A DNA stretch of 64,000 nucleotides from a virus, in IMG/VR virus record IMGVR_UViG_3300034110_001237, positions 1-64,000 of that record; one strand, given 5' to 3'. The position numbers were made by a program, and so were the translations under genes. Below the pieces are notes generated by a model. The model was not told where the DNA came from and searched no databases. It was given only the letters and a program-made list of their open reading frames with translations. Positions 1 to 64,000 of this stretch are shown piece after piece; positions within the stretch are counted from its first letter, which is position 1; each line of letters starts with the position of its first letter.

Positions 1-321
1 ATGTCTCAACAACAAGGTCAACAAAAACAACAACCCATTCAAGTTCACCTGATTGGTAAAAACCTGAGCATGGTTGGTCATAGTTTTATGTTCCCAAAAG
101 GTTCAAAAGTTCACATTCAAAAACGTGTTGATGATCTGAAATCCAAAAGAAGTGTTTATCAAGGCGTTCACTTCGGGACTGGTTCAGTGGTTGAAGTTCA
201 GTTTGACGCGAAAACTCTTCGTCATATGCACTATGAAGACAAACCCCAGCAAGGTGCTTATCGTGTCTCATTGGTTGAAGCAGAACTTGAAGCACTTGAA
301 CTGCCAGCTATTCCATTCTAA
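1..321 (+). CDS. hypothetical protein
   Basis: 106-aa ORF followed by hairpin GTCCGG-TTCG-CCGGAC. Confidence 0.7.
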   Translation: MSQQQGQQKQQPIQVHLIGKNLSMVGHSFMFPKGSKVHIQKRVDDLKSKRSVYQGVHFGTGSVVEVQFDAKTLRHMHYEDKPQQGAYRVSLVEAELEALELPAIPF

Positions 322-366
322 TTACGCTTAAATCAGTCCGGTTCGCCGGACTTTGAGGGTTTGTTC

Positions 367-579
367 ATGACTAAGCATAAACATGCTGTATGTGTCTGTT
401 TTGAAGACTTGCAACTGGATGATGAAGTTGTCATTTGGGATCGCAATCATAATGCTCACGGAGCTAGTGGTGTTATCTATCACCTTGATGGTACTACAAA
501 GATGGTATCAGTTGTTACAAAAGGCATGGTGGATACATGGGAAGGTTTGTCGGATGGACTTCAAAAAATTGTAAAATGA
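367..579 (+). CDS. small hypothetical protein (possible SH3/KOW-like beta barrel)
   Basis: GAGGG RBS, ATG at 367; beta-rich pattern. Confidence 0.6.
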   Translation: MTKHKHAVCVCFEDLQLDDEVVIWDRNHNAHGASGVIYHLDGTTKMVSVVTKGMVDTWEGLSDGLQKIVK

Positions 580-772
580 ATATATATCTTTATTTAGAAC
601 CTCACCTTGTTGTGGGGTTTTTTGTTTTTTAATATTTGACTTTTTCTTTATTTATTATAATTTAGTATTAATCAAGGCATCTTGTAGATATGCCTACCTA
701 ATCACTAACTGGGAAGCCAACGCCATCTACCAAAACTAAATAACAGATAAAGTGATATCGGAGCATATACAC

Positions 773-2416
773 ATGAAAACGATCTATTTCATCGACAACG
801 AGTCGATCAAAAGAACAGCTAAGGCTATTCAAAAAACAAATCCAACCTTTAAATACACTGTCATATTAGATGACTTATCTAAAATTCTTGGATACTCATC
901 TTATAATCAATATGAACACTATCTTACCAATATAATGTTGTCTAATAGTTCTGGATTAGATAAAATCAAAGCATTAACCAAAATCAATTCAATCGAACTT
1001 GTCTTGTTGAAAAGAAAGTTTTTACAAGAACTCAGCGAAAAATCTTATTCAGTAGACACTTTACATTTTGTTGATAAAATTATAAGCAACCAACAACAAG
1101 GATTTTTGGAACATTCTTATTTAGATCTTAAAAGTTATGTTTACTATTTACCATTTGTTTTCAAAGATATAGACAGAATTAATTTTGCAGATTCCAACTT
1201 GATTAACAGTCATGAGTTACAAGACATTATTAAAATTGTCATGGATTATTATCAATCAATAGACATCTCAGCAGTGAAATCACTTGTTGAACAATTTAAA
1301 TCAAATCCTGATTGTGTAGACGATTCAAACTTTTGTTCTCAGTATAATAGTTACAATACAAACTTAAAAACACGAGGAATATATTATTATATCAAATCTG
1401 TTATTGAAGATTTTGATTATGACGAAGCCATACTGACTAAACTAATTTTAAATGGTGACAGTGTTGAAAAGATTGAGCATGAATTGAATTATAGAATAGA
1501 TAAAATCAACGACATTCAAATTCCAGTGTTTTTCAAAAAAGACAAACAATCATTTGTGAATGATTACTTCCCCTTCATACAATCATCAATAAGTGAAAAC
1601 AAACCGCTTATTTTTGGAAAGCATGTTGATAAGACACCTTTTTTTGCTGAGATTGATTATTTACGTTCAAACATTTCATTACTGGGTGTTCCGGGCACTG
1701 GTAAGGGTTCGTTTTTGTACACCTTTATATTTCAACTATTAATGAATAATAGAGGTGTTTGTATTATGAACACTGCTGGCGAAACATTTATGGATCGTTA
1801 CATTACGCATATTGCTAGTTTTTTCAATAAAAAGGATGATGTCTTTGTCTTTAATAAAGATTCTAATATCAGAACTATTGCAGGTGCTGTTCATAATGAC
1901 AAAATTCTTTTAACCAGTTGTGCTAGAAAAATGGACGCAAGACGTGGTATAGATATCCACGAAACAGGAAGAGAACGATTTGAGGCTATTTTAACAGGTT
2001 TAACTGAATACTTTTTCACCTCAAAATTTAGAACTAAGAAATTGCCATTTTACATTATTCTTGAAGAATCACATATGTTGACAGATATCAGCGTAAACGC
2101 GAAGATAATGATTGAAAAATTGAATGCTTTGAATATTTTCTTTTTGTTTGACAGTCAAGTCTATGAAAAATCTATTCATGAAATTTGTGATACTCAGCTT
2201 ATTTCCAATAGCTCATTTTGGTGTTTAACGAAGAGTGCTAATTTCGAATTCAGTCAACTTATGAAAAAAATGGACGCAAATACTACATTGATAGGTAAGA
2301 CTGGCCCATCAAAAGCGTTACCACCTGTATTCAGTCTGATACACAAAGAACAATACGTTGATCAGTTCATCATAGAAGTTGATGATGGTTTATTTGAAAA
2401 CCTTCCTAATCCATGA
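773..2416 (+). CDS. P-loop NTPase, VirD4/TraD/HerA-like, with N-terminal small helical domain
   Basis: GGAG RBS before ATG 773; Walker A-like LLGVPGTGKGS, Walker B-like FYIILEESH; N-terminal KRTAKAI...LSKILGYSSYNQY resembles the 'glyoxalase superfamily' (Glyoxalase_8-like) N-domain. Confidence 0.65.
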   Translation: MKTIYFIDNESIKRTAKAIQKTNPTFKYTVILDDLSKILGYSSYNQYEHYLTNIMLSNSSGLDKIKALTKINSIELVLLKRKFLQELSEKSYSVDTLHFVDKIISNQQQGFLEHSYLDLKSYVYYLPFVFKDIDRINFADSNLINSHELQDIIKIVMDYYQSIDISAVKSLVEQFKSNPDCVDDSNFCSQYNSYNTNLKTRGIYYYIKSVIEDFDYDEAILTKLILNGDSVEKIEHELNYRIDKINDIQIPVFFKKDKQSFVNDYFPFIQSSISENKPLIFGKHVDKTPFFAEIDYLRSNISLLGVPGTGKGSFLYTFIFQLLMNNRGVCIMNTAGETFMDRYITHIASFFNKKDDVFVFNKDSNIRTIAGAVHNDKILLTSCARKMDARRGIDIHETGRERFEAILTGLTEYFFTSKFRTKKLPFYIILEESHMLTDISVNAKIMIEKLNALNIFFLFDSQVYEKSIHEICDTQLISNSSFWCLTKSANFEFSQLMKKMDANTTLIGKTGPSKALPPVFSLIHKEQYVDQFIIEVDDGLFENLPNP

Positions 2417-2519
2417 TTCATAAAGCTCCTATGGAGCTTTTGTTTTATCCCTTAATATAAGCATTTTCACATTTGACAAAATCTTCATTTGATGTACATT
2501 ATCTGTGGAGGTATTTTCT

Positions 2520-3359
2520 ATGTGGCTAACTAAATATTTTAATAAAAAACAAAATAAAGAAAACTCATTGATAAATCATATTAAGGATAACTATGATTTC
2601 GATGAAGTCTTTTTAATTAAAGAAACTGATGAATGTTTTTCATTAAGTATTAATCTTTTAGCGGCATCCATTATTGAGCGTAACAATAGTTCAATGGGAG
2701 TAGTAACTGTTGATCCAGTTCATATAGAAAAGTTAGTTAATCAAATAAAATCAGAAGGTGATTGTTTAATAATTAAATTTTCACGTCGATATGTCATGTC
2801 TACAGCATATTATTATGCTGTTTTGTTAAATAATTCTGAAGGCTATACAATCCCTTCTAGGTATATAACTGATCCACGATTATTTTCTACATTTCCTTCA
2901 CTTAGAGGATTTGACTACAAATTTATTGAAAACTTAATAAAATTTAAAAGTTATAGATATGTAAAAACTAACAACCATATTAACATAATACCTTCTTATT
3001 CCATTCGATTTCCTGTGAAACCCACTGGGTTACTGGAAAATTTTAGAGATAGCTATTCATTAAGAAATCTACAATCAACATGTTCTCGTGATTTAGAAGT
3101 TATTGTTGATATCGAAACCATTGATAAAATTGTTAATTACTCAGTTAAATTATTTTACGGAAATCTATTGTTGAAAGAAAAAAATGTTTTAGAAATTCCT
3201 GATCTTGAAGCTTTCTTTGACGACTTTTTATTTCCTTACAATATGAAATATGAATTAATTAATGAACTAGGTATATCATTACCTTTACAATTTACACCCG
3301 AGTTTTTAAAATCTATGGATGATGATTTTAAGCTTACCGTTGACATGTTAAAGATATAG
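2520..3359 (+). CDS. MxxI-tail family protein, paralog group A
   Basis: GGAGG RBS, ATG 2520; HIKDNYDFD, FLFP motifs; ends VDMLKI. Confidence 0.8.
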   Translation: MWLTKYFNKKQNKENSLINHIKDNYDFDEVFLIKETDECFSLSINLLAASIIERNNSSMGVVTVDPVHIEKLVNQIKSEGDCLIIKFSRRYVMSTAYYYAVLLNNSEGYTIPSRYITDPRLFSTFPSLRGFDYKFIENLIKFKSYRYVKTNNHINIIPSYSIRFPVKPTGLLENFRDSYSLRNLQSTCSRDLEVIVDIETIDKIVNYSVKLFYGNLLLKEKNVLEIPDLEAFFDDFLFPYNMKYELINELGISLPLQFTPEFLKSMDDDFKLTVDMLKI

Positions 3360-3372
3360 GAGAACATCAATC

Positions 3373-4254
3373 ATGGATTCATCTGTAAAAAAAAATTTAT
3401 CTACAGTAGATATTCTGTCTACTGAAAATAAAAGTTATGTTGATATTTTTTTAAATCATTTGAAAACTCAATATGACTACGACAGCGTATCTCTTTATAC
3501 ATTTAAAGCACCCTTCGAAAATTACAATTTTAGTATTTTAACTGATGCCCTTAACTCAATTCTTTCTGTGCTTTTAAAAAATCCTACAAAAGAAGATATT
3601 GAACGACGTAAAGAATTTTTATTGAATTATTTTGATACTATTAATATTGTAAAACTTACTAGGTCTTATGAATTGGATGAAGAAAACTTATATTTAATTA
3701 TTTCAGTTCATTTCAATGAAGCAAATGAATTTATAATAAGTTTGCCAGAAAAATTTAATAATCTGAAAATTATTAACCATCATAATGTTATTAATGATCA
3801 AATGAAGAGTTATTATTTTGACGATTACATGTCTTATTTAAATTTCAAAATAGATGTTGTATCAAAATCATGTATTTTAGAGGAATCTTTAATTGTTAAA
3901 ATAAAGGTTGCCGATGAAACACCATTATTGAGTTATAGCTATGATTCTAGATCATCCATTCAAACTAACTATAATAGAAAAGCACAACTTACTATAAGTT
4001 TAATAAAAATAAATGATCTTGAACTATTAATAGGTTTAAAACTTAAATTAAACAAAATCACACTAAAACAATACTCAGGTCATATTAATATTAATAATTT
4101 CAATATTAACAAGGTTGTTGAAAGATTTATTTTTCCATTAAATGAAGGTATTGAGTTATTGAATAGTTGGAATATTAATCCTCAATTAACTTACGATTTT
4201 ATGAATGTTGATTACAGTAATTTCTGGGATATTAAAATGATGGTGCAAATATGA
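3373..4254 (+). CDS. MxxI-tail family protein, paralog group A
   Basis: HLKTQYDYD, RKAQ, FIFPLNE; ends KMMVQI. Confidence 0.8.
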   Translation: MDSSVKKNLSTVDILSTENKSYVDIFLNHLKTQYDYDSVSLYTFKAPFENYNFSILTDALNSILSVLLKNPTKEDIERRKEFLLNYFDTINIVKLTRSYELDEENLYLIISVHFNEANEFIISLPEKFNNLKIINHHNVINDQMKSYYFDDYMSYLNFKIDVVSKSCILEESLIVKIKVADETPLLSYSYDSRSSIQTNYNRKAQLTISLIKINDLELLIGLKLKLNKITLKQYSGHININNFNINKVVERFIFPLNEGIELLNSWNINPQLTYDFMNVDYSNFWDIKMMVQI

Positions 4255-4270
4255 AAAATAGGGAATTCAC

Positions 4271-5197
4271 ATGAAAGAAGGGCATGTATTTAGATCGTTT
4301 ACTGATACTGGTAACATCTATTCACACCAAGTATTACAGAACAAGACACTTGAGAACTTCCTTTCTCACTTGAAAACATCTCTTGATTATGAACAAGCAG
4401 CTATTTATATTTACGATAACATACAAAAAGATACTAACATAGAACTTATTAGGGATGCTATTCATTTTATATTGCATGCTCGTTTCAATATTGTCGATCC
4501 AGAACAATATAATGAATTTAAAGAACTTTTGTTTACTTATTCTGACATTATTCAAGTTGTGCAATTAACTCGTGTCTACAAACGTCATAAAGAGCATCAT
4601 TATTTATTTGTATGCAGTTATTTTGATGGAGAAGACCTAAATATCATTATCCCAGCACAGTTAAATTATTACTCTTTATTAAGGGTGCCATTAGTTAACA
4701 TTCCTTTTAGTAATTTAGGAAACTATCATGTTAGACCTAAGCCGACCTATGAAGATTGTAATCATTTTATTGAATTTAAAGAACGTAAAGTAAATGCTAA
4801 ACAAACAATATTTTTTTTTCAATCTGTCTGCGAAATAAATATGGAAGTGAGTGACTTTAGTCCTATTTTAAGTAATCGACTTAAAACAAAATATGCCCCA
4901 ATAAGTTATGATAGAAAAGCACAAGTCATTCTAATACTGTATCCAGATGATGCTGAGTTTCAACTCGACTATTTTCTTGATTTATCTCTAATCATTGGAC
5001 AACGGGTTATCAAAAATAATTTAATGACTCATAATAGTCAACTAGACTTGGAAAAAATTATTGATAAATTTATCTTTCCACTGAATGAATCTTATGATCT
5101 TATCTCGGAATGGAATTTAGATCCTGAGTTGACCGAAGAGTTTATGTCTAAAGATTACGAATCGTTCTGGCAATTAAAAGAAATGGTGCAAATATGA
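4271..5197 (+). CDS. MxxI-tail family protein, paralog group A
   Basis: HLKTSLDYE, RKAQ, FIFPLNE; ends KEMVQI. Confidence 0.8.
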   Translation: MKEGHVFRSFTDTGNIYSHQVLQNKTLENFLSHLKTSLDYEQAAIYIYDNIQKDTNIELIRDAIHFILHARFNIVDPEQYNEFKELLFTYSDIIQVVQLTRVYKRHKEHHYLFVCSYFDGEDLNIIIPAQLNYYSLLRVPLVNIPFSNLGNYHVRPKPTYEDCNHFIEFKERKVNAKQTIFFFQSVCEINMEVSDFSPILSNRLKTKYAPISYDRKAQVILILYPDDAEFQLDYFLDLSLIIGQRVIKNNLMTHNSQLDLEKIIDKFIFPLNESYDLISEWNLDPELTEEFMSKDYESFWQLKEMVQI

Positions 5198-6111
5198 TTA
5201 AATCTTTTTTAAACCTGTTTAGGACTGTAAAAAAAGATGAATTCGTTATTGAACCTTTGCCAGTATCTGATGTTGATAACTTTTTCATGAAATTACAAAA
5301 ACCTTTAAATAACCTTGTGTCTTTTTTAAAAGAGACTTATTCATATGACCGAGTAACTTATTATTCTTTTGACCAGCCGTTTTCTAATTATTCAAAAAAA
5401 GCTAGAATAATTCTTGAAGATGCATTGATTAATATTTTTGGGGTTGATCATGTATCTTCAAAATTAGAAAGGTTAAGTAATTTTCAGTTTATTGTATGTG
5501 ATAGGGTTTATGATAACACTCATACATCCGATTACATACAGCTTTATCATTTTGATAATCCTGATGGCAAGTTGAGGATTCTTCTTGATGGAGATGAATC
5601 CCATCTAGGTTTTTTACGAATACCATTTATTAGTTTAAATGGGGTCATTGGATTAGAAAATCGAAAATTTTTAGAATATAGGGAAATATATGATGAAAAT
5701 TTATCTGAATTTCCAGTTTTTAGAACTCTTGATAATATTTACAGTAAAGTCATTTCTGTAAGAAAAACTCCACCTATTCTTGACATCCTTTATTATCCTT
5801 ACAATGAATCTGATTATCCATTGTATGAATATAGAGAAGCAGACTTTATCATTAAAAAGTATTTTGATCCATCTGGGTTTGAATATTGCTTATTTGAGTT
5901 ACGCTATGTCAAGGAAATTATAAAGACAAAAACGATCAAGATTGATTGTTTAGTTTTTGACATTAATAAAGAAGTTGATGAATTCTTATTTCCATTATTA
6001 GAAAAAACAGAAATGTTAGACGCTATCCATCTTGTTCCAACGCTTTCTGTTGAATTCATGAGTCAAGACTTTTCTGATTTTATTGCCGTAAAAAATATGA
6101 CCGTTATTTGA
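5194..6111 (+). CDS. MxxI-tail family protein, paralog group A
   Basis: FLKETYSYD, FLFPLLE; ends KNMTVI; ATGA overlap with upstream gene. Confidence 0.8.
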   Translation: MIKSFLNLFRTVKKDEFVIEPLPVSDVDNFFMKLQKPLNNLVSFLKETYSYDRVTYYSFDQPFSNYSKKARIILEDALINIFGVDHVSSKLERLSNFQFIVCDRVYDNTHTSDYIQLYHFDNPDGKLRILLDGDESHLGFLRIPFISLNGVIGLENRKFLEYREIYDENLSEFPVFRTLDNIYSKVISVRKTPPILDILYYPYNESDYPLYEYREADFIIKKYFDPSGFEYCLFELRYVKEIIKTKTIKIDCLVFDINKEVDEFLFPLLEKTEMLDAIHLVPTLSVEFMSQDFSDFIAVKNMTVI

Positions 6112-6176
6112 AGAATACCTTTGACGAAAATATTTTTTAAGGTATTCTGACAACTACATACAAGGAGATTACAGAT

Positions 6177-6392
6177 ATGACGATTTTTAATTCAAAAGGC
6201 GAAAATCACTCTGGTAAAGAGCTTTTTGACCGTGATGGTTTTGTAAAAGTAGATGTTCAACAAGAAATTTCAAAGGCAATACTCAACGATTTTCCAGCCA
6301 GTTCAGAGCTTGTTCGTTGTTATTACTCACTTAAATTCTGGCAAAGTCATCCCAATGAAACACCACAGATGATTTTCTCTCGAATCAAGTGA
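6177..6392 (+). CDS. small hypothetical protein
   Basis: own promoter (TTGACG at 6121), AGGAG RBS, terminator after. Confidence 0.7.
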   Translation: MTIFNSKGENHSGKELFDRDGFVKVDVQQEISKAILNDFPASSELVRCYYSLKFWQSHPNETPQMIFSRIK

Positions 6393-6419
6393 AAAAGACC
6401 TCCTAGTGAGGTTTTTTTA

Positions 6420-6448
6420 TTGCATAAACCTTTAAAACTGTGTATAAT
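6420..6448 (+). promoter_or_regulatory. sigma70-type promoter
   Basis: TTGCAT-17 bp-TATAAT with TG extension. Confidence 0.75.
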
Positions 6449-6484
6449 CGCTCCATCAACCTTCATCCACTTAGGAGTTAAATA

Positions 6485-7588
6485 ATGGAGTTGTTTCTAA
6501 TCGGCATTCCTTGTGCTTTCTTGCTTCCATTGATTTGCAAATTTATCTTTCCACATGACGTGACTGTGAAAGAATACCTGTTTGTTTCTTTTGTGAACGT
6601 GGTTTGTGTGACTATTTTCTATGCACTCATTAACCTTCATGCCACATGGGATACCGAAATTTGGAGCGGTCAGGTGACCAGCAAACAATCCGAACGTGTT
6701 TCGTGTGAGCACTCATACCAATGTAATTGCCGCCAGCAACGTTCAGGCACCGACAGTAAGGGTAATGCTACCTATACTACTGTATGTGATACCTGCTATG
6801 AGCATAGCTATGATGTGGATTGGCAAGTAGACAGTAACGTAGGTCGTGAACTGATTAATCGTGTTGACCGCCGTGGTCTTAAAGAACCACCACGTTTCAG
6901 CAAAGTTGAAGTGGGTGAACCTTTTGCAACAACCCGTAACTTCACCAACTACATTAAAGCAGCACCTGATACATTGTTTGTTGAAGCCGCTTCGATGAAA
7001 GATAAATATGTGGGCAGATTGCCAGAATACCCTGATATTTATGATTACTATCGTATCAACCGTGTTATCACGTTGGGTAAGGTTGGGGTTCCGGCGAATG
7101 ATTTAAACATCATGCTCAATGAGCAAATGCGTAAATGGGGGCCATTGAAACAAGGTAACGTGATTGCTGTGTTTGTTGATGATACTTATCAAGAAGACTT
7201 CTACCATGCTTTGCAGGCTCACTGGCTGGGTGGTAAAAAGAATGATATTATTGTGATTACGCAAGTTGATAGCACTGGTAAAGTGGGTTGGACACGTTTG
7301 TTCTCTCGGGCAGATACAGCAACTTTCGATAAATCAGTTGAATTTGATATTGTTGACATGAAACAGTTTGACAAAGTTAAATATGTTGAAATCTTGAACC
7401 AAAACATTGGTGAACGTTTTCACAGGATGGACTTCGAACAATTTAAATACTTGTTGGAAGAACTAAAACCCTCGACAACAGCGTTGATTGTTGGTATCTT
7501 CTTCGCTCTTATCATCAACGTGGGTTTGAACTTCTTGATTGTTAAACAAGATCTGTTTGGTGAAGGTTTCCGCAGACGTTTTCGCTAA
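6485..7588 (+). CDS. membrane protein with Cys/His-rich periplasmic segment (conserved phage-type membrane protein)
   Basis: two N-terminal TM, one C-terminal TM, CEHSYQCNC...CDTCYEH motif. Confidence 0.75.
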   Translation: MELFLIGIPCAFLLPLICKFIFPHDVTVKEYLFVSFVNVVCVTIFYALINLHATWDTEIWSGQVTSKQSERVSCEHSYQCNCRQQRSGTDSKGNATYTTVCDTCYEHSYDVDWQVDSNVGRELINRVDRRGLKEPPRFSKVEVGEPFATTRNFTNYIKAAPDTLFVEAASMKDKYVGRLPEYPDIYDYYRINRVITLGKVGVPANDLNIMLNEQMRKWGPLKQGNVIAVFVDDTYQEDFYHALQAHWLGGKKNDIIVITQVDSTGKVGWTRLFSRADTATFDKSVEFDIVDMKQFDKVKYVEILNQNIGERFHRMDFEQFKYLLEELKPSTTALIVGIFFALIINVGLNFLIVKQDLFGEGFRRRFR

Positions 7589-7592
7589 AATT

Positions 7593-7612
7593 AGCCCTTC
7601 GGGGCTTGTTTT
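7593..7612 (+). terminator. intrinsic terminator (cUUCGg loop)
   Basis: AGCCC-TTCG-GGGCT-TGTTTT. Confidence 0.65.
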
Positions 7613-7652
7613 AAATAGTTGTAAAAAAGCTTCAAAAAAGTAAAAAAATATA

Positions 7653-7681
7653 TTGCTACACAATCATTTACTTGCTATAAT
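7653..7681 (+). promoter_or_regulatory. sigma70-type promoter
   Basis: TTGCTA-17 bp-TATAAT. Confidence 0.75.
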
Positions 7682-7722
7682 CATCACCTAACTTAAATAA
7701 CTCTTAAAGGAGAGTGGAAAGA

Positions 7723-8325
7723 ATGAATACAATTAATAAACAACGCGGTAGTGCAGTAGCTTGGGTTCTTGGTGGTCTTTTTCTGTTTATTTTCGTAGCC
7801 AGTTTTATCAGTGTAGGTTTGGTCATTTCAAAACGTAATGCTTTTGTAAGAATTGAAAACAACATTGTGATTGGTTACGATGAATCGAAAAACGTTCACT
7901 CCAACTACGTGCTTCGTATTCAGGAAATGGCACAGGTTCCTAAAATGGCAACCAAGCAGTTGAGTGAAGTCATTAAAGCGAGTAACGAAGGTCGTTATGG
8001 TGCTGATGGTTCTAAAGCCGTGTTCCAGTTCTTGAAAGAGCAGAATCCGAATATTCCAGATAGCCTGTATACGAATATTCAAAAAGAAGTAGTGGGTGGA
8101 CGACTTGATTTCCAGTCCAAGATTACCCGAGTGAACGACAACAAGAAAGTCGCTTACAACATGCTTGATGATACCGTTGGTGGTTTTATCTTGAAAGACA
8201 TTTTGGGTATGCCACGTAAAAACATCGGTTACGATGGTGGTAAAGACGATTACCCAGTGATTATGTCTGAAACTTCTGTTGAGACGTTCAAAACTGGTGT
8301 AGATAAAGGTGTCAATATGCTCTAA
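7723..8325 (+). CDS. LemA-like single-TM membrane protein
   Basis: N-terminal TM then helical domain (N.F..IEN.I...Y; EQNP); adjacent to the 6485 membrane protein. Confidence 0.55.
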   Translation: MNTINKQRGSAVAWVLGGLFLFIFVASFISVGLVISKRNAFVRIENNIVIGYDESKNVHSNYVLRIQEMAQVPKMATKQLSEVIKASNEGRYGADGSKAVFQFLKEQNPNIPDSLYTNIQKEVVGGRLDFQSKITRVNDNKKVAYNMLDDTVGGFILKDILGMPRKNIGYDGGKDDYPVIMSETSVETFKTGVDKGVNML

Positions 8326-8338
8326 CCAGCGTATAAAT

Positions 8339-8365
8339 AAAAGGGAGCCGAAAGGCTCCTTTTTT
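8339..8365 (+). terminator. intrinsic terminator (GAAA loop)
   Basis: GGGAGCC-GAAA-GGCTCCT-T tract. Confidence 0.8.
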
Positions 8366-8424
8366 GTTGCTTGTCAGAATGTTTTTATGGTATAATCAAG
8401 TTATGTTCATTAATGGAGATACGA

Positions 8425-8814
8425 ATGTCAGCACAAAAATTCAGCAAACATCCAGAACACAAAATGGATGAAATCTATTTCGTAGCCGATGAAATGGGTC
8501 TGCAACGTCAAGACCTTGCTTATGAACATAGTAAAAGCTGTCGCTCACCTTACTGGAAACACTTTGAATCTGGTCGCCAGTTCCGTTACAACGAACAAAC
8601 GAACACGCTGGATGTGTCATCTACCGATATGGATCGTTGGGCCAACTCCACTGTATTGAGTGTTGAAGTGCCTGAACGACTGGATCGCTTTCGTCAATTG
8701 CTACTAGAATGCATTGTAATGACACACAACACCCCTATTTGGGACGATGAAGATGATGTTAAACGTAAACAACCACACACTCGTAAATGTCGTAATATTC
8801 GTCGTAAGCCTTAA
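8425..8814 (+). CDS. hypothetical protein
   Basis: GGAG RBS, ATG 8425, promoter upstream. Confidence 0.7.
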   Translation: MSAQKFSKHPEHKMDEIYFVADEMGLQRQDLAYEHSKSCRSPYWKHFESGRQFRYNEQTNTLDVSSTDMDRWANSTVLSVEVPERLDRFRQLLLECIVMTHNTPIWDDEDDVKRKQPHTRKCRNIRRKP

Positions 8815-8826
8815 TGGAGATAAACT

Positions 8827-9108
8827 ATGAACCCTAGTATACTAAGTCATTTTGTAGGCCGTGAGTTAAATATTACTCTTGCCATTTTCTTTTCATTGAT
8901 CTTGGTAGGAATTATGAGTTGGCCTTTTATTAAGCGTTGGTACTACAGTCGCTTGAAAAATCCTTTTGAAGTAACGCTGAAGGGTCGCACTTACCTCATT
9001 GACAAAAAATCAGGTGAATGGATTGTTGATCAAATGGCAAGACAAGACAAGGTGTTTGATGAACTAGAAGAAAAAGCTAGATCGTCCAAGGAAAATCGTT
9101 CATCATAA
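8827..9108 (+). CDS. small single-TM membrane protein
   Basis: GGAG RBS; hydrophobic segment aa 15-35. Confidence 0.7.
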   Translation: MNPSILSHFVGRELNITLAIFFSLILVGIMSWPFIKRWYYSRLKNPFEVTLKGRTYLIDKKSGEWIVDQMARQDKVFDELEEKARSSKENRSS

Positions 9109-9194
9109 TCTTATTATTTTATAATATTATTCGAAAATTATTGATTATTTGTAAAAATTGTGTTAGATTCTCCATGACTTCAGAGGATCTAACC

Positions 9195-9863
9195 ATGTCA
9201 AATACAAATTCTAAAAACATTACCGGAATTGAAGGCGTTTTTGTTACTCTTTTATTTTCATTTTTAGGCTATATTGTTGCTAGTTTTATAGTTTTTATCT
9301 TATCGATCAACTATCTTGATCAGCCTATAAGTTCAAGTCTCGCTTGGAATATTTTGTTGGCGAATTTTATAGTTTTGTTTTGCATTCTTCTATTCCTGCA
9401 TACATCCCCAGTGGCTAAATTAATCGGTTTATTACTCTTTTTCTCAATTAGTTTTTATTTGGGAACATATAAGCAGTCTACAGCTCGCTACTATCTCAAC
9501 GCTGGGTTTTACATGAATCCAGAACTCTATCCCGAAAATTCTAATCAACGTAAACTGGTGACAGATGTTATTGCACACAAAGACATTTCTTTGTTGGGCC
9601 AGTATGATACGACTTATTTTACTAAGGTTGATATTAACAAGCTGGGTAATATGACCAACTTTTTCATGACTTATGGTCAACGTAATGAGCAAATGAAACT
9701 GTATGAAACCAAGTTTAAAGAATTATTGAATTCTCAGTTTTTAACAGAGTGGGACTATACTCAATTTGAAAATGAAGTGGTTTCCTATTTGACTAATAGT
9801 GAGACGGCATTAAAACAAAACGAAAGCGTTTCAATGATTCACACAATAAAATTTGGAGCTTGA
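9195..9863 (+). CDS. membrane protein (3 N-terminal TM)
   Basis: GAGG RBS; three hydrophobic segments. Confidence 0.7.
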   Translation: MSNTNSKNITGIEGVFVTLLFSFLGYIVASFIVFILSINYLDQPISSSLAWNILLANFIVLFCILLFLHTSPVAKLIGLLLFFSISFYLGTYKQSTARYYLNAGFYMNPELYPENSNQRKLVTDVIAHKDISLLGQYDTTYFTKVDINKLGNMTNFFMTYGQRNEQMKLYETKFKELLNSQFLTEWDYTQFENEVVSYLTNSETALKQNESVSMIHTIKFGA

Positions 9864-9866
9864 TTT

Positions 9867-10664
9867 ATGAATATTTTAAAATTTTCAGTTATCCTTTTAA
9901 TCGCTATCTTTTTCTGTATCCTTGGTGGATTTGGAATTGGCAACATCTATTACCAATCACTCATTTCTGATTATGGTTATAAGTTTGGTAGTGGTGATAC
10001 TCTTTTCATCATGTCTGCCTGTACATTGATTGGATTGCTTACTTTTGTACACGCTTGTTCATTTTTAGAGAACCCTAAAAAAGCTATTTTATGGCTGGTA
10101 GGTATTGTTATTGTTGTTTCACCGATTATTTATTTCACAACCAGCTCATTGAGTAAAGACGATAAAGTTTATCAGCAAGCTCTTATTAATTATGGTTCTC
10201 GATTTAATGTATTGCTTTCAAAGACAGAAAATGATTTGAAAAAGCACCCGGATTACATTGCTTACAAATATCAACTTGATAATTTTGAAAAAGATAAAGA
10301 AAGTCGAGCAGCTTATGTGACATTGCTTAATGAAAAAGTTGATAAATATAATAAATATATAAGCGAACAGGCTCCGGGTCTATCATTTTCAGCCAGTCGC
10401 TATTATATCTATGGGCCAGAGTTTAATAAATTTGTCATGAGGTATAAAGGGGTTGAAGATCCAGTTGTTCAAAAAAATCTCTATGGAATAACTAAAAGTG
10501 GTGTTGTTTCCTACAATGACATGATGGACTTTCAGGTTAAATTTGTAGATAACTATAAAAACGTAATCAATAAAGATAGTCCGGTGGTTGAACATCCATC
10601 AGTTCCTGTTATCGTCACACCAGCAGTGACAGAAGAAAATAAAGAAACACCCGCCATTGAATAA
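9867..10664 (+). CDS. membrane protein (3 N-terminal TM)
   Basis: three hydrophobic segments; same architecture as upstream gene. Confidence 0.7.
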   Translation: MNILKFSVILLIAIFFCILGGFGIGNIYYQSLISDYGYKFGSGDTLFIMSACTLIGLLTFVHACSFLENPKKAILWLVGIVIVVSPIIYFTTSSLSKDDKVYQQALINYGSRFNVLLSKTENDLKKHPDYIAYKYQLDNFEKDKESRAAYVTLLNEKVDKYNKYISEQAPGLSFSASRYYIYGPEFNKFVMRYKGVEDPVVQKNLYGITKSGVVSYNDMMDFQVKFVDNYKNVINKDSPVVEHPSVPVIVTPAVTEENKETPAIE

Positions 10665-10797
10665 TCAATTAATTGTTGTTTCTAGTTAAACTCAAAGCCC
10701 TATATAAATGCCTTTCAAAAGGCATTTTTTTATATAATGATTGTAATTTTTAGCGATTGTGGTATAATAAACCAAATCAAAAAAGCGAGATACGATC

Positions 10798-11646
10798 ATG
10801 AATAACATCTATAAAGTTTGCATTAAACTCAACTATTCACAAGAATCAGTCACCAAACAAGCTGAAATCACCAAATTGATTTCGTTTATTCATTCAGTCA
10901 TGAGTAAAGCGGGTTGGCGTGAAGCCATTGAATCCGATTCAGTGATTGATTATGTGTTCTCTATCGGTGGTGATGGCACTATGCTGCACACCATGCAAGA
11001 TCATGTTATCACCAAATCCATTGTCGTTGGTATCAACGCTGGTAACGTAGGCTTCTTGACCCCTTACAACATTGAAAATGTCTATGACATGAGCGTCTTC
11101 AAATTCCTTGAAGAAAACGCCAATACCCGTGTTGAACATCGTAGCATTCTCAAACACAGTTTTGACACCCGTTCCGAACAAGGTATGGCAGTGAACGAAT
11201 ATACCTTTACGGCTGACCAAGTGAACCATGTTCTGGACTTCTCCATTGAAGTTGATTACAAAGGCCAAGTCAGTAAAGCAGGTCACTACAAAGCTAATGC
11301 CTTGTTGATTTCTGGCCCTTGTGGTTCTACTGCTTATAACATGAACTCTGGCGGGGCGATTGTTGACCCGACTGTTCGTTGCATGCAGATTATGATGGTT
11401 GCTCCTACTATCTTGGGTATCCGCCCATTGATTATTGGTCGTAACTCCATTATCCGTTTGAAGTTCCATAACAATGCAAAAGTCTTCATTGATGGTCAAC
11501 CACATACTGATATTCCAGTAACCGAAGATGAAACATTCAGTATTGAATTGCTGTCCGAAGAATCTCGTGTGCTGTTGCCTGACGACTTCAACTTTTACAG
11601 CATGCTTAGCACTAAGCTTCACTGGAACAATGGGAGTGGTGTATGA
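10798..11646 (+). CDS. nadK: NAD(+) kinase
   Basis: GGDGT, GINAGNVGFL, NE, GSTAYNMNSGG signature motifs. Confidence 0.92.
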   Translation: MNNIYKVCIKLNYSQESVTKQAEITKLISFIHSVMSKAGWREAIESDSVIDYVFSIGGDGTMLHTMQDHVITKSIVVGINAGNVGFLTPYNIENVYDMSVFKFLEENANTRVEHRSILKHSFDTRSEQGMAVNEYTFTADQVNHVLDFSIEVDYKGQVSKAGHYKANALLISGPCGSTAYNMNSGGAIVDPTVRCMQIMMVAPTILGIRPLIIGRNSIIRLKFHNNAKVFIDGQPHTDIPVTEDETFSIELLSEESRVLLPDDFNFYSMLSTKLHWNNGSGV

Positions 11647-11882
11647 GTGATTATGATGACGCCAAAGCTGCAGGCTTAACTGATGTTGATCGTTGGACAG
11701 AAGGTGTTGAACACCATCCTATGTCTGAACGGTTGATGGCTTTTTTGGAAAGCCATGACTTAAAAGACTATGGTGATTATTTTGGTTGGAAAGTCGGTGG
11801 TGATGGCGACAATGGCGAAACATTGATGTATCAAATGGACGCTTTTTTTGAACTCTTGGATAAACAAAAAACTCAACCATAA
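11643..11882 (+). CDS. small acidic hypothetical phage protein
   Basis: ATGA overlap with nadK; WKVGGDGDNGETLMY motif. Confidence 0.7.
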   Translation: MSDYDDAKAAGLTDVDRWTEGVEHHPMSERLMAFLESHDLKDYGDYFGWKVGGDGDNGETLMYQMDAFFELLDKQKTQP

Positions 11883-11908
11883 TGTTTTAATAGAAACTAA
11901 GCTGAAAG

Positions 11909-11937
11909 AAAAGGTGACTTTCAAAGTCACCTTTTTT
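11909..11937. terminator. bidirectional terminator
   Basis: AAAAGGTGACTT-TC-AAAGTCACCTTTTTT between convergent genes. Confidence 0.75.
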
Positions 11938-11941
11938 GTTG

Positions 11942-12388
11942 TTACCATATTTTTAAACCACAGTATGGATATTCTAAAAAACCTGCTGGTATTTTTTTTT
12001 TGTCCAACGTAAATGCAGCTCCATTGCGGCAATCATTAAACAACGTGTGTTCCGTAGCTTGTGGATCATGAGACATTCTATATGCTTTGACCAATCCTGT
12101 TTTGCTGGCCTTGATAACCAGTGGAATGCCATAGCCATTGTTATTAGGATGATAATCAAAAGCTGCATACAAGTAGCCTTGTTTCAAAATCTTTTTTAAA
12201 TCTTTGTCATCAACAAACACAGTAACACATTTACCTTGTTCAATTGAATCTTTAACACTTAATCCTGTTATTCGTTTTTTGATACGATCTTCGATTACAT
12301 CAAAAGCTTCTTGCTCAGTTAAGCAAATGGTTTCGATACATGCTATACCGTTGTGTTGTTGCATTAAAACTGTCAGTTGTCCCATCAT
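11942..12388 (-). CDS. hypothetical protein
   Basis: 148-aa ORF with AGGAG RBS on minus strand. Confidence 0.7.
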   Translation of the reverse strand: MMGQLTVLMQQHNGIACIETICLTEQEAFDVIEDRIKKRITGLSVKDSIEQGKCVTVFVDDKDLKKILKQGYLYAAFDYHPNNNGYGIPLVIKASKTGLVKAYRMSHDPQATEHTLFNDCRNGAAFTLDKKKIPAGFLEYPYCGLKIW

Positions 12389-12398
12389 TTTCTCCTAA

Positions 12399-13121
12399 TT
12401 AGATAATAAGCATTTCAACTACTTTTAAAGCTGCTTTTGTTCTTCTTGACATATTGAACTCTTCTTTTAAGTAGAGGTCGTAGAAACATTGTTCAAATGC
12501 TTTCGCTGAATACTTTTCCAATGTAACTTCTTTATATGAAGTCTTAGTTATTCTACCGTCTGTTGTTTTTGAATTTGTTTTGTAATAGCCTAGAGTAACC
12601 TTGTCCTCATTAGCTAACAAATCTATTGAAACAGATACTAATCTGTCATTAAATTTAAAGGTTGACTTTAAACAGATAGCAGGTTTCTTGGCTTGTATAG
12701 GCATTAGTATTGTGTGATTGTCGATCAGTGATGCATACGCTAAAGAACCAAGATCTTCATATTTTCTTTCCATTTGAAACTTTGATTTTAAATTATATGT
12801 TTTGATTATATCGATCAACGAGTTTTGAATCTTTTTAATTTTTTTAAAATTTAGCAAATGTTTCAAATTGTTTGCAGGCACATCTTTAAGAATTATTCTA
12901 TTATATTCTGGATTGTAGTTAATCACTATCGTTTCTAAATATTGTGTGACTATATCAATACTTATCGCCAATCCATGTCCAATCTTGTTCTGGCTAATGT
13001 TATAAGATTTAAACAACAACTTATCGTCAAAGATGGTTCTGAGTTGTTGTGTCATCAATTCAAACTGTTCGCCTTCTGAAAGATATTGAAAAGTAAATGA
13101 GTTAATTTTTTCTGGGAGCAT
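12399..13121 (-). CDS. MxxI-tail family protein
   Basis: ends KVVEMLII. Confidence 0.75.
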   Translation of the reverse strand: MLPEKINSFTFQYLSEGEQFELMTQQLRTIFDDKLLFKSYNISQNKIGHGLAISIDIVTQYLETIVINYNPEYNRIILKDVPANNLKHLLNFKKIKKIQNSLIDIIKTYNLKSKFQMERKYEDLGSLAYASLIDNHTILMPIQAKKPAICLKSTFKFNDRLVSVSIDLLANEDKVTLGYYKTNSKTTDGRITKTSYKEVTLEKYSAKAFEQCFYDLYLKEEFNMSRRTKAALKVVEMLII

Positions 13122-13131
13122 TGGGTATTCC

Positions 13132-13767
13132 TCAATATTTCAACATTTCAATTGTTTTCAAACTGTCTTTATTGAAATCTTTAATGGTTTGAAAAGATTC
13201 TGCCATGTATTTTTTGACATCATCAAAACTGTATTCAGTGTTTTTAATACCTTTATGATCAAATACAATTTCATTATTAATGTAAGTGTACATTTCATTG
13301 CTGAACTTAATTTTTTTATCTTCTTTTTTTCGTTTTAACAAATTAAGAAGTCCGTCATCAAAAAACAGTGTATATTCTGGTTTGTTTTCTGTATTCTTGA
13401 TGAAATCATTTTCATTAATCAGTCTTTTGGCTACTTTAAATTCATAAGTATAGAGCAAGAGGATACCAACTGACATTAGTACACTGGATGTGCTTCCAAA
13501 ATTATAGTTCCCTTCTCCAATACTATTCATGAACAAGCATGCTCCCACTATCAAAAAATTAGACATTGAACGAATGACCATTGATTTTGACAATAGTAAA
13601 TAGATGTATATGATAATGTTGCCTAAAAAGAAAGAAATCCCCGTCAACACCATGTATTTATTTTCGCCATATTCATATTGAGCATAAGCTGCCGATAATC
13701 CTAAACAGGCTATAAGTAGGTAAGGTTGAAAGACAATCGCTAATTTCGCCTTAGTATTAAAATTCAT
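13132..13767 (-). CDS. MxxI-tail family protein with 4 N-terminal TM segments
   Basis: four hydrophobic segments; ends KTIEMLKY. Confidence 0.75.
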   Translation of the reverse strand: MNFNTKAKLAIVFQPYLLIACLGLSAAYAQYEYGENKYMVLTGISFFLGNIIIYIYLLLSKSMVIRSMSNFLIVGACLFMNSIGEGNYNFGSTSSVLMSVGILLLYTYEFKVAKRLINENDFIKNTENKPEYTLFFDDGLLNLLKRKKEDKKIKFSNEMYTYINNEIVFDHKGIKNTEYSFDDVKKYMAESFQTIKDFNKDSLKTIEMLKY

Positions 13768-13888
13768 CAGTTAAGCCTCTTTATAAGATGGTATTATTTT
13801 AACAGCTATCACGTAATTAATCAACAAAAAGCTTGATTTGTGTGGTCTTTTTTGCTATTATTTACAAAATTATTTAGAGATTGTTATC

Positions 13889-14587
13889 ATGAGCACTATT
13901 AAAACATCCAAGCAAAAATATCCCAAGACCTACCATGTTCCTTGGAGTTTGGCTATTCAATCTGATGACAAAGTTTTTAAATCCATGAACCATTTTCATG
14001 GTAAATTTATTGTAGCTACTGAAAAGCTTGATGGTGAAAACACTACGTTGTCTTCAACCTACTACCATGCACGTAGCCTTGATAGTACATTCAACTGGAC
14101 TCGCTCTTGGGTTGCAACTATGCACGCTTGCCTTCGCTATGATATTCCAGAAGGTATAAAGCTTGTAGGGGAGAACTTGTTTGCTAAACACGCGATTGAA
14201 TATCCAGATTATTCGTTGGAAGGTTATTTCTATCTGTTTTCTATGTGGGAGGACATTATAGGTAGTGAAGAAGACTATTGCCTTGATTACGACGATATTG
14301 TGAGCTATGCCAATCTGTTTGATTTGCCTATGCCGAAAGTACTCTATCGTGGTATTTATGATGAAGTCGCTTTACAAAAAATTGCTAAGGAGCTGGATAC
14401 TTCTCGTTGTGAAGGTTATGTTATTCGCACGGTTGATGGTTTCATGCGGAGTGAGTTTACCAAATGTGTGGCAAAATTTGTTCGTGCTAACCATGTTCAA
14501 GACGCTTCGGAACATTGGTTGAAAAATGCTGTTCAAAATGGTAAATTACAACCTACTGTCCGTCCAAGCTATATGGGAAAAATTTAA
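13889..14587 (+). CDS. RNA ligase (Rnl2-like nucleotidyltransferase)
   Basis: KYPKTYHVPWS, motif I TEKLDGEN, GENLF, EGYVIR, AKFVR. Confidence 0.85.
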   Translation: MSTIKTSKQKYPKTYHVPWSLAIQSDDKVFKSMNHFHGKFIVATEKLDGENTTLSSTYYHARSLDSTFNWTRSWVATMHACLRYDIPEGIKLVGENLFAKHAIEYPDYSLEGYFYLFSMWEDIIGSEEDYCLDYDDIVSYANLFDLPMPKVLYRGIYDEVALQKIAKELDTSRCEGYVIRTVDGFMRSEFTKCVAKFVRANHVQDASEHWLKNAVQNGKLQPTVRPSYMGKI

Positions 14588-15010
14588 ATGTCTTCTATTG
14601 AAACCTATTTGAGTAATGTTAAAAATTCACTGGATGAGTTTCGTTTTGTTAGTGGTGATTGTCATCACTTGGCTGTCGCCCTTCAAAAACTCTTTCAAGG
14701 CGAGCTTTGTGCGATTATTCGAGAAGAATTTGATGAAGATGGTGAGCCTTATTCTATCACCTACTCCCATATGTTGTTTATTGACACCCAAGGTGTTGAA
14801 TGGGATATCGATGGTAGCGGTGCTGATGAACGTTGGGTTGAACAGTGGCCGGAAGATGGTGATGAAGATGGACATACTTCGGAGTTTAGCTATGCCTCTT
14901 TGACTTTTGAAGAGCTTCCTGCTTTTTTGAGCAAGCATGACTGCAAACTTAATGATGAACTCATAAAAGAATTGTTAATCTTGCATGAACCTGTTATAAT
15001 GACAGTGTAA
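14588..15010 (+). CDS. hypothetical protein, possible papain/transglutaminase-like Cys-His-Asp enzyme
   Basis: GDCHHLAVAL...SHMLF...WDIDG. Confidence 0.5.
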   Translation: MSSIETYLSNVKNSLDEFRFVSGDCHHLAVALQKLFQGELCAIIREEFDEDGEPYSITYSHMLFIDTQGVEWDIDGSGADERWVEQWPEDGDEDGHTSEFSYASLTFEELPAFLSKHDCKLNDELIKELLILHEPVIMTV

Positions 15011-15031
15011 TCAATTCATAGGAGTATCTTC

Positions 15032-15235
15032 ATGAGCGAACAAAATGTGGTTGGCATTCCTTACAAAGACCCTGAATCCTTTTTCAAGTTAAGGGCTATG
15101 ATTGGTGGTATTTATGATTCTATGAATCGTGACAATCAACCCAACACCAGCAATAATCATGTGGGTAGATTCGATCCAGAATTGACTGATTTCATGAATA
15201 TTACACCACCTTCCAACTCTTTCTTTGGTAAATAA
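15032..15235 (+). CDS. small hypothetical protein
   Basis: AGGAG RBS. Confidence 0.65.
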   Translation: MSEQNVVGIPYKDPESFFKLRAMIGGIYDSMNRDNQPNTSNNHVGRFDPELTDFMNITPPSNSFFGK

Positions 15236-15237
15236 TC

Positions 15238-15423
15238 ATGAGTAGCAAATACGCACAAAAAGCTAAAAAAAAGAGTCATACAGATCGTCGTAAGGAACAG
15301 TTTAAACCTAAATATTCCTATTGTTCTAACTGTGGTCGAGAATCAAGTATTTCCGACAAACACTTAACTTTTTCTAAGTGCTATTGTGGTGGCACTTATC
15401 AATCTTATCGTCCATCCGTTTAA
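15238..15423 (+). CDS. small basic zinc-ribbon protein
   Basis: CSNCG...CYCGG. Confidence 0.6.
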   Translation: MSSKYAQKAKKKSHTDRRKEQFKPKYSYCSNCGRESSISDKHLTFSKCYCGGTYQSYRPSV

Positions 15424-15494
15424 CTTTGACCCGATGGTATTATTCTGTTATTATGAATGCCGCTTAATGTGGCATTTTTTTTGGAGATTTTTAA

Positions 15495-16244
15495 ATGAGA
15501 GTTAGGATTGATTTAAAAACTATTGATCTGGTGAAGGTGTTTAACCCGAAGGTTAATGTCAACGATCTCTATTTGCCTGTTGAAAATGTCTACGAAACCC
15601 GTGAACCATCTATTCGTAGAAAATCAGTGCGTCGTGGAAAAGACATTTATGAAGAATATGATTTCATTTTTTACTATGCAAAAAAAAGTTTTGTTAATTT
15701 TAAAATATTGAGTGATAAAACCACTTATTATGTGATTGTCGATGGTGTTGTGATTACTGTGCCTCATGATATTGAGCTTGATTATAATTTCACGCTTCAT
15801 GAGATGTTGGTAAAAGATTTCGTTAACCAATCAAAACACCTAAATAACCTCCAAAAAGCGTCAATGATTAACCTTTACCTTACACAACTTCATAAGTCTT
15901 CAAAACATGCCTTTAAATCAATTTTTGTTGACTTTTTCACCAATAAGCAATTCAGTGAGCGAAACGTGCTATCGGGTGGTGGATTGGTTCGTAATTTTGT
16001 TTGTGAATTTACTTATGCCGGTCACCGGTTTTCACTGTATGCTCATTCTAGTAAAAATGAGGTTTATGTTGAATACTTATTTGCAGATTTTAAATTCAAA
16101 CGATCCTATCCAGCGTCATCCAGTAATATTGATAAATTTATTCTTGATTTTGTGAATGAGCACGAGTATAATTGTAAGACTGCCAAGGAAGCTGTCAAAC
16201 ACCTTGATGATTTTATTCTAATTCGTAAAATGTCTAGCATTTAA
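15495..16244 (+). CDS. MxxI-tail family protein
   Basis: GGAG RBS; ends LIRKMSSI. Confidence 0.75.
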   Translation: MRVRIDLKTIDLVKVFNPKVNVNDLYLPVENVYETREPSIRRKSVRRGKDIYEEYDFIFYYAKKSFVNFKILSDKTTYYVIVDGVVITVPHDIELDYNFTLHEMLVKDFVNQSKHLNNLQKASMINLYLTQLHKSSKHAFKSIFVDFFTNKQFSERNVLSGGGLVRNFVCEFTYAGHRFSLYAHSSKNEVYVEYLFADFKFKRSYPASSSNIDKFILDFVNEHEYNCKTAKEAVKHLDDFILIRKMSSI

Positions 16245-16272
16245 ATTAATTCAATTATTTTCGGGAGAGACT

Positions 16273-16644
16273 ATGAGTGATGCAAATAAAGCAAAAAAAC
16301 TACTTGAAACCCATGATGCCTACTTTCGTTCGAAACACTGGTTTGCTGACACCTATGTGAAGACTGATGGTTTTCATTTCAGCATTCGTAATCAACTGAA
16401 TGGTTGCAGCATTGTGGACTGTTATCAGGCTCTTCAATTTCTGTATGAATCTCTTCGTGAAGCCGATGAAGATGATGCTCCAACGAAGCCCCGATTGACT
16501 GATGAAGAGATCTTGTTGCAACATGGCTATGAAATGTTGTGTGAAAGTCCACTGGAAATTACATCTATTTCAGAAGATCACGTCTTTGTGAGTGGAGAAG
16601 CTGCTGTTATTTTGCTATCTTCTTTGCGTAGTATCACAAAATAA
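16273..16644 (+). CDS. hypothetical protein
   Basis: GGAG RBS; CESPLEI motif. Confidence 0.7.
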   Translation: MSDANKAKKLLETHDAYFRSKHWFADTYVKTDGFHFSIRNQLNGCSIVDCYQALQFLYESLREADEDDAPTKPRLTDEEILLQHGYEMLCESPLEITSISEDHVFVSGEAAVILLSSLRSITK

Positions 16645-16708
16645 AGAATGCGTGATGTGTTCTATTGTGATATAATAGCCACATCTTAAATCAGTGGAGT
16701 TACCAGTA

Positions 16709-17158
16709 ATGACAACTAAGCGTAAAGCTTCCAATGTTTCAAAAGATGGTTACATTAATCCATACACCAATTATGGTGTAGATGGTAAACTCATTTCGCT
16801 TGATTTTGAAAACAATGTCATTGAGCGAACTGAATATGACCACCCTTATTCGTTTTCTACTCATTGCTCTTGGGCCATTCTCGGTAAAAAGCGTGAAGCT
16901 ATTGAAAAGCTTGATACTCTGAGCGGTGTTTACAGTGATCGCTTGTTTCAAGCCGATGCTTTGGCCTACAACATGGCTTGCCGCTCTGTATGGGGGAATG
17001 AAGGTCAGTATTTTGACTCCCGCCGTCCAAAGGATGTTGAGAAAATGCTTCAACTCATCTACTCAAATCCAAAATTGAAGCTATATAGAATTCTTAAAGG
17101 TTGTAATGTTGGCAATGGCTACCCTGTTTGGTATTTTCATTACTATACCGAAGAATAA
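16709..17158 (+). CDS. hypothetical phage protein
   Basis: GGAG RBS, ATG 16709; YSDRL...CNVGNGYPVW. Confidence 0.7.
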   Translation: MTTKRKASNVSKDGYINPYTNYGVDGKLISLDFENNVIERTEYDHPYSFSTHCSWAILGKKREAIEKLDTLSGVYSDRLFQADALAYNMACRSVWGNEGQYFDSRRPKDVEKMLQLIYSNPKLKLYRILKGCNVGNGYPVWYFHYYTEE

Positions 17159-17266
17159 GAAACCATCCAGTGTAGTTAGAGTTTTAACAAAAGAGGGCAT
17201 TTACTCTCTTTTTTTTATTGTTCTTTTGTGATATAATAGAGCCATACTCAACATAGGCAAACAATT

Positions 17267-18016
17267 ATGAAAGCACAAACACCAATGAGTGTGATGAAAC
17301 CAGAACTTGATAAACTCCGAGAATTTTCGTTGTTGAATTTCTTTGCCCTCAATGGACGACCTAAAAAAACCATCTATGTTGGCAGTGAAGATTTTGGACT
17401 TGAAAAGCTGGTGGCAGGAGCTATTACATTCGACTACATGGCAATCTTTGGTCTAGGTGGTCATATCACTCGCACTGAGAAAGGTCATGCTCGTTATGCT
17501 CAAAGTATGGCTGTTTGTATCAACTACAAAACAGAACAAGCCGTTCGAGCCAGTGTGGTGCTCAGCACCGAAGGTAATATCGAGTATTCAAAATCGTATA
17601 CAGTTCCAGAGTTTAGAACTGTCCTTAAACAATTTGTAGAAGAAAATAAAGCGTGTATTGATCGAGATGTGCTTTTGAAGAATTATATTAAGGCTTTCGG
17701 CATCATCACCAGTGCGTCTTTGAATAAAGCAGAACTGAATAAGATTAAAGAGCATTATGTCAAAAAGGCAACTGATTTGCAAAGCACAAGAAATCGTGCT
17801 GAACGTTCTCAGCATGATGCCCGCAAAGGTATTGCAAATGCTCAAACAGAAACAGAGAAGGCTATTCATATTCAGCGATTGAAAGATTTGGCGGTGGTTG
17901 TTGAGCATTCCATAATGGAGATCCTTCATATTGTGAAACAGGAATCAAAAGACATGCCAGCCATTGCACGGCATCACTTTTTTGAAGAACTTCAAAAAGC
18001 CCGAATTTACAATTGA
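17267..18016 (+). CDS. hypothetical protein with C-terminal coiled coil
   Basis: 249-aa ORF with own promoter. Confidence 0.7.
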   Translation: MKAQTPMSVMKPELDKLREFSLLNFFALNGRPKKTIYVGSEDFGLEKLVAGAITFDYMAIFGLGGHITRTEKGHARYAQSMAVCINYKTEQAVRASVVLSTEGNIEYSKSYTVPEFRTVLKQFVEENKACIDRDVLLKNYIKAFGIITSASLNKAELNKIKEHYVKKATDLQSTRNRAERSQHDARKGIANAQTETEKAIHIQRLKDLAVVVEHSIMEILHIVKQESKDMPAIARHHFFEELQKARIYN

Positions 18017-18051
18017 TATGTTTATTAATTAATCTTAATAGGAGATTTACC

Positions 18052-18372
18052 ATGTCTAAGACTGTCAATAATCAGCGTAATTGGAAATACCATCACCTTT
18101 TTAAACAGGCGGCTGCAAATTTTAAACTTTATCGTGCTGATCCCGTTTTGTCGAAAGACGCTATGCGACTGTATCAAGAAGATCTTAACAAACTGTTGGA
18201 CGACTCTCATTTTACAAAAGAAGAAACTATTAAAGTATCATTCAGAGAAGGTTTTCGTCGTGATTCGAAAGCTAAATTGAAAGTACGTAATCGTCGTATT
18301 GAGAAACGTTCCAGTCGTCAAAAAGCTATGATAGAAGTACGTTATGCTGTATCCGAACCAATTGATGAATAA
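18052..18372 (+). CDS. basic hypothetical protein
   Basis: AGGAG RBS, ATG 18052; Arg/Lys-rich. Confidence 0.65.
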   Translation: MSKTVNNQRNWKYHHLFKQAAANFKLYRADPVLSKDAMRLYQEDLNKLLDDSHFTKEETIKVSFREGFRRDSKAKLKVRNRRIEKRSSRQKAMIEVRYAVSEPIDE

Positions 18373-18481
18373 TATCTTTTGGTTTGGTTATTCTATTTTA
18401 ATATAACAAAAGAAATATTGCCATATAGCCACTACTTTGATATACTAAATCCACATTAAACAGAAATAGAGGGATAATACC

Positions 18482-19003
18482 ATGAGCAATCAAACCAAGA
18501 AAACTCAGCAACAGCAACTTGCAAAAGCTATTCAAATTGCAGCCACTGCTCATGTGAATCATTTTGATAAAGGTGACAATGCCTATATCCTTCATCCACT
18601 TCGTGTCATGGAAGGTCTTGAAAGTAAAGATCCAGAAGTGATGCAAATTGCTATCTTGCATGACGTGATTGAAGACTGTCCAGAGTGGACTATCGAACGT
18701 CTTCGTAGTGAAGGTTTCTCGGAGCGTGTGTTGCTTGGTTTATCTTACATGAGTAAGACTGAAGAAGATTTGGCTGCTGGTGATGAAGGTTACTACAATT
18801 ACATTCGCCGTATGTTTGAAAACATTGATGCACTGTTGGTCAAAATGTCAGACATCCGTGATAACAGTCAGGTTACTCGTTTGAAAGGTCTTCGTGATAA
18901 AGACCAGAAGCGTATGGTGAAATATGCTCGTGCTTACAGCATGTTGGCTGAACGTCTTGAAGAAATTCGAGCGGCTTGTTACACTGGTGTTTCGAAAGTC
19001 TAA
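18482..19003 (+). CDS. HD-domain small alarmone hydrolase ((p)ppGpp hydrolase, SpoT/Mesh1-like)
   Basis: AH...DKG..YILHPLRV, AILHDVIED, VKMSDIRDN. Confidence 0.85.
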   Translation: MSNQTKKTQQQQLAKAIQIAATAHVNHFDKGDNAYILHPLRVMEGLESKDPEVMQIAILHDVIEDCPEWTIERLRSEGFSERVLLGLSYMSKTEEDLAAGDEGYYNYIRRMFENIDALLVKMSDIRDNSQVTRLKGLRDKDQKRMVKYARAYSMLAERLEEIRAACYTGVSKV

Positions 19004-19020
19004 TGTTGATTACGTTTGAC

Positions 19021-19045
19021 AAAGCAACCTTCGGGTTGCTTTTTT
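19021..19045 (+). terminator. intrinsic terminator (cUUCGg loop)
   Basis: AAAGCAACC-TTCG-GGTTGCTTTTT. Confidence 0.85.
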
Positions 19046-19096
19046 GTTGACTTTAAAAAAGTGATTGATATGATATCTATCTAAAAAGGATATATT

Positions 19097-19891
19097 ATGA
19101 GCTTAATGAGCATTATTAACAGCCATCGTAGTAAACACTACTGTTATTTAGAAAACGACCCTAATGCAACAGACCCACCTGAATATTTCATACCGGGAGC
19201 AACGTCTATCCCTGTTGTTAGGGATAAAACAGTTCCCTTCAGGAATATTCAACCAATTGATGAACGAAGAGAATCTATAAAACATATTGAAATCAAAGAC
19301 AATTCAGATAGTTTTTTATTGTTTTTATTTTCAAATAAAATTTTTTCAATAGACATTTATGACTATGATTATATAATATCGTTAATAGATGAAGGTATTA
19401 ATAGATTAAATTATATAGGATTAATTGTTCATTTGACTTTTAGTTTAGAAGAAAATGGAACATATTTATTAAAAAGTAAAAATTTTTTAAATAGCGATTT
19501 TAAACCCTATTATTTTGAAAACAACATATCGTCTGTTTTTAGTATTCATTACAACGATAAAAATCCTCATTCAACTTTTTTTCAAAAAATTTTTGATGGG
19601 GTTTCTATTAGAAATTACATGACAAAAGAAACACATAAAAAGAGTATTTACCTTTTTGATGAACGTATTTATCTTGATGTTATTGTCAATTCCGAATTAA
19701 AAGATGTTCTTACTCCCTTAATTATTGCTTATGATGAGTTTGGTATTTTATATACTGAATACTATTATAATTCGACAATTATTTCTACGGATATTTTGAA
19801 ATCACTTGATCCATTTTTTGATGAGAAAATTGCTGACTTTTACTACCTAACCCCAGAAGAAGTGGATACACTTGAAATGTTATTAGTTTAA
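19097..19891 (+). CDS. MxxI-tail family protein, paralog group B
   Basis: PLIIAYD...EYYYN...DILK shared with 32847/33728; ends DTLEMLLV. Confidence 0.75.
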   Translation: MSLMSIINSHRSKHYCYLENDPNATDPPEYFIPGATSIPVVRDKTVPFRNIQPIDERRESIKHIEIKDNSDSFLLFLFSNKIFSIDIYDYDYIISLIDEGINRLNYIGLIVHLTFSLEENGTYLLKSKNFLNSDFKPYYFENNISSVFSIHYNDKNPHSTFFQKIFDGVSIRNYMTKETHKKSIYLFDERIYLDVIVNSELKDVLTPLIIAYDEFGILYTEYYYNSTIISTDILKSLDPFFDEKIADFYYLTPEEVDTLEMLLV

Positions 19892-19969
19892 AAGTAACCT
19901 ATGCAGGTTACTTTTCGAAATGTAACCTAATTAGGCTACTTTAGCGAAAGTAGCCTTCAAAGGCTACTT
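19890..19969. repeat. three tandem palindromes (six copies of A(A/T)GTA(A/G)CCT in alternating orientation)
   Basis: AAAAGTAACCT-ATGC-AGGTTACTTTT / AAATGTAACCT-AATT-AGGCTACTTT / AAAGTAGCCT-TCAA-AGGCTACTT. Confidence 0.8.
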
Positions 19970-19979
19970 AATTATACAT

Positions 19980-20528
19980 TTATATTGTATTTCTATTTTT
20001 TCGCTGATTGCTATCAACTACTGGAATACTTAATGCTTCTTTGTTAATACTCGCTTTGTATGCCATGTCTGACGCTTTGTTGACAAGTGCTGCTATTCCT
20101 TTATATACGGCATACCCAACAACTAATGGGATTGCAATGGCTTGTGCGTTACCTAATGCAGAAAGAACGCTTGATTCAGCTCCTATATCAAACTTACCTT
20201 TAACGCCTAATTTTATCTGTTTGAAACGACCAGCATCCTCACTGTTTGGTAAGCCACTTAGTTGACCCACTCCTGATATGATTTCATTTATTCTATCAGT
20301 TTGTTTGTGAGCAATGGATTCTTTTAAAATATGCATTTGTGTTTTTGAAACATTTACGCCCAATGATTCCATCTGTTCTTTTGCTTTTTTTACAAATAAT
20401 AACCCATCAAGACCTACTAGGCTCCCTTCTTTTGCTTCTTCTTTCTGAATGGATTTTTCAAATTGTTCAACTAGTTTCAATAGTTTATCTTCAACTTGGT
20501 CGGCTGTTCTTGCTTTGAATAGATTCAT
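19980..20528 (-). CDS. hypothetical protein with hydrophobic helix and basic C-terminal tail
   Basis: AIAIPLVVGYAVYKGIAAL; ends NQRKNRNTI. Confidence 0.7.
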   Translation of the reverse strand: MNLFKARTADQVEDKLLKLVEQFEKSIQKEEAKEGSLVGLDGLLFVKKAKEQMESLGVNVSKTQMHILKESIAHKQTDRINEIISGVGQLSGLPNSEDAGRFKQIKLGVKGKFDIGAESSVLSALGNAQAIAIPLVVGYAVYKGIAALVNKASDMAYKASINKEALSIPVVDSNQRKNRNTI

Positions 20529-20645
20529 AATAATTTCTCAGGTCATTTATTATAGTATATCACTCAATACTAAAATACCAAAATAAACCTGACAATCCTT
20601 GTCATTTGTGGTATAATAACACTACTAAAAAATAGGAGATTGACA

Positions 20646-21221
20646 ATGGAACTTGCCTACATTAAAGCGTCTATTTTTTTTGCTCTTGTCATTATTCTGC
20701 CAGTCTTGTATATCATGATACATGAAGGCGTATTTGATTCGAAGAAAAAAACTATCAAAAAGATCAGTAAAGATGGTGAATGTATTGATTTCTTTGATGA
20801 ACTGCTCGCTCATATGTCTGATGTGGTAGGCTCAACACTTGATTATGCGTCCGGTTCTGTTATGCGAGGTCTTGTAATCAAGAATCTATCGCATAAGAAA
20901 CCTTTTAATGGTAAACAATTGGCATGTGCCAGTGTGCAAATTCGCTTTATGTTGAAAATTTATCCAAAGGGTGTTCGTAAGATTGTGGCTTATGTTGAAA
21001 GCAGCTATGGCGAACCACGTTGGGATGGTAAGGAAATGCATTACAATTATCCAATCAATACAGATGAGTTTGAATGCGATGTTAATGATTTTGCTACCAT
21101 GTGGGAATCCATTGTGGCTAAGTGTTATGTAATTGACGTGGACGTAGATGAAACAACAGAACGTGTTAGAAATGGAACTATGTCTTACTGGACTGAAAAG
21201 CGATATGGTCACCTACTTTAA
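20646..21221 (+). CDS. N-terminal TM hypothetical protein
   Basis: AGGAG RBS; TM aa 5-25. Confidence 0.7.
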   Translation: MELAYIKASIFFALVIILPVLYIMIHEGVFDSKKKTIKKISKDGECIDFFDELLAHMSDVVGSTLDYASGSVMRGLVIKNLSHKKPFNGKQLACASVQIRFMLKIYPKGVRKIVAYVESSYGEPRWDGKEMHYNYPINTDEFECDVNDFATMWESIVAKCYVIDVDVDETTERVRNGTMSYWTEKRYGHLL

Positions 21222-21273
21222 GCAAATAGTGAACAATAAAAAAGTGGCTTGGGCCACTTTTTTTATTTCTCTG

Positions 21274-21489
21274 TTACTCTCTAAATTTTTCTGCCATCCT
21301 ATTCGGCATGACATACACACAAAATAGGTATTGTAAACTTAACGCAATCCAATGCATCAAATCCATTTTACCTGCGTCCATGTCTATCATAATGGCTTTA
21401 ACAAAAATAGGAGTCGCCATTGCAAAGCACAATAAGAACGTTATTGTGAATGCTTTGTTTTTGAAAAATTTTTTAATTGATGATAACAT
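21274..21489 (-). CDS. small two-TM membrane protein (tandem paralog 1)
   Basis: TPIF..., AGKM..MH, QYLFC shared with 21500-21709. Confidence 0.75.
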   Translation of the reverse strand: MLSSIKKFFKNKAFTITFLLCFAMATPIFVKAIMIDMDAGKMDLMHWIALSLQYLFCVYVMPNRMAEKFRE

Positions 21490-21499
21490 TTCCTATCTC

Positions 21500-21709
21500 C
21501 TATGAGCCTTGTTTACTGAAAAAACTTGGCAATGATACTATACAAAACAAATATTGCATTACCATAACAGTACCATGCATAACTGTCATTTTACCCGCTT
21601 CTATATCTTCAAGTCCTATTTTAATGAATATAGGTGTTGAAAGCGAAAAACAAATGGCGAAGTATATTCTAAATGTCCTGTTCTTGAATGCATTTTTTAT
21701 AGACTCCAT
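21500..21709 (-). CDS. small two-TM membrane protein (tandem paralog 2)
   Basis: TPIF..., AGKM..MH, QYLFC shared with 21274-21489. Confidence 0.75.
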   Translation of the reverse strand: MESIKNAFKNRTFRIYFAICFSLSTPIFIKIGLEDIEAGKMTVMHGTVMVMQYLFCIVSLPSFFSKQGS

Positions 21710-21829
21710 CGAAAAACCTCTTTTAATAATCTCTTTATTTTACACATTTAAATAGATTTTGTCAATTTGATTTAATCTTTAAAATACTGTATAATAGCTA
21801 CATTATCCACCTATTTAGGAGTTAGCCTT

Positions 21830-22159
21830 ATGAGTTTACTACAAGCCTTCGTTATTTGCTTTATCGCTTATTTGATTTATAAACTTTTATCATCTAGTGG
21901 TGGTGTTCCTAAATCTGTTATTGACCAAATGACTGTCACATTGGCAAAAGGTTTTAAAAAAGTATCTCAAGATCATAAGGAAACTTTGGCTGGATGTTAT
22001 GCTGATTTGCATTCAGGTGATAGTGCTCGCATTGATGCTGCTATTAAAAAACTTGATGATAAATTCAATGAAGAAATTACTGAAGCCGATGAGATAATTG
22101 CGAAACATGAAAAAAATCCAGTGACGGCTACGTCTGATATTTCTACTCAAAAGCCTTAA
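21830..22159 (+). CDS. N-terminal TM hypothetical protein
   Basis: AGGAG RBS; promoter upstream. Confidence 0.7.
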   Translation: MSLLQAFVICFIAYLIYKLLSSSGGVPKSVIDQMTVTLAKGFKKVSQDHKETLAGCYADLHSGDSARIDAAIKKLDDKFNEEITEADEIIAKHEKNPVTATSDISTQKP

Positions 22160-22167
22160 GGATAATT

Positions 22168-22929
22168 ATGATTAGTCAAGGATTCAAAGAAAAAGTTAAA
22201 GAACTGTTGTATCTTTATTACAAAATTCAATGTGATAAGATTGTCTCATTATCAGATATGCTTTACACCATAAATGCTAAAAGTCAGTCAGGCCAAAGCC
22301 TTTATTTAACACTTGATATTTATGGTAATGAATTTGGTTCATCAACATCCACCTATTTTAAAGTGTATATTGATGGAGATGATGTTATTAATCAAAAATT
22401 ATTCATGATTGATAAAATTCAAAATGCCATGAATAAATCTTTGGAACTTTTAAAATCTGTTAAAGCCTGCAGCATTAATTCTTTAAAATTAGATAGTCGT
22501 AATGAAAAGTATGTACTTCTCTCAGGTGGTTGCTCTATGGGACGAAGTTATATGAATATTACATACACTATCCCATACTCAGAAGACAATGGTCTTACTT
22601 TGCTTGGTAATAATTCGCTTTACAACATAGCTGACATTGATATGAAAGTTTTTGACTGCAATTTTAAAGTATTAGATGAAGCAAAATCTTTTGTTTCTAG
22701 CAATTACTTGACAGATTTCAACTGTAATTTAAAAGATGGTAATCAAACGGACTTAGACGATTATCTTCTGAAAATTATTGTCTGTTATGATTTGGCACTT
22801 TACAGCTATAATTTTACAGACGTAGAGACATTAAATTTTTTCAAAGGTTTAAAATACGACTTAATTTCTTATGAAAATGTTGAATATATAAAAGATTTCT
22901 ATACAGTCATTAGCATGGTTGAAGTTTGA
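22168..22929 (+). CDS. MxxI-tail family protein
   Basis: ends TVISMVEV. Confidence 0.72.
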   Translation: MISQGFKEKVKELLYLYYKIQCDKIVSLSDMLYTINAKSQSGQSLYLTLDIYGNEFGSSTSTYFKVYIDGDDVINQKLFMIDKIQNAMNKSLELLKSVKACSINSLKLDSRNEKYVLLSGGCSMGRSYMNITYTIPYSEDNGLTLLGNNSLYNIADIDMKVFDCNFKVLDEAKSFVSSNYLTDFNCNLKDGNQTDLDDYLLKIIVCYDLALYSYNFTDVETLNFFKGLKYDLISYENVEYIKDFYTVISMVEV

Positions 22930-23057
22930 TGATAAGTTATTCATCGGCAGATATTAGAGTTAAATTTTAATTGAATTAAAAAAGGTACTTAGGTGCCTTT
23001 TTTCTTTTAAAACTATTTAATTATGTTATAATTATATTATTAACAAAAAAAGTATTC

Positions 23058-24884
23058 ATGGATATATTATTAGCAGATAGATTGAGATCTTACTCATTAG
23101 GTCACAGCATATACAGTTTAGAAGCCTTTCATTCCGAAGTTTTTGCATTGGGTGGTTTTGAAGAGTTTTTTGAAAAAAACTATGGCAGTCAAAATCGTTT
23201 TCTTGATGATTTAAGTCATGGAATTGTAAGTCATCGTGTTAAAAAAATGCAATTATTTGAAGATTCTGTTAATGAGCCAGAAGGATTCAAAAAAGGTGAC
23301 GCAGTTCATGACATTAAAAAATTAAACTTGTTACAAATTTTCACACCGTTTGAAAAAAAGAAATTTAAAATAGGTACTGATATTATTTTTCATCAATGGT
23401 TGATGGAAGCTCAAAAGCACGGTGTGGATATCAGCGAAGAACATAATAGATTTATTGCTTTACAACATAAAGCGTTTGAATCCATTAAAAAAGTTGAACA
23501 ACACAAACGAATTTTTGATACTGCTGTTTTCAAAACGTCTAATATACAACAGTCTTTTGATTCAAAAGCTAATGATAATGGGAGAGTTACAGATCTTATT
23601 AAATATTACTCAGATAACTTAGGCTATTTAACAATAAATTCACTTTGCAATTTAGCCAGCACTGGTGGTTATGGATTACTTAATCTTAAAAATGAGTTCA
23701 ATGACATCACTATGTCCATTGTTCAAAAAATCCGTCAAGAACAGCCTTATGCTTATGGTTCTTTAGCAGAAACTTATTCTCAGTTTCTTAAAAATGGAAC
23801 TGGCCCATTAACGTCTTTCTTCGCTACTAAACTAGACAGTGCAATGGATCATAATTTGGAGTTGAGCAAGGCTCAGTCTATTAAAAGAGCATCACTCTTT
23901 GTTGATGGTAGTATTTTGTTTATAGATAAAAATGACCAACATATCATTCCAGAGAATAGCCATGAATTAAAAAAATATATTACTCAATTCAATTTGGATT
24001 TGATTGATTTTAAATTTAGAAAACAACCTACCTTTGGTAAAATATTTAAAAATAAATTTCTTGAGGATCAGGACAATATCAATATCACATTATCAACCGC
24101 TAATTCATTCTTGATTAATTATGATATCTTGAAACAAATTAAATTTGATAAAAACATTCTGGATAAGGACTTTGAATCGATTAACGACTACATTGAAAAC
24201 TCTGTTAAAACTTATAAAGTGTATAAATATGCAAATAGCATATTAAGCTCTAAAAACAAACATTTAATGACAGAGAGTGCTTATCCATTTTTTGAAAAAT
24301 TTTATGATGAAAAACTTAAAGATGATTTTATTCAAGAGTATATTGGTAAAAAGCTCTCCATGTTAACAACACCAGAAGAGTTTACGGCGTTTGTAAAAAA
24401 CGTTCATGATAAACTTTATGATTTTGGTAAGCATGCCACTATTGCGTTACTTGATTCTATTGATAAGAAGGCTCTTGAATTAAATGACAAAGAAGGCATT
24501 GTTCATATTGAAACCTTTGCAGAAAGTAGAAAACTAGGTACAAGCAACTGGTGTATTTCTCGTAACAGTAGTTATTTTGATGATTACGTCAAAAATGACA
24601 GAAGACAGTATTTCTTTTATGACTATACCAAAGAATCCAGTGACACCATGTCTATGATTGGTATTACAATAAGAGAAGATGGTTTAATCCATGCTGCTCA
24701 TAAAAAGAATGATGATTCTGTTAAATATCATAGTTCAATGGATGAATTGAGATTGAAAATTATTTGTTTGGATTACGATTTCTATAAAGACAACTTAGAT
24801 GAAACACTCAAAAAAGAAGTTGAAGCTGAGTTACAACAAAGAGAACGTAAGAAAACAAGAACACTTAAAAATAATAGTATCTAA
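23058..24884 (+). CDS. large protein with C-terminal PcfJ-like (GTxxWCI) domain and basic tail
   Basis: ESRKLGTSNWCISR...YFDDY...QYFFYD; ends RERKKTRTLKNNSI. Confidence 0.6.
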   Translation: MDILLADRLRSYSLGHSIYSLEAFHSEVFALGGFEEFFEKNYGSQNRFLDDLSHGIVSHRVKKMQLFEDSVNEPEGFKKGDAVHDIKKLNLLQIFTPFEKKKFKIGTDIIFHQWLMEAQKHGVDISEEHNRFIALQHKAFESIKKVEQHKRIFDTAVFKTSNIQQSFDSKANDNGRVTDLIKYYSDNLGYLTINSLCNLASTGGYGLLNLKNEFNDITMSIVQKIRQEQPYAYGSLAETYSQFLKNGTGPLTSFFATKLDSAMDHNLELSKAQSIKRASLFVDGSILFIDKNDQHIIPENSHELKKYITQFNLDLIDFKFRKQPTFGKIFKNKFLEDQDNINITLSTANSFLINYDILKQIKFDKNILDKDFESINDYIENSVKTYKVYKYANSILSSKNKHLMTESAYPFFEKFYDEKLKDDFIQEYIGKKLSMLTTPEEFTAFVKNVHDKLYDFGKHATIALLDSIDKKALELNDKEGIVHIETFAESRKLGTSNWCISRNSSYFDDYVKNDRRQYFFYDYTKESSDTMSMIGITIREDGLIHAAHKKNDDSVKYHSSMDELRLKIICLDYDFYKDNLDETLKKEVEAELQQRERKKTRTLKNNSI

Positions 24885-24895
24885 TTGAGGAAGAT

Positions 24896-26614
24896 ATGGA
24901 AATTAATGATTATTTAAAAATAGCCAATGAATATGCAGTTAAGCATAATAAAACTGATGATTTTATTGTAATAGGACTCTATAAACTCATGCAAGAAACT
25001 GATTTGAACCGTGTGTATGCTCACACGTTGTTAAGTCAGCATGGGGATAATTCATTTGGATTTACAACACCACAAAGCAACCCAGTCAGTAGTGGTGTTC
25101 AAACACTCACACGTATTGTGACTGACCCATCAGGAAAAACGGGGACAACTGTTTATTCAGTGGATAGAGACAACAACAGCAATGTTAGTGATATTTTTTT
25201 TGGCAGTGAACACGATCATGATTTGGTGAAAAGGTTTAATGATGACTTACAAAGTGTAGACAGTTTATTTGATTTAAAAGATGTGTATACCTTTGATGAA
25301 ATAAGTCGTATCAAACATTTAACAGCAGCTAATCTTTCTACTGGATTGGCATTAGAGTTGATTTCTCAAAATAATGAATCCTTTGAAACTGGTAAATATA
25401 ATACTATTCAACAATCCTATTTTAATCAAATTTCCTTAGCTGAAGAATTAAACTATGGTAAAAGTCAAAAATTTGATTTTTTCTCAAAAGATCCACTTTA
25501 TGAATTAATGCACTTAGATGTTGATCTACCACTTACACCAGAAGGTTTTTTTGAGCATTTAAATCCAACTGCACAAGCTAAGATTATTGAGATTTCAGGT
25601 TTTGGTCACATTACGTTTATTGAAGAAGTTTTTCAGGATTTGATTGACAGTAATTCACCGTTTATTACTGATTCCTTTGTAGGTTCTTTATTCACGTTAG
25701 ATTCACTTCGTGATGTAGTTCTTTCTTATTATGATTACAATGAATTAGATGATTTGAAATTTGAATTTAGCTTAATGACTGATAGATTCTTGTCCAACCC
25801 AACTATTGAACAACTTTTGGAAAGTGACGAGAAATTTGCTAATGTGGATGATATGCTGATGTATGTCTATGCCAAACACCCAGAATTGAATTATTCTATT
25901 CAGGATATTTCTATCATTACAGATAAAGAAATAGAAGATCGTAAGGAAGTGATAGAACATCAAGTAGATAAATTCCATATGTATGAATCAGTCAGAGAAA
26001 TTAGTGATCTTGGCCCCGATCAAAGTGCTAGAAAAACATTCTTGTCTAAATTTAAAATGTATGGTGAAGACATCTTAAAACGTGGTGATCACAGAATGCG
26101 TTTTATTTCTAGTAATCAATTTGCTGCAGATGCTGTATTATCGGCTAGCTATTATTTCGATGAATCTGTTCATAATGAAATATTGATTGATGCTGTTACC
26201 ATTAATCCACAATTATCTGATCAACATATTGCTGAGCTTTTTGACGCTGTTGTAGATTATGCACAAAAGAATAAAAGCATTTTGATGTTGACTTATGATA
26301 AGAAAACACCTTGGGGTGGTATCGATAAAGATCGTTTAATTAATATTGTGAATTCAGTGGTTGAGCAATCTTCTGATAAAGTTCCTTTCCTTTGTAACTT
26401 TGGTGCAGAAAAAGATAGACATCACTATGCATGTAATTACCTTGTAAACACAGACACGATGAAATATGAAGAATTGCCAAAATTGTTTGACCAATTGAAA
26501 ACGTTTATTGACAGTCACCCTGACCTTGATGATTTGCAACTAGAATTAAAAATGGACGAATTCATTGCCAAAGAACGCAATAAATTAAAAATAGATAACA
26601 AAGCAACGATTTGA
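24896..26614 (+). CDS. large acidic hypothetical protein with basic C-terminal tail
   Basis: 572 aa; GAGG RBS; ends KERNKLKIDNKATI. Confidence 0.75.
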   Translation: MEINDYLKIANEYAVKHNKTDDFIVIGLYKLMQETDLNRVYAHTLLSQHGDNSFGFTTPQSNPVSSGVQTLTRIVTDPSGKTGTTVYSVDRDNNSNVSDIFFGSEHDHDLVKRFNDDLQSVDSLFDLKDVYTFDEISRIKHLTAANLSTGLALELISQNNESFETGKYNTIQQSYFNQISLAEELNYGKSQKFDFFSKDPLYELMHLDVDLPLTPEGFFEHLNPTAQAKIIEISGFGHITFIEEVFQDLIDSNSPFITDSFVGSLFTLDSLRDVVLSYYDYNELDDLKFEFSLMTDRFLSNPTIEQLLESDEKFANVDDMLMYVYAKHPELNYSIQDISIITDKEIEDRKEVIEHQVDKFHMYESVREISDLGPDQSARKTFLSKFKMYGEDILKRGDHRMRFISSNQFAADAVLSASYYFDESVHNEILIDAVTINPQLSDQHIAELFDAVVDYAQKNKSILMLTYDKKTPWGGIDKDRLINIVNSVVEQSSDKVPFLCNFGAEKDRHHYACNYLVNTDTMKYEELPKLFDQLKTFIDSHPDLDDLQLELKMDEFIAKERNKLKIDNKATI

Positions 26615-26665
26615 CGAATAAAAAAAAGAGAACATTGGTTCTCTTTTTTATTACTCTCATTTAAA

Positions 26666-27043
26666 TCAACCGATTTGAGACACGATAGTCAATGTAGGTT
26701 CCTTACTGACAACTCCATATTTTTCAAGCAACGGCTTAGCAAATTCGTTGAAAACTTCAATGCTATCTATTAATTGATGACTTGGTTCTTCTGGTTTGTT
26801 TAAATACTGTTTAATCTCATTTCTATCTTCTGTAATCGCCACACCTAGAAAATGTGGGACGGATGGATCTTCATCATACACATAACCGACTTCTTTATAC
26901 ATGTTCTGACTGTCAGTAAACATCAAGACTTCATTATCTTCGTCATAATTATCGTCTTCGTAAATATCCTTATACAACGCAGTGGCTTGCTGGTGCGTTA
27001 ATGGAACGGCTAGAATTAAAATATCTGTTTTGTTAACACTCAT
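26666..27043 (-). CDS. acidic hypothetical protein
   Basis: AGGAG RBS on minus strand. Confidence 0.7.
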   Translation of the reverse strand: MSVNKTDILILAVPLTHQQATALYKDIYEDDNYDEDNEVLMFTDSQNMYKEVGYVYDEDPSVPHFLGVAITEDRNEIKQYLNKPEEPSHQLIDSIEVFNEFAKPLLEKYGVVSKEPTLTIVSQIG

Positions 27044-27223
27044 AATTAGGCTCCTGTATATTGATAGACAACGTAGCTCTTGATCATACTTAGGTTTAAT
27101 CTATAAGTCAATGTATTTTTGTCTTTATACCACTTTTTTATAACAAAAAAACCTATGCTTTTTCTTTTACTCTCAATATTTTCGTGTTATAATAAGTACA
27201 TCGAAAACAACGAGGGTTTACCA

Positions 27224-27421
27224 ATGACTAACAAAACCATTGATGTTACCAAAATTGCTTGCCAACTTGAAGAAAAAACACTCGAAATCAACAAAATTGA
27301 TGAATTGATTTCTCGTGAGAAAAAAGAGAGCTGCATTAGCACTTTCAAAGTTGCTCGTAAAATTGCTTTCAAAGAGCTTAAAAAGCTTGAAAAAATTCTT
27401 CAAAAGAACGTATTCGCTTGA
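27224..27421 (+). CDS. small helical hypothetical protein
   Basis: GAGGG RBS, ATG 27224. Confidence 0.6.
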   Translation: MTNKTIDVTKIACQLEEKTLEINKIDELISREKKESCISTFKVARKIAFKELKKLEKILQKNVFA

Positions 27422-28311
27422 ACATGCCGTTATTCGACAACATTAAAACACTCGATAAGCGTCCTCATCTCACTGTAGAGCAGCACGCTTATTTTCGATC
27501 TATGCTTCTCAATTCTTTTGTGGCGATTAACAATAACCCAGCCATGACAGAAGAAGCTATTTCACAAAAACTTGTTCTTGTTGAAGATCTTACTGTTGTT
27601 AAACGAGAACTTCGACACAAAAAACTATTGATTGAAATTCATTATCTTTTTAATAATGTTCCATTTTTGTTAGAAGTCTATGCATATTTCGATAAAGCTG
27701 GTGATTATCTTCATTATCTAGTTTTAGATGGTGAGCCTACTGGTTCGAGTGTTAACCATGTTCTTGATTTGTTGCCTATCCATCGCGGCGATTTTAGCAT
27801 TCAATTAGATATCGGCACTAATCCTATCTACTCTACCAGTGGTAAAGAAAACCGCTATATGGCTCAATTTGCTAATGTTTTTAATTTTGAAGAACAGAAA
27901 AACATTCCCCACTTAACCGTTAACTATGAAATTCATAATAAAGCCATTGTTAGGAAATATTTAAAATATAAGAAAGGCTGTTCTTGGGAAAGAGTAAGAG
28001 ATTGTGATTTTAATATCGAGCATGAACCTTACTTTATTGATTTCATGAATTTATTGTTTTCAGGTGAATCTGCACTCATCAATCATTATATTCATAGTAA
28101 ATTTTTTAATCATTATGATAGATTGAATGGTTTTATTCTGTCTTCACTGGATAGCGTGTTAATGAATCTACATAATCATCCAGATATTCTTGACTCTACT
28201 GTTTCTCTTGCTTTAAAAGGAGCTGGTGACCTTTTCATTGCTATTATGGATAGTCCACTTAAAAATGAGCTTATTGATGAATTAAAACTGTATGAAATGG
28301 CAACCTATTAA
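27418..28311 (+). CDS. MxxI-tail family protein, group C
   Basis: ends ELKLYEMATY. Confidence 0.75.
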   Translation: MNMPLFDNIKTLDKRPHLTVEQHAYFRSMLLNSFVAINNNPAMTEEAISQKLVLVEDLTVVKRELRHKKLLIEIHYLFNNVPFLLEVYAYFDKAGDYLHYLVLDGEPTGSSVNHVLDLLPIHRGDFSIQLDIGTNPIYSTSGKENRYMAQFANVFNFEEQKNIPHLTVNYEIHNKAIVRKYLKYKKGCSWERVRDCDFNIEHEPYFIDFMNLLFSGESALINHYIHSKFFNHYDRLNGFILSSLDSVLMNLHNHPDILDSTVSLALKGAGDLFIAIMDSPLKNELIDELKLYEMATY

Positions 28312-28375
28312 ACATTGAGTTACCATCAGGTTTGTGCTATACTTGATGGTATATTTTTATAAAGGTTTCTTTCCC

Positions 28376-29584
28376 ATGTCATTATCCCTTATTGAACAAT
28401 TCGTCACTGTTGATCAGATTGAATCTGTTATTGATTCATTGCCTTTGAATAAAGTTAACCTTATTTCTGATAGCGGTGATGTTACGTTCAAAGATGACAA
28501 CATTGCTGGGTTTCGCCAACAAAATTTTAAAATCATGTTTAACACTTTGCAAGAAAGCCTAATCTTTATGTTTTCTAACTTCTCTTTGTCTGAGATTAAA
28601 AGCATTGAATCTATGATGCAATTTTATGTTCGGTTGTTTCCCTATGACTTAATGGTCGAAGCCAATAAAACACCAGAAACTGTTGTGACCATGTATCGAC
28701 GGGACGATTCATGCATTATCAACTTCAAGCTGTTTTCAATTGCTTATCGTTACAATAAATGGTTATTTCAAATCAATGATAAGTATAACAATGATATAAA
28801 GATGTATGACATGAGCTTTAAATCATTGCAAATGGCCATCATCACTGCCATTGATACTATGTTTCTGGATATTTTTAGAGATACATCACTTGTTATCAAT
28901 AATCAACTCGCTCTCACTGTTGCAAACAATCAAACCAATTTTGGTTTCAGCACTATGCGTTATAAACATCTGTTTACCTATGAAACTGATATGTCTTTTG
29001 CCATGCATATTAAAGACTATGATAATTTTCATGTGGTGACAGACAAAAATGTTAAGTCTCGGATTGTGCCAAGGGATGTCATGGTGGTGTCTGGCAACCA
29101 GCGAGTGGAACATAATATTTTGAATGTTGCTAAATTAACTGAAACGCATATTTCTATTCATAATGAATCTATCGAATTGATGGATAAATTATTCAGTGTT
29201 ACTTTTTCTCCTGTTGAATTAGAGTATTTAAAAAAGACCTTCGAAGTTATGCGACTTTCTGATTGTTGCTATCCACGTCAACCTGATACCGAAATACAGA
29301 TTATCAGAGCCAATACTGGAAAGAAAACTATTTTCAATCTAATTCGAGAAAAAATTCCTTTTCAATTTAGAACAGGACGACATAGTGTTTCCATTAGTTC
29401 ATCTATATCAATCGGATTCTATATTGAAGATGAATACCTTTCATGTCAAAAAATTAAGTCCTTTAAAGATGCCTATCATTTGTGCTACAATAAGTTCATT
29501 GAACATGTGAGTAAAACATTCGACATTCCACCAGAAGAAGTAACTGAACTTCATTTTAAAACACTAGAAATGTCTAGTTATTAG
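28376..29584 (+). CDS. MxxI-tail family protein
   Basis: ends FKTLEMSSY. Confidence 0.75.
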   Translation: MSLSLIEQFVTVDQIESVIDSLPLNKVNLISDSGDVTFKDDNIAGFRQQNFKIMFNTLQESLIFMFSNFSLSEIKSIESMMQFYVRLFPYDLMVEANKTPETVVTMYRRDDSCIINFKLFSIAYRYNKWLFQINDKYNNDIKMYDMSFKSLQMAIITAIDTMFLDIFRDTSLVINNQLALTVANNQTNFGFSTMRYKHLFTYETDMSFAMHIKDYDNFHVVTDKNVKSRIVPRDVMVVSGNQRVEHNILNVAKLTETHISIHNESIELMDKLFSVTFSPVELEYLKKTFEVMRLSDCCYPRQPDTEIQIIRANTGKKTIFNLIREKIPFQFRTGRHSVSISSSISIGFYIEDEYLSCQKIKSFKDAYHLCYNKFIEHVSKTFDIPPEEVTELHFKTLEMSSY

Positions 29585-29594
29585 GAGCTATTTT

Positions 29595-30398
29595 ATGTTT
29601 ACATTTCAGAAGTTTCAACAATGTGCCGCTTTAACTGAATTGACAGATAAACAAATTTCTAAAATTACGGCTAAACTGGCTGTTCATTTGTCTAAATACA
29701 ATAATAATCCTGATATTTCTTTGGAATATTTGTTGCGTAACTTAAAGATAGATCCAACATCAGTTCAAGTTAGTAAAAATGATAATCCATCGCGGCCTTT
29801 TGTTTTTATTGATGTCAACTTCATGTTAAATTCTACCTTGATTGAGACTCGTGTATCGGCTGAATTTAACAATTCTTCTTGTTATATTCCTTATACCTAC
29901 AGTCATTTTGAAATTGCTGTTCAGCGTACTGAACGGTCTGAACTGTATTCTGTCTTAGGTCTTTATCGACCAAAAGTAGGTGTCAGTTATTTTTATCTTT
30001 CAGAATATGATAAGGAAGCTGTTTGCACTGTATCAGTAAGAGATGCTTTTAAGTTTTCACACTATTTTTCACCGACTCGTAACCGTTTCCATATTGAATA
30101 CAAGATGAAAAAAGGGAAACTTTTTTCCAGTTCAATTATTAACGATGAAAATGATGATTACATCACTTACAAAAACAAACTATTGTCTGCAGAAGATGAA
30201 ACAGCGTATATCAATTTTGCAAACCTTGCCTACACTAAGGATTCAGAGTGGGTTAACTCTTTTGTCAAAAATAGCATCAATTTTAAAAAGATGGATTGCT
30301 TTGCTGAATTGAAAAATATTTTCTTGTCTCTTTATGAAGGTGAACATCGAGAAATGATTATCAATGAATTAAAAATTTTTGAAATGTATTACATCTAG
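29595..30398 (+). CDS. MxxI-tail family protein, group C
   Basis: AGGAG RBS; ends ELKIFEMYYI. Confidence 0.75.
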   Translation: MFTFQKFQQCAALTELTDKQISKITAKLAVHLSKYNNNPDISLEYLLRNLKIDPTSVQVSKNDNPSRPFVFIDVNFMLNSTLIETRVSAEFNNSSCYIPYTYSHFEIAVQRTERSELYSVLGLYRPKVGVSYFYLSEYDKEAVCTVSVRDAFKFSHYFSPTRNRFHIEYKMKKGKLFSSSIINDENDDYITYKNKLLSAEDETAYINFANLAYTKDSEWVNSFVKNSINFKKMDCFAELKNIFLSLYEGEHREMIINELKIFEMYYI

Positions 30399-30476
30399 TC
30401 AGTCTAAAAACTTTTGTTGTGAATAATCCTAATTTGTAGTATAATAGACTCATTCAAAATGATAGAGGCTTTTACC

Positions 30477-30968
30477 ATGACAAAGTATTGGGTCAACACA
30501 AATCAACCCGTTATCACAAAGGCGTTCATGACATTCGCTCATAATAACTTTTCTAAGTATAAAGGTTTCGATGGGTATGAAACTTATGCAGAAATAGACG
30601 ATAAAAGTCGTTTAGCTTATGTTTATGAAGTCTCTAATCATTACCAGTCCTCTTGGACTGGCCGTAATGAAATGACTCATGAAAATATGTGTGACTATGA
30701 AGAACTTGACCGTGTTGTTCGTTTTTATGTCGGGCTTGTTGTTCCGAAATTGAAAAAAGAACATGTTGCAGTTGTTTCTAAACTTGTTATAACTGCTATG
30801 ACAACACAACATCATAAAAATAAGTGTGACTGGTATAACACCTATGGTTTTGATTCAAAAGCTATTGAATTTTCTCGTTTGATTGATATTGTTGTTGCTT
30901 ATTTGAAAGAACACTCAATGTATCGAGAAAAAACAGAATATGTTCAAAAATCAACACACACTGTTTAA
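30477..30968 (+). CDS. hypothetical protein
   Basis: GAGG RBS, ATG 30477; promoter upstream. Confidence 0.7.
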   Translation: MTKYWVNTNQPVITKAFMTFAHNNFSKYKGFDGYETYAEIDDKSRLAYVYEVSNHYQSSWTGRNEMTHENMCDYEELDRVVRFYVGLVVPKLKKEHVAVVSKLVITAMTTQHHKNKCDWYNTYGFDSKAIEFSRLIDIVVAYLKEHSMYREKTEYVQKSTHTV

Positions 30969-30990
30969 TCTTATTGTCAATTGTTGTATA

Positions 30991-31017
30991 AAAAGTCCTC
31001 TTCGGAGGATTTTTTTT
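30991..31017 (+). terminator. intrinsic terminator (cUUCGg loop)
   Basis: AAAAGTCCTC-TTCG-GAGGATTTTTTT. Confidence 0.85.
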
Positions 31018-31214
31018 ACTTAAGATTTACTAATTTCTTATTCTTTTTTTAGACTTTGATTAAAGAACATTTATTGTAATTACTCTAAAACTTTTATATA
31101 TCTTTATTGATAAAATGCTATAAAATGTAATTCTTTTATTGTTATATTGTTTGACAATATATAAATGGAGGCATAAAATAAAAGTACGGATAACTACTCC
31201 TATGGAGGCTCAAA

Positions 31215-31673
31215 ATGTCTAAGACCTTTAATCAATTACTTATTGAAGATGTTCTAGAAAGTGACAACAAAGAGTTCTTTAAACTGGTGGCTTGTCACAA
31301 CAAGACTCGATTTAGATGGCAAACTGGTGTTTTCTTCTTTATCTTTTTCGGGTACCTCATTCAACGTTCTGTTTTTGGAAATCCATTTCCATACCTTTGG
31401 ATAGCTCTCGCAGCTCTTGCAGTTTTCATTTTGTTTAACTTTGCAAAACAACACTTAACTTTTATCAAATTCTTTAATTTAAAGTATAGAATTAATCACC
31501 TTGAACATGTGTGTGATTGTGCTATTGCAGGGGATGATGAAGAAATCAAAGCGGATGCACGTTCTATCAAAGCTGACATTGAAAAAGGAATTGTTGATAG
31601 CAAGTATTTAGAAAAGTTGTTGTTAGATAGAAAACATTTGGAAGAATACATTGACCAAAAATATGGTGATTAA
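31215..31673 (+). CDS. two-TM membrane protein
   Basis: GGAGG RBS; two hydrophobic segments. Confidence 0.75.
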   Translation: MSKTFNQLLIEDVLESDNKEFFKLVACHNKTRFRWQTGVFFFIFFGYLIQRSVFGNPFPYLWIALAALAVFILFNFAKQHLTFIKFFNLKYRINHLEHVCDCAIAGDDEEIKADARSIKADIEKGIVDSKYLEKLLLDRKHLEEYIDQKYGD

Positions 31674-31768
31674 GCCTTATTATTAAAAGTAAACCTCTTA
31701 GCCAGACCTTGAAAGTTTGGCTTTTTAATGTTATAATTAGGCAATTATTCAATAAAGGAGCATTCATT

Positions 31769-31954
31769 ATGTCTTCAAGAGCCGAACGATTTGCTAATTG
31801 CAAACATGAAAAAGTTCAAGATTTTACAGATATTTGCCTTCAGTGTGGCGAAAGCATTTATGCTACGGTTGGCGAAATCAATCTGGAAGAGCACCGTAAA
31901 GATCGTGAAAAAAGAGAAAAGTCCAAATTCGATCCTGATGATACTGGTTGGTAA
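31769..31954 (+). CDS. small zinc-finger-like protein
   Basis: AAGGAG RBS; CKH...CLQCG. Confidence 0.65.
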   Translation: MSSRAERFANCKHEKVQDFTDICLQCGESIYATVGEINLEEHRKDREKREKSKFDPDDTGW

Positions 31955-32035
31955 TCGAATTACTCATAATCCAGAACAGCTTCTCTTTTGAGTTGCTTTG
32001 TGGTATAATAACCTATCAATTCAGGAGTTATCCCT

Positions 32036-32794
32036 ATGCCTAATTACACGTCTATTTCCAAACAAGAAGCCATCGCTAAATTTGGACACTATTTTGTACT
32101 GGAAAGCTCTAATAATCGTTGGGGGTATGATATTGTTGAAAAACTTGGTCAGAATCATTCTATTTTTGGTGATGATGATGACACAATGGATTTTGACGAG
32201 GCGTGTGGTTCATTAGCTGGAAAAGTACGGATTACATCTCATAAAACTATCGCTAACAATGACTGCAGACTGAATTCGCTGTCTCATAAGTGGGATCTTT
32301 TCTTGTATCGTAAAGGATGGCTCAATGCACAAACGAGTGAGAAAATTTACAATTTCCTTGTAAAAGATGAGATTGCTCGTAAAAATTTAGTGGATGAAAT
32401 TCCATTTCAAGAATTGCTTAAACCACTTCCTGAACAGTTTCATTTGCCGGAAACCTGTTTTGAGAAAGATAAAGTCTATTATCAGTTTAACCATGCTCAC
32501 AGTGTTTATCAAAAAAGCGAAGTAACAGAAATCATTCCAGATGAAATTGACGTGTCTGTTGATGACAATAATGTTATTTCCATGAGCGTTTCATTTACCA
32601 AAAAAGATGGTGAAAAAGTAAATGGTTCTGTTTCACGTCAAAACTTTAAAAAACATAATGAACAATCTTACTTTGAAACAGGCTACACTGGTATTTATGT
32701 GTTCACTGACAAAGATGAATGCAAGAAATTTGCAATCAGTCAACTCAATAAAGACATTGAGCATTTTCAAAAATCAATTGAAGCATTGTCTTAA
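32036..32794 (+). CDS. hypothetical protein
   Basis: AGGAG RBS; TGTGGTATAAT promoter. Confidence 0.75.
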   Translation: MPNYTSISKQEAIAKFGHYFVLESSNNRWGYDIVEKLGQNHSIFGDDDDTMDFDEACGSLAGKVRITSHKTIANNDCRLNSLSHKWDLFLYRKGWLNAQTSEKIYNFLVKDEIARKNLVDEIPFQELLKPLPEQFHLPETCFEKDKVYYQFNHAHSVYQKSEVTEIIPDEIDVSVDDNNVISMSVSFTKKDGEKVNGSVSRQNFKKHNEQSYFETGYTGIYVFTDKDECKKFAISQLNKDIEHFQKSIEALS

Positions 32795-32846
32795 TTATTT
32801 TTCTTTGTGTTAACAAAAAGCCTGATTGATTTCAGGCTTTATTGTT

Positions 32847-33725
32847 TTAGATTTTCAGCATGTCTAAACATTCAATGTCTCTACTGGTGAAATAATCACT
32901 ATCTCTAAAATTATCTTGCAATATATTGGGCTTCAATTCAAATAATACGTCTTTATTAATTAGTTCATTTTCGTAGTAACAGAACACTTCAAGTGCATTG
33001 CCTTTCATATCTTCTACAATAACAGCCGGAATGACCTTATTTTTGTCCGGGTTTATTGTTGTATAGACTTGAACACCTAGTTGGATGTAATGATGAATTT
33101 TAAGATAAGTCCCCTTATTTTCTTCAAAAACAAAATGTTGATGACCCGAAATAACATTATATTCTGATATTTCAAAGATACTTGCTGTTTTTTCATCATA
33201 GTAAGGAACTAACCTGTCATCTATTTTTCTTTTAATCGTTTTCTTAACTAGGCTCATTACCCCTTTACTTGATATAAATTCCATATCAAACACCATATCA
33301 TTTTTTAAATTCATTTGATCAAAATATTGTTGAATGATGGCGTCTTCTTGTATATCGAATGAAACAGAATTGTTTTTCAGTATAAGATCTTCAAATTTTT
33401 CTAAATTAAGTGTCCCTTTATATTCAGGAGCACATTTATTTTTATCATAGTTACTGAATTCAATGAGTTCTACTTTTCTTGTATTCGCCCTGTTGTTTTT
33501 TATATTTTGATAATAGAGTGTTTTCATTCCCATGTTAGGCATAAAACCCACCACCAAATTTTGCAGCATTTGAGGCGACCCATGAGCGAATGGGTTAATG
33601 GTATTAGACATTTTGCTATGTTTGTCATTGATTGCAATTAATCCATCATAAACATCATTACTTATTTCATAATCTGGATATATATTTACCTTGTGTTTTG
33701 GTTTTGTTGACATATTTTTCTCCAT
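32847..33725 (-). CDS. MxxI-tail family protein, paralog group B
   Basis: NPD...PAVIV.D.....LEVFCYY.N; ends ECLDMLKI. Confidence 0.8.
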   Translation of the reverse strand: MEKNMSTKPKHKVNIYPDYEISNDVYDGLIAINDKHSKMSNTINPFAHGSPQMLQNLVVGFMPNMGMKTLYYQNIKNNRANTRKVELIEFSNYDKNKCAPEYKGTLNLEKFEDLILKNNSVSFDIQEDAIIQQYFDQMNLKNDMVFDMEFISSKGVMSLVKKTIKRKIDDRLVPYYDEKTASIFEISEYNVISGHQHFVFEENKGTYLKIHHYIQLGVQVYTTINPDKNKVIPAVIVEDMKGNALEVFCYYENELINKDVLFELKPNILQDNFRDSDYFTSRDIECLDMLKI

Positions 33726-33727
33726 TT

Positions 33728-34576
33728 TTAAATCATTGCCATGTCAATAAACTCAAGATCACGTTTATCAAAATAGCCATTCACAAGAAAATCTTCTATT
33801 AATAAGTTTGGTTTTATTTCTTTTATCAAATCATTTGGAATATACTTATTTTTATAATAACAGTGAACTTCAAGTGGACGATTGTCAAGGTCAGACACTA
33901 CAATAGCAGGTACCAGTTTTTCAGTGTCTGGGTTTTTTATTATATCTACGAATAGACTCAGTTCATTGTAGTAATGACGTTCCATGTAACTCTGTTTTGT
34001 TTGGTGATTAAACACATTGTTACTATCGAGAGTATCTGAACTTTTTAGCTCAATTACACTGGGTTTTGACGTATCGTAGTAATAAACTAATTGGTCACCT
34101 ACGGTTTTAAAGAATTTTTTTCTGTTTGAAAAAAGCTTTTCGGAAACTTTTAAAAATTGGAGATGAATTATCATATCTTCATGAGCAGCGGAATTTTTCA
34201 ACAGAGCAAGAAGTGTGCCTTTATCTTCGCTTACGGTTATAAAATCATTGCTATACAAAAATTGTTTAAACTGATCAATGTTAACATCCATGATATATTC
34301 ACATTTCTTTTTATTCTTTGGATAGCTATTAAACCTAGGAAAAGAATCAATCCACGAATCAAATAGAGACATATTCATTGTTTGAAGAGGTGGCATATTT
34401 AAGATAGGTAATGAGAATGTCGATTTACTTCGAGGTTGCACCACATTTTGATTTAAGCTGGGTTTTGGATTATTCCAAAATTGTGAAGGTGCCGGTGCAT
34501 TTAATAAAAGATCGTCCACATCCCAATAAAACCCTTCATGTATTATGATTTCGTGTTTTGACATAATTTTCTCCAA
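33728..34576 (-). CDS. MxxI-tail family protein, paralog group B
   Basis: NPD...PAIVV.D.....LEVHCYY.N; ends EFIDMAMI. Confidence 0.8.
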   Translation of the reverse strand: MEKIMSKHEIIIHEGFYWDVDDLLLNAPAPSQFWNNPKPSLNQNVVQPRSKSTFSLPILNMPPLQTMNMSLFDSWIDSFPRFNSYPKNKKKCEYIMDVNIDQFKQFLYSNDFITVSEDKGTLLALLKNSAAHEDMIIHLQFLKVSEKLFSNRKKFFKTVGDQLVYYYDTSKPSVIELKSSDTLDSNNVFNHQTKQSYMERHYYNELSLFVDIIKNPDTEKLVPAIVVSDLDNRPLEVHCYYKNKYIPNDLIKEIKPNLLIEDFLVNGYFDKRDLEFIDMAMI

Positions 34577-34658
34577 AGACCTTATACCTTATCATATTTT
34601 TTACTAAAAATCCATGATTTTATTGTATTTTTTATTTATTAAATAACTAAAAAAAATG

Positions 34659-34687
34659 TTGCCATTTTCAAAAAACATTGATAAAAT
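34659..34687 (+). promoter_or_regulatory. sigma70-type promoter driving an ORF-less region
   Basis: TTGCCA-17 bp-TAAAAT. Confidence 0.6.
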
Positions 34688-34694
34688 ACAAACA

Positions 34695-34805
34695 CTTAAA
34701 CAAAAGCAGCAAATATAGGGTTGAAAACACCAAAGGTCATAAACGCTAGTCGCCACAAACCATCTTGTAGGCAAGCGATTCAGTAGAATACTTTATGACA
34801 TCTTA
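34695..34805 (+). ncRNA. candidate small structured RNA
   Basis: locally GC-richer and ORF-less, downstream of a promoter; GTCATAAA...TTTATGAC closing stem with inner AGTCGC/GCGATT pairing. Confidence 0.35.
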
Positions 34806-34860
34806 ACTATTTATTAACGTGATATTGGAGTATTTTGAGATGTAAATTTTAAAAATAATA

Positions 34861-34889
34861 TTGACAAAAAGACAAAATAGAGATAAAAT
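34861..34889 (+). promoter_or_regulatory. sigma70-type promoter
   Basis: TTGACA-17 bp-TAAAAT. Confidence 0.8.
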
Positions 34890-34934
34890 TAACCCGCAAC
34901 AAAATAAACTTTAACAGAATTGGAGATCTACAAC

Positions 34935-35054
34935 ATGGCACAAAGCGAAAAAGTAAAACGTGAAATTGAACTGGCTTACCGTAAACGTGAGTCTGAAATC
35001 GAAGCTCAAATCGAACGTGAGTGGACACGTCATGAGAAAAAAAATCGCAAGTAA
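34935..35054 (+). CDS. 39-aa charged helical microprotein (not in ORF track)
   Basis: GGAG RBS; MAQSEKVKREIELAYRKRESEIEAQIEREWTRHEKKNRK; own promoter and terminator. Confidence 0.75.
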   Translation: MAQSEKVKREIELAYRKRESEIEAQIEREWTRHEKKNRK

Positions 35055-35071
35055 GTCTTGATTGAGACATC

Positions 35072-35098
35072 AAAAAAAGCCCCTTCTGGGGCTTTTTC
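35072..35098. terminator. bidirectional intrinsic terminator
   Basis: AAAAAAAGCCCC-TTCT-GGGGCTTTTT. Confidence 0.8.
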
Positions 35099-35118
35099 TT
35101 TATTTCTATTTTTTTCTA

Positions 35119-35541
35119 TTACCCTTTGCTACTTAAGTCTGTTATCAACTCATAACGTCCTTCATTTAATGCTTTTTTGTATGTTTCTAAAATTTCTTTT
35201 TCTAATTCTTGTCTTTTCATTTTGCCTATTTTAAGAACGCTTAACAACTCTTTGACATGAATGGTGTAGAAGTCTTGTTTTTTTAGTCCATTTACCACAT
35301 AATTTTTAATTTCATTATCTCTTAACATTTTTATTTCTTTTTTCTTTTCTTCCACTATCTTCTTATATTTTCTCATAGCTATCTTACGACTTACAGCACT
35401 GCTAAATATTGCTAAAATAAACAGCACCACAAATAAAGCAATAGCTTCTGGCATCTTTTCTGGTGCTGCATGATAAACAGTGGTAAAAGCCATACAAACC
35501 ACCATTACAATCATCGTGATTGCCACTACTAAATGAAACAT
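35119..35541 (-). CDS. two-TM membrane protein
   Basis: AAGGAG RBS; two hydrophobic segments then basic coil. Confidence 0.7.
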   Translation of the reverse strand: MFHLVVAITMIVMVVCMAFTTVYHAAPEKMPEAIALFVVLFILAIFSSAVSRKIAMRKYKKIVEEKKKEIKMLRDNEIKNYVVNGLKKQDFYTIHVKELLSVLKIGKMKRQELEKEILETYKKALNEGRYELITDLSSKG

Positions 35542-35713
35542 ATAAATCTCCTTTAAAATTGTCTATTTAAAAGACTATCACTCAAAATTTATATTTCAAA
35601 TTTTATTTATTATATTATAGTAATTTTTATACAATCATCATTTAAAAACCATTTAATATATTCAACTATTTTAAAATTATGATATACTGTTAAAAACAAT
35701 AACAGATTTTATA

Positions 35714-37189
35714 ATGAATCGCTTTCATAAACTTCAAAATATAAAAGAAACGTTCGATGATAAACTATACCAGACAGATGACTTTAAAATCACAAAGGGG
35801 TTACTGTATAATTTTGGAGCTTACATTGAAGCAAATAAAGGTATTTTGTATGATTTGTTAGGTGCTTCTCTATTCAATATGGCTACTAATTCCATGCCGG
35901 TAAATAACGCTGTTACAACACCCGCTTTTAATAATCCTGTTGTCATTTCACAAATGAAAAACAAGCTTGACTCTAATTTGATTAATAGCCGTGGCATGGA
36001 TGTTTATTCTAAGATAGAAGAATTCAAAAAAAATTCACAATTAGGCAATACCATTCAAAATCATCGCTATGCTGGTCAAGTAATACACAAGTTAAATGCT
36101 GATTCAATTAAAGATTTGAAAAATGGAGCAGAAGGTTCTGTTAAAATTTTCGAGAACCCTTTCTGGAAAGGTAACGTGGTTGAGATAGAATCATCTAATT
36201 ATTACATGAATAAATTTGTATTTTCCAATTACTATCTGATTAATGACATCAAAGTTAATACTGACAACTCACTCTTGTTAACCGATAATAGTGAGCAAAA
36301 ATTATATTACAACCATCAAGATGTTAATGAATTTGCACGTTACAGTGACACAAAAAACATAGAATTGATGACTAAATATATCGTTTATCATGAAGCAGCA
36401 CATGGAGCTTTTAGACAAGCCTATACATTAGGACGTGATTCTAATGTGTTAAAAAATGAAGTTCATTCTGATATATCTTCATTGACCATGATAGGTGTTG
36501 AATCTAAAAGTTTAGCCGAATTCAATGAAGCCGTTGATATGATCATGCAAATGCGAGTTAAATCTTTGAAAGACGGTGATTATGGTCACAACGACTCTTA
36601 TGCCATCAGCGAACTGAAGAAAGTTATTAATGACAATCCTGATTTGTTAAAAATGAAAGTAGAAGACATTTCAGAGTTTTCTTATATTTTAACAGATACA
36701 TTGTTTAAAGAAAACGTTAAAAAAAATAATGCTGACTTACTTGAAAAAATGGGTATAAATCTTGATCAAAAAAGTATTTTCAATGATTTAAAAGCGTACA
36801 GAAATTTAGATCTGTATGATTCTGTTGGTGTTAAAATCACAAGTCAGTATATGTTTAAAACGTCAGAAATGATCAAAGAAGGAATGGACTCTAGAATAGA
36901 TAAATTTGCCGAAAGAATTGCAAAAACTCTTGACAATCAAATGCAATTTGATACAACAAGCACCTTAATGTTCAGAGAAAATGGTGGTAATGTGGCTAAA
37001 ACTACTCAGGCTATCCATGATAGGGTTGAAAAGAATCCAATCATCTCTAAAAGCGTTATTGATCCTATTAAACAAAAAGTTCATATAGATGGTTTAGAAT
37101 ATGACTTATCAAAGGTCAATGACATTCGATTGAATCAGATTGCAAAAGAGTCTCAAGCGTATGTCAATAAACACAACTACAAAATTTAA
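35714..37189 (+). CDS. putative zincin-like metallopeptidase
   Basis: YIVYHEAAHG with downstream NEVHSD third-ligand-like motif; ends VNKHNYKI. Confidence 0.6.
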   Translation: MNRFHKLQNIKETFDDKLYQTDDFKITKGLLYNFGAYIEANKGILYDLLGASLFNMATNSMPVNNAVTTPAFNNPVVISQMKNKLDSNLINSRGMDVYSKIEEFKKNSQLGNTIQNHRYAGQVIHKLNADSIKDLKNGAEGSVKIFENPFWKGNVVEIESSNYYMNKFVFSNYYLINDIKVNTDNSLLLTDNSEQKLYYNHQDVNEFARYSDTKNIELMTKYIVYHEAAHGAFRQAYTLGRDSNVLKNEVHSDISSLTMIGVESKSLAEFNEAVDMIMQMRVKSLKDGDYGHNDSYAISELKKVINDNPDLLKMKVEDISEFSYILTDTLFKENVKKNNADLLEKMGINLDQKSIFNDLKAYRNLDLYDSVGVKITSQYMFKTSEMIKEGMDSRIDKFAERIAKTLDNQMQFDTTSTLMFRENGGNVAKTTQAIHDRVEKNPIISKSVIDPIKQKVHIDGLEYDLSKVNDIRLNQIAKESQAYVNKHNYKI

Positions 37190-37190
37190 T

Positions 37191-37210
37191 AAGACACTTC
37201 GGTGTTTTTT
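37191..37210 (+). terminator. intrinsic terminator (cUUCGg loop)
   Basis: AAGACAC-TTCG-GTGTTTTTT. Confidence 0.7.
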
Positions 37211-37289
37211 CTCGTAATCGAATTATTCTTCTTGTTTGAATACTCTATCAATGCTATAATTTAGTCTCTTAAACAGTGGAGTTAGTGAC

Positions 37290-37520
37290 ATGACAATTAA
37301 ATTGAAAGACGAAGTAGTTATGAAAGCGGCTGTCATTAAACGCACCAACCATTCAGCATTCGCTAAAAACTTTAAAGGTATTGTTGTTAATATTGTTGGA
37401 AAGACTGCTGATGTTCAAACCAGTGCAGGTGTTCGTTCTATTCCCACTGCAAACCTTACAGCCATTCGCAGTGTGTATGACGCCAGAACTGAACAGACAG
37501 CTTGCATTATTATTGATTAA
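37290..37520 (+). CDS. small SH3/KOW-like protein
   Basis: GGAG RBS; KGIVVNIVG..ADV...G...IP..NL pattern. Confidence 0.6.
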   Translation: MTIKLKDEVVMKAAVIKRTNHSAFAKNFKGIVVNIVGKTADVQTSAGVRSIPTANLTAIRSVYDARTEQTACIIID

Positions 37521-38083
37521 TGTTCTTGAATATACAACATAGGCTTGCCAGACCATACATCTTTGTTTGATAGCATACGAACAATCATATAGGCTTCTGG
37601 TTGGTCGTAGTTTTCAAATTTTCTGGTCGTGTATTCCGTTTTTGTTTTGCCATCTAGATTGAATTCGAACGATGCCAACTTGAACCCTTTCTTAACAGCA
37701 AGCCTTTCAATAGCTTTTGATATTTCAATCTTAGTGAAAGTTTTTGAATCTAGATTGTAGTTATTGTCATCTGCTGGTTTTTCTACAAGACATGTCATTA
37801 ACTTAGGTTTTTGATTAATAACTCTTGAAATACATATGGTTTCATAGTTGTCAGTGCTTTGTCTATCCCGCATACTAAATGATGACCCAGAAACGCTGGT
37901 CATAAATCCAATACTTTCCGATTTTTTATTGGCCGGTATTATAATCATTTCAGCACCACTGTCCAATGTCGTTATTTTGTATTCAGGATTAGAAGATTTT
38001 TCAACAGCTTTTTCTTGTTGATGAGAACACGCTGACGTTAGCAATATTAAAAACATCACCCCAAGCATTTTTTTTATGTTCAT
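37517..38083 (-). CDS. lipoprotein
   Basis: lipobox LTSA-C after hydrophobic core. Confidence 0.75.
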   Translation of the reverse strand: MNIKKMLGVMFLILLTSACSHQQEKAVEKSSNPEYKITTLDSGAEMIIIPANKKSESIGFMTSVSGSSFSMRDRQSTDNYETICISRVINQKPKLMTCLVEKPADDNNYNLDSKTFTKIEISKAIERLAVKKGFKLASFEFNLDGKTKTEYTTRKFENYDQPEAYMIVRMLSNKDVWSGKPMLYIQEH

Positions 38084-38216
38084 TAATTTAACCCTCTTAT
38101 ACTATATTTTGCCATATATCCTATCACTTATTACTGTTAAGTCAATGAAAATCTATTGATGTGGCATAGAAAATATGCTATAATTTTCAATCGAAACTTT
38201 AATTTGAGTATTGTGA

Positions 38217-38714
38217 ATGACAATGGATATAATGAACGGAAAAAATACAAAATTTAATCGCTTGCTGTTTGGTGAATGCAATGTATTGATATTGAGTAAC
38301 AAACACATGCAAGTTCATAAGGATGTGTATCCATTGCTTCATGAAGCATTTACCATGTTCACGCCAACAAAAGAAATCATTCAAAAAACAGTGATTAAAT
38401 TTGATAGAATTATAGGCTCCACTATTTGTGTTGAAACAACTCCAGAAGATGAAATCGTGTATGCAAAGAGGAAGGGACGTAAATGGGCGTCTAGAATGGT
38501 CAAAAATAGAACTCCTATGCCATCAGATAAACTAACCATTGTTGTGAAACGATGCAAAAATAACATTTATCGCTTGCTGACAGCTTATGTTGGTGGTCAA
38601 TCTGAAAGAGAACCCGATGATATTAATATTCGTTCTGATGAAGAATATGATCGTTGTGTTTATTTCTGGTCAAATCATGCTTTGGTGTACATCGAACAAG
38701 ACATTGCTCATTAA
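38217..38714 (+). CDS. conserved hypothetical protein
   Basis: IG..ICVET, YAKR.GR, LLTAYVG...EREP, FWSNHALV. Confidence 0.7.
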   Translation: MTMDIMNGKNTKFNRLLFGECNVLILSNKHMQVHKDVYPLLHEAFTMFTPTKEIIQKTVIKFDRIIGSTICVETTPEDEIVYAKRKGRKWASRMVKNRTPMPSDKLTIVVKRCKNNIYRLLTAYVGGQSEREPDDINIRSDEEYDRCVYFWSNHALVYIEQDIAH

Positions 38715-38757
38715 ATTTTTTTTCAATAATGGAAAAATATTTTAATATCCTTTTTTC

Positions 38758-38945
38758 TGTTACTTTGTGTTACGGCACGATTTTATCTTGCTAATGTGTT
38801 ACCTTGCCATAAAAAACACCAAAATAGTGTTACATGTCTGAATTGTGTAACTATATGACACATTACAGTAGTTGATTTCCCTAAAATACTTGATATAATA
38901 GGGTTACAAATTAAACATTTTCCATTCTTACACAAAAAATGTAAC
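38758..38945. repeat. cluster of GTTAC/GTAAC motifs (putative operator array)
   Basis: GTGTTAC at 38767, 38796, 38827; GTTACA-N11-TGTAAC inverted repeat; further copies near 38758, 38903, 38940. Confidence 0.5.
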
Positions 38946-39026
38946 TATTTAATATAATTTATTGAGCTGTTGGTATAACCATAGCTCTGCTTGATTAACT
39001 AAACTAAAAAATAAAGGTGATATAAA

Positions 39027-39278
39027 ATGTTCTTAAATACTATCAGTATAACTAAACAACTTTTGAAGACTGGCCGTCTTGAAATGAACTACAATGAAAA
39101 AAATTTCCGCAAGAAATATGAGCTTGGCTTCTGGGAAGTTTATCAAGATGTTCATACTGTCTCAAAAAACATTGTCAGTGGGCCATACAGAGTATTCCGT
39201 CCTATCTACAAAACTGGTAATCTTGATAAGTTGAATTCAAAACTGGCTAAATTGACTGCACAGTCATCACTCTATTAA
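39027..39278 (+). CDS. small hypothetical protein
   Basis: AAGGTG RBS; long leader from upstream promoter. Confidence 0.65.
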   Translation: MFLNTISITKQLLKTGRLEMNYNEKNFRKKYELGFWEVYQDVHTVSKNIVSGPYRVFRPIYKTGNLDKLNSKLAKLTAQSSLY

Positions 39279-39341
39279 TTATCAGTTGAAATAGTAGTTG
39301 TATTTCATAATTTAAAAGCACCTTCTTTTAGGTGTTTTTTG

Positions 39342-39370
39342 TTGACTAAATATTGTTAAAATGATATAAT
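39342..39370 (+). promoter_or_regulatory. sigma70-type promoter
   Basis: TTGACT-17 bp-TATAAT with TG extension. Confidence 0.8.
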
Positions 39371-39400
39371 TAAAATCCAATAATTATTAAGGGTCTAACA

Positions 39401-39607
39401 ATGTTAATCAAAGAAACTTACAAAGTGCTTGGAAATAATTGGTGGAAAGTTCCTAACGGTGAATTCGTTGTAACTACAGATACGCTTGTTGTCACCGATG
39501 TCACAGAAGAAAAAGCTATATTTAATGTTTTTCGTGATGGTGTTGTTATTGGTGAAATTCGTGTTCAACATGCTTTTGTAAATGAAGATTTTGAAAAAAT
39601 TAACTGA
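39401..39607 (+). CDS. small hypothetical protein
   Basis: downstream of strong promoter. Confidence 0.65.
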   Translation: MLIKETYKVLGNNWWKVPNGEFVVTTDTLVVTDVTEEKAIFNVFRDGVVIGEIRVQHAFVNEDFEKIN

Positions 39608-39697
39608 ATGTGCTTATTATGATGTTAGTATCTACATTGATCACTAAAAACAGCATTTACACTAATTTTAATATATAATCAACTAAATGGAGAAAAT

Positions 39698-39982
39698 ATG
39701 GACTTTATAAGCAGATCTAAAGGTTTTATTCGTTTTGCTTTTTGGGGATTTTTTTCAATGTGTTTCCTTTTTATTCAAAACTTCTTTTATCACATTTACT
39801 ACAAGGGTAAATACAAACTGCAAGAAAGCAAAATTCAGTTATTTATTTTTATTGTGTTTACGGTGGTGACATTGAATCTAGCTTGTTTGATTCATTTTTG
39901 GCGACAAGCTAAAGAAATGCTACCAAAAATCTATCGTATCAGTCAGTATCCAGCGGATAACTCAGTCGAGATTAAATTATGA
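39698..39982 (+). CDS. small membrane protein
   Basis: GGAG RBS; two hydrophobic segments. Confidence 0.65.
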   Translation: MDFISRSKGFIRFAFWGFFSMCFLFIQNFFYHIYYKGKYKLQESKIQLFIFIVFTVVTLNLACLIHFWRQAKEMLPKIYRISQYPADNSVEIKL

Positions 39983-40317
39983 AAATTAAATTCTTGTGGT
40001 TGAAATTTGTTTTGACATTTATGGGCTTTAATGTGGTCGCTGTTCGGTGTGTTGATTCGTCTCGGAAAGTATTGAGTTATACCTTGAACAACGATTACAA
40101 CACTCAATCTGGATCGTGTATCAATTACCCATTTCTCAGTATTTCTATTGATCAAAATGGTTTATACTCTACTCAAATTTATCAAGATACACCGATTTTT
40201 GATAACAAGGTTTACACCAATAAATCGCCATATCCATTAATTAAATTGTGGTTAAAGTCTCAACATCACTACCGTTCAACACGAAATAATAAATTTAAAT
40301 GGAGTATATTTAATTGA
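39979..40317 (+). CDS. hypothetical protein
   Basis: ATGA overlap with upstream gene. Confidence 0.55.
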   Translation: MKIKFLWLKFVLTFMGFNVVAVRCVDSSRKVLSYTLNNDYNTQSGSCINYPFLSISIDQNGLYSTQIYQDTPIFDNKVYTNKSPYPLIKLWLKSQHHYRSTRNNKFKWSIFN

Positions 40318-40718
40318 ACTATTCTCATGCAACAATTATGAATTCTAAAATCTTAGAACCTTATCATCATCATAATGAACGACTTTTTAATAAGTTGCGG
40401 GAAGCACACGACTATGCTCCACAAGTCGCACAACAGATGGCTTATCAGGCATTGCTGGTTGATGATGGGGCTTTTGCTTCGTTGTTTAAAAAAATCACCG
40501 CCTTTGTATTGCAAAATCCTTATGAACCTTTGACATTAATCGAATATTCTGTCTTGGATAGAGCCGTTGATTTTTATAAAAAAGGAATTGAAGAAACCAA
40601 AACAGATTTGGCCGCTCATATGGTCACATCTGATGTGATTAATGCCTATGTTGAAAGTCAGCAATCAACAGTGATACTTGCCAACAAAATATTGAATAGA
40701 ATGCTTAAAATTGTGTAA
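40314..40718 (+). CDS. hypothetical helical protein
   Basis: GGAG RBS before TTG start. Confidence 0.65.
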   Translation: MNYSHATIMNSKILEPYHHHNERLFNKLREAHDYAPQVAQQMAYQALLVDDGAFASLFKKITAFVLQNPYEPLTLIEYSVLDRAVDFYKKGIEETKTDLAAHMVTSDVINAYVESQQSTVILANKILNRMLKIV

Positions 40719-41148
40719 TTTCAAGCGTTATTTTTTCTTTTTCAACGTCTTTGAATAGTTGGTTAAAATCAAATAATATTTTGGTAATGTCCAATACCTT
40801 GTATGTCTTTTTAATTTCCATTTTCTCGTAACATGATAAGTTCATACGAGGATTTGGATGTGTCTTGTTGCTATCAATAATAAATACATCGCCATAGTGT
40901 TTTTTACCTTTATAAATTTCATTAATGTGTGAACGTCCAGTAATAACATGGTAGGTATCGTTTTCTTTGTAAATGTATATTCCAAAATAATGAATCAATT
41001 CTAAATCTGAATGCATTTCTATTCTGGATAAGTCTAGTATCTTTTCATAATAGTTTAATTTAAGTTGTATATATAGTTCATGGACACTTTTGTCATTCTC
41101 TGTATCTATGTTCGTTGTTAACTTTGAAACTCTTGGTGTTACTTTCAT
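40705..41148 (-). CDS. hypothetical protein, possible variant of the MxxI-tail family
   Basis: ends ITLEITQF (Ile in place of Met). Confidence 0.6.
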   Translation of the reverse strand: MKVTPRVSKLTTNIDTENDKSVHELYIQLKLNYYEKILDLSRIEMHSDLELIHYFGIYIYKENDTYHVITGRSHINEIYKGKKHYGDVFIIDSNKTHPNPRMNLSCYEKMEIKKTYKVLDITKILFDFNQLFKDVEKEKITLEITQF

Positions 41149-41302
41149 GTTTAACCTATTTATTTATTAATCTTTTAACGGTACCACTATTTTCTACTAT
41201 GTAAACAGTCTAGTGGATAATGATTGATAATAATCTCTTTTTGATGTATAATAAACTAAATGTTTTATCAAGATTATTCTCATAAAAATTGTGGAGATTA
41301 AA

Positions 41303-41788
41303 ATGACTTTGAGTAAAAAAGAAATAGCAATTCAAGTAATCAATGAATCCTTTGAAGCCAGTTTAACCAATAAAGAAGCTGATTTTGCATGGGAACTTTT
41401 TTGGAAATTTGGGGTATTCAGTAAACTATCTGATTACAATTTAAACCTGATGAGAAATGCCCTTGCCGAAAAACGTAAGGACTTTGATAAGATTGAACTG
41501 TTGGATGAAAAAGATCCTGCGATTGTTGAAGCCATCAAAGAACGCAAAAAAGCTTTGAACAAACAGCATGGCATTAAACGTATTAAGTTTGCCGTTTATC
41601 GTGAACAAGTGGTCGAATTCTTCAAAGAAAAACGTAACATCGATTTTAATTCGTTGGACGAAACTGCAGCACAAAAACTGTTGCAATATGAAGACATCAT
41701 GAGCAATGATTCGCCTATTTATGATTTCTTGAACGTAACCCATATGCAGTTTAAATACCTCTATCAACACGGTTCTGTTTATAAGTAA
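41303..41788 (+). CDS. hypothetical protein
   Basis: GGAG RBS, ATG 41303. Confidence 0.7.
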   Translation: MTLSKKEIAIQVINESFEASLTNKEADFAWELFWKFGVFSKLSDYNLNLMRNALAEKRKDFDKIELLDEKDPAIVEAIKERKKALNKQHGIKRIKFAVYREQVVEFFKEKRNIDFNSLDETAAQKLLQYEDIMSNDSPIYDFLNVTHMQFKYLYQHGSVYK

Positions 41789-41875
41789 GCAGATATCTCT
41801 GTTGTCTTTTGTTGATAACTTATTGACTTCATGCTTTAATGCCTTAGACTTTATTTATTAACAATAGACGGCGGT

Positions 41876-42400
41876 TTGATGTTGGAATTAATGATAAAGC
41901 TTATTTTGGTCAGTTTTTATGCCATAGTTACAGGTTGTAGTCCTGATGGACACCTAACTGATAATTTAGAACCACAAGGCAAGGCGTTTTTCAATCCTGA
42001 AAATAGAACCCTACTTGATTACAAGCTCTATGACAAAATGGACAACATCTCAAAAGATCCCCATTATACTTTTTTGAAAAAAGAAGATGATGTCACTTAT
42101 TATACCGTCAACAATCAAAAGAATGATCCACGACAATTATTGCTTACGGTCAGTGTGCGAAACGGTAAAATCTATTCGATAGAAACTCGTTACCAATATC
42201 CACATTTCAGTAATTGTAATGCGGCGACTCAACAAATCTATGATGAAACTAAAGATGTCTTCCCACTTTCAAAAAGACCTGATGTTAATGATAAAGGATA
42301 TCATTTCGATGGTGTTCATAATAATTTTATCTTTGTCACTGCGTGTACTGACCTCCTTGAATCAGATAAAATTATCCATAGTACTATTTATACACGATAA
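41876..42400 (+). CDS. putative lipoprotein
   Basis: lipobox-like IVTG-C; exact start uncertain. Confidence 0.6.
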   Translation: MMLELMIKLILVSFYAIVTGCSPDGHLTDNLEPQGKAFFNPENRTLLDYKLYDKMDNISKDPHYTFLKKEDDVTYYTVNNQKNDPRQLLLTVSVRNGKIYSIETRYQYPHFSNCNAATQQIYDETKDVFPLSKRPDVNDKGYHFDGVHNNFIFVTACTDLLESDKIIHSTIYTR

Positions 42401-42458
42401 GTGGTTGTTGACTGATGATGTAATTCGTTGATACTAGTGTTGGATACTTTCTAAAAAT

Positions 42459-42535
42459 CTCTGCGTAGCTCAGTTGGATAGAGTGCCCGCTTCCGAAGCG
42501 GTCGGTCGTTGGTTCGAATCCAACCGTAGAGGCCA
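42459..42535 (+). tRNA. tRNA-Arg(CCG)
   Basis: acceptor CTCTGCG/CGTAGAG, D-arm GCTC-AGTTGGATA-GAGT (A20), anticodon loop TTCCGAA, T-arm GTTGG-TTCGAAT-CCAAC, G73, encoded CCA. Confidence 0.9.
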
Positions 42536-42556
42536 TATCATTATAGGAGACTACTT

Positions 42557-42901
42557 ATGAGCATTCAAAAATATCTATACCTTGCTGTTCTTATTGATAC
42601 TTCGCATGATTCTGTTTGTGTAGCCGCTGTAACCAAAGATACATGGGACAACCACAAGATGTATGACAATACTGATGATATTGAAGATGTAGTTGCTCGT
42701 ATTCAAGTCTCTGGTTATTTCTTAGAGTCCAGCGGATTAGATTTTTCCTTTCTAGATATCATTGAAAAAAACGAGATCCCTTTAACTCCAAAAGATGCCC
42801 CTGCCTTAATGAATGAAATTAAAAAAAGTGGTTTTGTTATCAATCATGATTTTGCTCATAAAATATACGAAGATTCTAATGGTCAATACACCGTCCCTTA
42901 G
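42557..42901 (+). CDS. hypothetical protein
   Basis: AGGAG RBS. Confidence 0.7.
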   Translation: MSIQKYLYLAVLIDTSHDSVCVAAVTKDTWDNHKMYDNTDDIEDVVARIQVSGYFLESSGLDFSFLDIIEKNEIPLTPKDAPALMNEIKKSGFVINHDFAHKIYEDSNGQYTVP

Positions 42902-43008
42902 ACTAAATTCAACAAATAACCTCTAAAAAGAAACACTTTATAGTGTTTCACCCTTTGACAATTAATTATAAAGTGATTAAATGAAAATATAAATAATTGT
43001 ATAAAATT

Positions 43009-43449
43009 ATGTTTGCACTTATTATTACCATCGTCTCAATCGCAATGGTCACTGCATTGTCAGCCGCCACTCTCTATTACATGAGCACTGTTACATTCTC
43101 CCAAACTGTTAAAGTTGATGCTTCCGTTTTTATTTCGGGGGCTGAGCAAATCGCGGCAGCTTTTGTCCTTCACAATCTCAACGGAGTTGATAACACGCCT
43201 ACGCTGGATAGTTTACTGCCTGACTATTTAACCATCGTTCCTAACTACAAAGGAGCTGAATATTTATTTCATGCGACTTATAAAAACTACTTAACAACAC
43301 ATGTTTCGAGAGATGTGTGCTTGGAATTGAATAGTCGAAATGGAATAACTGTTGAAACTCCAGATGTAACCCAATATACTTATTCTTGTTTAGTAGGGGA
43401 TGATGTTGAACCACCACTGGCTTTTTACAAAGTTCTGGAGAACCATTGA
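43009..43449 (+). CDS. type IV pilin-like protein
   Basis: MFALIITIVSIAMVTALSAATLYY hydrophobic alpha1, EQIAAAF helix, LLPDYL..VP, C-terminal Cys pair. Confidence 0.6.
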   Translation: MFALIITIVSIAMVTALSAATLYYMSTVTFSQTVKVDASVFISGAEQIAAAFVLHNLNGVDNTPTLDSLLPDYLTIVPNYKGAEYLFHATYKNYLTTHVSRDVCLELNSRNGITVETPDVTQYTYSCLVGDDVEPPLAFYKVLENH

Positions 43450-43456
43450 TTGTATT

Positions 43457-44236
43457 TTAGATTCCTGCCATTTCTAATACCGTCATGTTTTCATTGAGTC
43501 CATTATCAAAAATTCCTTTTAAATATAAATCTTTTAGTTCCATGTAAAAAATTTCACAGTTTTCTGATGTTCTTATATCACTTATCGAAAAGTGAGGATA
43601 CATTTCTAAAAATGTTTGATTATATAAGAAAGCTTTCCAACTAATTTTATTAAAAAATTGATCAAATTTGTCAATTTCTCCATGAGATATTATATTTAAT
43701 GGATCAAATGATCTACTAAAATCAATATTTATTTTTTTTTCTATATTGCCTAGCTCATTAAATTTATATTTAATAATGACTACATCAATATCATCATTAT
43801 TTATATCTAAAATTCGACTGATTGAATGCTTAATTTTATTAAATTTCGTATCAATAGTGATATTAAAATCAAACATATTGTGTGTTTCTTTAAAATTCTC
43901 TTTATTATCAAAAATGTCTCTTTGACCAATTAATCTATAACCTTCGATTTGTTGATTTTTATCATATTCAAAATGAAGAGTTCCAGCAGAATCTTTGACA
44001 CCAAATGTAGAGGAAGCATGATTTTTATCACCCACCATATAACGATTAATTCGAATATTTTCAAAGTTAATCGAATCGTCATAATGTTCATTTATTTCAT
44101 TTAACCAGTGGATGATTCTATGTTTAAAATAAAAAATGTATTCAGGTTGCATCGCAACCATACAAATCCTTCTACCTTTCAGGATAGAAAAGTCTGGTTT
44201 CATATAGTCAAATTCAACAGTTTCATCAGTTTTCAT
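43457..44236 (-). CDS. MxxI-tail family protein
   Basis: ends MTVLEMAGI. Confidence 0.75.
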   Translation of the reverse strand: MKTDETVEFDYMKPDFSILKGRRICMVAMQPEYIFYFKHRIIHWLNEINEHYDDSINFENIRINRYMVGDKNHASSTFGVKDSAGTLHFEYDKNQQIEGYRLIGQRDIFDNKENFKETHNMFDFNITIDTKFNKIKHSISRILDINNDDIDVVIIKYKFNELGNIEKKINIDFSRSFDPLNIISHGEIDKFDQFFNKISWKAFLYNQTFLEMYPHFSISDIRTSENCEIFYMELKDLYLKGIFDNGLNENMTVLEMAGI

Positions 44237-44314
44237 TTTCGCATAATCCTATTTAATTACATTGCTGCTATTCGAATGACTTCAAAAATATCATATAAGT
44301 CATTGAGAAAACTC

Positions 44315-44785
44315 TTACAATCCTTTCTGTTGAAGATCTTCACGTTTAACGCTTTCTTCGAGCGACTTTCGAAATTTTTCAACCATGATATCAACACCAT
44401 TAGGATTTTTACGGAAGAAAGCTTCCATACGTTCCACGTTGATGTCATCATCTCCCTTACGATTATAGAATAGCAATTCGGACACTGCTTGATCAGCCAG
44501 TCCAGTCAGATCTTCATCAGAAAGGTCGTAACCTTGTAAAAGATCATGAAGCTTGTGAGCGTAAGCGTATTCAGTGATTGCTTTCACAATCAATTCGCTG
44601 CCATTTTCCATGTAATAATCATAGAGCATAGAAATATCTTTGTAAGCAACTTCATCCTTTACGAGTTCTAAAACACTCCAAATGTAGCCACCATTCGATT
44701 TTTTAAGATTTTGTTTAACCACAGAAGGTTCATACAAGCCATCAATGAACTCTTTCATTTCTTCAAAACTTTTCATTTCTGCCAT
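44315..44785 (-). CDS. hypothetical protein
   Basis: AGGAG RBS on minus strand. Confidence 0.7.
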   Translation of the reverse strand: MAEMKSFEEMKEFIDGLYEPSVVKQNLKKSNGGYIWSVLELVKDEVAYKDISMLYDYYMENGSELIVKAITEYAYAHKLHDLLQGYDLSDEDLTGLADQAVSELLFYNRKGDDDINVERMEAFFRKNPNGVDIMVEKFRKSLEESVKREDLQQKGL

Positions 44786-44913
44786 GATCCATCTCCTAAA
44801 TAATTTCGAGAATTATACCATATTGCTTCAATTCTCGCAACGAAAATATAGGCTTGTCATTTGTTGGATATTTTGTTAGAATACACACCACACTTTAAGA
44901 GGATACGCTTACC

Positions 44914-45237
44914 ATGTCTACACTTATTGATCTTGCTTTGAAAGACGCTTCTGATAGTATCGGCACATCTTCATCTGCCCAATATCAGATTAAACATTAT
45001 TTGGAAAGTACTCTTAGACAGTTACAAGAAGAGTGTCTCACACTCCAAAATGTCATTTCAATGCTAAATATCGAAACTGATGTCAAAGCATTGGAAAAAC
45101 TTAATAAAGCAGTCGAACTGAACCGTTCTCGTTATACTGATACGATTAAAGCCTCTGACCAGTTAGATAAAGCTATTGATGCACTTAGTCGTGGAAGTCG
45201 CTGGTTGACAGCAGTTTCTGATGAAGTTAAAGCCTGA
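44914..45237 (+). CDS. coiled-coil hypothetical protein
   Basis: GAGG RBS; heptad pattern. Confidence 0.7.
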   Translation: MSTLIDLALKDASDSIGTSSSAQYQIKHYLESTLRQLQEECLTLQNVISMLNIETDVKALEKLNKAVELNRSRYTDTIKASDQLDKAIDALSRGSRWLTAVSDEVKA

Positions 45238-45269
45238 ATACACCTTTTAATGAACGATAAAAAACCATC

Positions 45270-45830
45270 TTAGGATGGTTTTTTTATTGTCATCATTAAA
45301 TTTTTTTGATGTTTAATGTAGTTGATTAATTGATCTTCATTCAAATCAATTTTGTCTTGTTGTAATTGAGTAATTAGTTGTTCTTTATTGTTTTCATGTT
45401 GATATTTGGTGTTAACTATTTTTAATAGCTCTTTGTAACCTTTATCAATTTCAGCTTGATGATTACTGTTAAAAAATACAAGTTGATAGCTCGACAAAAC
45501 TATTAAGTAAAAAACTATAACACACTTTATAATTTTTATCCCATTTTTACTTGTAATATTAGATGATAAAAATGAAATAGTGTAGAAAAGTGTTAATGAT
45601 ACGGATAACACACTGCATAATATCAATATTCTTAATGTTTTATTGGTGTTTATCTGGTAGCTGTATGCAAATCCATTGATGTGTAAAAATATATCGCCTA
45701 TCAATGAAGCCGATATGTAAAAACCAAACATAAAAATTAATCCAGCGATTATAATGTTTTTTCTTTTGATTTTAAATATTGAAGTATTTCTATCATCTTG
45801 TGTGATGTTGGGTTCCATTTTAATGCTCAT
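45270..45830 (-). CDS. three-TM membrane protein
   Basis: three hydrophobic segments; architecture like 9195/9867. Confidence 0.65.
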   Translation of the reverse strand: MSIKMEPNITQDDRNTSIFKIKRKNIIIAGLIFMFGFYISASLIGDIFLHINGFAYSYQINTNKTLRILILCSVLSVSLTLFYTISFLSSNITSKNGIKIIKCVIVFYLIVLSSYQLVFFNSNHQAEIDKGYKELLKIVNTKYQHENNKEQLITQLQQDKIDLNEDQLINYIKHQKNLMMTIKKPS

Positions 45831-45949
45831 TTATTCTTATTATTATACGAAGTATTTCATGCAACCATTAAAAGTCAAATCATTAATTTACATTATTTTA
45901 TAGAAATTATTAAAAGACAGACGAAAAAAAAGGAACTCTTTCAAGTTCC

Positions 45950-46342
45950 TTATTCTTGTCTTACTGATACCGACACTGATTCAGAGTAATAACCGTTTGA
46001 TGACCCGAAGAATCGTAACACCACCAATCCTCGCTCAGTCGCCATTCGATAATAAGTCCAAGTAAATGATTCACCCTGATAGCAAGATACTCCAACAACC
46101 TCATCATTGCTACAAGTTTCCTCAGCCATAACAACAGTGTGTCCGATTAAATCATCAATGTCGCCAATGATCTCTTCCAAATACACGTCTTCACAGCAAT
46201 CTTGGGAGTGATAGAACGTAAACACTAAACCACTTGTTGTACGTACTACAAACTCTTCATCGTGACGGTTACCGCTCACAGATACGATAGTTTCACCCAC
46301 CATTCTGTTCAATGTTTCGTTTACTTCGTTTTGCATATTCAT
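45950..46342 (-). CDS. conserved phage hypothetical protein
   Basis: FYHSQDCCEDVY...ESFTWTYY...GSSNGYYSE motif typical of a widespread phage family. Confidence 0.75.
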   Translation of the reverse strand: MNMQNEVNETLNRMVGETIVSVSGNRHDEEFVVRTTSGLVFTFYHSQDCCEDVYLEEIIGDIDDLIGHTVVMAEETCSNDEVVGVSCYQGESFTWTYYRMATERGLVVLRFFGSSNGYYSESVSVSVRQE

Positions 46343-46522
46343 AATAATTCTCCTATTCGTTAATCTACGAATGCATAAGAGTTTTATTTATTATTGATGA
46401 ATATGTCGCTACTATACCACGATGTAATTTTGAACGCAAGCCATTATTTTAGAATTTTAGTTATGCTTTCGTGTTGTTCATCGGTATTGTATGGATTTAA
46501 GGACTAAAACACCTTTAAAACA

Positions 46523-46551
46523 TTGCAATGATGGATGATTTCTTGTACAAT
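46523..46551 (+). promoter_or_regulatory. sigma70-type promoter
   Basis: TTGCAA-17 bp-TACAAT. Confidence 0.7.
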
Positions 46552-46654
46552 ACAGACAGAGTTAAGCCAATGAGTATGGCTATAAAACAGGCTTAGTTCT
46601 TGTATTGGAGCTGATTTCAGACTTTAAATCATAAACCTATTTGGAGATAAAACC

Positions 46655-47059
46655 ATGTATCAATCTTATCAAGACTTTTTAAAAGCTACCGAAGACTCCC
46701 ATAAGGCTATGGTGACTTCTGGTGAAAAAATGAGTTTGGATGCCTATCGTGAAACAGTTGCCAAACTGTTTGGCTACGAGACAGTTGAAGCGTTCAAGGA
46801 CGTATTGGACAGCAATTATCAGCCCGGTTATGTGTTGGTGTATATGTGGCAAGGTGTGACGGACACTGTTCGAGCTTACAAAGACACCGAATCAGGAAAA
46901 GCTCAAATGCTGGAAGATTTTGTGGATAAGGTCAAAGATCGTCTGGATGTTTTGCCCGATGGTTCACTGTCGAGTGAAGACCAATGCATTCTGGATGATT
47001 CCGTAGATTCCCTGTTCTACGAAGATTCAAAAGTTACTGTGACATGCTACAAGGTGTAA
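46655..47059 (+). CDS. hypothetical protein with Glyoxalase_8-like N-terminal helix-turn motif
   Basis: SLDAYRETVAKLFGYETVEAF resembles the N-domain of 773-2416. Confidence 0.6.
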   Translation: MYQSYQDFLKATEDSHKAMVTSGEKMSLDAYRETVAKLFGYETVEAFKDVLDSNYQPGYVLVYMWQGVTDTVRAYKDTESGKAQMLEDFVDKVKDRLDVLPDGSLSSEDQCILDDSVDSLFYEDSKVTVTCYKV

Positions 47060-47077
47060 CATCAACCAGTTAAAAAT

Positions 47078-47100
47078 AAACCATCTTCGGATGGTTTTTT
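47078..47100 (+). terminator. intrinsic terminator (cUUCGg loop)
   Basis: AAACCATC-TTCG-GATGGTTTTTT. Confidence 0.85.
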
Positions 47101-47180
47101 CATGATAAAATGTTCCATTTTAATGAATATTATGATATAATTTCGATATTAACCAATTGTTTTTTATTGAGGATTTATCA

Positions 47181-48116
47181 ATGAAAGTTATCCAGCATAA
47201 TACACATTTTAATCGCTCTCTGCCAAAAGATGGCATTTCCGATAACTTGGTTTCATTTTTAGAGATGATTAATCAACAATTTTCATTTGATCACGCCCAT
47301 CTCTATCATCTGACAAATGCAAATATCAGTGATTACAAAAGTGTTATCATTGAGGCTATTGGTAATCGTATTAAATTGCTTCGTGGTGTTGGGCCAAGAG
47401 ATAACCAAGATTCATTGGTTAAGGAAATTAATTCTGATTTTGATGAGATTATGGATGCAAATATTTTTCCAGTATCTTTGATTATTTTTGATTATGTCTA
47501 TGGTTCAACAGTAGAATCTTCAATGGTATTTTTTCATGAACATAATAACATGTTAATGATTAATACTAAATTTTCTACATTAGTTTTTGAAAATAAATAC
47601 TTTCATGCTCCAAATATTTCTTCATCTGATGGTCTTTATTATTCCCCTGCTGTAGAATCGCTTGCTTATGAAAGTTCTACCACAAAGGGAACTTTTCCTT
47701 TTGCATCATTTTTAATCCCTGTTAATATAGAAAAAAATCATTTTGAATCGCCATACAGAGAAATTCATCAGAAAAAAGCAGAATTTCAAGTAAGAGAGCT
47801 TGATGGTGGTCAAGATAAATTTCAACAAGTAACAATTCCACCTAATTTTGATATGAATAAATTTATGTTTCGATCTAATGGTCAGCCAAAGATTCTTAAT
47901 ACGAGACTTATCTATAACAATGAAGTTATTTTTAATGATTATGATATTATTGTTTGTGATCCACAAAAAATAGTTATGCAAAAGTTACTACCCTTTTTGA
48001 CTGACTTTAAATCACAATATGAGATTATTGATAGCATGCCTGTACAGGTTTCTTCCGAATATTATGAACATTTCAAAGCCAATATCTTGCCTGTTATTGA
48101 TATGGCTAAATGTTAA
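47181..48116 (+). CDS. MxxI-tail family protein (distant group A)
   Basis: FLEMINQQFSFD like group A N-motif; ends PVIDMAKC. Confidence 0.75.
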   Translation: MKVIQHNTHFNRSLPKDGISDNLVSFLEMINQQFSFDHAHLYHLTNANISDYKSVIIEAIGNRIKLLRGVGPRDNQDSLVKEINSDFDEIMDANIFPVSLIIFDYVYGSTVESSMVFFHEHNNMLMINTKFSTLVFENKYFHAPNISSSDGLYYSPAVESLAYESSTTKGTFPFASFLIPVNIEKNHFESPYREIHQKKAEFQVRELDGGQDKFQQVTIPPNFDMNKFMFRSNGQPKILNTRLIYNNEVIFNDYDIIVCDPQKIVMQKLLPFLTDFKSQYEIIDSMPVQVSSEYYEHFKANILPVIDMAKC

Positions 48117-48135
48117 TATTTTTTCAAAAAAAGTA

Positions 48136-48164
48136 TTGCCAAAGTGATCGAAATGTCGTATAAT
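48136..48164 (+). promoter_or_regulatory. sigma70-type promoter of the non-coding RNA unit
   Basis: TTGCCA-17 bp-TATAAT with A-tract upstream. Confidence 0.8.
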
Positions 48165-48187
48165 AGTCCCGTTGTTAAGCAATAAGG

Positions 48188-48509
48188 TAATCTTGGGAAG
48201 TTGGCTTAGAAGCAGCCATCTTATAATGAGTAGAGCGGTTGCCATAGGTGTTTGGGATTAAGTGATGGTAAGCATCGGGTTTAAATGATTTAGCGGTCAT
48301 TTAAAGGTATCGGTGACAAGTGAGCCACGGTTTGTCGAAATCGAATCCACATTAAAGTAGATTTTGCAGATCAAAACGCCTCAGCCAAAAGCTCCCAGTT
48401 CTTGCAATAATGTAAGAATTCGCCGTGGTTGTGGTCTTGGTCAAGTAAGGAGGCACCCCAGAAATGGTAAGGCTGAATTCTCTTTTGGCGTAATAGCACA
48501 CCATGATTA
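48188..48509 (+). ncRNA. large structured ncRNA containing a split 23S rRNA H43/H44 (uL11-binding) mimic
   Basis: GTTGGCTTAGAAGCAGCCATC (48200-48220) and GCGTAATAGC (48488-48497) match 23S rRNA ~1059-1100; closed by TAATCTTGG/CCATGATTA; many internal stems. Confidence 0.75.
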
Positions 48510-48530
48510 TGATTGTTTTTGCAACAAAAC

Positions 48531-48599
48531 CTGCCACTAAGGCTGACCTTGGCCCTCTAAAAGCTAAAGGGAACGGTTCGACTCCGTTGTGGTGGACCA
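48531..48599 (+). tRNA. atypical tRNA-like RNA with CUA anticodon and truncated D-arm
   Basis: acceptor CTGCCAC/GTGGTGG, A73, CCA; T-arm AACGG-TTCGACT-CCGTT; anticodon loop CTCTAAA; D-arm AGG-CTGA-CCT. Confidence 0.65.
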
Positions 48600-48609
48600 A
48601 CTTCTAAAT

Positions 48610-48646
48610 AATGCCAGCTCATAGTGATATGATGTTGGCATTTTAT
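48610..48646 (+). terminator. intrinsic terminator of the ncRNA unit
   Basis: AATGCCAGC...GTTGGCATT followed by T-rich tract. Confidence 0.6.
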
Positions 48647-48700
48647 TGTCTTTATTTTATTTTTATGATATACTTATCCAAATTTTTGGAGATCTGTTAA

Positions 48701-49357
48701 ATGCCTAATCCCGATAGAATTGCTCAGTTAACTGCAGTGGCTAATATGAGCCAGCTTGACAAAATTGAGCGGTTGACCACTACCATTAAAAAAGTCTACG
48801 GCATTGATGTGTCAGACGTAAAACTGGTTAAGAATCAAACCGCCCAGTACAAAGCGAAAACATCACTTGGTCCTGCTCGTATCTATGTTTATTCGCAGTG
48901 CATTGATATTAAATTCACATCGACTGTAGCATTTGATGGTCAACAACTCACTTTGAAAAAATCCACGGACGTGATTCAAACTATTTTTGATGACATCAAT
49001 AAACGAACGGTTATTTTTAATGTCGTCAAATTACGTCAACAAAATAATAAAGATGTCCATTTTTATGGTAATACCAAATTCAGTATTAAGATTGTGGTGC
49101 GATTTTCTGCGACTAATCCACAACTGTATTTTAAAGCGACACCTTATTCAACGTATTCTTTCTTTAACTACATGAATGAATGTGCCATGTCGGGTTATAA
49201 AAAGACGCTTGAAGTGTATTATTTGAAAGCTGAATTTGATTCCATAACAGGCGTTGAGCAAGCATTCTCTTTTATTAAAGATTACTTTAAAGGTCGGAAT
49301 CTCACGCTTGATGATGCGAAACGTTTAGCTGACTTGCAGGATATGGTAAAAATATGA
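48701..49357 (+). CDS. MxxI-tail family protein, group D
   Basis: GGAG RBS; ends DLQDMVKI. Confidence 0.8.
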   Translation: MPNPDRIAQLTAVANMSQLDKIERLTTTIKKVYGIDVSDVKLVKNQTAQYKAKTSLGPARIYVYSQCIDIKFTSTVAFDGQQLTLKKSTDVIQTIFDDINKRTVIFNVVKLRQQNNKDVHFYGNTKFSIKIVVRFSATNPQLYFKATPYSTYSFFNYMNECAMSGYKKTLEVYYLKAEFDSITGVEQAFSFIKDYFKGRNLTLDDAKRLADLQDMVKI

Positions 49358-50007
49358 GCATCTTAGATGAAACAAATTCTTCATTTTACAGTGACGGCAT
49401 TTATGCCTCTAGATCTCTATTAAATGAACACTTTAATCTTACATTTTCTAATGTAACTAAATACACTGACCATGACTATAAAGCAGATGGAGATTATGCT
49501 GTTGATATTTACATTTCAAACAGTGATGTTATCTATCTAACTTTTAAAGAAATGATTTCATTAAATGATGGTATCTTGGTATCTGTATTTGATCATCCAT
49601 TGATTAATAAATATCTAGCAGATATGAACGGTTTGTTTTGTATTTTTGATGCTGTTCGATTTACAACTGACGAAAAGAAATTTTTTTATCCTGTTATTGA
49701 AAACCTGAAACCATCCATTGTTTTTAAATATAGTATTCTTAATAGAGAAATGACAATTTCTGTTCAGTTACTTAACACCATTCAAAAAGATGGTGAATCT
49801 ATTTGCACAATAACAAAAAATACTATTATTCAAAATACTTATGAACCAGCAAAGTTTGATCATGTGTATGGATTAAAAAGCCCATTTTATCACAGTGATC
49901 TTTTAATTTATAAAGAAAGAATTTTAAAGGTTTGGGGGATCTCTCCTGACTCTCCAACCATTGACTATAAACAAATGGGACAATTAACCGATATGATTCA
50001 TATTTAA
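49354..50007 (+). CDS. MxxI-tail family protein, group D
   Basis: TKN..IQN.YEP, WGI..DS..IDY; ends LTDMIHI. Confidence 0.8.
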   Translation: MSILDETNSSFYSDGIYASRSLLNEHFNLTFSNVTKYTDHDYKADGDYAVDIYISNSDVIYLTFKEMISLNDGILVSVFDHPLINKYLADMNGLFCIFDAVRFTTDEKKFFYPVIENLKPSIVFKYSILNREMTISVQLLNTIQKDGESICTITKNTIIQNTYEPAKFDHVYGLKSPFYHSDLLIYKERILKVWGISPDSPTIDYKQMGQLTDMIHI

Positions 50008-50014
50008 GGCCATT

Positions 50015-50674
50015 GTGATGACTGATGAGATAACCTATATTGATAAACTGCCTGTTGAATATAATATCTTACAGAATATTGTAAGTAATCAATTTGGACT
50101 TGTTGTTTCTAAATTTAAACAAGCTCATTATGATGGTTATATTGGACAATCTCAGTATAATGAAACAGTTAATATTTTCACAGCACGTTCAGTCTATTAT
50201 ACTTTTTCATTTGAAAACATTATTACTATTGAGAATAATCAAGTTGTTACTCGATTAAATTCACCCGTTATTCAGCTTATTCTGGATGACGTTAATAAGA
50301 CACTTCACATAACAGAAGCTTTGCGTTTTAGCCATGATGGAATCATCCATATTCCTGTTCTACCTAATGTTAAATCTTGGCTTGTTTTTAAATATAATAA
50401 TAAACTTGAATTCATGACCATTGAAATACACTTTGCAGTAATTCGTGAAGAAGGCTGCGATGCCCCTTATGAATTAACCACAAAAAATGTATTCATCCAA
50501 AATGCCTATGAACCATCAGGTTTTAAGAAAATCTATTCCATGACAGGTGAACTAATTAAAGATGATTTAGCCGGGTATCATAGTAAATTATTAGCCATAT
50601 GGGGTATTCCAGAAGATTCTACTGATATTGATTATCACCGATTAGGCGTATTAAGCGATATGATCACTATTTGA
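50015..50674 (+). CDS. MxxI-tail family protein, group D
   Basis: TKN..IQN.YEP, WGI..DS..IDY; ends LSDMITI. Confidence 0.8.
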   Translation: MMTDEITYIDKLPVEYNILQNIVSNQFGLVVSKFKQAHYDGYIGQSQYNETVNIFTARSVYYTFSFENIITIENNQVVTRLNSPVIQLILDDVNKTLHITEALRFSHDGIIHIPVLPNVKSWLVFKYNNKLEFMTIEIHFAVIREEGCDAPYELTTKNVFIQNAYEPSGFKKIYSMTGELIKDDLAGYHSKLLAIWGIPEDSTDIDYHRLGVLSDMITI

Positions 50675-50729
50675 TTGCTTGATTTTTAATATTCTGCTAT
50701 AATTGTGTACCTTATTGGAGATATCAATC

Positions 50730-50879
50730 ATGAAAAAATCCCTGTTGGCTATTTGTCTTATGTTTACTGTAAATCAAGCTCATTCTGCTGATCGTGTGGT
50801 CATTGATATTTTTATGCCACTGACAGTTTGCATTCCTAAACTGACTCCTGTTTTGTCGTTGAAAAAATGTGAGATTTAA
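50730..50879 (+). CDS. 49-aa secreted peptide (not in ORF track)
   Basis: GGAG RBS; MKKSLLAICLMFTVNQAHSA-DRVVIDIFMPLTVCIPKLTPVLSLKKCEI; Sec signal, two Cys in mature part. Confidence 0.65.
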   Translation: MKKSLLAICLMFTVNQAHSADRVVIDIFMPLTVCIPKLTPVLSLKKCEI

Positions 50880-51371
50880 GTGACTCATTATATCATTTTT
50901 AAAGAATTGCTTGACTATCCTGTTCAATCAGTTGTAGATGAGACTTATGCAGTAAAAGATTATTTAGGTGTTCATCTTTGTAATTTGGTTGAATTTCCTA
51001 TTGATTTTAAAGTCAATCAAACAATTAAGGTACATATCATTCAAGATTTTTGTTATGATGGTCGGCGTGTCTGGCAACTTTTCTATGTTACTTTCAAAGA
51101 CGAACTGGTGATGTTTTGCTATTCAGCAGGACGAGAAGGTCGTGATAGTTATTCTAGTAGAATTTTTAATATAAAGGCTTTTACTGATATGTTGCTTTTC
51201 ATTGCGGAACAAGATGATTATTATGACGAATCATTTAAATTATCTGAATTGAATACTATTTGTAATCTCGTCCATCGACAAAATATTACAATCACGTCTC
51301 TTGATGAAAAAGCAGATGATTTCATTAATTTTTACAGCAATAAACTCAATGATGTCTTTAGTAGTTGGTAA
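50880..51371 (+). CDS. hypothetical phage protein
   Basis: DFCYDGRRVWQL...AGREGRD motif. Confidence 0.7.
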   Translation: MTHYIIFKELLDYPVQSVVDETYAVKDYLGVHLCNLVEFPIDFKVNQTIKVHIIQDFCYDGRRVWQLFYVTFKDELVMFCYSAGREGRDSYSSRIFNIKAFTDMLLFIAEQDDYYDESFKLSELNTICNLVHRQNITITSLDEKADDFINFYSNKLNDVFSSW

Positions 51372-51415
51372 CTTTGTGGTATAATGCAAGCCACAGATGA
51401 GAGTAGAGGCATATC

Positions 51416-51940
51416 ATGACACTATCTATCCGCAAAGAATACGAAACATTAGGGGTTGATACCTATTACAGCGACCATGCTGAAACGTATCACAATCCTC
51501 ATGCTGCCTTTGCTTTGACCTGTCTTGACCAGCTTTGGAAACCAAGCTTTAAAAACATTCTGGATTTTGCTTGTGGGGACGGTCTTGTTTCTAAACATCT
51601 CTCCAAAACAAAACAGGTTAATTCGGTTGTAGGTTGTGATAAATTTCTATTTTCCCGTTATCAGAGAGAAACCCATAATCAATGCTTTGACTATTCGTTT
51701 GAAGACGTTGCTAATGGTGAGTTTGAAATGCCTAAAGTTGATGTGATTGTATTAAGTTATGCCATTGACCTTGTTGAAGCGTCGTATTTGAGTACCATGC
51801 TTTATGGCTTGTCTACGATTGCTGATAATTTGATTGTTATTCGTCCGAATAATCATGTTGTTGAACATTTTGCTTGGCAGTTGGAACAATCGGTAAAAGT
51901 AGAAAAATCTCGTGGAATGTTGTACACAAAAACTATTTAA
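51416..51940 (+). CDS. class I SAM-dependent methyltransferase
   Basis: motif I ILDFACGDG, VVGCD, DVIVLSYAI. Confidence 0.8.
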   Translation: MTLSIRKEYETLGVDTYYSDHAETYHNPHAAFALTCLDQLWKPSFKNILDFACGDGLVSKHLSKTKQVNSVVGCDKFLFSRYQRETHNQCFDYSFEDVANGEFEMPKVDVIVLSYAIDLVEASYLSTMLYGLSTIADNLIVIRPNNHVVEHFAWQLEQSVKVEKSRGMLYTKTI

Positions 51941-51954
51941 CTAGGAGTTATAAA

Positions 51955-52389
51955 ATGATGAAGAAAATTGTTGGCGTTATGTTCATGACTTTGGGTTTGA
52001 TGAGTATGAGTGCTCATGCAAATATGGCAGTTATGACGGCTACTAATACAGCTATCATTAATACAGTGGCCGCTTCTAGTGTGATTGATGAACCCGAAGC
52101 AGAACAAGCATCTGAACCCGTTGTGGAAGCTGTTAAGGTTGAAGCCAAGGAAAAAACGTATAATGTTGAACCAGCCGGAAGCTATATGTTAACTATTTGT
52201 AATTCTTCACAAGTGCAAACTGCTCTTGCTTGGCAAACCGTTTGTACCGCTGACAAAAATCGTTCTTTTAGAAGCAATATGTGTCCGGTCATGTCTTTTT
52301 TACGGTTTTGCCAACCAGCGACAGCACAAGAAGTTAAAGGTCTGAATCCTGTAAAAGCCAACTACAACAACATATTCTTAAAAGATTAA
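51955..52389 (+). CDS. secreted/periplasmic protein
   Basis: AGGAG RBS, ATG 51955; signal peptide ...SAHA; four Cys. Confidence 0.7.
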   Translation: MMKKIVGVMFMTLGLMSMSAHANMAVMTATNTAIINTVAASSVIDEPEAEQASEPVVEAVKVEAKEKTYNVEPAGSYMLTICNSSQVQTALAWQTVCTADKNRSFRSNMCPVMSFLRFCQPATAQEVKGLNPVKANYNNIFLKD

Positions 52390-52399
52390 AGGTGCCATT

Positions 52400-52882
52400 A
52401 TGAACACGACACCACTCATGTATTCGATTACTTTTAAGAAAACTAATGAGGCTTCCGTGGCTCATGACGATTTGAAACGAGTCACCAATACAATCATTGA
52501 TAATTGGGCGAGTGAAAGCGACTTAACGCTTACCAATGCAAAGCCAGAAGTCTATGAAAATGCTTGGAATTATGTAGATCTTAATCGTCACTTGATTTCT
52601 AGTAAGCTTTTGCAGTATAATAGCCGTGTTGATGGCGATGACCTTGTGATTGAATTCAATCTGAATGCGATTCTGGATAGTTCAGCCGAAATTAAGGCTG
52701 ATTACTGGGAAGACAAGTATCTTCAAGATTACAATGATGTGGAAAAATTGTTTCATCCATTGATTGATGGATTTTTCAATAATTTTGATGGAGCCTTTGC
52801 TTTCCTGATGTTTAAAGAAATGTCTGCCAATAAAGATTTTAAAGAATATCCACAAATGCAACACAAATTGTTTAACAAATAA
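52400..52882 (+). CDS. hypothetical protein
   Basis: AAGGT RBS. Confidence 0.7.
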   Translation: MNTTPLMYSITFKKTNEASVAHDDLKRVTNTIIDNWASESDLTLTNAKPEVYENAWNYVDLNRHLISSKLLQYNSRVDGDDLVIEFNLNAILDSSAEIKADYWEDKYLQDYNDVEKLFHPLIDGFFNNFDGAFAFLMFKEMSANKDFKEYPQMQHKLFNK

Positions 52883-52913
52883 ATTTAACTATCTTAATAA
52901 AGGAAAAACTAAA

Positions 52914-53240
52914 ATGCGTAAAATGATTAGTCTCATGTTTTCGGTTGTTGCTCTGGTTCTGTGTGGTTTTCAAACTGCTGCTCTTGCAGGCCCGATTATT
53001 GTCATGCCACGAGTATATATTCCACCTGTCCGTGTCGCCACACCTGCACCGGCTGTTAAAGTTACTCCACCACCGGCCCGCGTTGCGACTCCTAAAACCA
53101 ATCAGTCTGAATCAACGACCAATAGTCTTGTTCCTATTATGACAGGTATTGCTGTTATGAACGCTACATCGTCAGCAAATGCGGCATCTAATCAAGATGA
53201 AGATGATAATAACAATACTGCAGAAGATTCTGACGAATAA
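52914..53240 (+). CDS. secreted Pro-rich low-complexity protein
   Basis: signal peptide ...ALA; PPVRVATP/PPARVATP repeat; acidic tail. Confidence 0.65.
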   Translation: MRKMISLMFSVVALVLCGFQTAALAGPIIVMPRVYIPPVRVATPAPAVKVTPPPARVATPKTNQSESTTNSLVPIMTGIAVMNATSSANAASNQDEDDNNNTAEDSDE

Positions 53241-53363
53241 CCTTTTTGTCTAAAGTGACTAGATTTCTTTAGTGAATGATAGTCACCAAGGCATGATTGT
53301 GGTATAATACGGCCAATGAAGTAAATAACCCTTTTTACACTTGTGCCTATGAAGGTGAATGAC

Positions 53364-53984
53364 ATGACTAACCAAAAAGAATATCCGTTGATTGAAAACC
53401 TTGAAGCGGTGAAACGTAAAAAATTCGCCACTGTCGAAGATCGGTTAACCTCTATTATCGCTGTATTGGATGAAGAAGTGTTGTCGCGTGGTATTGAACA
53501 CAATCCAGACAGAACTGTTCCAGAAGATATGGTTCGACAATCTAAATTTCGTTGGGATGTTGCGGGTTGTGTTTTTACTGGTAAAAAAATGCTCAATGCT
53601 ATGCAAAAGCAAGAAGTCACCAATATTGTTACTAAAAATTATCTGCTTTGTGTTCATCAGCCAGAAGTTTTCTATGATATGGCTGCAATGATGTTTTATA
53701 ATTTCTATAATAAAGACAGCGGTAGTGGTTTGACTGCTGACGAAAATAACGAAATCATTAGAAATATTTTTGGTAATGACTTTGATAAATTGCAAGAAGC
53801 ATTTGATGAGTGGTTGGTGGAACATATTGAAAAGATGTTGATTCCACACCCAACTTGGACAAGTATTGACCCTGTTAAGCATTTAGCAAGCCAATCCAAA
53901 TATTATCAAGAATCGTATAAAGGTGCTTTTTTTATGTCTTCTATTGAAAAAGCCATTCAAAATGTAACTAATGCAATAGTTTGA
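53364..53984 (+). CDS. hypothetical protein
   Basis: AAGGTG RBS; promoter upstream; terminator after. Confidence 0.7.
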   Translation: MTNQKEYPLIENLEAVKRKKFATVEDRLTSIIAVLDEEVLSRGIEHNPDRTVPEDMVRQSKFRWDVAGCVFTGKKMLNAMQKQEVTNIVTKNYLLCVHQPEVFYDMAAMMFYNFYNKDSGSGLTADENNEIIRNIFGNDFDKLQEAFDEWLVEHIEKMLIPHPTWTSIDPVKHLASQSKYYQESYKGAFFMSSIEKAIQNVTNAIV

Positions 53985-54004
53985 TCGTTATTTTGTTTGA
54001 AAAC

Positions 54005-54028
54005 AGAGCCTCTTCGGAGGCTTTTTTT
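54005..54028 (+). terminator. intrinsic terminator (cUUCGg loop)
   Basis: AGAGCCTC-TTCG-GAGGCTTTTTTT. Confidence 0.85.
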
Positions 54029-54096
54029 ATAAATTTTTATTTACTTGATTTTTTATCGTTTAGTGCTACTCTTTTAGATACACTAATGGAGCCACT

Positions 54097-54681
54097 ATGT
54101 TCAGTAAATTTATTAATTACATTAAATTAGACAAAACAACGATTCTTATTCTTATTGCAATCTTGTCCTTTAAATCGTTTGCTTATAATCCATCTTATGT
54201 CCCAACTGGCTCAATGATCCCGACGATTGATGAGAAGTCATTCATTTTGGTGGATGTTCATAGCTATGGTATTAAGATCCCTTTCACTAAAATTGAACTG
54301 TTGAAAACAGGTCATCCAGAACGTGGTGATATTGCTGTTTTTAGAATGCCTTTAGACGAAAGAACCAATTATGTGAAACGTATTGTGGCTGTTGCTGGTG
54401 ATACTGTTTATTTCAATGACAACTCTTTCAAGATCAATGAAGTCCCAACGGATATGCCTAACATGAAGAAAGCTGTTGTGCCTGTTGGTTATTATTTTGC
54501 AATCGGTGATAACATCAAACATTCTTATGATAGCCGTTTCTGGGGTTACGTTCCAGAAGCTAATCTTGTGGGTAAATATGTCACTACCCTACTCAGCTTG
54601 AACAAAATATTACCACAATCAGATAAGCCTGCAGAACATGAAAAACATGGCGAAGACAAGCTGAAGTTGCAAAAACAATAA
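54097..54681 (+). CDS. lepB: signal peptidase I (S26)
   Basis: TM anchor, catalytic Ser in PTGSMIPT, RGDIAVF, catalytic Lys in YVKRIV, GDN..SYDSRFWG.VP. Confidence 0.9.
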   Translation: MFSKFINYIKLDKTTILILIAILSFKSFAYNPSYVPTGSMIPTIDEKSFILVDVHSYGIKIPFTKIELLKTGHPERGDIAVFRMPLDERTNYVKRIVAVAGDTVYFNDNSFKINEVPTDMPNMKKAVVPVGYYFAIGDNIKHSYDSRFWGYVPEANLVGKYVTTLLSLNKILPQSDKPAEHEKHGEDKLKLQKQ

Positions 54682-54719
54682 ATTATGTTATACTTGGCTC
54701 CAACAAAGGAGCCTTTTTT

Positions 54720-54995
54720 ATGTCCAACAAAATTTTTATTGCATTCGTCAACTTGGTTGATAAATATGAAAAAACGTTGAATGAACTCGATGACCCAGAA
54801 CTGATGAAGTCTGATAAGTTGTTTGCTGGTATGATGGCAGACTTTAAGAAAGAATTTGTGAGCTATTGGTTGCTGATCGAGCAATATGGCCGACTTAAAG
54901 TATTTGGTAATCAAGAAGAAATGTTGGCAACTGTCACTGAAATGCAGAAAATCATCACGGCCAAGAATGCTCCTTCTGATGAAATCTTCTCTTGA
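54720..54995 (+). CDS. small hypothetical protein
   Basis: AAGGAG RBS. Confidence 0.7.
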   Translation: MSNKIFIAFVNLVDKYEKTLNELDDPELMKSDKLFAGMMADFKKEFVSYWLLIEQYGRLKVFGNQEEMLATVTEMQKIITAKNAPSDEIFS

Positions 54996-55020
54996 TGTAA
55001 ATTAATAATAGGAACCCATT

Positions 55021-55143
55021 ATGGATAAAAAGCCAGAAAAACCAACAAGATCTACTGAGCCTCCTGTCAGACGTGTTGTTAATGAGAAAGTTATCAACAA
55101 AAAAGAAATTGATGATTGGTGTAAAAACCGAAAACAGAAATAA
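55021..55143 (+). CDS. 40-aa basic microprotein (not in ORF track)
   Basis: AGGA RBS; MDKKPEKPTRSTEPPVRRVVNEKVINKKEIDDWCKNRKQK. Confidence 0.5.
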   Translation: MDKKPEKPTRSTEPPVRRVVNEKVINKKEIDDWCKNRKQK

Positions 55144-55208
55144 ACACTGTAGACGCCAGTTCGCATTCGTGGTATAATACGCCCATATTTCGAATAGAGT
55201 GAATTACT

Positions 55209-56102
55209 ATGAAAGCTTCCGATTTCAATAAAAACTTCATTAAAGACTTGAAACTGCCTATAGCCGTGGACAAGTCTCCCTATTTTGAACATTATCTCGC
55301 ATTGACGAGTCCTTACTATGGTTCTGTTGAGAAATACGAAACCTTCAAACGTGACTTTGATGCATTTGGCAGTCAGTTCTTTTTTGAACACAACCGCAAA
55401 ACAGTCAACGCTACGCTGGATGCGATTTCGGCTTCTACTGAGTATGCTCGTTTCAATGCAATGGACATGAGCGTATTCAACAAAGAAATTAAAATCAGTG
55501 CAAAAGAACTTTACAAATCGGATAAAGCGGATAAAAAGTTTTACAGCATTGATTTGGTTAAAGCCAACTTCCAGTCGCTGTTGCTGGTAGAGCCGACTAT
55601 TTTTGGTGGTCATACCGATTACACTGAATTTGCGGTTAGCCGGGGTTTCAACGATTATATGCTAATCAGTAAGCTGACTCGCCAAATCTTGTTTGGTAAC
55701 TTGAACCCAAAACGTCAACAAAAGGTTCAATACTTCATGATGAACCAAATTGCTGACCGGTTGATCAAGTCTGGAATTGATGTATCGTCTGTTTACAGCC
55801 TGTCTTCTGATGAACTTGTTTTTGAACAAGGCGACTACAAGAAAGAGGCTATTTGGGATGCTATTGCACCACTTGGTTACAATGTTCGTGTTGAAGCGTT
55901 TACGCTTCGCAAACCATTCGACAAGCCCTTTTATGTAAAGGAACGTGATGATGGTAGTGTAGAGTTTAAGATGGTTCCAACGGCTGTTATGGCTGAGTTC
56001 ATCAAACGCTTTGAAGGTCGGGCTGTTGAAGATATTGACCTTTACTTCTACGATGAAAGCAAAAGGTTGTCTAAATTTATCGAACCCGCCATCGAGAGTT
56101 AA
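55209..56102 (+). CDS. compact DNA-polymerase-like palm/fingers protein
   Basis: motif A-like FYSIDLVKANF, motif B-like SKLTRQILFGNL, motif C-like SLSSDELVF. Confidence 0.5.
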   Translation: MKASDFNKNFIKDLKLPIAVDKSPYFEHYLALTSPYYGSVEKYETFKRDFDAFGSQFFFEHNRKTVNATLDAISASTEYARFNAMDMSVFNKEIKISAKELYKSDKADKKFYSIDLVKANFQSLLLVEPTIFGGHTDYTEFAVSRGFNDYMLISKLTRQILFGNLNPKRQQKVQYFMMNQIADRLIKSGIDVSSVYSLSSDELVFEQGDYKKEAIWDAIAPLGYNVRVEAFTLRKPFDKPFYVKERDDGSVEFKMVPTAVMAEFIKRFEGRAVEDIDLYFYDESKRLSKFIEPAIES

Positions 56103-56118
56103 TATCAGATGGTTAATT

Positions 56119-56143
56119 AAAGCAGTCTTCGGGCTGCTTTTTT
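56119..56143 (+). terminator. intrinsic terminator (cUUCGg loop)
   Basis: AAAGCAGTC-TTCG-GGCTGCTTTTTT. Confidence 0.85.
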
Positions 56144-56204
56144 CTTTCCATACTTCTTAAACTATGGTATAATCACCACCTTAATCAAACAAACAGGTGA
56201 CAAC

Positions 56205-56903
56205 ATGATCGGTAGAAAAGTTTATTTCCGCTATGCTGATAAAGTGATGGCTGTTGAAGTCTATGCAGAAACCCCAGAAGCATTTAAAGACCGTACAGGC
56301 ATTGATGTCATTGATCATACAGTAGCCGAAGTCGCCAGCTTGGTGGATTACACTGGTGTTGTTTCCGAAGCTCGTGTTGGTAAGTCTGTTGAAAAACTTC
56401 GTTATGCAGAAGGGATTGCAGAAGTCATTACACGTCCAAGATTGATGATGGCTCAACAAGATATTGATGATGCAATTTCTCGCTCGACTATTTCTTTGGA
56501 GTTGAAGCAAGTTTCAGACATTCCTGATATGCCTGAAAATTTCAAAAATTATTTAACTTCTTCATTCTATTTTAATACAAATGATAAAAAAAGTTTTGTG
56601 GGTTTTGTTGAAATCCCTAACAAAAATCATTTTATTTTGAATAATTTAGTTACATTACATTCTGCATCTTTTATTATGCCTGATCAAAGGGAGTTTGTTT
56701 CTGTGCATGTTTTTAAAAGTGGAACTTTTGAATTTGATACAGAAAAGGACATTATTGAAAAAGGTGAGTGGATTGTCTTAATTTATGGTGTTGATAACTA
56801 TTCGTTAGGTAAACGCTTTCATACCGAACAGGAAGCAAATGATTTTGTGCGTCTTGGTTGGAAGATGGAATTCGAAAATGATTTGCTCTACTACAATTCA
56901 TAA
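56205..56903 (+). CDS. hypothetical protein
   Basis: AGGTG RBS; promoter upstream. Confidence 0.7.
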   Translation: MIGRKVYFRYADKVMAVEVYAETPEAFKDRTGIDVIDHTVAEVASLVDYTGVVSEARVGKSVEKLRYAEGIAEVITRPRLMMAQQDIDDAISRSTISLELKQVSDIPDMPENFKNYLTSSFYFNTNDKKSFVGFVEIPNKNHFILNNLVTLHSASFIMPDQREFVSVHVFKSGTFEFDTEKDIIEKGEWIVLIYGVDNYSLGKRFHTEQEANDFVRLGWKMEFENDLLYYNS

Positions 56904-56946
56904 GTATTAAAATACGACAAAAGGACTATCGCTAGTCCTTTTTTTA

Positions 56947-56975
56947 TTGACGAATTTTGCTAAAAGTGATATAAT
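56947..56975 (+). promoter_or_regulatory. sigma70-type promoter
   Basis: TTGACG-17 bp-TATAAT with TG extension. Confidence 0.8.
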
Positions 56976-57016
56976 TCTCCCCATTAACTACCATATAAGG
57001 TAGATGGAGGCGTGAA

Positions 57017-57196
57017 ATGCGTATGTTTCTTTTGAAAGTTCTCATTGTTGTCAGTGTTTTGTCCCTTATTGTGACGGGTAGTGTTTGGGCTGCAATTCTT
57101 TCAGTTGCTTTCGCATCTCTATTGGCATTGGAAAAAAATGAAGTAACTCACTTGTGCCACAAACAATGCACTTATAAATTCAGCCAAAATTACTAA
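57017..57196 (+). CDS. 59-aa small membrane protein (not in ORF track)
   Basis: GGAGG RBS; MRMFLLKVLIVVSVLSLIVTGSVWAAILSVAFASLLALEK... Confidence 0.65.
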   Translation: MRMFLLKVLIVVSVLSLIVTGSVWAAILSVAFASLLALEKNEVTHLCHKQCTYKFSQNY

Positions 57197-57207
57197 GGAT
57201 TAACATA

Positions 57208-57525
57208 ATGACTATTCAATATGTGATGACCCACAATGAATGGATTGCTCACACAGTCAGTTTGATTCCAGATGCTTGTGCAAAACATGACACAAAGGAC
57301 AGTATTGCTTTTGATTTAGCACTGGAATTTGGTATTTTGAGTGGTCTTGTGCCTAGTGGTTGGTATCCTGATGAAGCAGTTGGTCATCTGGTTGAGCGTG
57401 AAGAAGAAAAAGGAAATCTTGACGACAGTGACCTTGATGAATATGAAGCAAAGGTTGCTGTTTATCATGAAAAAATGAAAGCCAAATATGAAGCCGAAGC
57501 TGCGGCACAAAAAGGATCTGTATAA
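57208..57525 (+). CDS. hypothetical protein
   Basis: AAGGA RBS. Confidence 0.7.
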   Translation: MTIQYVMTHNEWIAHTVSLIPDACAKHDTKDSIAFDLALEFGILSGLVPSGWYPDEAVGHLVEREEEKGNLDDSDLDEYEAKVAVYHEKMKAKYEAEAAAQKGSV

Positions 57526-58679
57526 TGTCCCATCAAGCTAACAAACACGTTGTCGATATTGTTAATACATTGACTGCCTATCTTTTTTCAGATCGTTTTG
57601 ATCAAAGTTTGATTGAGAGTAAAGAACATCATATGCGTGCTCCGCGTGTTGAAATGACAATGGAGCTGATGAGGGCTATTATTGATAAGACTGCTACACC
57701 AGAGCAGTTTGAATTGATGGACCAGATCGCACGCCAAAGTTTGAATAAAATTAATAATGTTCATAACTCTCTTGTTTTTCATCTTGATGGTATTCGTTAT
57801 CAGGTTAAACAAGAATATGATCAATATACAGTCTACTCTAAATACAAAGCTCCTAACTTCTCCGGCTTACCCGATGAATTTAAAGAATCTGTAGTCGATG
57901 ATGTTGACGTTATTCATGAAAAATTTATTAAATTGACAAGCCTTTATCCTGCACAAGATTTCATGAAGTTTAAAAATAAAGACCGATACAGTAGCAATGA
58001 ATTTTCAGAATATTGCATTGTGCGTTTGAGCAGTGCATACCCTGTTGCTTATGCGTCGAAAGATTTATTTGAACTATGTGATCATTTTCCAGAAGCGTTC
58101 ACGGCTGAACAGCTCGCCTTCATTGAAATGAACCGAGTTGAAAGCTTTCAAACTATCGATAAATCTCAAAAATCGCTTGAAGTTATGTTTGCAGAATGGA
58201 AAAAACTGCTCAAGCGGAAAAAAGCTACACCTAATAAACAGTTTTCTTTCAATGACATGGACAACTATGCGTTCTTGAATGAGAATGAAACCCATCTGTT
58301 GATGTCTCAACGTAGTCAAAATACACTTTATGCATATGTTCTTGAAAAAGCTACGGGTCATTATAAAGTGTGGACAGCGGCCCATGAAGTGAATGCAGCT
58401 CCTGATGATTTCTATTATTCAGAAATGGTCGAAGACTGTGCTAATTACTTAGAAATGGTTCAATATTACATTGGGCGTGACTACGGCCCTAAAAGCTATC
58501 CAGTAATGATTTCCCATGATGGTTATATCAAATCGGCTCAATATCATTTGGAGAACTTCAATGATGATGATGGCTTGGTGTATGACTCGGTGCGTGGTTT
58601 TAATCTTCATTCACCTGATTGTGGTAACTTGTTAGGTGATTTTGACCTCTTATTGAGTGTTATTGACCATTATCGTTAA
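57525..58679 (+). CDS. hypothetical protein
   Basis: 384-aa ORF translationally coupled (TAATG). Confidence 0.75.
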   Translation: MSHQANKHVVDIVNTLTAYLFSDRFDQSLIESKEHHMRAPRVEMTMELMRAIIDKTATPEQFELMDQIARQSLNKINNVHNSLVFHLDGIRYQVKQEYDQYTVYSKYKAPNFSGLPDEFKESVVDDVDVIHEKFIKLTSLYPAQDFMKFKNKDRYSSNEFSEYCIVRLSSAYPVAYASKDLFELCDHFPEAFTAEQLAFIEMNRVESFQTIDKSQKSLEVMFAEWKKLLKRKKATPNKQFSFNDMDNYAFLNENETHLLMSQRSQNTLYAYVLEKATGHYKVWTAAHEVNAAPDDFYYSEMVEDCANYLEMVQYYIGRDYGPKSYPVMISHDGYIKSAQYHLENFNDDDGLVYDSVRGFNLHSPDCGNLLGDFDLLLSVIDHYR

Positions 58680-58770
58680 TGCTTATTTTCTTACTGAAAA
58701 AAGCCCTTAATGACTTTTTTTGTTATTCAAAACGTGTTATTATAGTATCTCTTAATTTAGGATATAAATC

Positions 58771-59202
58771 ATGTCTAGAACATATAATGGTGGTCAGTAT
58801 ACATTTTCATTTGAAGTCAGTGGAGCTGTTAATCCAGAGAATCTTTCAAGAGACTTCTTCAAAAAATTGAGAAATCCAGAATCATTGAAACCGCTTTTGA
58901 CTGATGAGCAATATATTGTCTATGACACGCTTATCTTATTCAAAGAGTATGTTGAAGATGATTATGTCTATCGCACGCTGGATGGCATTGAACGACTTGA
59001 TGACTTTGATGAGAGTGGGTTCTCCGTTGGTTTTGCATCTCCACGGTTTTTCACCACTGAACAAGTGAAAGATCTCTATCTCAATGTGGTCATTCCAATC
59101 TTCACTTCATGTGACATTGCCAGCAAACCTACTGGTGAATTTACTGAACATCACACCTATACAGAAACGACAGCGAAGTCTCATAAAATTGCTTTCTGTT
59201 AA
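58771..59202 (+). CDS. hypothetical protein
   Basis: AGGA RBS. Confidence 0.7.
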   Translation: MSRTYNGGQYTFSFEVSGAVNPENLSRDFFKKLRNPESLKPLLTDEQYIVYDTLILFKEYVEDDYVYRTLDGIERLDDFDESGFSVGFASPRFFTTEQVKDLYLNVVIPIFTSCDIASKPTGEFTEHHTYTETTAKSHKIAFC

Positions 59203-59288
59203 TATAAAAACAAGCCGAAAACATAGCTCTCATGCTTGATTTGGCTTGTTTAAAATGGTAGAATTACTCCATCTTTGGAGCTTCTTAT

Positions 59289-59483
59289 ATGGTTCGTATT
59301 TTGAAATCATTTCGATCTATTTACAGCAAAAAAACATTGATCTTGGGCACCTTTCAACTGCATAATAATCAAGTGATCTATACCGTCATTGAAAAAGATG
59401 TGGTTCATAAGCTGTTTGGTTTTCCTGTTTTAAAACATGCTGGTATGATTACCCCAGACGATTGGAAGCGTATTATCTCTTAA
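59289..59483 (+). CDS. small hypothetical protein
   Basis: GGAG RBS. Confidence 0.6.
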   Translation: MVRILKSFRSIYSKKTLILGTFQLHNNQVIYTVIEKDVVHKLFGFPVLKHAGMITPDDWKRIIS

Positions 59484-59500
59484 CATTTTAGGTATCGACA

Positions 59501-59710
59501 GTGAATCATTTTCTCAAAAATTATGCAATGCTTATTGAATCCCATGCCGGGATTTTTTTTATTGTCTTTTTCATGTGCTTTTCAGTGTTCTGGAACCTGC
59601 AAGACAAAAGCTGTGTCAATTTCATCCTCACTTTCATTTTTCCGTTCGTCGGCCTTTCAGCTTTTATTAAAATTTTGATGTTTTTCTTTGAAAAAGACGA
59701 GTTTAATTAA
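59501..59710 (+). CDS. small two-TM membrane protein
   Basis: AGGT RBS, GTG start; Phe-rich TM segments. Confidence 0.55.
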   Translation: MNHFLKNYAMLIESHAGIFFIVFFMCFSVFWNLQDKSCVNFILTFIFPFVGLSAFIKILMFFFEKDEFN

Positions 59711-59874
59711 TTGATTTTTGGCGGTTTTTTTATGCTCTAAAAATAGATGAAAAATTTTAAAATATTTTGTAAGTATTTGATTTTAAAAGGTTTTAAACAT
59801 CTAAAAATATGAGAAAAATTTGCTTTTTTATGATTTTCTTGGTATAATACTTACACATAAACAGGAGAGCAAAT

Positions 59875-60084
59875 ATGACTATTACTATGAACACCGTTGA
59901 ATCCAGCTCAATCTTCAAAGTTGGCTATCGTCGTCGCGTCATGCAAGTGCAGTTTAATTCCGGTCGTGTTTATGAGTTTCGTAAGGTGCCTCGTGCCACT
60001 TATGATCAGTTGATGCGTTCTCATTCAAAAGGTGAGTTCTTCAACCGCGAAATCAAAGATTCTTTTGTTTCGACTGAAATCTAA
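59875..60084 (+). CDS. KTSC domain protein
   Basis: VESSSIFKVGY...VQFNSGRVYEF..VP...Y..L..S.SKGEFFN..IK. Confidence 0.88.
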   Translation: MTITMNTVESSSIFKVGYRRRVMQVQFNSGRVYEFRKVPRATYDQLMRSHSKGEFFNREIKDSFVSTEI

Positions 60085-60097
60085 CGCTTTGTAGACA

Positions 60098-60117
60098 AAG
60101 GCACTTCGGTGCCTTTT
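60098..60117 (+). terminator. intrinsic terminator (cUUCGg loop)
   Basis: AAAGGCAC-TTCG-GTGCCTTTT. Confidence 0.8.
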
Positions 60118-60174
60118 GTTATTGTTACCTTTAAAATCTGTGCTATAATATCTCAAAATTCGTAGGAGAATACC

Positions 60175-60498
60175 ATGTCGAATGCAAGCCCTTGTAATGA
60201 GTGTCCTTTCAAACAATCAATTCCCGGTGATTGTCACTCAGCGTGCGGCCATCCAGTAGCTGTTGAAAAACAGATGTTGCTGATGTCTCTCGTATTCACT
60301 GGTCGTCTTGGCGTGATTGAGCAAGCCTTGGGACTTCGAATTGAACCTCATGCAGTAAGCCAAGGTTGGGCGAACTTCCCTGTTAATTTTGACCCTATTT
60401 GGGTAACAGGGACTTGTTCGATGTTGGACAGTTATAAACAATCAGTAGCGAAGTTTACAGCACAACGAGAATCAGAACTTATTCATAAAGAATCCTGA
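60175..60498 (+). CDS. Cys/His-rich phage protein
   Basis: CNECPF...PGDCHSAC...GWANFPVNFDPIW...C. Confidence 0.7.
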   Translation: MSNASPCNECPFKQSIPGDCHSACGHPVAVEKQMLLMSLVFTGRLGVIEQALGLRIEPHAVSQGWANFPVNFDPIWVTGTCSMLDSYKQSVAKFTAQRESELIHKES

Positions 60499-60591
60499 CT
60501 CTTTTTCAATGAGTTAATATTAAAGGCTTGAGCGATCAAGCCTTTTTTGTTATAATACTTCCTACTATTCACATATAACGGTTTATTCACG

Positions 60592-61050
60592 ATGATTGAT
60601 ACTATTACTGACAAAGAACGCCTTCATATTGATAAGGTTGTAAACTTTGCCAAACACATTGATGATAACGGCTTTCAGCATAAAGTCGCTGCAGCTATTG
60701 TGTACAAAAATAAAATCATCAGTCTTGAACACAATCTCGATAAAAGCCATACCTTTCAAAAACGTTTTGCGAAAAACGAACATGCCATTTTTTTTCATGC
60801 TGAAACCAGTGCTATTCATACCGCTCTCAAAATCTTGGGTGAAGACAAGCTTAGTAAAGCCACTCTGGTGGTTGTTCGCCTTTCTGCTGTTAAGAGTAAG
60901 TATCGTCAACGCTTGTTGCACCACACACTAGCCACCAGTAAGCCTTGTGAGGGGTGTGCATCGTGCATTAACTACTATGGCATCAAGAAAGTTATTCACA
61001 GTGTGATTGATGGATTTGAAGTGTATGACACCTTGAAGATGATCAATTAA
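60592..61050 (+). CDS. cytidine/dCMP deaminase-fold zinc protein
   Basis: FHAE, SKPCEGC, GIKKVIHS. Confidence 0.82.
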   Translation: MIDTITDKERLHIDKVVNFAKHIDDNGFQHKVAAAIVYKNKIISLEHNLDKSHTFQKRFAKNEHAIFFHAETSAIHTALKILGEDKLSKATLVVVRLSAVKSKYRQRLLHHTLATSKPCEGCASCINYYGIKKVIHSVIDGFEVYDTLKMIN

Positions 61051-61102
61051 GTAGCTTGATGATTTTTCATTTTCATGTTATAATTGCCTTCAATTTACAA
61101 TT

Positions 61103-61309
61103 ATGGTGATTACAATGTCATACAACTTTGATGAAGCCTCCGGCACTTATGTGATTGCAGACAATCTGACTGAAAATGAACTTTATGACGCTCTGTTGGC
61201 CGTAGCAAAAGATAACGACCTTATTGAAGCCAATCATGCTTCGGATAGTTCTCATATCATGGCTATCTTGCGAAATAATTCAGTTGAAGTTGAGTTTGAT
61301 ACGGTATAA
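61103..61309 (+). CDS. small acidic hypothetical protein
   Basis: promoter upstream; start may be 61115. Confidence 0.6.
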   Translation: MVITMSYNFDEASGTYVIADNLTENELYDALLAVAKDNDLIEANHASDSSHIMAILRNNSVEVEFDTV

Positions 61310-61336
61310 GCAATCCATTTAACAAAGGTATACACA

Positions 61337-61654
61337 ATGACTTTCACGCCTAGAATTCCTACTGATACTGTTGCGATTGTTGGAGCATTTAACAAGAAAT
61401 GGCTTATTCAGTTTCAGAATCGTCGTAAACATCATCGAGAGTTCTTGTGTGACGTATTCAACATGTTTACGCCTGTTTCGTTTGAAACCTTGGATGAAGC
61501 TTTCGAGATTGCTGACTATTATCAGTTAAAGGTGGTCGATGTTCGTATTCATCATGCATATCAGCAACATGACCAAGTGGATGCCAACATGCAAGAAAAA
61601 ATTAAAAAAATGAGAGCCGAATTTGATGGCACTTATGTTAAAAAAATAGCTTGA
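61337..61654 (+). CDS. hypothetical protein
   Basis: AAGGT RBS. Confidence 0.7.
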   Translation: MTFTPRIPTDTVAIVGAFNKKWLIQFQNRRKHHREFLCDVFNMFTPVSFETLDEAFEIADYYQLKVVDVRIHHAYQQHDQVDANMQEKIKKMRAEFDGTYVKKIA

Positions 61655-61688
61655 TTATTACCTTTAACTATTATATAAGGATTGGTTT

Positions 61689-62267
61689 ATGAAGAAGATT
61701 GCATTAATTATATTCTCTTGGTTAATTGCCTTTTCGACCGCATTTGGTGATGAATTCAAAAGTATCAGAGACTTTTCCTATAAGGGGATTAGCTTTTCAT
61801 CCACTGTGGATGATTTGAAGGCTCATGGCTTTAACTGTCAAGATAATACTTGCATTGTTGGTGATGATTTTTTCAAATATAAATCACCGGGATTATTTTC
61901 TGTTCAGCAATTGGCTCGTAATGGTAAAACAGTGACTTTTCATGAAAACCATGTCATTAAAATTACGATTGATCAACTATATCCTTATATGGGTGAAGGG
62001 TGTCAGAATATTATGACTGATCTTCAAACTAGATTTAATGCTAAGTACAAGGCAGACATTAAATTTCATACTTATGCCAGTCGGGCTGGGCCAGTCACTG
62101 ATTATGATAACCTTATTGGATCGGTAAAGTTAGGTGAAGATCTTTTAAGAGTTCATTTTTCTTGTGATGAAGTCAAAAAACCAGACACAACAGAAAATTT
62201 AACCTTTATTCATGCTTTATTTCATTATGAAAACTTAGCATCAAGATTGCTTATTGATGATATTTAA
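61689..62267 (+). CDS. secreted/periplasmic protein
   Basis: signal peptide MKKIALIIFSWLIAFSTAFG; Cys pairs. Confidence 0.7.
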   Translation: MKKIALIIFSWLIAFSTAFGDEFKSIRDFSYKGISFSSTVDDLKAHGFNCQDNTCIVGDDFFKYKSPGLFSVQQLARNGKTVTFHENHVIKITIDQLYPYMGEGCQNIMTDLQTRFNAKYKADIKFHTYASRAGPVTDYDNLIGSVKLGEDLLRVHFSCDEVKKPDTTENLTFIHALFHYENLASRLLIDDI

Positions 62268-62311
62268 AAAGCCTTTAGAACGATTTCAACCATTTAGTAA
62301 GGAGAAAGATC

Positions 62312-62887
62312 TTGAATACATTTGAAAGATTTAAACAGGATTGTAAGAAATTACTTACCGATGAGAAGTTTTATACAGAACCAAAAGATGATGGTAAACG
62401 CATTATCGTCAAAGCACATCTAAAACGAGCACGTAATGGATTGGCAGTCGGAACTATCATCTATATTGATCGAAATGACTGGCTTAATCCTAATGATGAC
62501 CGAGTTTGGGGCTATACGAAGCTTGAACACTTTGGACAAGGAAATCATGCGTATAGTGGAATGGAAAAAGCTGATCTTGAATATTCACCCACCAATGAGC
62601 CGTCTTATTCTGTTGTTATTGAACATGTTAAGAAAAGCATGGCTGGATTTACTCCAGATCCCGATTATCCTGAAGATAATATTGCCAATGTTAAGGAATC
62701 AGTCGTTTCTTCTATTGTCATTGAAAGCTGTCTATCGGAGAATGAAGCCGTTTCAAGAGCATCAGTGGTTGCAACAGCCTTTAAAATTCCAAGAATTGAG
62801 TCTCCTAAGCATGTAGGTAATCTATATATTTGGAATACTCTTGATGATATTGGAACAGGTATTAAAATCTATGTTAGGCCGGATTAA
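62312..62887 (+). CDS. hypothetical protein
   Basis: TAAGGAG RBS before TTG start. Confidence 0.7.
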   Translation: MNTFERFKQDCKKLLTDEKFYTEPKDDGKRIIVKAHLKRARNGLAVGTIIYIDRNDWLNPNDDRVWGYTKLEHFGQGNHAYSGMEKADLEYSPTNEPSYSVVIEHVKKSMAGFTPDPDYPEDNIANVKESVVSSIVIESCLSENEAVSRASVVATAFKIPRIESPKHVGNLYIWNTLDDIGTGIKIYVRPD

Positions 62888-62959
62888 AGTTTAAATTAAT
62901 AGTATCATTGACTTTTTTTATAAAATTGAGTAACCTACCTTATTTTAAGGAGTGTAGCT

Positions 62960-63259
62960 ATGACTGGTGATGAATTACGGACCCTTTTTCAAGAATATGG
63001 TGAAACAGATGAGTCTCACAAATTTGATAGAGTTGCGGTAAAATTTAGTAAACGTGATGATTTACATGCTTTTATTTTACTTGATAAAATAATGCCTGAT
63101 GGTCATACAATGGTTTCTGCTGCTGCACATGATGAAATCTTTTTGGGCTTTGATATGGAAGAGCTGGCCGCTGTCATTACGCAAGAACAGGTCTTGGAGC
63201 TTGTACGCTGTGGTGTTTCTTATGACAGTCATCATGACTGTTTGTATATGTTCGTTTAA
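62960..63259 (+). CDS. conserved phage hypothetical protein
   Basis: R.DLHAFILLD...VSAAAHDEIFL...ELVRCGV. Confidence 0.75.
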   Translation: MTGDELRTLFQEYGETDESHKFDRVAVKFSKRDDLHAFILLDKIMPDGHTMVSAAAHDEIFLGFDMEELAAVITQEQVLELVRCGVSYDSHHDCLYMFV

Positions 63260-63327
63260 CGATGATTTGCTTTTTGACGGCTCATTTGATATAATGGGCC
63301 TTCTTAATTCAACAAGGTAAATTTATC

Positions 63328-63753
63328 ATGACGTTTAAATTGATCACTTCTAATGAGACTTCGCACCTTCATGGTCATTCTTATGAGACAACTGTTATGG
63401 TTGAGTGCTTGGATAAACTCTTTCCAGAGGAAAAAGGTAACTACCAATATCTGTCAAAAGCAAAAGTAGACAAGCTTAAAGAGCTTGTGGCTGCACAGTA
63501 TATTGTGCTTTATTTTGTTGACTCTTACACTTATCCAGTTGAAAATTACCATGACAAAGATGGTGATTACATTAATTCAGATTCGGAAACTAACTCATAC
63601 AAGTCTCCAACCGAAGAAATGATTGTAGCTTTGAATGAAATGGGGTATAATGACACCACTGAAATGATGAAGAATGCTGTTCGTGTTAATCACGACATTA
63701 ACCTTTATTATGGTGAGCGTATCTCGCTTGAATCCTACTGCATTAAAATTTAA
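63328..63753 (+). CDS. hypothetical protein
   Basis: AAGGT RBS; promoter upstream. Confidence 0.7.
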   Translation: MTFKLITSNETSHLHGHSYETTVMVECLDKLFPEEKGNYQYLSKAKVDKLKELVAAQYIVLYFVDSYTYPVENYHDKDGDYINSDSETNSYKSPTEEMIVALNEMGYNDTTEMMKNAVRVNHDINLYYGERISLESYCIKI

Positions 63754-63763
63754 GGATATTATC

Positions 63764-64000
63764 ATGGCTATTCATTTCGCAGCAGACATCAATGCAGAAC
63801 AAGGCACTGACCTTGGGTGGAAATTTGAAAATGGTGTTTTGTATGAGTCCGTCAGCTACATGCTAAAAGAGATCTTTCCTGAATTTCTTTCCATGCTTAA
63901 AGTGGACGATGAACATCGTTATATTCCAGAAGTTCATATTCAAAAGAAAATCGAATTCCATGACAAGATTGATGCCGAATTCTTCTTGTTCTACTATCCT
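63764..64000 (+). CDS. hypothetical protein (3' truncated by window)
   Basis: TAAGGA RBS, ATG 63764, open to window end. Confidence 0.6.
   Translation, partial: MAIHFAADINAEQGTDLGWKFENGVLYESVSYMLKEIFPEFLSMLKVDDEHRYIPEVHIQKKIEFHDKIDAEFFLFYYP

Follow-up and report, generated by a model that had tools for sequence, protein, structure and literature searches.

Carriers of a shared C-terminal tail in the window

The window, that is, the whole 64,000-nucleotide stretch analysed, belongs to a giant, phage-like, AT-rich and almost unannotated element. Listed in it are 19 carrier proteins whose fourth residue from the C-terminus is methionine (position -4, the last residue being -1), along with a variant of the same ending. 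Three of these carriers form a tandem paralogue group on the plus strand (3373-4254, 293 aa, ending in KMMVQI; 4271-5197, 308 aa, KEMVQI; 5194-6111, 305 aa, KNMTVI). A distant member of this group, linked by hhalign (fam6 with fam15, 97%), lies at 2505-3359 (plus strand, 284 aa, VDMLKI). Two BLAST- or HMM-level groups were also observed. The first comprises 19097-19891 (plus, 264 aa, LEMLLV), with an upstream terminator (19021-19042) and promoter (19047-19074), together with 32847-33725 (minus, 292 aa, LDMLKI) and 33728-34576 (minus, 282 aa, IDMAMI), which are members of the same BLAST family. The second consists of 48701-49357 (plus, 218 aa, QDMVKI), to which 49354-50007 (plus, 217 aa, TDMIHI) and 50015-50674 (plus, 219 aa, SDMITI) are each connected by an HMM link. 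The carrier at 29595-30398 (plus, 267 aa, FEMYYI) is a paralogue of both 27418-28311 (plus, 297 aa, YEMATY; AlphaFold model with pLDDT 85 and pTM 0.79) and 67164-69631, which lies beyond the window.

The gene at 12399-13121 (minus, 240 aa, VEMLII) is present as a single copy in this genome, and its orthologues in the related contigs G001 and G003 keep the tail. Next to it, 13132-13767 (minus, 211 aa, IEMLKY) encodes a membrane protein with 2-4 TM-like segments in its first ~110 residues. The first-pass annotation had counted a 4-TM membrane protein among the carriers; in 13132-13767, TM-like segments are indeed present, two in this copy and up to four in its orthologues. Further carriers are located at 15495-16244 (plus, 249 aa, RKMSSI; sigma70-like promoter upstream at 15426-15454), 22168-22929 (plus, 253 aa, ISMVEV), 28334-29584 (plus, 416 aa, or 402 from the start at 28376, LEMSSY), 43457-44236 (minus, 259 aa, LEMAGI) and 47157-48116 (plus, 319 aa, IDMAKC). 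The variant carrier, 40705-41148 (minus, 147 aa, LEITQF), has Ile in place of Met at -4, a form conserved in all four of its orthologues. The starts listed earlier as 2520, 28376 and 47181 are internal starts of the ORFs 2505-3359, 28334-29584 and 47157-48116, respectively.

As previously claimed, the carriers are more AT-rich than their neighbours, with 30.2% GC against 36.1% for the others in the window (p 2e-7). The absence of the tag from recognisable enzymes was likewise confirmed: Pfam searches with 97 tagged representatives matched only an RNA ligase (13838-14587), a gene outside the earlier list whose Met(-4) was judged to be a chance occurrence, and one orthologue of which lacks it. 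Pfam and PHROGs provided no families for the true carriers, and an ESM Atlas feature search returned nothing. Promoter-like sites were not enriched overall (100 vs 89 in shuffles), and terminator-like sites were (22 vs 9.7). Several carriers are preceded by units of a sigma70-like promoter and a terminator, which suggests transcription by the host RNA polymerase and hence early expression.

Register, enrichment and conservation of the tail

Translation of the 20 listed ORFs reproduced exactly all 19 endings quoted in the first-pass annotation, as well as its counts of D/E at -5 (15 of 19) and of the final residue (13 Ile, 3 Tyr, 2 Val and 1 Cys). Met occupies -4 in 20 of 100 non-overlapping ORFs of the 64-kb window, compared with 2.8% Met overall (binomial p 6e-12), and every other C-terminal position in these ORFs has at most five Met. 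Counted per BLAST family, the window gave 13/93 (p 2e-6). Across the whole 162-kb record, 57 of 255 ORFs have Met(-4), of which 47 match the motif with a length of 150 aa or more, the tag being found on about one in five proteins of the element. A 12-residue PSSM with a threshold of 10 matched 40/255 C-termini and only 1/44,076 internal windows. The first-pass observation was therefore upheld and proved to extend further than described, and a chance origin of Met(-4) is excluded.

The consensus tail is a helix of ~15 residues that begins with an acidic part (T-x-[DE]-x-h-x-[LVI]-[LIV]-[ED]-M-h-x-I-COOH). Information is highest at -7 (L/V/I), at -5 and -11 (both acidic), at the invariant Met(-4) and at the final Ile, and near the end the logo reads h(-7) h(-6) [ED](-5) M(-4) h(-3) x I(-1). 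I, L, S, A, V and Y account for most residues at -3, and -2 is variable. Ile was found at -1 in 65%, a position whose hydrophobicity is partly built in, because a hydrophobic last residue was required to call a protein tagged. The tail helix ends at a fixed point, three residues past Met, in every carrier, and the tail is hydrophobic around most of the helix circumference. Positions -5 to -15 alone separated held-out tagged from untagged families with an AUC of 0.92, compared with 0.63 for positions -16 to -30. An aromatic-Pro motif upstream of the tail was weakly enriched (13% vs 6%).

The motif was observed on 17-20% of ORFs in four related contigs. Each of five contigs contained 39-56 tagged ORFs, and further JGI, Logan and ENA assemblies were positive. 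Relatives of the element were not found among GTDB genomes, tblastn and megablast detected no tagged carriers in INPHARED phages, and no description of the motif was found in the literature searched. The tail was retained in 39/42, 30/34, 16/16 and 12/12 family members, with exceptions consisting of Met-to-Ile changes or a one-residue extension. For one family, a search of 1.84e9 proteins revealed Met(-4) in 57 of the 63 representatives of 50%-identity clusters. Leu or Ile replaced Met(-4) in only a handful of ~290 sequences, and extension beyond the tail was almost never seen. In the distant relative G004, the tail is kept though the bodies no longer match at all.

At the DNA level, only the ATG codon is fixed, while the D/E, Ile and stop codons, the flanking codons and the downstream DNA vary. 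Synonymous change in the last 15 codons (0.184) matches that in the body (0.177). These two features indicate that the constraint acts on the protein. Nonsynonymous change between G000 and G001, which are separated by a short distance, was slightly lower in the tail (0.115) than in the body (0.130). The variable surroundings of the ATG and the body-like level of synonymous change led us to reject a nucleotide-level signal such as a promoter, a recombination site or a mini-ORF.

Diversity and predicted structure of the carrier bodies

The carrier bodies fall into ~50 BLAST-level families that were not joined by BLAST, iterated HMM or hhalign searches. Among 276 family pairs, the sole hhalign links were fam6 with fam15 (97%) and fam0 with fam1 (61%), so the carriers do not form one homologous family at the profile level; the pair A4 and A5 reached 0.8%. 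Body profiles scored slightly higher between tagged families (median 14.0) than between tagged and untagged ones (12.9, p 0.003), and sequence sharing between families ends at about -15. The bodies diverge much faster than other genes, with an orthologue identity of 47.5% vs 73.7%. The last 30 residues are gap-free, constitute the most conserved part of each family and include no variable linker.

Confident AlphaFold models of two families, related at an hhalign probability below 1%, displayed the same order of secondary-structure elements: a helix, 4 strands, a helix, 4-5 strands and then 5 helices (2 of ~50 families, with the order compared without superposing coordinates). The model of 27418-28311 consists of an N-helix, 4 strands, a short helix, 5 strands and 5 helices, with the tail as the last helix (residues 280-294). 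In both models, the tail is predicted to form a well-ordered helix at the C-terminus (pLDDT about 87-93), the last of a five-helix subdomain. A floppy tag on a linker is at odds with this ordered helix and with the gap-free last 30 residues. In a VIA-wide comparison, cystatin/NTF2/BLIP-like chains matched both models with Z scores of no more than 4.5-6.8, a level indistinguishable from noise, and the two models had the weak fold matches 4fr9_A, 6i1m_A and 3u1w_A in common. Foldseek returned nothing significant, either for the fam2 model alone against the PDB or for the fam0 model alone against BFVD and Atlas.

With one architecture in both folded families, common descent could explain part of the tail sharing, and part of the carrier diversity probably represents one diverged superfamily, as judged from these models. 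The earlier description of the carriers as unrelated-looking thus holds for the profiles, which leave ~50 families unlinked, and fails for the predicted architecture that two families share. A single superfamily cannot account for all carriers, since a number of the families consist of membrane proteins with 3-4 TM segments. These include 13132-13767, 98720-100875 and several G004 carriers, with 3-4 TM segments in the first ~140 residues and only about 90 soluble residues.

These data bear directly on whether the tail could be a purely structural cap, in which case all or most carriers would derive from one ancestor and the tail would be the folding core of a C-terminal helical subdomain, conserved for stability. 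The first-pass annotation had itself raised one family with a tail buried in its fold; the shared predicted fold of two families speaks for this idea, and the 3-4-TM carriers, with so few soluble residues, speak against it. The common element order and overlapping weak fold matches despite an hhalign value of 0.8%, the confidently ordered helix at the gap-free, most conserved end, its almost all-round hydrophobicity and the slightly higher tagged-tagged body scores are all consistent with a cap. However, sharing stops at about -15 and the supposed packing partners are unconserved, yet Met is invariant. Met in protein cores is normally replaceable by Leu or Ile, a substitution that is rare at -4. 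Moreover, extensions of the end are almost never seen, even though AT-rich DNA is likely to offer another in-frame stop close by. As the preceding helices vary between families, packing within each protein's own fold would by itself seem inadequate to account for the invariant Met, and we regard a purely structural cap, the chief competitor of the docking reading presented below, as possible but somewhat doubtful.

Proposed docking and targeting roles, and related systems

Because the carriers are dissimilar and fast-evolving, the tail looks like a common handle, and a conserved, C-terminus-anchored tail on fast bodies without extension fits a peptide that is read together with its free carboxylate. 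Our preferred explanation, which we put forward tentatively, is that the tail is a constant docking handle, read with its free C-terminus by one putative partner. Its presence on both soluble and multi-TM proteins counts in favour of this. Several observations count against it: the last helix is confidently placed without a variable linker and may simply be buried, its near all-round hydrophobicity is expected of a core helix, the G000-G001 nonsynonymous change in the tail is barely below that in the body, no partner was found, and common descent could account for part of the sharing. The first-pass proposal of a free-carboxylate peptide read by a common receptor is supported in part: the C-terminus-anchored tail, conserved on ~50 families and almost never extended, fits it, and no receptor was found.

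A docking handle would constitute the constant C-terminal helix of a very large, fast-evolving repertoire of variable bodies. A generic hydrophobic stripe (-3, -6, -9/-10) may pack on the protein's own last helices, while a specific stripe (-1, -4, -7/-8) and the free carboxylate would be recognised by a single partner common to all carriers, which might be a hub protein or a further carrier. Specificity would come from the variable bodies. In the two folded families these appear to be helix-plus-sheet modules in tandem, cystatin/NTF2/BLIP-like in shape, and elsewhere bundles of 3-4 TM segments.

In the search for a partner, PDZ (PF13180), ClpP, PolB and terminase were absent from the five contigs, which are fragments (~50-59% complete). 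The sole signal of the gp45-type clamp family (PF02916, DNA_PPF) in these ~50-59% complete contigs was one sub-threshold match of 18 bits, inside a carrier. Among candidate hubs, the trypsin-like paralogues are exported lipoproteins, Sir2 adjoins the family-0 array, and a conserved pair of 608 and 572 aa had no matches in Pfam, PHROGs or PDB sequences.

A broader proposal, which we consider unlikely, is that the tail labels proteins for a sorting or assembly system that has not been described before, in which a dedicated receptor would read several hundred free C-termini and deliver their bearers to one place. The destination might be a compartment, the particle or membrane-embedded carriers acting as docking stations. 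In such a megabase-scale, phage-like element, the system would do for a prokaryotic virus what PTS1- or NLS-type targeting does elsewhere.

Transport, namely export or translocation via a secretion machine or virion loading for co-injection, seems more unlikely still. Type IVB and type I secretion use C-terminal signals, and the last ~15 residues of the carriers, acidic at -11 to -15 and hydrophobic near -4, recall them. Dot/Icm (type IVB) effectors number in the hundreds and are orphan, AT-richer and fast-evolving, with a signal in the last 20-30 residues that is acidic upstream and hydrophobic at -3/-4; the carriers, which are AT-richer, orphan, fast-evolving and arranged in tandem arrays, resemble such repertoires. 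The element also encodes signal peptidase I, lipoproteins, and OmpA-family and DsbA-like proteins and thus deals with the envelope, and relatives on 1.85-1.86-Mb contigs make a cellular or cell-like owner conceivable. However, the known signals are loose, disordered and register-free, whereas the tail is an ordered helix in fixed register, and its owner looks phage-like, not like a Legionella-type cell. The five contigs, all fragments, revealed neither a coupling protein (PF02534) nor an ABC ATPase (PF00005), and no capsid or terminase gene was found near the carriers. The sigma70-like promoters also argue, weakly, for early and not late expression.

A C-terminal degron or timer, through which an AAA+ protease would clear early proteins at a set time, appears very unlikely; the protease could be ClpXP/ClpAP, Lon or FtsH of the host, or a Clp-like ATPase encoded by the element itself. 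Hydrophobic free C-termini are classic protease tags, the carriers look like early genes, and G004 encodes a ClpA/ClpB-type double AAA+ protein of 765 aa. The SspB XB peptide on ClpX and ssrA-like degrons similarly tether many cargo-binding bodies or substrates to one machine through a C-terminal peptide. Nevertheless, the tail endings are unlike the ssrA-like (LAA) and MuA-like tags and resemble none of the ends LAA, RRKKAI and LRVVK, no ClpP turned up in the five contigs, G004 alone carried the Clp-like gene, and a degron needs neither an ordered helix with an invariant Met nor an acidic cap.

Finally, a sliding-clamp (PIP-like) motif like those of T4 and RB69, by which many proteins would be held at a DNA clamp of the element, is highly improbable. 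RB69 gp43 ends in SLFDMFDF, whose L-F-D-M-F-D-F matches the hydrophobic -7/-6 (Leu at -7), acidic -5, Met -4 and hydrophobic -3/-1, and T4-family tails are interchangeable hub handles. On the 12-mer PSSM, however, the RB69 tail reaches 1.6, compared with a tagged-family median of 15.2 (10th percentile 10.1), and when scored without Met it comes no higher than the top 10-12% among untagged ends. It belongs to a type borne on variable flexible linkers, unlike the carriers' tails. No clamp, clamp-like or polymerase gene was found in the contigs (~50-59% complete), and ~50 clamp clients per 160 kb are implausible.

The docking handle that we favour can be compared with several described systems. 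T4 gp43, gp55 and gp33 possess interchangeable acidic-hydrophobic C-terminal tails, on variable flexible linkers, that dock on one hub (PMC2988020). Like the carriers' tail, these T4-family clamp tails (e.g. LDFLF) are short acidic-hydrophobic extreme C-termini common to unlike proteins; they differ in having 3-4 carriers with known jobs, compared with ~50 orphans per 160 kb here, and in their flexible linkers, whereas the element's tail is an ordered helix and a clamp was not seen in the ~50-59% complete contigs. In poxviruses, ankyrin/PRANC (F-box-like) and BTB-Kelch proteins also combine tandem paralogue arrays and variable target-binding bodies with a constant C-terminal docking element, but they follow eukaryotic ubiquitin-ligase logic through a ~50-residue domain instead of a 15-residue terminal helix, and the likeness is an analogy only. 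Free-carboxylate peptides are read in the PDZ class II (h-x-h-COOH), PTS1/TPR and CaaX (key residue at -4) systems. The tail shares with these a strict C-terminal register, a hydrophobic end, variability at -2, a residue at -3 that is hydrophobic or small and a key residue at -4, and differs in its invariant Met(-4) and in carrying information to -15 as a helix. We know of no chemistry for Met at -4.

To our knowledge, short C-terminal handles connecting multiple proteins to one hub have been described only where the clients are few (T4 clamp tails, SspB). In this lineage of giant, almost wholly unannotated elements, about a fifth of the genes bear one tail in exact register, which gives experiments a common point of access to hundreds of orphan proteins. 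A reader of the tail, if found, would provide a common logic for the largest dark-matter block of these genomes, along with a portable tag.

Distribution and level of constraint of the C-terminal tail

Translation of the ORFs listed in the first-pass annotation, all drawn from the window that makes up the first 64 kb of a single record of 161,697 bp (33.8% GC), reproduced every quoted ending with methionine at the fourth position from the C-terminus (Met(-4)). In a simple non-overlapping ORF call for the window (n = 100), Met(-4) was present in 20 of 100 ORFs against a methionine share of 2.8% among all residues (p = 6e-12), while the Met count did not exceed 5 at any further position near the C-terminus; counted per BLAST family, Met(-4) was found in 13 of 93 (p = 2e-6). 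Across the record, 57 of 255 ORFs carry Met(-4), 47 of which fit the full motif. A 12-residue PSSM (threshold 10) matched 40 of 255 C-termini vs 1 of 44,076 internal windows, which ties the motif to the protein end.

The family-weighted logo comprised T(-13), D/E(-11), L/F(-9), L/V/I(-7), L/I/V(-6), E/D/K(-5), M(-4, invariant by selection), a hydrophobic or small residue at -3, any residue at -2 and I(-1) in 65%. In a leave-one-family-out test restricted to positions -5 to -15, thus omitting Met and the last residue, held-out tagged families were separated from untagged ones with an AUC of 0.92, whereas positions -16 to -30 barely told them apart (AUC 0.63); the common module is therefore about 15 residues long. 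Proline is depleted within it, and the last 30 residues form the gap-free and best conserved part of every family. At the DNA level only the ATG is fixed, while the Asp/Glu and Ile codons vary, as do the stop codon (TAA 32, TGA 12, TAG 3) and the DNA that follows. Synonymous differences between the record and its close relative G001 are equally frequent across the final 15 codons and across the bodies (0.184 vs 0.177), so the constraint acts on the peptide.

The tail was observed in 55/275, 39/236, 56/292 and 41/202 ORFs of four related contigs and on further JGI, Logan and ENA loci. The 235 tagged proteins form 57 BLAST families, 52 of them mostly tagged, and the tail is kept within families (in 39/42, 30/34, 16/16 and 12/12 members, among others); where it departs, Met has been replaced by Ile or the end is longer by one residue. 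Contig G004 (31% GC), a distant relative, has 41 tails although hardly any of its body families recur in the genome of the window. When the profile of one carrier family was run against 1.84 billion proteins, Met(-4) was present in 57 of the 63 cluster representatives recovered. No description of the motif was found in the literature searched.

Bodies of the tail-bearing proteins

The carriers had been placed in at least four unrelated-looking paralogue groups plus singletons, a view that largely holds at the level of sequence and only partly at that of predicted structure. Once the final 25 residues had been trimmed off, iterated HMM comparisons of the genome's own proteins left about 20 groups, and hhalign across 24 multi-genome families linked two pairs alone (97% and 61%); profile scores between tagged families were only marginally higher than those between tagged and untagged ones. 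Structure models, covering two carrier families, were confident both for the carrier at window 27424-28308 (pLDDT 85, pTM 0.79) and for a member of a seven-gene carrier array at 149-155 kb of the record (pLDDT 88.6, pTM 0.85). Both were predicted to share one element order (a helix at the N-terminus, then four strands, one short helix, another four to five strands and finally five helices, the last being the tail), despite an hhalign probability of 0.8% between the families, and part of the body diversity would therefore represent one superfamily diverged past sequence recognition. Both models gave weak matches to cystatin/NTF2/BLIP-like chains (Z 4.5-6.2) and no others. Such a superfamily would not cover all carriers, since 3-4 TM segments are predicted in the first ~140 residues of 13132-13767, of the 98720-100875 triplet and of several G004 carriers.

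No known domains were found in the carriers, in agreement with the claim that no recognisable enzyme bears the tag. An RNA-ligase-domain protein (PF09414; window 13838-14587, +) ends in YMGKI, but this Met(-4) was attributed to chance, as its upstream positions misfit the motif and one orthologue ends ...SYMG. Carriers are longer than non-carriers (median 254 vs 148 aa) and, as previously noted, AT-richer (30.7% vs 36.1% GC, p = 6e-14). They also diverge faster, with orthologue identities to the related contig G003 of 47.5% vs 73.7% for their neighbours (p = 2e-10).

Readings of the tail and a candidate partner

Four features point to a constraint that originates outside the carrier itself. 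Met is invariant across families although neighbouring helices are unconserved; the most informative positions (-1, -4, -7/-8 and -11) lie on the same helical face; the helix is found on soluble as well as membrane bodies; and C-terminal extensions are nearly absent, though expected to arise easily in AT-rich DNA. Together with the ordered, mostly hydrophobic character of the helix, this constraint leads us to favour, tentatively, a two-faced helix. One face would pack against the carrier's own body, and the opposite face plus the free carboxylate would dock onto one putative common partner; a free-carboxylate peptide read by a single receptor had already been proposed. An ordered, mostly hydrophobic terminal helix would also suit a purely structural cap, the main rival, which we consider less likely.

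A label for transport or packaging appears improbable, and a degron more improbable still. Terminase, family-B polymerase, PDZ, ClpP, T4 coupling protein and ABC ATPase were absent from the record and the four related contigs (152-193 kb). Among described systems the T4 family comes closest in its logic: there, gp43, gp55 and gp33 carry interchangeable acidic-hydrophobic C-termini that serve as clamp tails (PMC2988020, PMC6212786), and RB69 gp43 ends in ...SLFDMFDF. However, the PSSM score of the RB69 tail is well under those of true carriers, T4 tails sit on flexible linkers whereas the last 30 residues of carriers are gap-free, and no confident clamp was seen in the element's contigs. The relation is one of analogy, not membership, and a clamp-binding motif is very improbable. 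The sole clamp-like signal was a sub-threshold match (18 bits) to PF02916, the T4 gp45 N-terminal domain, in a carrier of the seven-gene family (L016 1126-1914, equivalent to 141034-141822 of related contig G002), and it is probably spurious.

One putative partner of the tail is a pair of adjacent genes located among carriers, encoding proteins of 608 and 572 aa (window 23058-24884 and 24896-26614, +). Neither gave a Pfam, PHROG or PDB-sequence match, with faint Arm/Xpo1-like hints only, and the pair is kept in all close relatives. G004 has three copies of the 608-aa family; of the genes downstream of them, that at 38972-40600 was the only one joined to the 572-aa family by BLAST, the remaining two being putative partners by adjacency.

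Gene content and nature of the element

Only about 30 Pfam families were identified among the 150 largest non-carrier ORFs. These include TrpRS, ribosome recycling factor, NAD kinase, a CDF transporter, Sir2 and signal peptidase I, along with GNATs, methyltransferases, dCMP deaminase, T4-type RNA ligases and HNH. The cell-type genes (NAD kinase, TrpRS, ribosome recycling factor, CDF transporter and Sir2) lie among orphans at window 10798-11646 (+), at 142864-143859 and 154691-155509 of the record, and elsewhere. Sir2 comes directly after the seven-gene array, and the TrpRS is 68% identical to an Acinetobacter-labelled record, which hints weakly at a host among the Moraxellaceae. Beyond the window, ARAGORN detected tRNA-Leu(TAG) at 95623-95706 and tRNA-Cys(GCA) at 108103-108176. 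Three trypsin-like paralogues (PF13365, locus L003; 103723-104316, -; 116025-116735, +; 116837-117562, +), conserved as far as G004, carry predicted lipoprotein signal peptides with a lipobox (...AC/GC), which, together with signal peptidase I, suggests that the element exports its own proteases.

The gene complement of the distant relative G004 (loci L044-L053), for instance at 121545-123842 (-), 3425-5278 (+) and 67179-74108 (+), includes a ClpA/B-type double AAA+ protein, a eukaryote-like Ser/Thr kinase, a 2309-aa Mbeg1-like protein, GAPDH, Asn synthase, three aaRS-like genes, RtcB, Fpg, Ogt, UvdE, PTH2, NIF phosphatase and two OmpA-family proteins.

The genes are small and predominantly co-oriented, GGAG/AGGA-like motifs were seen by eye a few bases 5' of several starts in printed gene junctions, and sigma70-like promoters and intrinsic terminators were observed at some units. 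Provisionally, we treat the element as giant, phage-like and of prokaryotic type. The IMG/VR entry lists the record as a 'provirus' of an estimated ~50% completeness. No relatives were found in INPHARED phages or GTDB species genomes; they are present in several metagenomes, and close relatives lie inside two contigs from different samples, Ga0308423_1259934 (L007; 1,851,360 bp) and Ga0308158_10000001 (L058; 1,859,102 bp). The 150-190-kb 'provirus' pieces in IMG/VR are cut from such megabase contigs, and the element may belong either to a phage-like genome on the megabase scale or to a cell of an unusual kind.

What the first reader, a model, noticed from the sequence alone, without database searches (positions are those of the whole stretch)
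48136..48646. Independently transcribed RNA that mimics the 23S rRNA GTPase-associated centre (uL11/thiostrepton site), split by an ornate insertion of about 250 nt
Seen: a consensus promoter (48136-48164) and a terminator (48610-48646) bracket an ORF-poor, GC-richer segment. It contains GTTGGCTTAGAAGCAGCCATC (48200-48220) and GCGTAATAGC-ACAC (48488-48501), brought together by a closing stem TAATCTTGG/CCATGATTA. Established: bacterial 23S rRNA nt ~1051-1108 reads GCCAGGAUGUUGGCUUAGAAGCAGCCAUCAUUUAAAGAAAGCGUAAUAGCUCACUGGU (E. coli, recalled from memory). It forms H43/H44 with the A1067 and A1095 loops, binds uL11, and contacts EF-G, EF-Tu and RelA. Here both loops are intact, but the AAAGAAA junction is replaced by an insert. 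The insert has stems TTGCCAT/ATGGTAA, TTTAAATGA/TCATTTAAA (48280-48305) and GTTCTTGCA/TGTAAGAAT. It also has a likely pseudoknot, in which the loop of GACAAG/TTTGTC (AGCCACGG, 48323-48330) pairs with CCGTGGTT (48423-48430). No other rRNA sequence flanks it, so it is not an rRNA gene. Inference: an rRNA-mimic decoy or scaffold. It could titrate uL11 and damp RelA activation, which would fit the SAH gene at 18482. It could also soak up ribosome-targeting defence enzymes or thiopeptides.
Basis: partly seen in the sequence, partly recalled or inferred. Interest (0 to 1): 0.9.

Follow-up and report, generated by a model that had tools for sequence, protein, structure and literature searches.

The report
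Phage RNA copying ribosome's GTPase centre
A large uncultured phage makes a stable RNA of about 355 nt whose two ends fold into a near-exact copy of the part of 23S rRNA that binds protein uL11 and docks translation factors. It belongs to a big phage RNA family that sits among phage tRNA genes, is not in Rfam 15 or the papers I could search, and most likely acts as a free-standing decoy of that ribosomal site.

Summary
Window 48171-48530 is a non-coding RNA with its own promoter. It is co-transcribed with a tRNA-like element (48531-48599) and ends at a hairpin plus T-run (48610-48646). Its ends rebuild 23S rRNA H42-H44 (E. coli 1051-1108). A 256-nt insertion (48232-48487) lies between positions 1090 and 1091.

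It is not an isolated case. A covariance model finds 68 distinct relatives of 95-378 nt in viral contigs and in cultured Pseudomonas, Aeromonas, Xanthomonas, Cronobacter and Paenibacillus phages. Secondary structure covaries strongly. So do known tertiary contacts of the real centre:
- the 1072·(1092-1099) base triple: C/C-G 35, U/U-A 17, 4 exceptions;
- the 1082-1086 pair, which is the swapped A-U in this window.

The phage model, run against E. coli 23S, hits only the GTPase centre. Rfam's LSU model locally hits the window there. All 304 tRNA genes within 5 kb of family members are co-oriented with them. No protein gene is a conserved neighbour.

Function is inferred, not shown. The most likely role is a decoy that binds host uL11 or enzymes aimed at this site. 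The link to the HD-domain hydrolase gene is weak. I found no Rfam family or paper describing it. This scan noted the same family earlier on other genomes.

The parts
48136..48164 (+). sigma-70-type promoter TTGCCA-17-TATAAT; transcription start inferred near 48171
   Evidence: 11 of 12 matches. Both hexamers are conserved in L140 while the spacer diverges.
48172..48187 (+). 5' leader that can pair with 48510-48525 and lengthen the closing helix
   Evidence: Folds. Close relatives show no informative variation, so this is predicted only.
48188..48196 (+). 5' strand of the closing stem (H42 equivalent), pairs with 48501-48509
   Evidence: All 8 pairs of this helix show double compensatory changes across 68 distinct family members.
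48197..48231 (+). copy of 23S 1056-1090: H43 with the A1067 loop, and the junction with an A1082-U1086 pair
   Evidence: Rfam LSU_rRNA_bacteria local hit at 48194-48244 to model positions 1094-1147, E 4.7e-4. Model R1 hit. Per-position conservation.
48232..48487 (+). 256-nt insertion between 1090 and 1091; base stem AGAG (48232-48235) with CUCU (48480-48483), then linker UUUG
   Evidence: The base stem covaries in the family (helix 3). Insertion size in the family runs from about 25 to about 330 nt.
48280..48308 (+). 9-bp hairpin inside the insertion
   Evidence: L241 has two compensatory changes (U-A to C-G, G-C to A-U) and L140 has G-U wobbles.
48323..48330 (+). hairpin-loop segment AGCCACGG, candidate pseudoknot partner of 48423-48430
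   Evidence: 8 possible pairs. L001 and L033 show analogous complementarity between a hairpin loop and the same 3' segment. Register uncertain.
48443..48479 (+). conserved subfamily module: AAGUR, GGCAC, a hairpin CCN-GNRA-NGG, then UAAGGCUGAA
   Evidence: Shared by 15 viral contigs by exact pattern. The GGC/GCU helix and the hairpin-closing pair covary.
48488..48500 (+). copy of 23S 1091-1103: H44 with the A1095 loop
   Evidence: G1091, A1098 and C1100 are invariant; the 1092-1099 pair covaries with 1072.
48501..48509 (+). 3' strand of the closing stem
48531..48599 (+). co-transcribed tRNA-like element: 7-bp acceptor stem with G3-U70, canonical T arm, A73 and encoded CCA. Its 5' end would give an RNase P site that frees the mimic.
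   Evidence: Fold. The acceptor pair A-U becomes G-C in L241. Not called by ARAGORN and no Rfam tRNA or tmRNA hit even at E up to 10.
48610..48646 (+). terminator-like hairpin followed by a T-run
   Evidence: Sequence and fold. Conserved in L140 and L241. Not listed by the simple scan.

Best explanation
Shown: the unit is a stable non-coding RNA gene of a large phage. It has its own promoter. A mimic RNA of about 355 nt is followed by a tRNA-like element and a terminator. The two ends of the mimic rebuild the three-way junction H42-H43-H44 of 23S rRNA, including its tertiary contacts. A variable domain is inserted between positions 1090 and 1091. The RNA belongs to a large family that lies in phage tRNA arrays, on the same strand as the tRNAs and often abutting them.

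Inferred: the tRNA-processing enzymes release the mimic (RNase P at the 5' end of the downstream tRNA or tRNA-like element). It then accumulates like a tRNA.

Inferred: because it keeps the shape and the nucleotides that the real centre presents, it binds off the ribosome what the real centre binds. The first candidate is host uL11, whose 58-nt site it reproduces. It may also bind factors or enzymes that read the A1067 and A1095 loops. It would thus act as a decoy or sponge. The closing stem has no conserved sequence, so the uL10 stalk site is probably not copied.

Speculative: the benefit to the phage is either a weaker uL11-dependent stress signal (RelA) or protection of ribosomes from effectors aimed at this site.
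For: - Family: model R1 gives 87 matches, 68 of them distinct; the window scores 89.9 bits, E 1.8e-25.
- Helices: 94.7% of cells are paired against 73.4% in shuffles and 39-52% when partners are slid; 19 of 24 pairs have double changes.
- Tertiary fold: 1072/(1092-1099) is C/C-G 35 and U/U-A 17 with 4 exceptions (Fisher p 2e-12, not corrected for phylogeny). 1082-1086 is U-A 58 and A-U 2. U1060/U1078/A1088 and G1071/G1091/C1100 are nearly invariant. PMC2952862 describes the 1082-1086, 1072/1092/1099 and 1071/1091/1100 contacts in the real centre.
- Reciprocal tests: R1 on E. coli rrlH hits only 23S 1049-1135 (39.5 bits, E 2e-12). Rfam's LSU model hits the window and the minimal member L027 at the same site.
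- Factor-facing bases are conserved: A1067 94%, A1095 90%.
- Context: 304 of 304 tRNAs within 5 kb are co-oriented; 22 of 63 elements lie within 60 nt of a tRNA.
- No conserved protein neighbour (largest cluster is in 4 of about 63 loci), and no uL11, bL12 or RelA gene in the 161.7-kb record. This points to a universal host partner.
- Mostly phage-borne: the strict pattern finds 71 viral contigs. Among 185,579 species genomes only 5 long mimic-type hits were found, all on MAG contigs.
Against: No binding, expression or phenotype data exist. uL11 binding is inferred only from likeness. Every member carries an extra helix at 1090/1091 and has A instead of U at 1101, which could change what binds. 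uL11 on ribosomes exchanges slowly, so titrating free uL11 may have little effect during a short infection. The shuffle and Fisher statistics do not correct for shared ancestry. The alignment used for counting was fitted to the model, which favours the structure.
Confidence: 0.55

Rival explanations
1. Substrate decoy in the phage-host arms race. The RNA soaks up a host or competitor enzyme that attacks the GTPase centre (an ADP-ribosyltransferase like Tre23, a nuclease or a methyltransferase). This would parallel the idea that phage tRNA arrays replace or shield tRNAs hit by host nucleases. uL11 binding would be incidental.
For: A toxin that ADP-ribosylates H44 around 1095-1098 is known (PMC8661411). 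The mimic keeps G1093, U1094, A1095 and A1098 at 90-100% and A1067 at 94%. It sits in tRNA arrays. It spans phages of very different hosts.
Against: I know of no anti-phage defence system that targets this site. Tre23 is an interbacterial toxin. Positions 1096 and 1097 vary freely. No anti-defence genes are linked to the RNA.
Confidence: 0.2
2. Structural chassis. The GTPase-centre fold is used only as a compact, very stable folding platform that displays the variable insertion, and the insertion carries the real function.
For: An insertion at the same site is present in every member. It ranges from a 25-nt hairpin to about 330 nt. Subfamilies share conserved modules, such as GGCACCCC-GNRA-GGUAAGGCUGAA.
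Against: The minimal members carry only a plain hairpin of no conserved sequence (L027, L029, L043), so the one universally conserved part is the mimic itself. To my knowledge the loop bases A1067 and A1095 are not needed for folding, yet they are conserved.
Confidence: 0.1
3. tRNA-related role. The free mimic docks tRNA elbows, as the real centre does in the A/T state. It would help fold, process or shield the neighbouring phage tRNAs.
For: Tight physical linkage with tRNAs and strict co-orientation. In the window it is tethered to a tRNA-like element.
Against: 19 of 63 elements have no tRNA within 5 kb of fetched sequence. The tRNA species next to it vary without pattern. To my knowledge, elbow contact on the ribosome is weak and depends on the whole A site.
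Confidence: 0.08
4. A relic or a cis element: a captured rRNA fragment without function, an rRNA gene piece, an intron, or a leader that regulates a downstream gene.
For: Local similarity to LSU rRNA.
Against: No other rRNA sequence is in the window. There is strong compensatory evolution. The element has its own promoter and terminator. It is followed by tRNAs rather than by a conserved ORF. No intron or other Rfam family hits it.
Confidence: 0.03

Closest known systems
GTPase-associated centre of bacterial 23S rRNA (H42-H44, E. coli 1051-1108; the 58-nt uL11 and thiostrepton-binding domain)
   Same: Same three-way junction. Same H43 and H44 loops with A1067 and A1095. Same U1082-A1086 closing pair, U1060/U1078/A1088 and G1071/G1091/C1100 contacts, and the covarying 1072/(1092-1099) triple. 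Variation is free at 1061 and at the 1058-1080 pair.
   Different: It is a free-standing RNA of about 100-380 nt, not part of a 2.9-kb rRNA. There is always an extra helix or domain between 1090 and 1091, and A rather than U at 1101. The H42 part is a plain helix of variable sequence. It is encoded by phages in tRNA arrays.
rRNA-mimicking leaders of ribosomal-protein operons (for example the L10, L1, S8 and S15 leaders)
   Same: An RNA outside the ribosome copies the rRNA site of a ribosomal protein.
   Different: Those are cis-acting mRNA leaders of cellular r-protein operons, used for feedback control. This one is a trans-acting stable RNA with no downstream r-protein gene. I know of no uL11 leader of this kind, and Rfam gives no leader hit.
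Large structured phage-associated RNAs near tRNAs (GOLLD, ROOL)
   Same: Ornate non-coding RNAs that, to my knowledge, often lie next to tRNA genes in phage genomes and whose function is unknown.
   Different: No match to their Rfam models. Those RNAs are not known to copy an rRNA domain.
RNA decoys and mimics in phage-host conflict (for example the pseudo-ToxI of phage PhiTE, PMC3475682; 6S RNA; tRNA-like Y RNAs, PMC4201824)
   Same: The principle is the same: an RNA that imitates a cellular nucleic-acid ligand to capture its partner.
   Different: The target imitated here is a functional centre of the ribosome, which none of these copies.

Membership tests
Bacterial LSU rRNA gene (Rfam RF02541) | Full-length match of about 2.9 kb above the gathering score, with the neighbouring domains present | tested here: not met
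   No LSU hit at gathering score in the 64-kb window. There is only a local 51-nt hit of 17.8 bits against a cut-off of 50, at model positions 1094-1147.
GTPase-associated-centre fold (23S 1051-1108) | H42/H43/H44 three-way junction with the conserved loop sequences | tested here: met
   R1 structure and covariation. R1 hits only 1049-1135 of E. coli 23S. Per-position conservation.
GTPase-associated-centre fold (23S 1051-1108) | Tertiary contacts: 1082-1086 pair, 1072/(1092-1099) triple, 1071/(1091-1100) triple, U1060/U1078/A1088 | tested here: met
   The triple covaries C/C-G 35 against U/U-A 17. The pair 1082-1086 is U-A 58 and A-U 2, with the window among the A-U cases. The other contacts are 95-100% conserved. 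The 1082-1086, 1072/1092/1099 and 1071/1091/1100 contacts are as described in PMC2952862.
GTPase-associated-centre fold (23S 1051-1108) | Binds uL11 (and thiostrepton) with high affinity | not testable with these tools
   No RNA-protein prediction or assay is available here. This is the key open step.
Ribosomal-protein leader mimics | Lies in the 5' UTR of the regulated r-protein operon | tested here: not met
   The element is followed by a tRNA-like element and a terminator in the window, and by tRNAs elsewhere. No conserved downstream ORF exists. No uL11 or bL12 gene is in the record.
GOLLD / ROOL / group I and II introns / tmRNA / RNase P (Rfam) | Match to the family covariance model | tested here: not met
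   Nothing within 48171-48530 even at E up to 10. ARAGORN finds no tmRNA.
tRNA (for the downstream element 48531-48599) | Cloverleaf recognised by tRNA models, with a 7-nt anticodon loop on a stable stem | tested here: inconclusive
   The acceptor stem (with one compensatory change) and the T arm are canonical. ARAGORN and the Rfam tRNA model do not call it. The middle arm has two competing folds, and only one of them gives a CUA anticodon.

The most novel reading that the evidence does not exclude
Phages across many host phyla deploy a dedicated class of small stable RNAs, processed out of tRNA transcripts, that are free-standing replicas of the ribosome's GTPase-associated centre. In the infected cell they form an off-ribosome particle with host uL11. 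That particle disarms something that reads this site: RelA-type stress signalling, or an immune or competitor enzyme that attacks it. This would be the first known case of a virus copying a functional centre of the ribosome as a decoy.
Probability: 0.4. Interest if true: 0.92.

Novelty: categorically new. Interest (0 to 1): 0.86.

Why it matters
If the RNA does bind uL11 or enzymes aimed at the GTPase centre, it reveals a new layer of phage control over host translation and stress signalling. It would also extend RNA mimicry from tRNA and promoter DNA to a ribosomal functional centre.

The family is a natural mutational experiment on a textbook RNA fold. It includes dozens of swaps of a buried base triple.

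The question is directly testable. Several cultured phages carry the RNA: Pseudomonas pf16, Astolliot, Milchi and UNO-G1W1; Aeromonas 4_4572; Xanthomonas XacN1; Cronobacter GAP32; Paenibacillus Pd_22F. These elements lie in stretches left unannotated, or occasionally called as hypothetical proteins, so a model for them would also improve phage genome annotation.

Tried and rejected
- Rfam at gathering score over the whole window, and at E up to 10 over 47900-48900, gave nothing in the element. Only a narrow search exposed the local LSU hit.
- An Rfam run on ten loci at once failed internally.
- ARAGORN at default settings finds no tRNA or tmRNA here. At a relaxed threshold it returns an implausible 93-nt tRNA-Leu that I discarded.
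- Thermodynamic folding alone misfolds the mimic by pairing H43 with the insertion, so I did not use it for the core.
- Two pattern scans meant to find relatives of the window's insertion were mostly chance hits. Only L140 and L241 were real.
- A search for a conserved neighbouring protein found none.
- Pfam and PHROGs gave no hits for nine of ten large ORFs, so the phage lineage and host stay unknown. A tblastn of one ORF points only vaguely to phages of Proteobacteria.
- I found no relevant paper with four sets of search terms.
- I considered whether the conserved insertion module copies the sarcin-ricin loop or an RNase P segment, judging by eye. I rejected both: the tetraloop is not conserved as GAGA, and neither R1 on 23S nor Rfam shows a second match.
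- In the genome-contig scan, most pattern hits were true rRNAs, including archaeal 23S with an H44 variant, not mimics.

Full report
**Observation.** The promoter TTGCCA-17-TATAAT at 48136-48164 matches 11 of 12 positions. In the 97%-identical relative L140 both hexamers are kept while the spacer has diverged. The hairpin plus T-run at 48610-48646 is also conserved in L140 and L241. The RNA has 41.7% GC in a window of 33.5%. Rfam finds only one tRNA-Arg (42459-42532; ARAGORN: 42459-42535) and no rRNA in the window.

**The transcription unit.** The unit is longer than the finding. After the mimic comes a 69-nt tRNA-like element (48531-48599). It has a 7-bp acceptor stem with G3-U70, a canonical T arm, A73 and an encoded CCA. 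The leader (48172-48187) can pair with 48510-48525 and extend the closing helix. Cleavage by RNase P at 48531 would leave a mimic RNA of about 355-360 nt. That processing step is inferred.

**A family, not a singleton.** A blastn search of cultured phages found the two conserved halves in Aeromonas phage 4_4572, and the 3' half in Pseudomonas phages Astolliot and UNO-G1W1. All three hits lie immediately 5' of a tRNA, in intergenic DNA apart from one short opposite-strand hypothetical ORF in UNO-G1W1. Exact-pattern scans of IMG/VR gave 8, 15 and 71 contigs. Of the 71, 37 are at least 90 kb long, up to 437 kb.

A covariance model (R1) built from 13 short members found 87 matches, 68 of them distinct and 95-378 nt long. 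The window scored 89.9 bits, E 1.8e-25. A short query adds further cultured phages: Milchi, pf16, Xanthomonas XacN1, Cronobacter GAP32 and Paenibacillus Pd_22F.

Among 185,579 species genomes the strict 5' pattern gave 55 hits. Only five are long mimic-type elements, all on MAG contigs. The others with a model hit are true 23S centres, which R1 recognises at 40-54 bits.

**Structure.** On the 68 distinct sequences:
- 94.7% of cells form standard pairs, against 73.4% after shuffling and 39-52% when partners are slid.
- 19 of 24 pairs show compensatory double changes.
- All 8 pairs of the closing stem and all 4 pairs of the stem at the base of the insertion covary.

Mapped to E. coli numbering, pair 1058-1080 takes all four Watson-Crick forms. 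Position 1061 varies freely. G1059, U1060, G1071, A1077, U1083, G1087, G1091, A1098 and C1100 are invariant. A1067 is 94% conserved and A1095 is 90%.

The tertiary contacts of the real centre are also kept. The triple 1072/(1092-1099) is C/C-G in 35 sequences and U/U-A in 17, with four exceptions (1072 against 1092: Fisher p 2e-12, not corrected for phylogeny). The lone pair 1082-1086 is U-A in 58 and A-U in 2, one of which is this window. PMC2952862 describes exactly these contacts in the ribosome.

Two reciprocal tests agree:
- R1 run on E. coli rrlH with filters off has one significant hit, 23S 1049-1135 (39.5 bits, E 2e-12). The next hit has E 0.04.
- Rfam's bacterial LSU model locally matches window 48194-48244, and the minimal member L027, at model positions 1094-1147.

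That alignment shows the bacterial consensus GAguGCGUAAuAGCUCAC. The insertion therefore lies between U1090 and G1091 (window 48232-48487, 256 nt).

**The insertion.** It is present in every member but varies from a plain hairpin of about 25 nt (L027, L029, L043) to about 330 nt. One subfamily, which includes the window, shares a module at 48443-48479: AAGUR, GGCAC, a hairpin CCN-GNRA-NGG, then UAAGGCUGAA. Its helices covary.

Three relatives bear on the window's own insertion domain: L140 (97% identical), L241 (about 93%) and, more distantly, L033.
- L241 has two compensatory changes in the 48280-48308 hairpin and one in the GGC/GCU helix.
- The proposed pseudoknot (48323-48330 with 48423-48430) has 8 possible pairs. 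In L001 and L033 a hairpin loop is likewise complementary to the same 3' segment. The register is ambiguous because GUGG occurs twice, so I regard the pseudoknot as plausible but unproven.

**Context.** Of 63 distinct elements, 44 have a tRNA gene within 5 kb and 22 within 60 nt. All 304 such tRNAs are on the same strand as the element. No protein family recurs next to the RNA; the largest cluster is in 4 loci. The 161.7-kb record that holds the window encodes no uL11, bL12 or RelA-type synthetase. The partner is therefore likely to be a universal host component.

The ORF at 18482-19003 is an HD-domain phosphohydrolase (Pfam HD_4, 23 bits, below the cut-off of 27.2; phrog_990, E 4e-47). It lies 30 kb away and I found no evidence linking it to the RNA.

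**Interpretation.** Three things are shown:
- It is a conserved, structured, promoter-driven RNA family of phages.
- It reproduces the GTPase-associated centre down to its tertiary contacts.
- It is embedded in tRNA arrays.

It is inferred that tRNA-processing enzymes excise it and that it binds uL11 or other ligands of the centre off the ribosome. I put this decoy reading at about 0.55.

The conservation of A1067 and A1095 suggests that more than uL11 binding is selected. To my knowledge these bases matter for factor and thiostrepton contacts rather than for folding. The variable sequence of the closing stem argues that the uL10 stalk site is not copied.

The biological payoff is speculative. 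One option is damping of uL11-dependent RelA activation. Another is shielding ribosomes from enzymes aimed at this site; Tre23, which ADP-ribosylates H44 near 1095-1098, shows that such enzymes exist (PMC8661411). The rival readings are a pure substrate decoy, a folding chassis for the insertion, a tRNA-elbow role, and a relic or cis element. They are listed with their tests. The last is contradicted by the covariation.

**Novelty.** There is no Rfam 15 family. Four literature searches found no paper describing it. Earlier notes of this same scan describe the same family on other genomes and reached the same reading. I repeated the central tests independently and added four results:
- covariation in the base triple and the 1082-1086 pair;
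- the exact insertion site;
- the strict co-orientation with tRNA genes;
- the list of cultured carrier phages.

I know of no free-standing RNA that copies a functional centre of the ribosome, so I rate the kind as new and the function as open.

Noticed in passing
window 48531-48599: A tRNA-like element is co-transcribed with the mimic. It has acceptor strands CTGCCAC/GTGGTGG with G3-U70, A73 and an encoded CCA, a canonical T arm, and a reduced D region. One fold gives a CUA (amber) anticodon on a weak stem; another gives a 5-nt loop and no anticodon. tRNA models do not call it. L241 has a compensatory A-U to G-C change in the acceptor stem, and L140 has G in place of A73.
   Followed up: partly
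window 18482-19003 (+): A 173-aa HD-domain phosphohydrolase (Pfam HD_4 at 23 bits, below the cut-off of 27.2; phrog_990 at E 4e-47). It could be a small alarmone hydrolase, but this is not established.
   Followed up: partly
window, ORFs at 752-2416, 23058-24884, 24896-26614, 28334-29584, 35714-37189, 57525-58679, 47157-48116, 48701-49357: Eight large ORFs have no Pfam or PHROGs match at E 0.001. The phage lineage is very poorly represented in those libraries. The record is 161.7 kb and estimated to be 50% complete.
   Followed up: partly
L013 (2702-2902, 3889-3941, 4762-5063); L079 (4455-4622, 4651-4806); L016; L017; L076: Some phage contigs carry two or three mimic copies close together, some of them partial or split by very long insertions.
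   Followed up: no
L296, L278, L286, L271, L298 (genome contigs): Five contigs binned into bacterial MAGs (4-204 kb) carry long mimic-type elements. They may be phage contigs binned with their hosts, or prophages.
   Followed up: no
L265 5772-5886 (-), L289 2150-2264 (+), L272: True archaeal 23S rRNAs (Hadarchaeota, Thermococci) whose H44 reads GGGUAACACC instead of GCGUAACAGC. They matched the search pattern by chance and are natural variants of the same fold.
   Followed up: partly
Xanthomonas phage XacN1 (AP018399.1) 149186-150583: In XacN1 the mimic lies about 300 nt from a homologue of window ORF 6485-7588 (phrog_2087, unknown function). In the window that ORF is 41 kb from the RNA, so this is probably a coincidence.
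   Followed up: no
UNO-G1W1 (L003 2451-2558) and Milchi (hit H21): Deposited annotations place short 'hypothetical protein' CDSs over the RNA. These are likely mis-annotations.
   Followed up: no

What the first reader, a model, noticed from the sequence alone, without database searches (positions are those of the whole stretch)
48531..48599. Amber-anticodon (CUA) tRNA-like RNA with a minimal D-arm and alanine identity elements, co-transcribed with the rRNA mimic
Seen: a 69-nt cloverleaf with acceptor CTGCCAC/GTGGTGG, discriminator A73, encoded CCA and a canonical T-arm (AACGG-TTCGACT-CCGTT). The anticodon loop is CTCTAAA (CTA at 48557-48559), on a weak stem with a C-A mismatch. The D-arm is reduced to AGG-CTGA-CCT and lacks G18G19. 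Pair 3:70 is G-U. Established: G3-U70 plus A73 is the AlaRS determinant, as in tRNA-Ala and tmRNA, and a CUCUAAA loop with a small D-loop is reminiscent of tRNA-Pyl. The genes here read cleanly in code 11, so the genome is not amber-recoded. Inference: a conditional amber suppressor, a tmRNA-like alanylated module, a processing signal for the upstream ncRNA, or a decoy for anticodon nucleases. Three MxxI-tail genes (ending 3359, 29584, 30398) stop at TAG, so readthrough would mask their tag.
Basis: partly seen in the sequence, partly recalled or inferred. Interest (0 to 1): 0.75.

Follow-up and report, generated by a model that had tools for sequence, protein, structure and literature searches.

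The report
D-armless amber-loop tRNA-like phage RNA
A phage-like element carries a real, evolutionarily maintained 69-nt RNA that keeps the acceptor end and T-arm of a tRNA and an amber-type (CUA) loop but has no D-arm; it matters because no such armless tRNA is known to work in bacteria or phages, and its job (stop-codon reader, tRNA mimic, or RNA-processing handle) is still open.

Summary
The 69-nt element at 48531-48599 is real. Its acceptor stem (with U2.G71 and G3.U70), A73, encoded CCA, canonical T-arm and CUCUAAA loop are all present, and eight related viral or metagenome contigs keep them.

The proposed mini D-arm is wrong. Four of seven homologues break it. Its 3' strand instead covaries with the "variable loop", extending the anticodon-type helix. 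Nucleotides 8-16 are a single-stranded linker, so the RNA is D-armless. All 19 pairs of the revised fold hold in all seven sequences, and six pairs show double changes.

Standard ARAGORN misses the element. Rfam's tRNA model gives 18.4 bits against a cut-off of 29.

The element sits after a 23S GTPase-centre-mimic ncRNA. In 12 other lineages of that ncRNA family, an ordinary tRNA of varied identity holds this position. One relative (G003) keeps the promoter, tRNA-like RNA and terminator but has no ncRNA.

The four related records are not amber-recoded. I found no TAG-interrupted genes and no conserved readthrough extensions.

Best reading: a tRNA-derived RNA under selection, released by RNase P and probably chargeable with alanine, with a role of its own. 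Whether it decodes UAG is unproven (about 0.3).

First readers of this scan had already noted the same element on other DNA. Those notes had not been followed up.

The parts
48136..48164 (+). Sigma-70-type promoter of the RNA unit (TTGCCA, 17-nt spacer, TATAAT)
   Evidence: 11 of 12 consensus positions. It is conserved in L008 and L009. The stand-alone copy in L074 has TTGTCA-17-TATAAT.
48171..48525 (+). Upstream ncRNA that mimics 23S rRNA H43/H44 (GTPase-associated centre), closed by a long terminal helix. It is a separate finding and is listed here as context.
   Evidence: Sequence and fold. There is no Rfam match.
48526..48530 (+). Short spacer (AAAAC) between the ncRNA's closing helix and the tRNA-like RNA. 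The predicted RNase P cut lies between 48530 and 48531.
   Evidence: The spacer is variable among homologues and N-1 is C, A or U. The cut site is an inference.
48531..48537 (+). Acceptor stem, 5' strand (CUGCCAC)
   Evidence: Pairs with 48589-48595. Pair 6:67 changes A-U to G-C in 3 of 7 sequences. U2.G71 and G3.U70 are invariant.
48538..48546 (+). Single-stranded 9-nt linker UAAGGCUGA that takes the place of the D-arm. Its GG may stand in for G18G19.
Evidence: 8 of 9 positions are invariant. The GG role is an inference.
48547..48554 (+). Extended anticodon-type helix, 5' strand (element positions 17-23, plus C24 of the C.A mismatch)
   Evidence: pairs 17:40, 18:39, 19:38, 20:37, 21:35, 22:34 and 23:33 are 100% paired, and four of them have changes on both sides.
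48555..48561 (+). Seven-nt loop CUCUAAA (U33, CUA at 48557-48559, A37, A38)
   Evidence: Invariant in all 8 homologues.
48562..48571 (+). Extended helix, 3' strand (A32 of the mismatch, positions 33-35, bulged A at 48566, positions 37-40), followed by the junction G at 48571
48572..48588 (+). T-arm AACGG-UUCGACU-CCGUU
   Evidence: The T-loop is canonical. Pair 44:56 changes C-G to G-C in 2 of 7 sequences.
48589..48599 (+). Acceptor stem 3' strand GUGGUGG, discriminator A (48596) and encoded CCA (48597-48599)
   Evidence: The discriminator is G in L008 and L050. CCA is invariant.
48610..48648 (+). Intrinsic terminator: hairpin at 48610-48642 followed by a U-rich tract
   Evidence: -16.8 kcal/mol, z = -4.26. 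It is conserved, with G.U changed to A-U in L009. The simple terminator scan missed it.

Best explanation
The element is a genuine, selectively maintained small RNA gene that descends from a tRNA and has lost its D-arm.

**Anatomy (shown)**
- A 7-bp acceptor stem with U2.G71 and G3.U70, A/G73 and an encoded CCA.
- A canonical T-arm.
- A conserved 9-nt single-stranded linker where the D-arm would be.
- One long helix of 7 standard pairs plus a C.A mismatch and a bulged A. It is formed by the former 3' D-strand, the anticodon stem and the former variable loop.
- A cap consisting of the invariant loop CUCUAAA.

**How it most likely works (inferred)**
1. It is transcribed from the promoter at 48136 together with the GTPase-centre-mimic ncRNA.
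2. Host RNase P cuts at 48530/48531. This frees the 69-nt RNA with its CCA end and also makes the 3' end of the ncRNA. In sister phages an ordinary tRNA in the same slot does this job.
3. The free RNA then acts on its own as an alanine-type tRNA mimic. Its acceptor/T-arm half is the kind of substrate AlaRS charges through G3.U70.
4. Its sequence-constrained loop and linker point to a specific partner.

I regard the partner as either the ribosomal A site at UAG codons (weak amber suppression, about 0.3) or a tRNA-binding protein (a non-decoding mimic or decoy, about 0.35). I rate 'only a processing handle' lower.
For: **Structure**
- All 19 pairs of the revised fold are standard pairs in all 7 distinct homologues.
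- Six pairs carry changes on both sides.
- No helix substitution is left uncompensated.

**Selection**
- Only 2 of 31 unpaired positions vary, against 13 of 38 paired positions and 6 of 12 positions in the 3' trailer.
- Across four related records the element varies at 4 of 69 columns. The three canonical tRNAs of the same records vary at 3 of 77, 14 of 84 and 8 of 74.

**tRNA ancestry and processing role**
- Rfam's tRNA model aligns the element end to end with the D-arm deleted.
- In 12 other lineages of the ncRNA family a canonical tRNA (Met, Arg, Ser, Glu, Gly, Trp or Ile) starts 11-34 nt after the ncRNA. Here the gap is 26 nt.
- In five lineages a tRNA also ends 8-14 nt before the ncRNA.

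**Autonomy**
- In G003 (locus L074) the promoter, the tRNA-like RNA and the terminator are kept with only a roughly 20-nt leader.
- No ncRNA is found anywhere in the held 192,830 bp of G003.
- The neighbouring protein in G003 is only 45% identical to the window's.

**Alanine-type end**
- G3.U70 is invariant in 8 of 8 homologues.
- A second non-canonical tRNA-like RNA of the same records (G000 113138-113240) also has G3.U70, A73 and CCA in all four records.
- G3.U70 is the main AlaRS determinant, and non-canonical tRNAs that carry it insert Ala at amber codons in E. coli (PMC5389517; PMC9976931).
Against: - There is no experimental evidence for processing, charging or any activity.
- The homologues form a narrow clade with about 93% mean column identity, so loop invariance is only modest evidence.
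- I derived the revised fold from these same sequences.
- L074's element is identical to L009's, and its non-functional flanks are also nearly identical. The stand-alone state could therefore be a recent deletion or cassette exchange and not a long-maintained state.
- Of the bacterial alanine identity set, G2-C71, G4-C69 and G20 are missing, and two homologues have G73.
- D-armless tRNAs are not known to work with bacterial EF-Tu and ribosomes. In nematode mitochondria they need a dedicated EF-Tu (PMC1636415).
Confidence: 0.5

Rival explanations
1. It is a working amber-suppressor tRNA. Host AlaRS charges it, EF-Tu delivers it, and it reads UAG as alanine, either throughout infection or at particular phage genes.
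For: - The loop CUCUAAA has U33, CUA and A36-A37-A38, and it is invariant. From memory, this is the loop of classical E. coli amber suppressors and the motif that MiaA modifies.
- G3.U70 gives a charging route that does not depend on the anticodon. A stop anticodon needs exactly that (PMC5389517).
- The long helix (8 layers plus a bulge) roughly restores the length of the D-stem plus anticodon-stem stack.
- The element exists as a stand-alone gene in G003.
Against: - There is no D-arm, and a C.A mismatch closes the loop.
- Standard ARAGORN misses the element, and Rfam's tRNA model scores it below threshold.
- TAG makes up 6-11% of stops in four records, and no gene is split by TAG.
- TAG stops swap with TAA between relatives, and the would-be extensions are ribosome-binding sites, promoters or terminators with indels.
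- The second alanine-type tRNA-like RNA of these records has no anticodon-type arm at all. In this lineage, therefore, the alanine-type end does not imply decoding.
- The records are only 50-59% complete, so target genes could lie in the missing parts.
Confidence: 0.3
2. It is only a tRNA-shaped processing and stability handle. RNase P and the 3' trimming enzymes use it to make the 3' end of the ncRNA, and the released 69-mer is a by-product.
For: - Canonical tRNAs flank the ncRNA tightly in many family members.
- Other members carry degenerate tRNA remnants in the same slot (L030 and L034).
- The acceptor/T-arm half plus RCCA is all that bacterial RNase P needs (established knowledge).
Against: - The anticodon-type helix is maintained by four covarying pairs, and its loop and the linker are invariant. 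A handle would not need any of this.
- G003 keeps the element, with promoter and terminator, although it has no ncRNA to process.
- Some family members have no tRNA after the ncRNA at all (L005, L012, L023 and others).
Confidence: 0.15
3. It is a mini-tmRNA-like module: an alanine-charged tRNA-like domain without a message part. It would enter stalled ribosomes with SmpB, or compete with tmRNA for SmpB.
For: The topology is that of the tmRNA tRNA-like domain: an acceptor stem with G3.U70, A73 and CCA, no D-stem, a T-arm, and one long helix leaving the junction. Reduced tmRNAs that lack the message part exist in jakobid mitochondria (PMC3590771).
Against: - No tmRNA call from ARAGORN, even at relaxed thresholds.
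- No Rfam tmRNA match at E up to 10.
- No tag reading frame and no pseudoknots.
- G1-C72 and G2-C71 of tmRNAs are replaced by C-G and U.G.
- No SmpB gene in the record, although the host would supply one.
Confidence: 0.05
4. It is a decaying pseudo-tRNA or a chance cloverleaf with no function.
For: Standard tRNA finders miss it, and the single-sequence fold is not unusually stable (z = -0.92).
Against: Six compensated pairs, no uncompensated helix change, near-invariant single-stranded positions, and a rate of change like that of the true tRNAs of the same records.
Confidence: 0.03

Closest known systems
Classical amber-suppressor tRNAs and suppressor tRNAs of stop-codon-recoded phages
   Same: CUA triplet in a 7-nt loop with U33 and A37-A38, a 7-bp acceptor stem, a canonical T-arm and an encoded CCA.
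   Different: No D-arm, an irregular long anticodon helix, and failure in standard tRNA models. The carrier genome uses TAG as an ordinary, rare stop and has no TAG-interrupted genes.
tRNA-like domain of tmRNA, including the reduced message-less tmRNA of jakobid mitochondria (PMC3590771)
   Same: G3.U70, A73 and CCA. No D-stem, with a single-stranded D-analogue. A T-arm, and one long helix leaving the junction.
   Different: Only 69 nt, with no tag frame and no pseudoknots. C1-G72 and U2.G71 replace G-C and G-C. Its helix ends in an anticodon-type loop. tmRNA detectors do not recognise it.
D-armless mitochondrial tRNAs (mt-tRNA-Ser(AGY) type; PMC9976931, PMC1636415)
   Same: A D-replacement linker, a retained T-arm and anticodon loop. 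ARAGORN's mitochondrial mode finds the element.
   Different: The setting is a phage of bacteria, not an organelle. The helix is lengthened by pairing with the former variable loop. No dedicated EF-Tu or synthetase is in evidence.
tRNA-like 3' processing modules such as MALAT1 mascRNA, and tRNAs used as punctuation in polycistronic RNA operons
   Same: A tRNA-shaped element directly downstream of a long structured ncRNA, so RNase P cleavage would create the ncRNA's 3' end. Sister phages use real tRNAs in that position.
   Different: Here the loop, linker and long helix are constrained beyond what RNase P needs, and the element survives without the ncRNA in G003.
Allo-tRNAs and other non-canonical cloverleaf tRNAs from bacteria and phages (Mukai et al., PMC5389517)
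   Same: Non-standard architecture, some with G3.U70 or stop anticodons. They were shown to be charged by AlaRS and to suppress amber codons in E. coli when given a CUA anticodon.
   Different: Allo-tRNAs keep a D-arm and differ in the 8/4 or 9/3 acceptor/T-stem split. This RNA has the normal 7/5 split but no D-arm.
Bacterial and phage Y RNAs (YrlA) with a tRNA-like domain (PMC4201824)
   Same: A non-coding RNA that mimics tRNA and is a substrate for tRNA-processing enzymes. Such RNAs also occur in phages.
   Different: YrlA has a D-arm mimic and a Ro-binding stem, and it has no free acceptor end with an encoded CCA. There is no Rfam YrlA match here.

Membership tests
Canonical tRNA (Rfam RF00005) | Score at or above the curated gathering threshold of the tRNA covariance model | tested here: not met
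   18.4 bits against 29 on the isolated stretch. Not reported in the window-wide or genome-wide scans. Default ARAGORN finds nothing.
Canonical tRNA (Rfam RF00005) | 7-bp acceptor stem, discriminator and CCA end; 5-bp T-stem with a UUCRANY loop | tested here: met
   One compensated pair in each stem. CCA and the T-loop are invariant.
Canonical tRNA (Rfam RF00005) | D-arm (3-4 bp stem, loop with G18G19) | tested here: not met
   The proposed 3-bp stem is broken in 4 of 7 homologues. Its 3' strand covaries with positions 38-39 instead.
Canonical tRNA (Rfam RF00005) | 5-bp anticodon stem with a 7-nt loop (U33, purine 37) | tested here: inconclusive
   The loop features are present and invariant. 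The stem has a C.A mismatch at 31:39 and continues into a longer helix with a bulged A.
Phage stop-codon recoding system (suppressor tRNA plus in-frame TAG genes) | Genes interrupted by in-frame TAG, or TAG avoided as a stop | tested here: not met
   TAG is 6-11% of stops in G000-G003. Only two TAG-spanning frames turned up: one is antisense to a gene on the + strand and the other is very short. The records are 50-59% complete.
Bacterial AlaRS substrates (tRNA-Ala identity set A73, G2-C71, G3.U70, G4-C69, G20; PMC9976931) | G3.U70 wobble pair | tested here: met
   G at 48533 pairs with U at 48593. Invariant in 8 of 8 homologues.
Bacterial AlaRS substrates (tRNA-Ala identity set A73, G2-C71, G3.U70, G4-C69, G20; PMC9976931) | A73, G2-C71, G4-C69 and G20 | tested here: not met
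   A73 is present in 6 of 8 homologues (G in L008 and L050). Pair 2:71 is U.G and pair 4:69 is C-G. There is no D-loop, so there is no G20.
Bacterial AlaRS substrates (tRNA-Ala identity set A73, G2-C71, G3.U70, G4-C69, G20; PMC9976931) | Actual alanylation | not testable with these tools
   Needs an in vitro charging assay.
tmRNA | Message-like domain with a tag reading frame and pseudoknots; recognised by tmRNA models | tested here: not met
   The RNA is only 69 nt. ARAGORN tmRNA mode, also at relaxed thresholds, finds nothing. No Rfam tmRNA match at E up to 10.
tmRNA | tRNA-like domain with G3.U70, A73 and CCA and without a D-stem | tested here: met
   (architecture only).
tRNA-Pyl | A partner PylRS, an atypical T-loop without the canonical sequence, and a D-stem with a 5-nt loop | tested here: not met
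   No PylS C-terminal domain in G000-G003. The T-loop is the canonical UUCGA. The D-stem is not supported. The list of tRNA-Pyl features is from memory.
RNase P substrate / tRNA-type processing handle | Coaxial acceptor/T-arm helix of 12 bp with a 3' RCCA | tested here: met
   7 + 5 bp followed by ACCA (GCCA in two homologues). Cleavage itself cannot be tested here.

The most novel reading that the evidence does not exclude
A phage that uses the standard genetic code carries a D-armless, alanine-accepting tRNA that works on bacterial ribosomes and reads UAG. It would be the first armless elongator tRNA outside organelles, delivered as a mobile RNA cassette together with a decoy of the ribosome's GTPase-associated centre. 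A variant of this reading: the pair (GTPase-centre mimic plus uncharged tRNA mimic) rebuilds the platform that stringent-response or defence factors recognise on the ribosome, and so diverts them.
Probability: 0.25. Interest if true: 0.85.

Novelty: new variant of a known kind. Interest (0 to 1): 0.62.

Why it matters
Bacterial translation is thought to require the full L-shaped tRNA core. Armless tRNAs are known only from animal mitochondria, where elongation factors and synthetases have co-evolved with them. A covariation-supported armless tRNA-like RNA in a phage, with an amber-type loop and the main alanine determinant, raises two possibilities. It may be a new way for a virus to alter stop-codon reading, or it may be a new class of tRNA mimic.

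It also bears on the large, undescribed family of phage RNAs that copy the uL11/GTPase-associated centre of 23S rRNA. These RNAs are built into tRNA operons and are probably matured by tRNA-processing enzymes.

If the RNA proves chargeable and active, a compact 69-nt anticodon-independent suppressor scaffold would also interest genetic-code engineering.

Tried and rejected
**Kissing interaction between the CUCUAAA loop and the H43-like loop of the ncRNA (UUAGA).** Five complementary bases exist in the window. L008 and L009 change that loop to UUAAA without any compensating change in the tRNA-like loop. Rejected.

**Antisense targeting by the loop.** Complements of the loop (TTTAGAGG and similar) are not enriched in the genome and are not placed at gene starts. 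Rejected.

**Alternative minimum-free-energy fold of the central region.** Substitutions in L041 and L042 contradict it. Rejected in favour of the covariation-supported fold.

**Programmed readthrough of the three TAG-ending 'MxxI' genes.** Not supported.

**Integration-site remnant (hybrid tRNA at a prophage end).** The element is internal, has its own promoter and terminator, and covaries in both halves. Rejected.

**Descent from a phage tRNA-Arg(UCU).** The best non-self hit of my model is a tRNA-Arg(UCU) that also starts C1-G72 and U2.G71 (28 bits). This is suggestive only.

**Search for more distant homologues.**
- An exact 3'-half pattern gave 0 hits.
- A linker-plus-T-loop pattern in IMG/VR gave only the known clade plus one chance hit in a GC-rich coding region.
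- Two scans of 185,579 prokaryote genomes gave 0 hits.

**Phage-encoded partners.** SmpB, uL11, CCA-adding enzyme, AAA_33 kinase, PylS and AlaRS were not found in the held records.

**Access to other records.** The 1.86-Mb metagenome contig behind L033 could not be searched. Relatives cannot be drawn for a virus record.

**PHROG and Pfam scans of ten large ORFs of the window.** One PHROG of unknown function and no Pfam family.

Full report
**What is there**

The window belongs to an IMG/VR 'provirus' record of 161,697 bp (G000). It is 34% G+C and CheckV estimates it to be 50% complete. Few of its large ORFs match known families. It does encode two RNA ligases and tail-like domains.

At 48136-48164 lies a near-consensus promoter. 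After it come, in order:
- an ORF-free structured RNA of about 355 nt that copies 23S rRNA H43/H44 (48171-48525);
- five spacer bases;
- the 69-nt element (48531-48599);
- a strong hairpin terminator (48610-48642).

**Checking the observation**

Default ARAGORN, relaxed bacterial settings and Rfam at gathering threshold do not. On the isolated stretch Rfam's tRNA model gives 18.4 bits (threshold 29) and aligns the element end to end with the D-arm skipped. The single-sequence fold is not unusually stable, so the case rests on comparison with relatives.

**Homologues and structure**

I used the downstream 218-aa gene to reach relatives. This recovered six further distinct copies of the element: L008, L009, L041, L042, L050 and L051. 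The ungapped alignment has 15 variable columns.
- Thirteen lie in helices. Twelve of these form six doubly changed pairs and the thirteenth keeps its pair (G.U to A-U).
- The doubly changed pairs are acceptor 6:67 (A-U/G-C), T-stem 44:56 (C-G/G-C), and four pairs in the anticodon-type helix.
- Positions 18:39 and 19:38 covary through three and two Watson-Crick combinations respectively. The 3' 'D-strand' therefore pairs with the 'variable loop'.
- With this revision, 100% of 133 cells are standard pairs, against 94% for the cloverleaf.

The RNA is thus a three-way junction:
- a 7-bp acceptor stem;
- a 9-nt single-stranded linker UAAGGCUGA;
- one helix of seven pairs plus a C.A mismatch and a bulged A, capped by CUCUAAA;
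- one junction G;
- the T-arm;
- ACCA.

Only 2 of the 31 unpaired positions vary: one linker base and the discriminator. By comparison, 13 of the 38 paired positions vary, and so do half of the 3' trailer positions. Among four related records the element changes at 4 of 69 columns, within the range of their three true tRNAs. One caveat applies: I derived the revised fold from these same sequences, and the clade is shallow.

**Context in the wider ncRNA family**

Pattern scans for the conserved 3' part of the ncRNA gave four named phages or IMG/VR contigs and 31 metagenome loci. They gave none in 185,579 prokaryote genomes.
- In 12 distinct lineages a canonical tRNA starts 11-34 nt after the ncRNA: Met four times, Arg-UCU twice, Ser twice, and Glu, Gly, Trp and Ile once each.
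- In five lineages a tRNA also ends 8-14 nt before the ncRNA.
- The ncRNA is therefore built into tRNA operons, and tRNA-processing enzymes probably cut its ends.
- The element studied here occupies that tRNA slot, 26 nt after the conserved motif.
- Other members carry degenerate tRNA remnants in the slot (L030, L034) or nothing tRNA-like (L005 and others).

**Autonomy**

A pattern built from the element itself found a fourth record, G003 (locus L074).
- There the promoter (TTGTCA-17-TATAAT), a roughly 20-nt leader, the element (identical to L009's) and the terminator form a unit without the ncRNA.
- No ncRNA is detectable in the held 192,830 bp of G003.
- The neighbouring protein is only 45-46% identical to those of the window and L009. 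The cassette has therefore moved or been exchanged between diverged genomes, and it persists without the ncRNA.
- Because even the non-functional flanks are nearly identical to L009's, this event may be recent.
- More distant relatives (L043, L046, L047) lack the whole cassette.

**Is it an amber suppressor?**
- Across G000-G003, TAG ends 6-11% of ORFs of at least 80 aa.
- In G000, no plausible gene is interrupted by TAG.
- TAG stops alternate with TAA or sense codons in relatives. The sequences after them are ribosome-binding sites, promoters or terminators with frame-breaking indels.
The third is TAA in G001. One tail is MSSY, not MxxI.
- None of the four records encodes PylS, AlaRS, SmpB, uL11 or a CCA-adding enzyme.

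So nothing in the held halves of these genomes requires UAG decoding. On the other side:
- the loop has all the features of a decoding loop and is invariant;
- the helix length roughly restores the D-stem plus anticodon-stem stack;
- G3.U70 offers charging that does not depend on the anticodon. Non-canonical tRNAs with G3.U70 do insert Ala at amber codons in E. coli (PMC5389517).

Only two of the five bacterial alanine determinants are present (PMC9976931).

**A second alanine-type tRNA-like RNA**

The same four records carry another non-canonical RNA of 103-125 nt (G000 113138-113240). It has a G3.U70 acceptor stem, A73, CCA and a T-arm, and complex arms in place of the D and anticodon arms. 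This makes the G3.U70 end look deliberate in this lineage. It also shows that such an end is used here on RNAs that cannot decode.

**Verdict**

The element is real, under selection and derived from a tRNA, but it is not a canonical tRNA. I take processing by RNase P and an independent role as an alanine-type tRNA mimic as the best-supported mechanism (0.5). Within that I rate UAG decoding at about 0.3, a non-decoding mimic or decoy at about 0.35, and a pure processing handle at about 0.15.

I found no description of such an RNA in Rfam 15 or in six full-text searches of the literature. First readers of this scan had noted the same element on other DNA (e1-5757449, e1-5757459, e1-5784933), without follow-up.

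Noticed in passing
window 48171-48525; loci L001-L040: The upstream ncRNA copies 23S H43/H44. It belongs to a large family found only in phage and metagenome contigs (0 hits in 185,579 prokaryote genomes) and is absent from Rfam 15. Its length ranges from about 110 to 350 nt because of a variable insertion, and tRNAs often flank it tightly on both sides.
   Followed up: partly
G000:C1:113138-113240 (L067:1443-1545): A second non-canonical tRNA-like RNA with its own promoter. It has acceptor GCGGAUG/CAUCUGC with G3.U70, A73, CCA and a T-arm, and complex arms that include a GAGCGUAAUAGG motif resembling H44. It is conserved in G001-G003, with a hairpin insertion in G002 and G003.
   Followed up: partly
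G000:C1:~113290-113780 (L067:1590-2080): Two paralogous structured RNAs of about 200 nt, each behind its own TATAAT promoter. They are conserved at 89-94% in G001 and G002 and have no Rfam match.
   Followed up: partly
G000:C1:~113787-113960 (L067:2092-2266): A tRNA-like RNA of about 175 nt with several internal hairpins (fold z = -3.5). It ends GCAGG-UUCGAUU-CCUGC, UUAGGGU, ACCA, and contains AAGGAGG followed by a 12-codon ORF. It is present in G000 but not at the corresponding position in G001 or G002.
   Followed up: no
G002:C1:88840-88913 and G003:C1:128160-128233: A further 74-nt tRNA-like gene with a normal D-arm and T-arm but what appears to be a 6-nt anticodon loop (GUUGUA). ARAGORN does not call it.
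   Followed up: no
G000:C1:74223-75308 and 87764-89050: Two RNA ligase genes (Pfam RNA_ligase PF09414 and T4 Rnl1-type PF09511). They suggest that this element repairs broken tRNAs, and therefore that its hosts use tRNA-cutting defences.
   Followed up: no
L011 and L036 (metagenome contigs of 226 kb and 12.7 kb): Here the GTPase-centre-mimic ncRNA follows a tRNA-Ala by 12 nt. Directly after it comes an ORF whose start (MARITSEDAVAQVGNRFDL...) looks like the omega subunit of RNA polymerase.
   Followed up: no
L030:~190-260 and L034:~500-545: Other family members carry degenerate tRNA remnants after the ncRNA. One is a 69-nt cloverleaf with a UAA-anticodon loop, a poor acceptor stem and no CCA, whose T-arm is nearly identical to the window's. 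The other is the 5' two-thirds of a tRNA-Gly(UCC)-like sequence.
   Followed up: partly
window 3357-3362 and 29582-29587: The TAG stops of two genes overlap the ribosome-binding site of the next gene (TAGGAG). This explains the choice of TAG there.
   Followed up: yes
window 48701-50674: Three tandem paralogous genes of 217-219 aa, of unknown family, follow the RNA cassette. Relatives that lack the cassette keep this gene cluster.
   Followed up: partly
L043:1872-2348, L046 and L047: In more distant relatives (55-57% identity in the downstream protein) a 158-aa gene on the opposite strand replaces the whole ncRNA plus tRNA-like cassette. The cassette is therefore an accessory, exchangeable module.
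   Followed up: partly
window 48207-48213 compared with L008 and L009: The H43-like loop reads UUAGAAG in the window but UUAAAAG in close relatives. This changes the base equivalent to G1068, next to the A1067 position.
   Followed up: no
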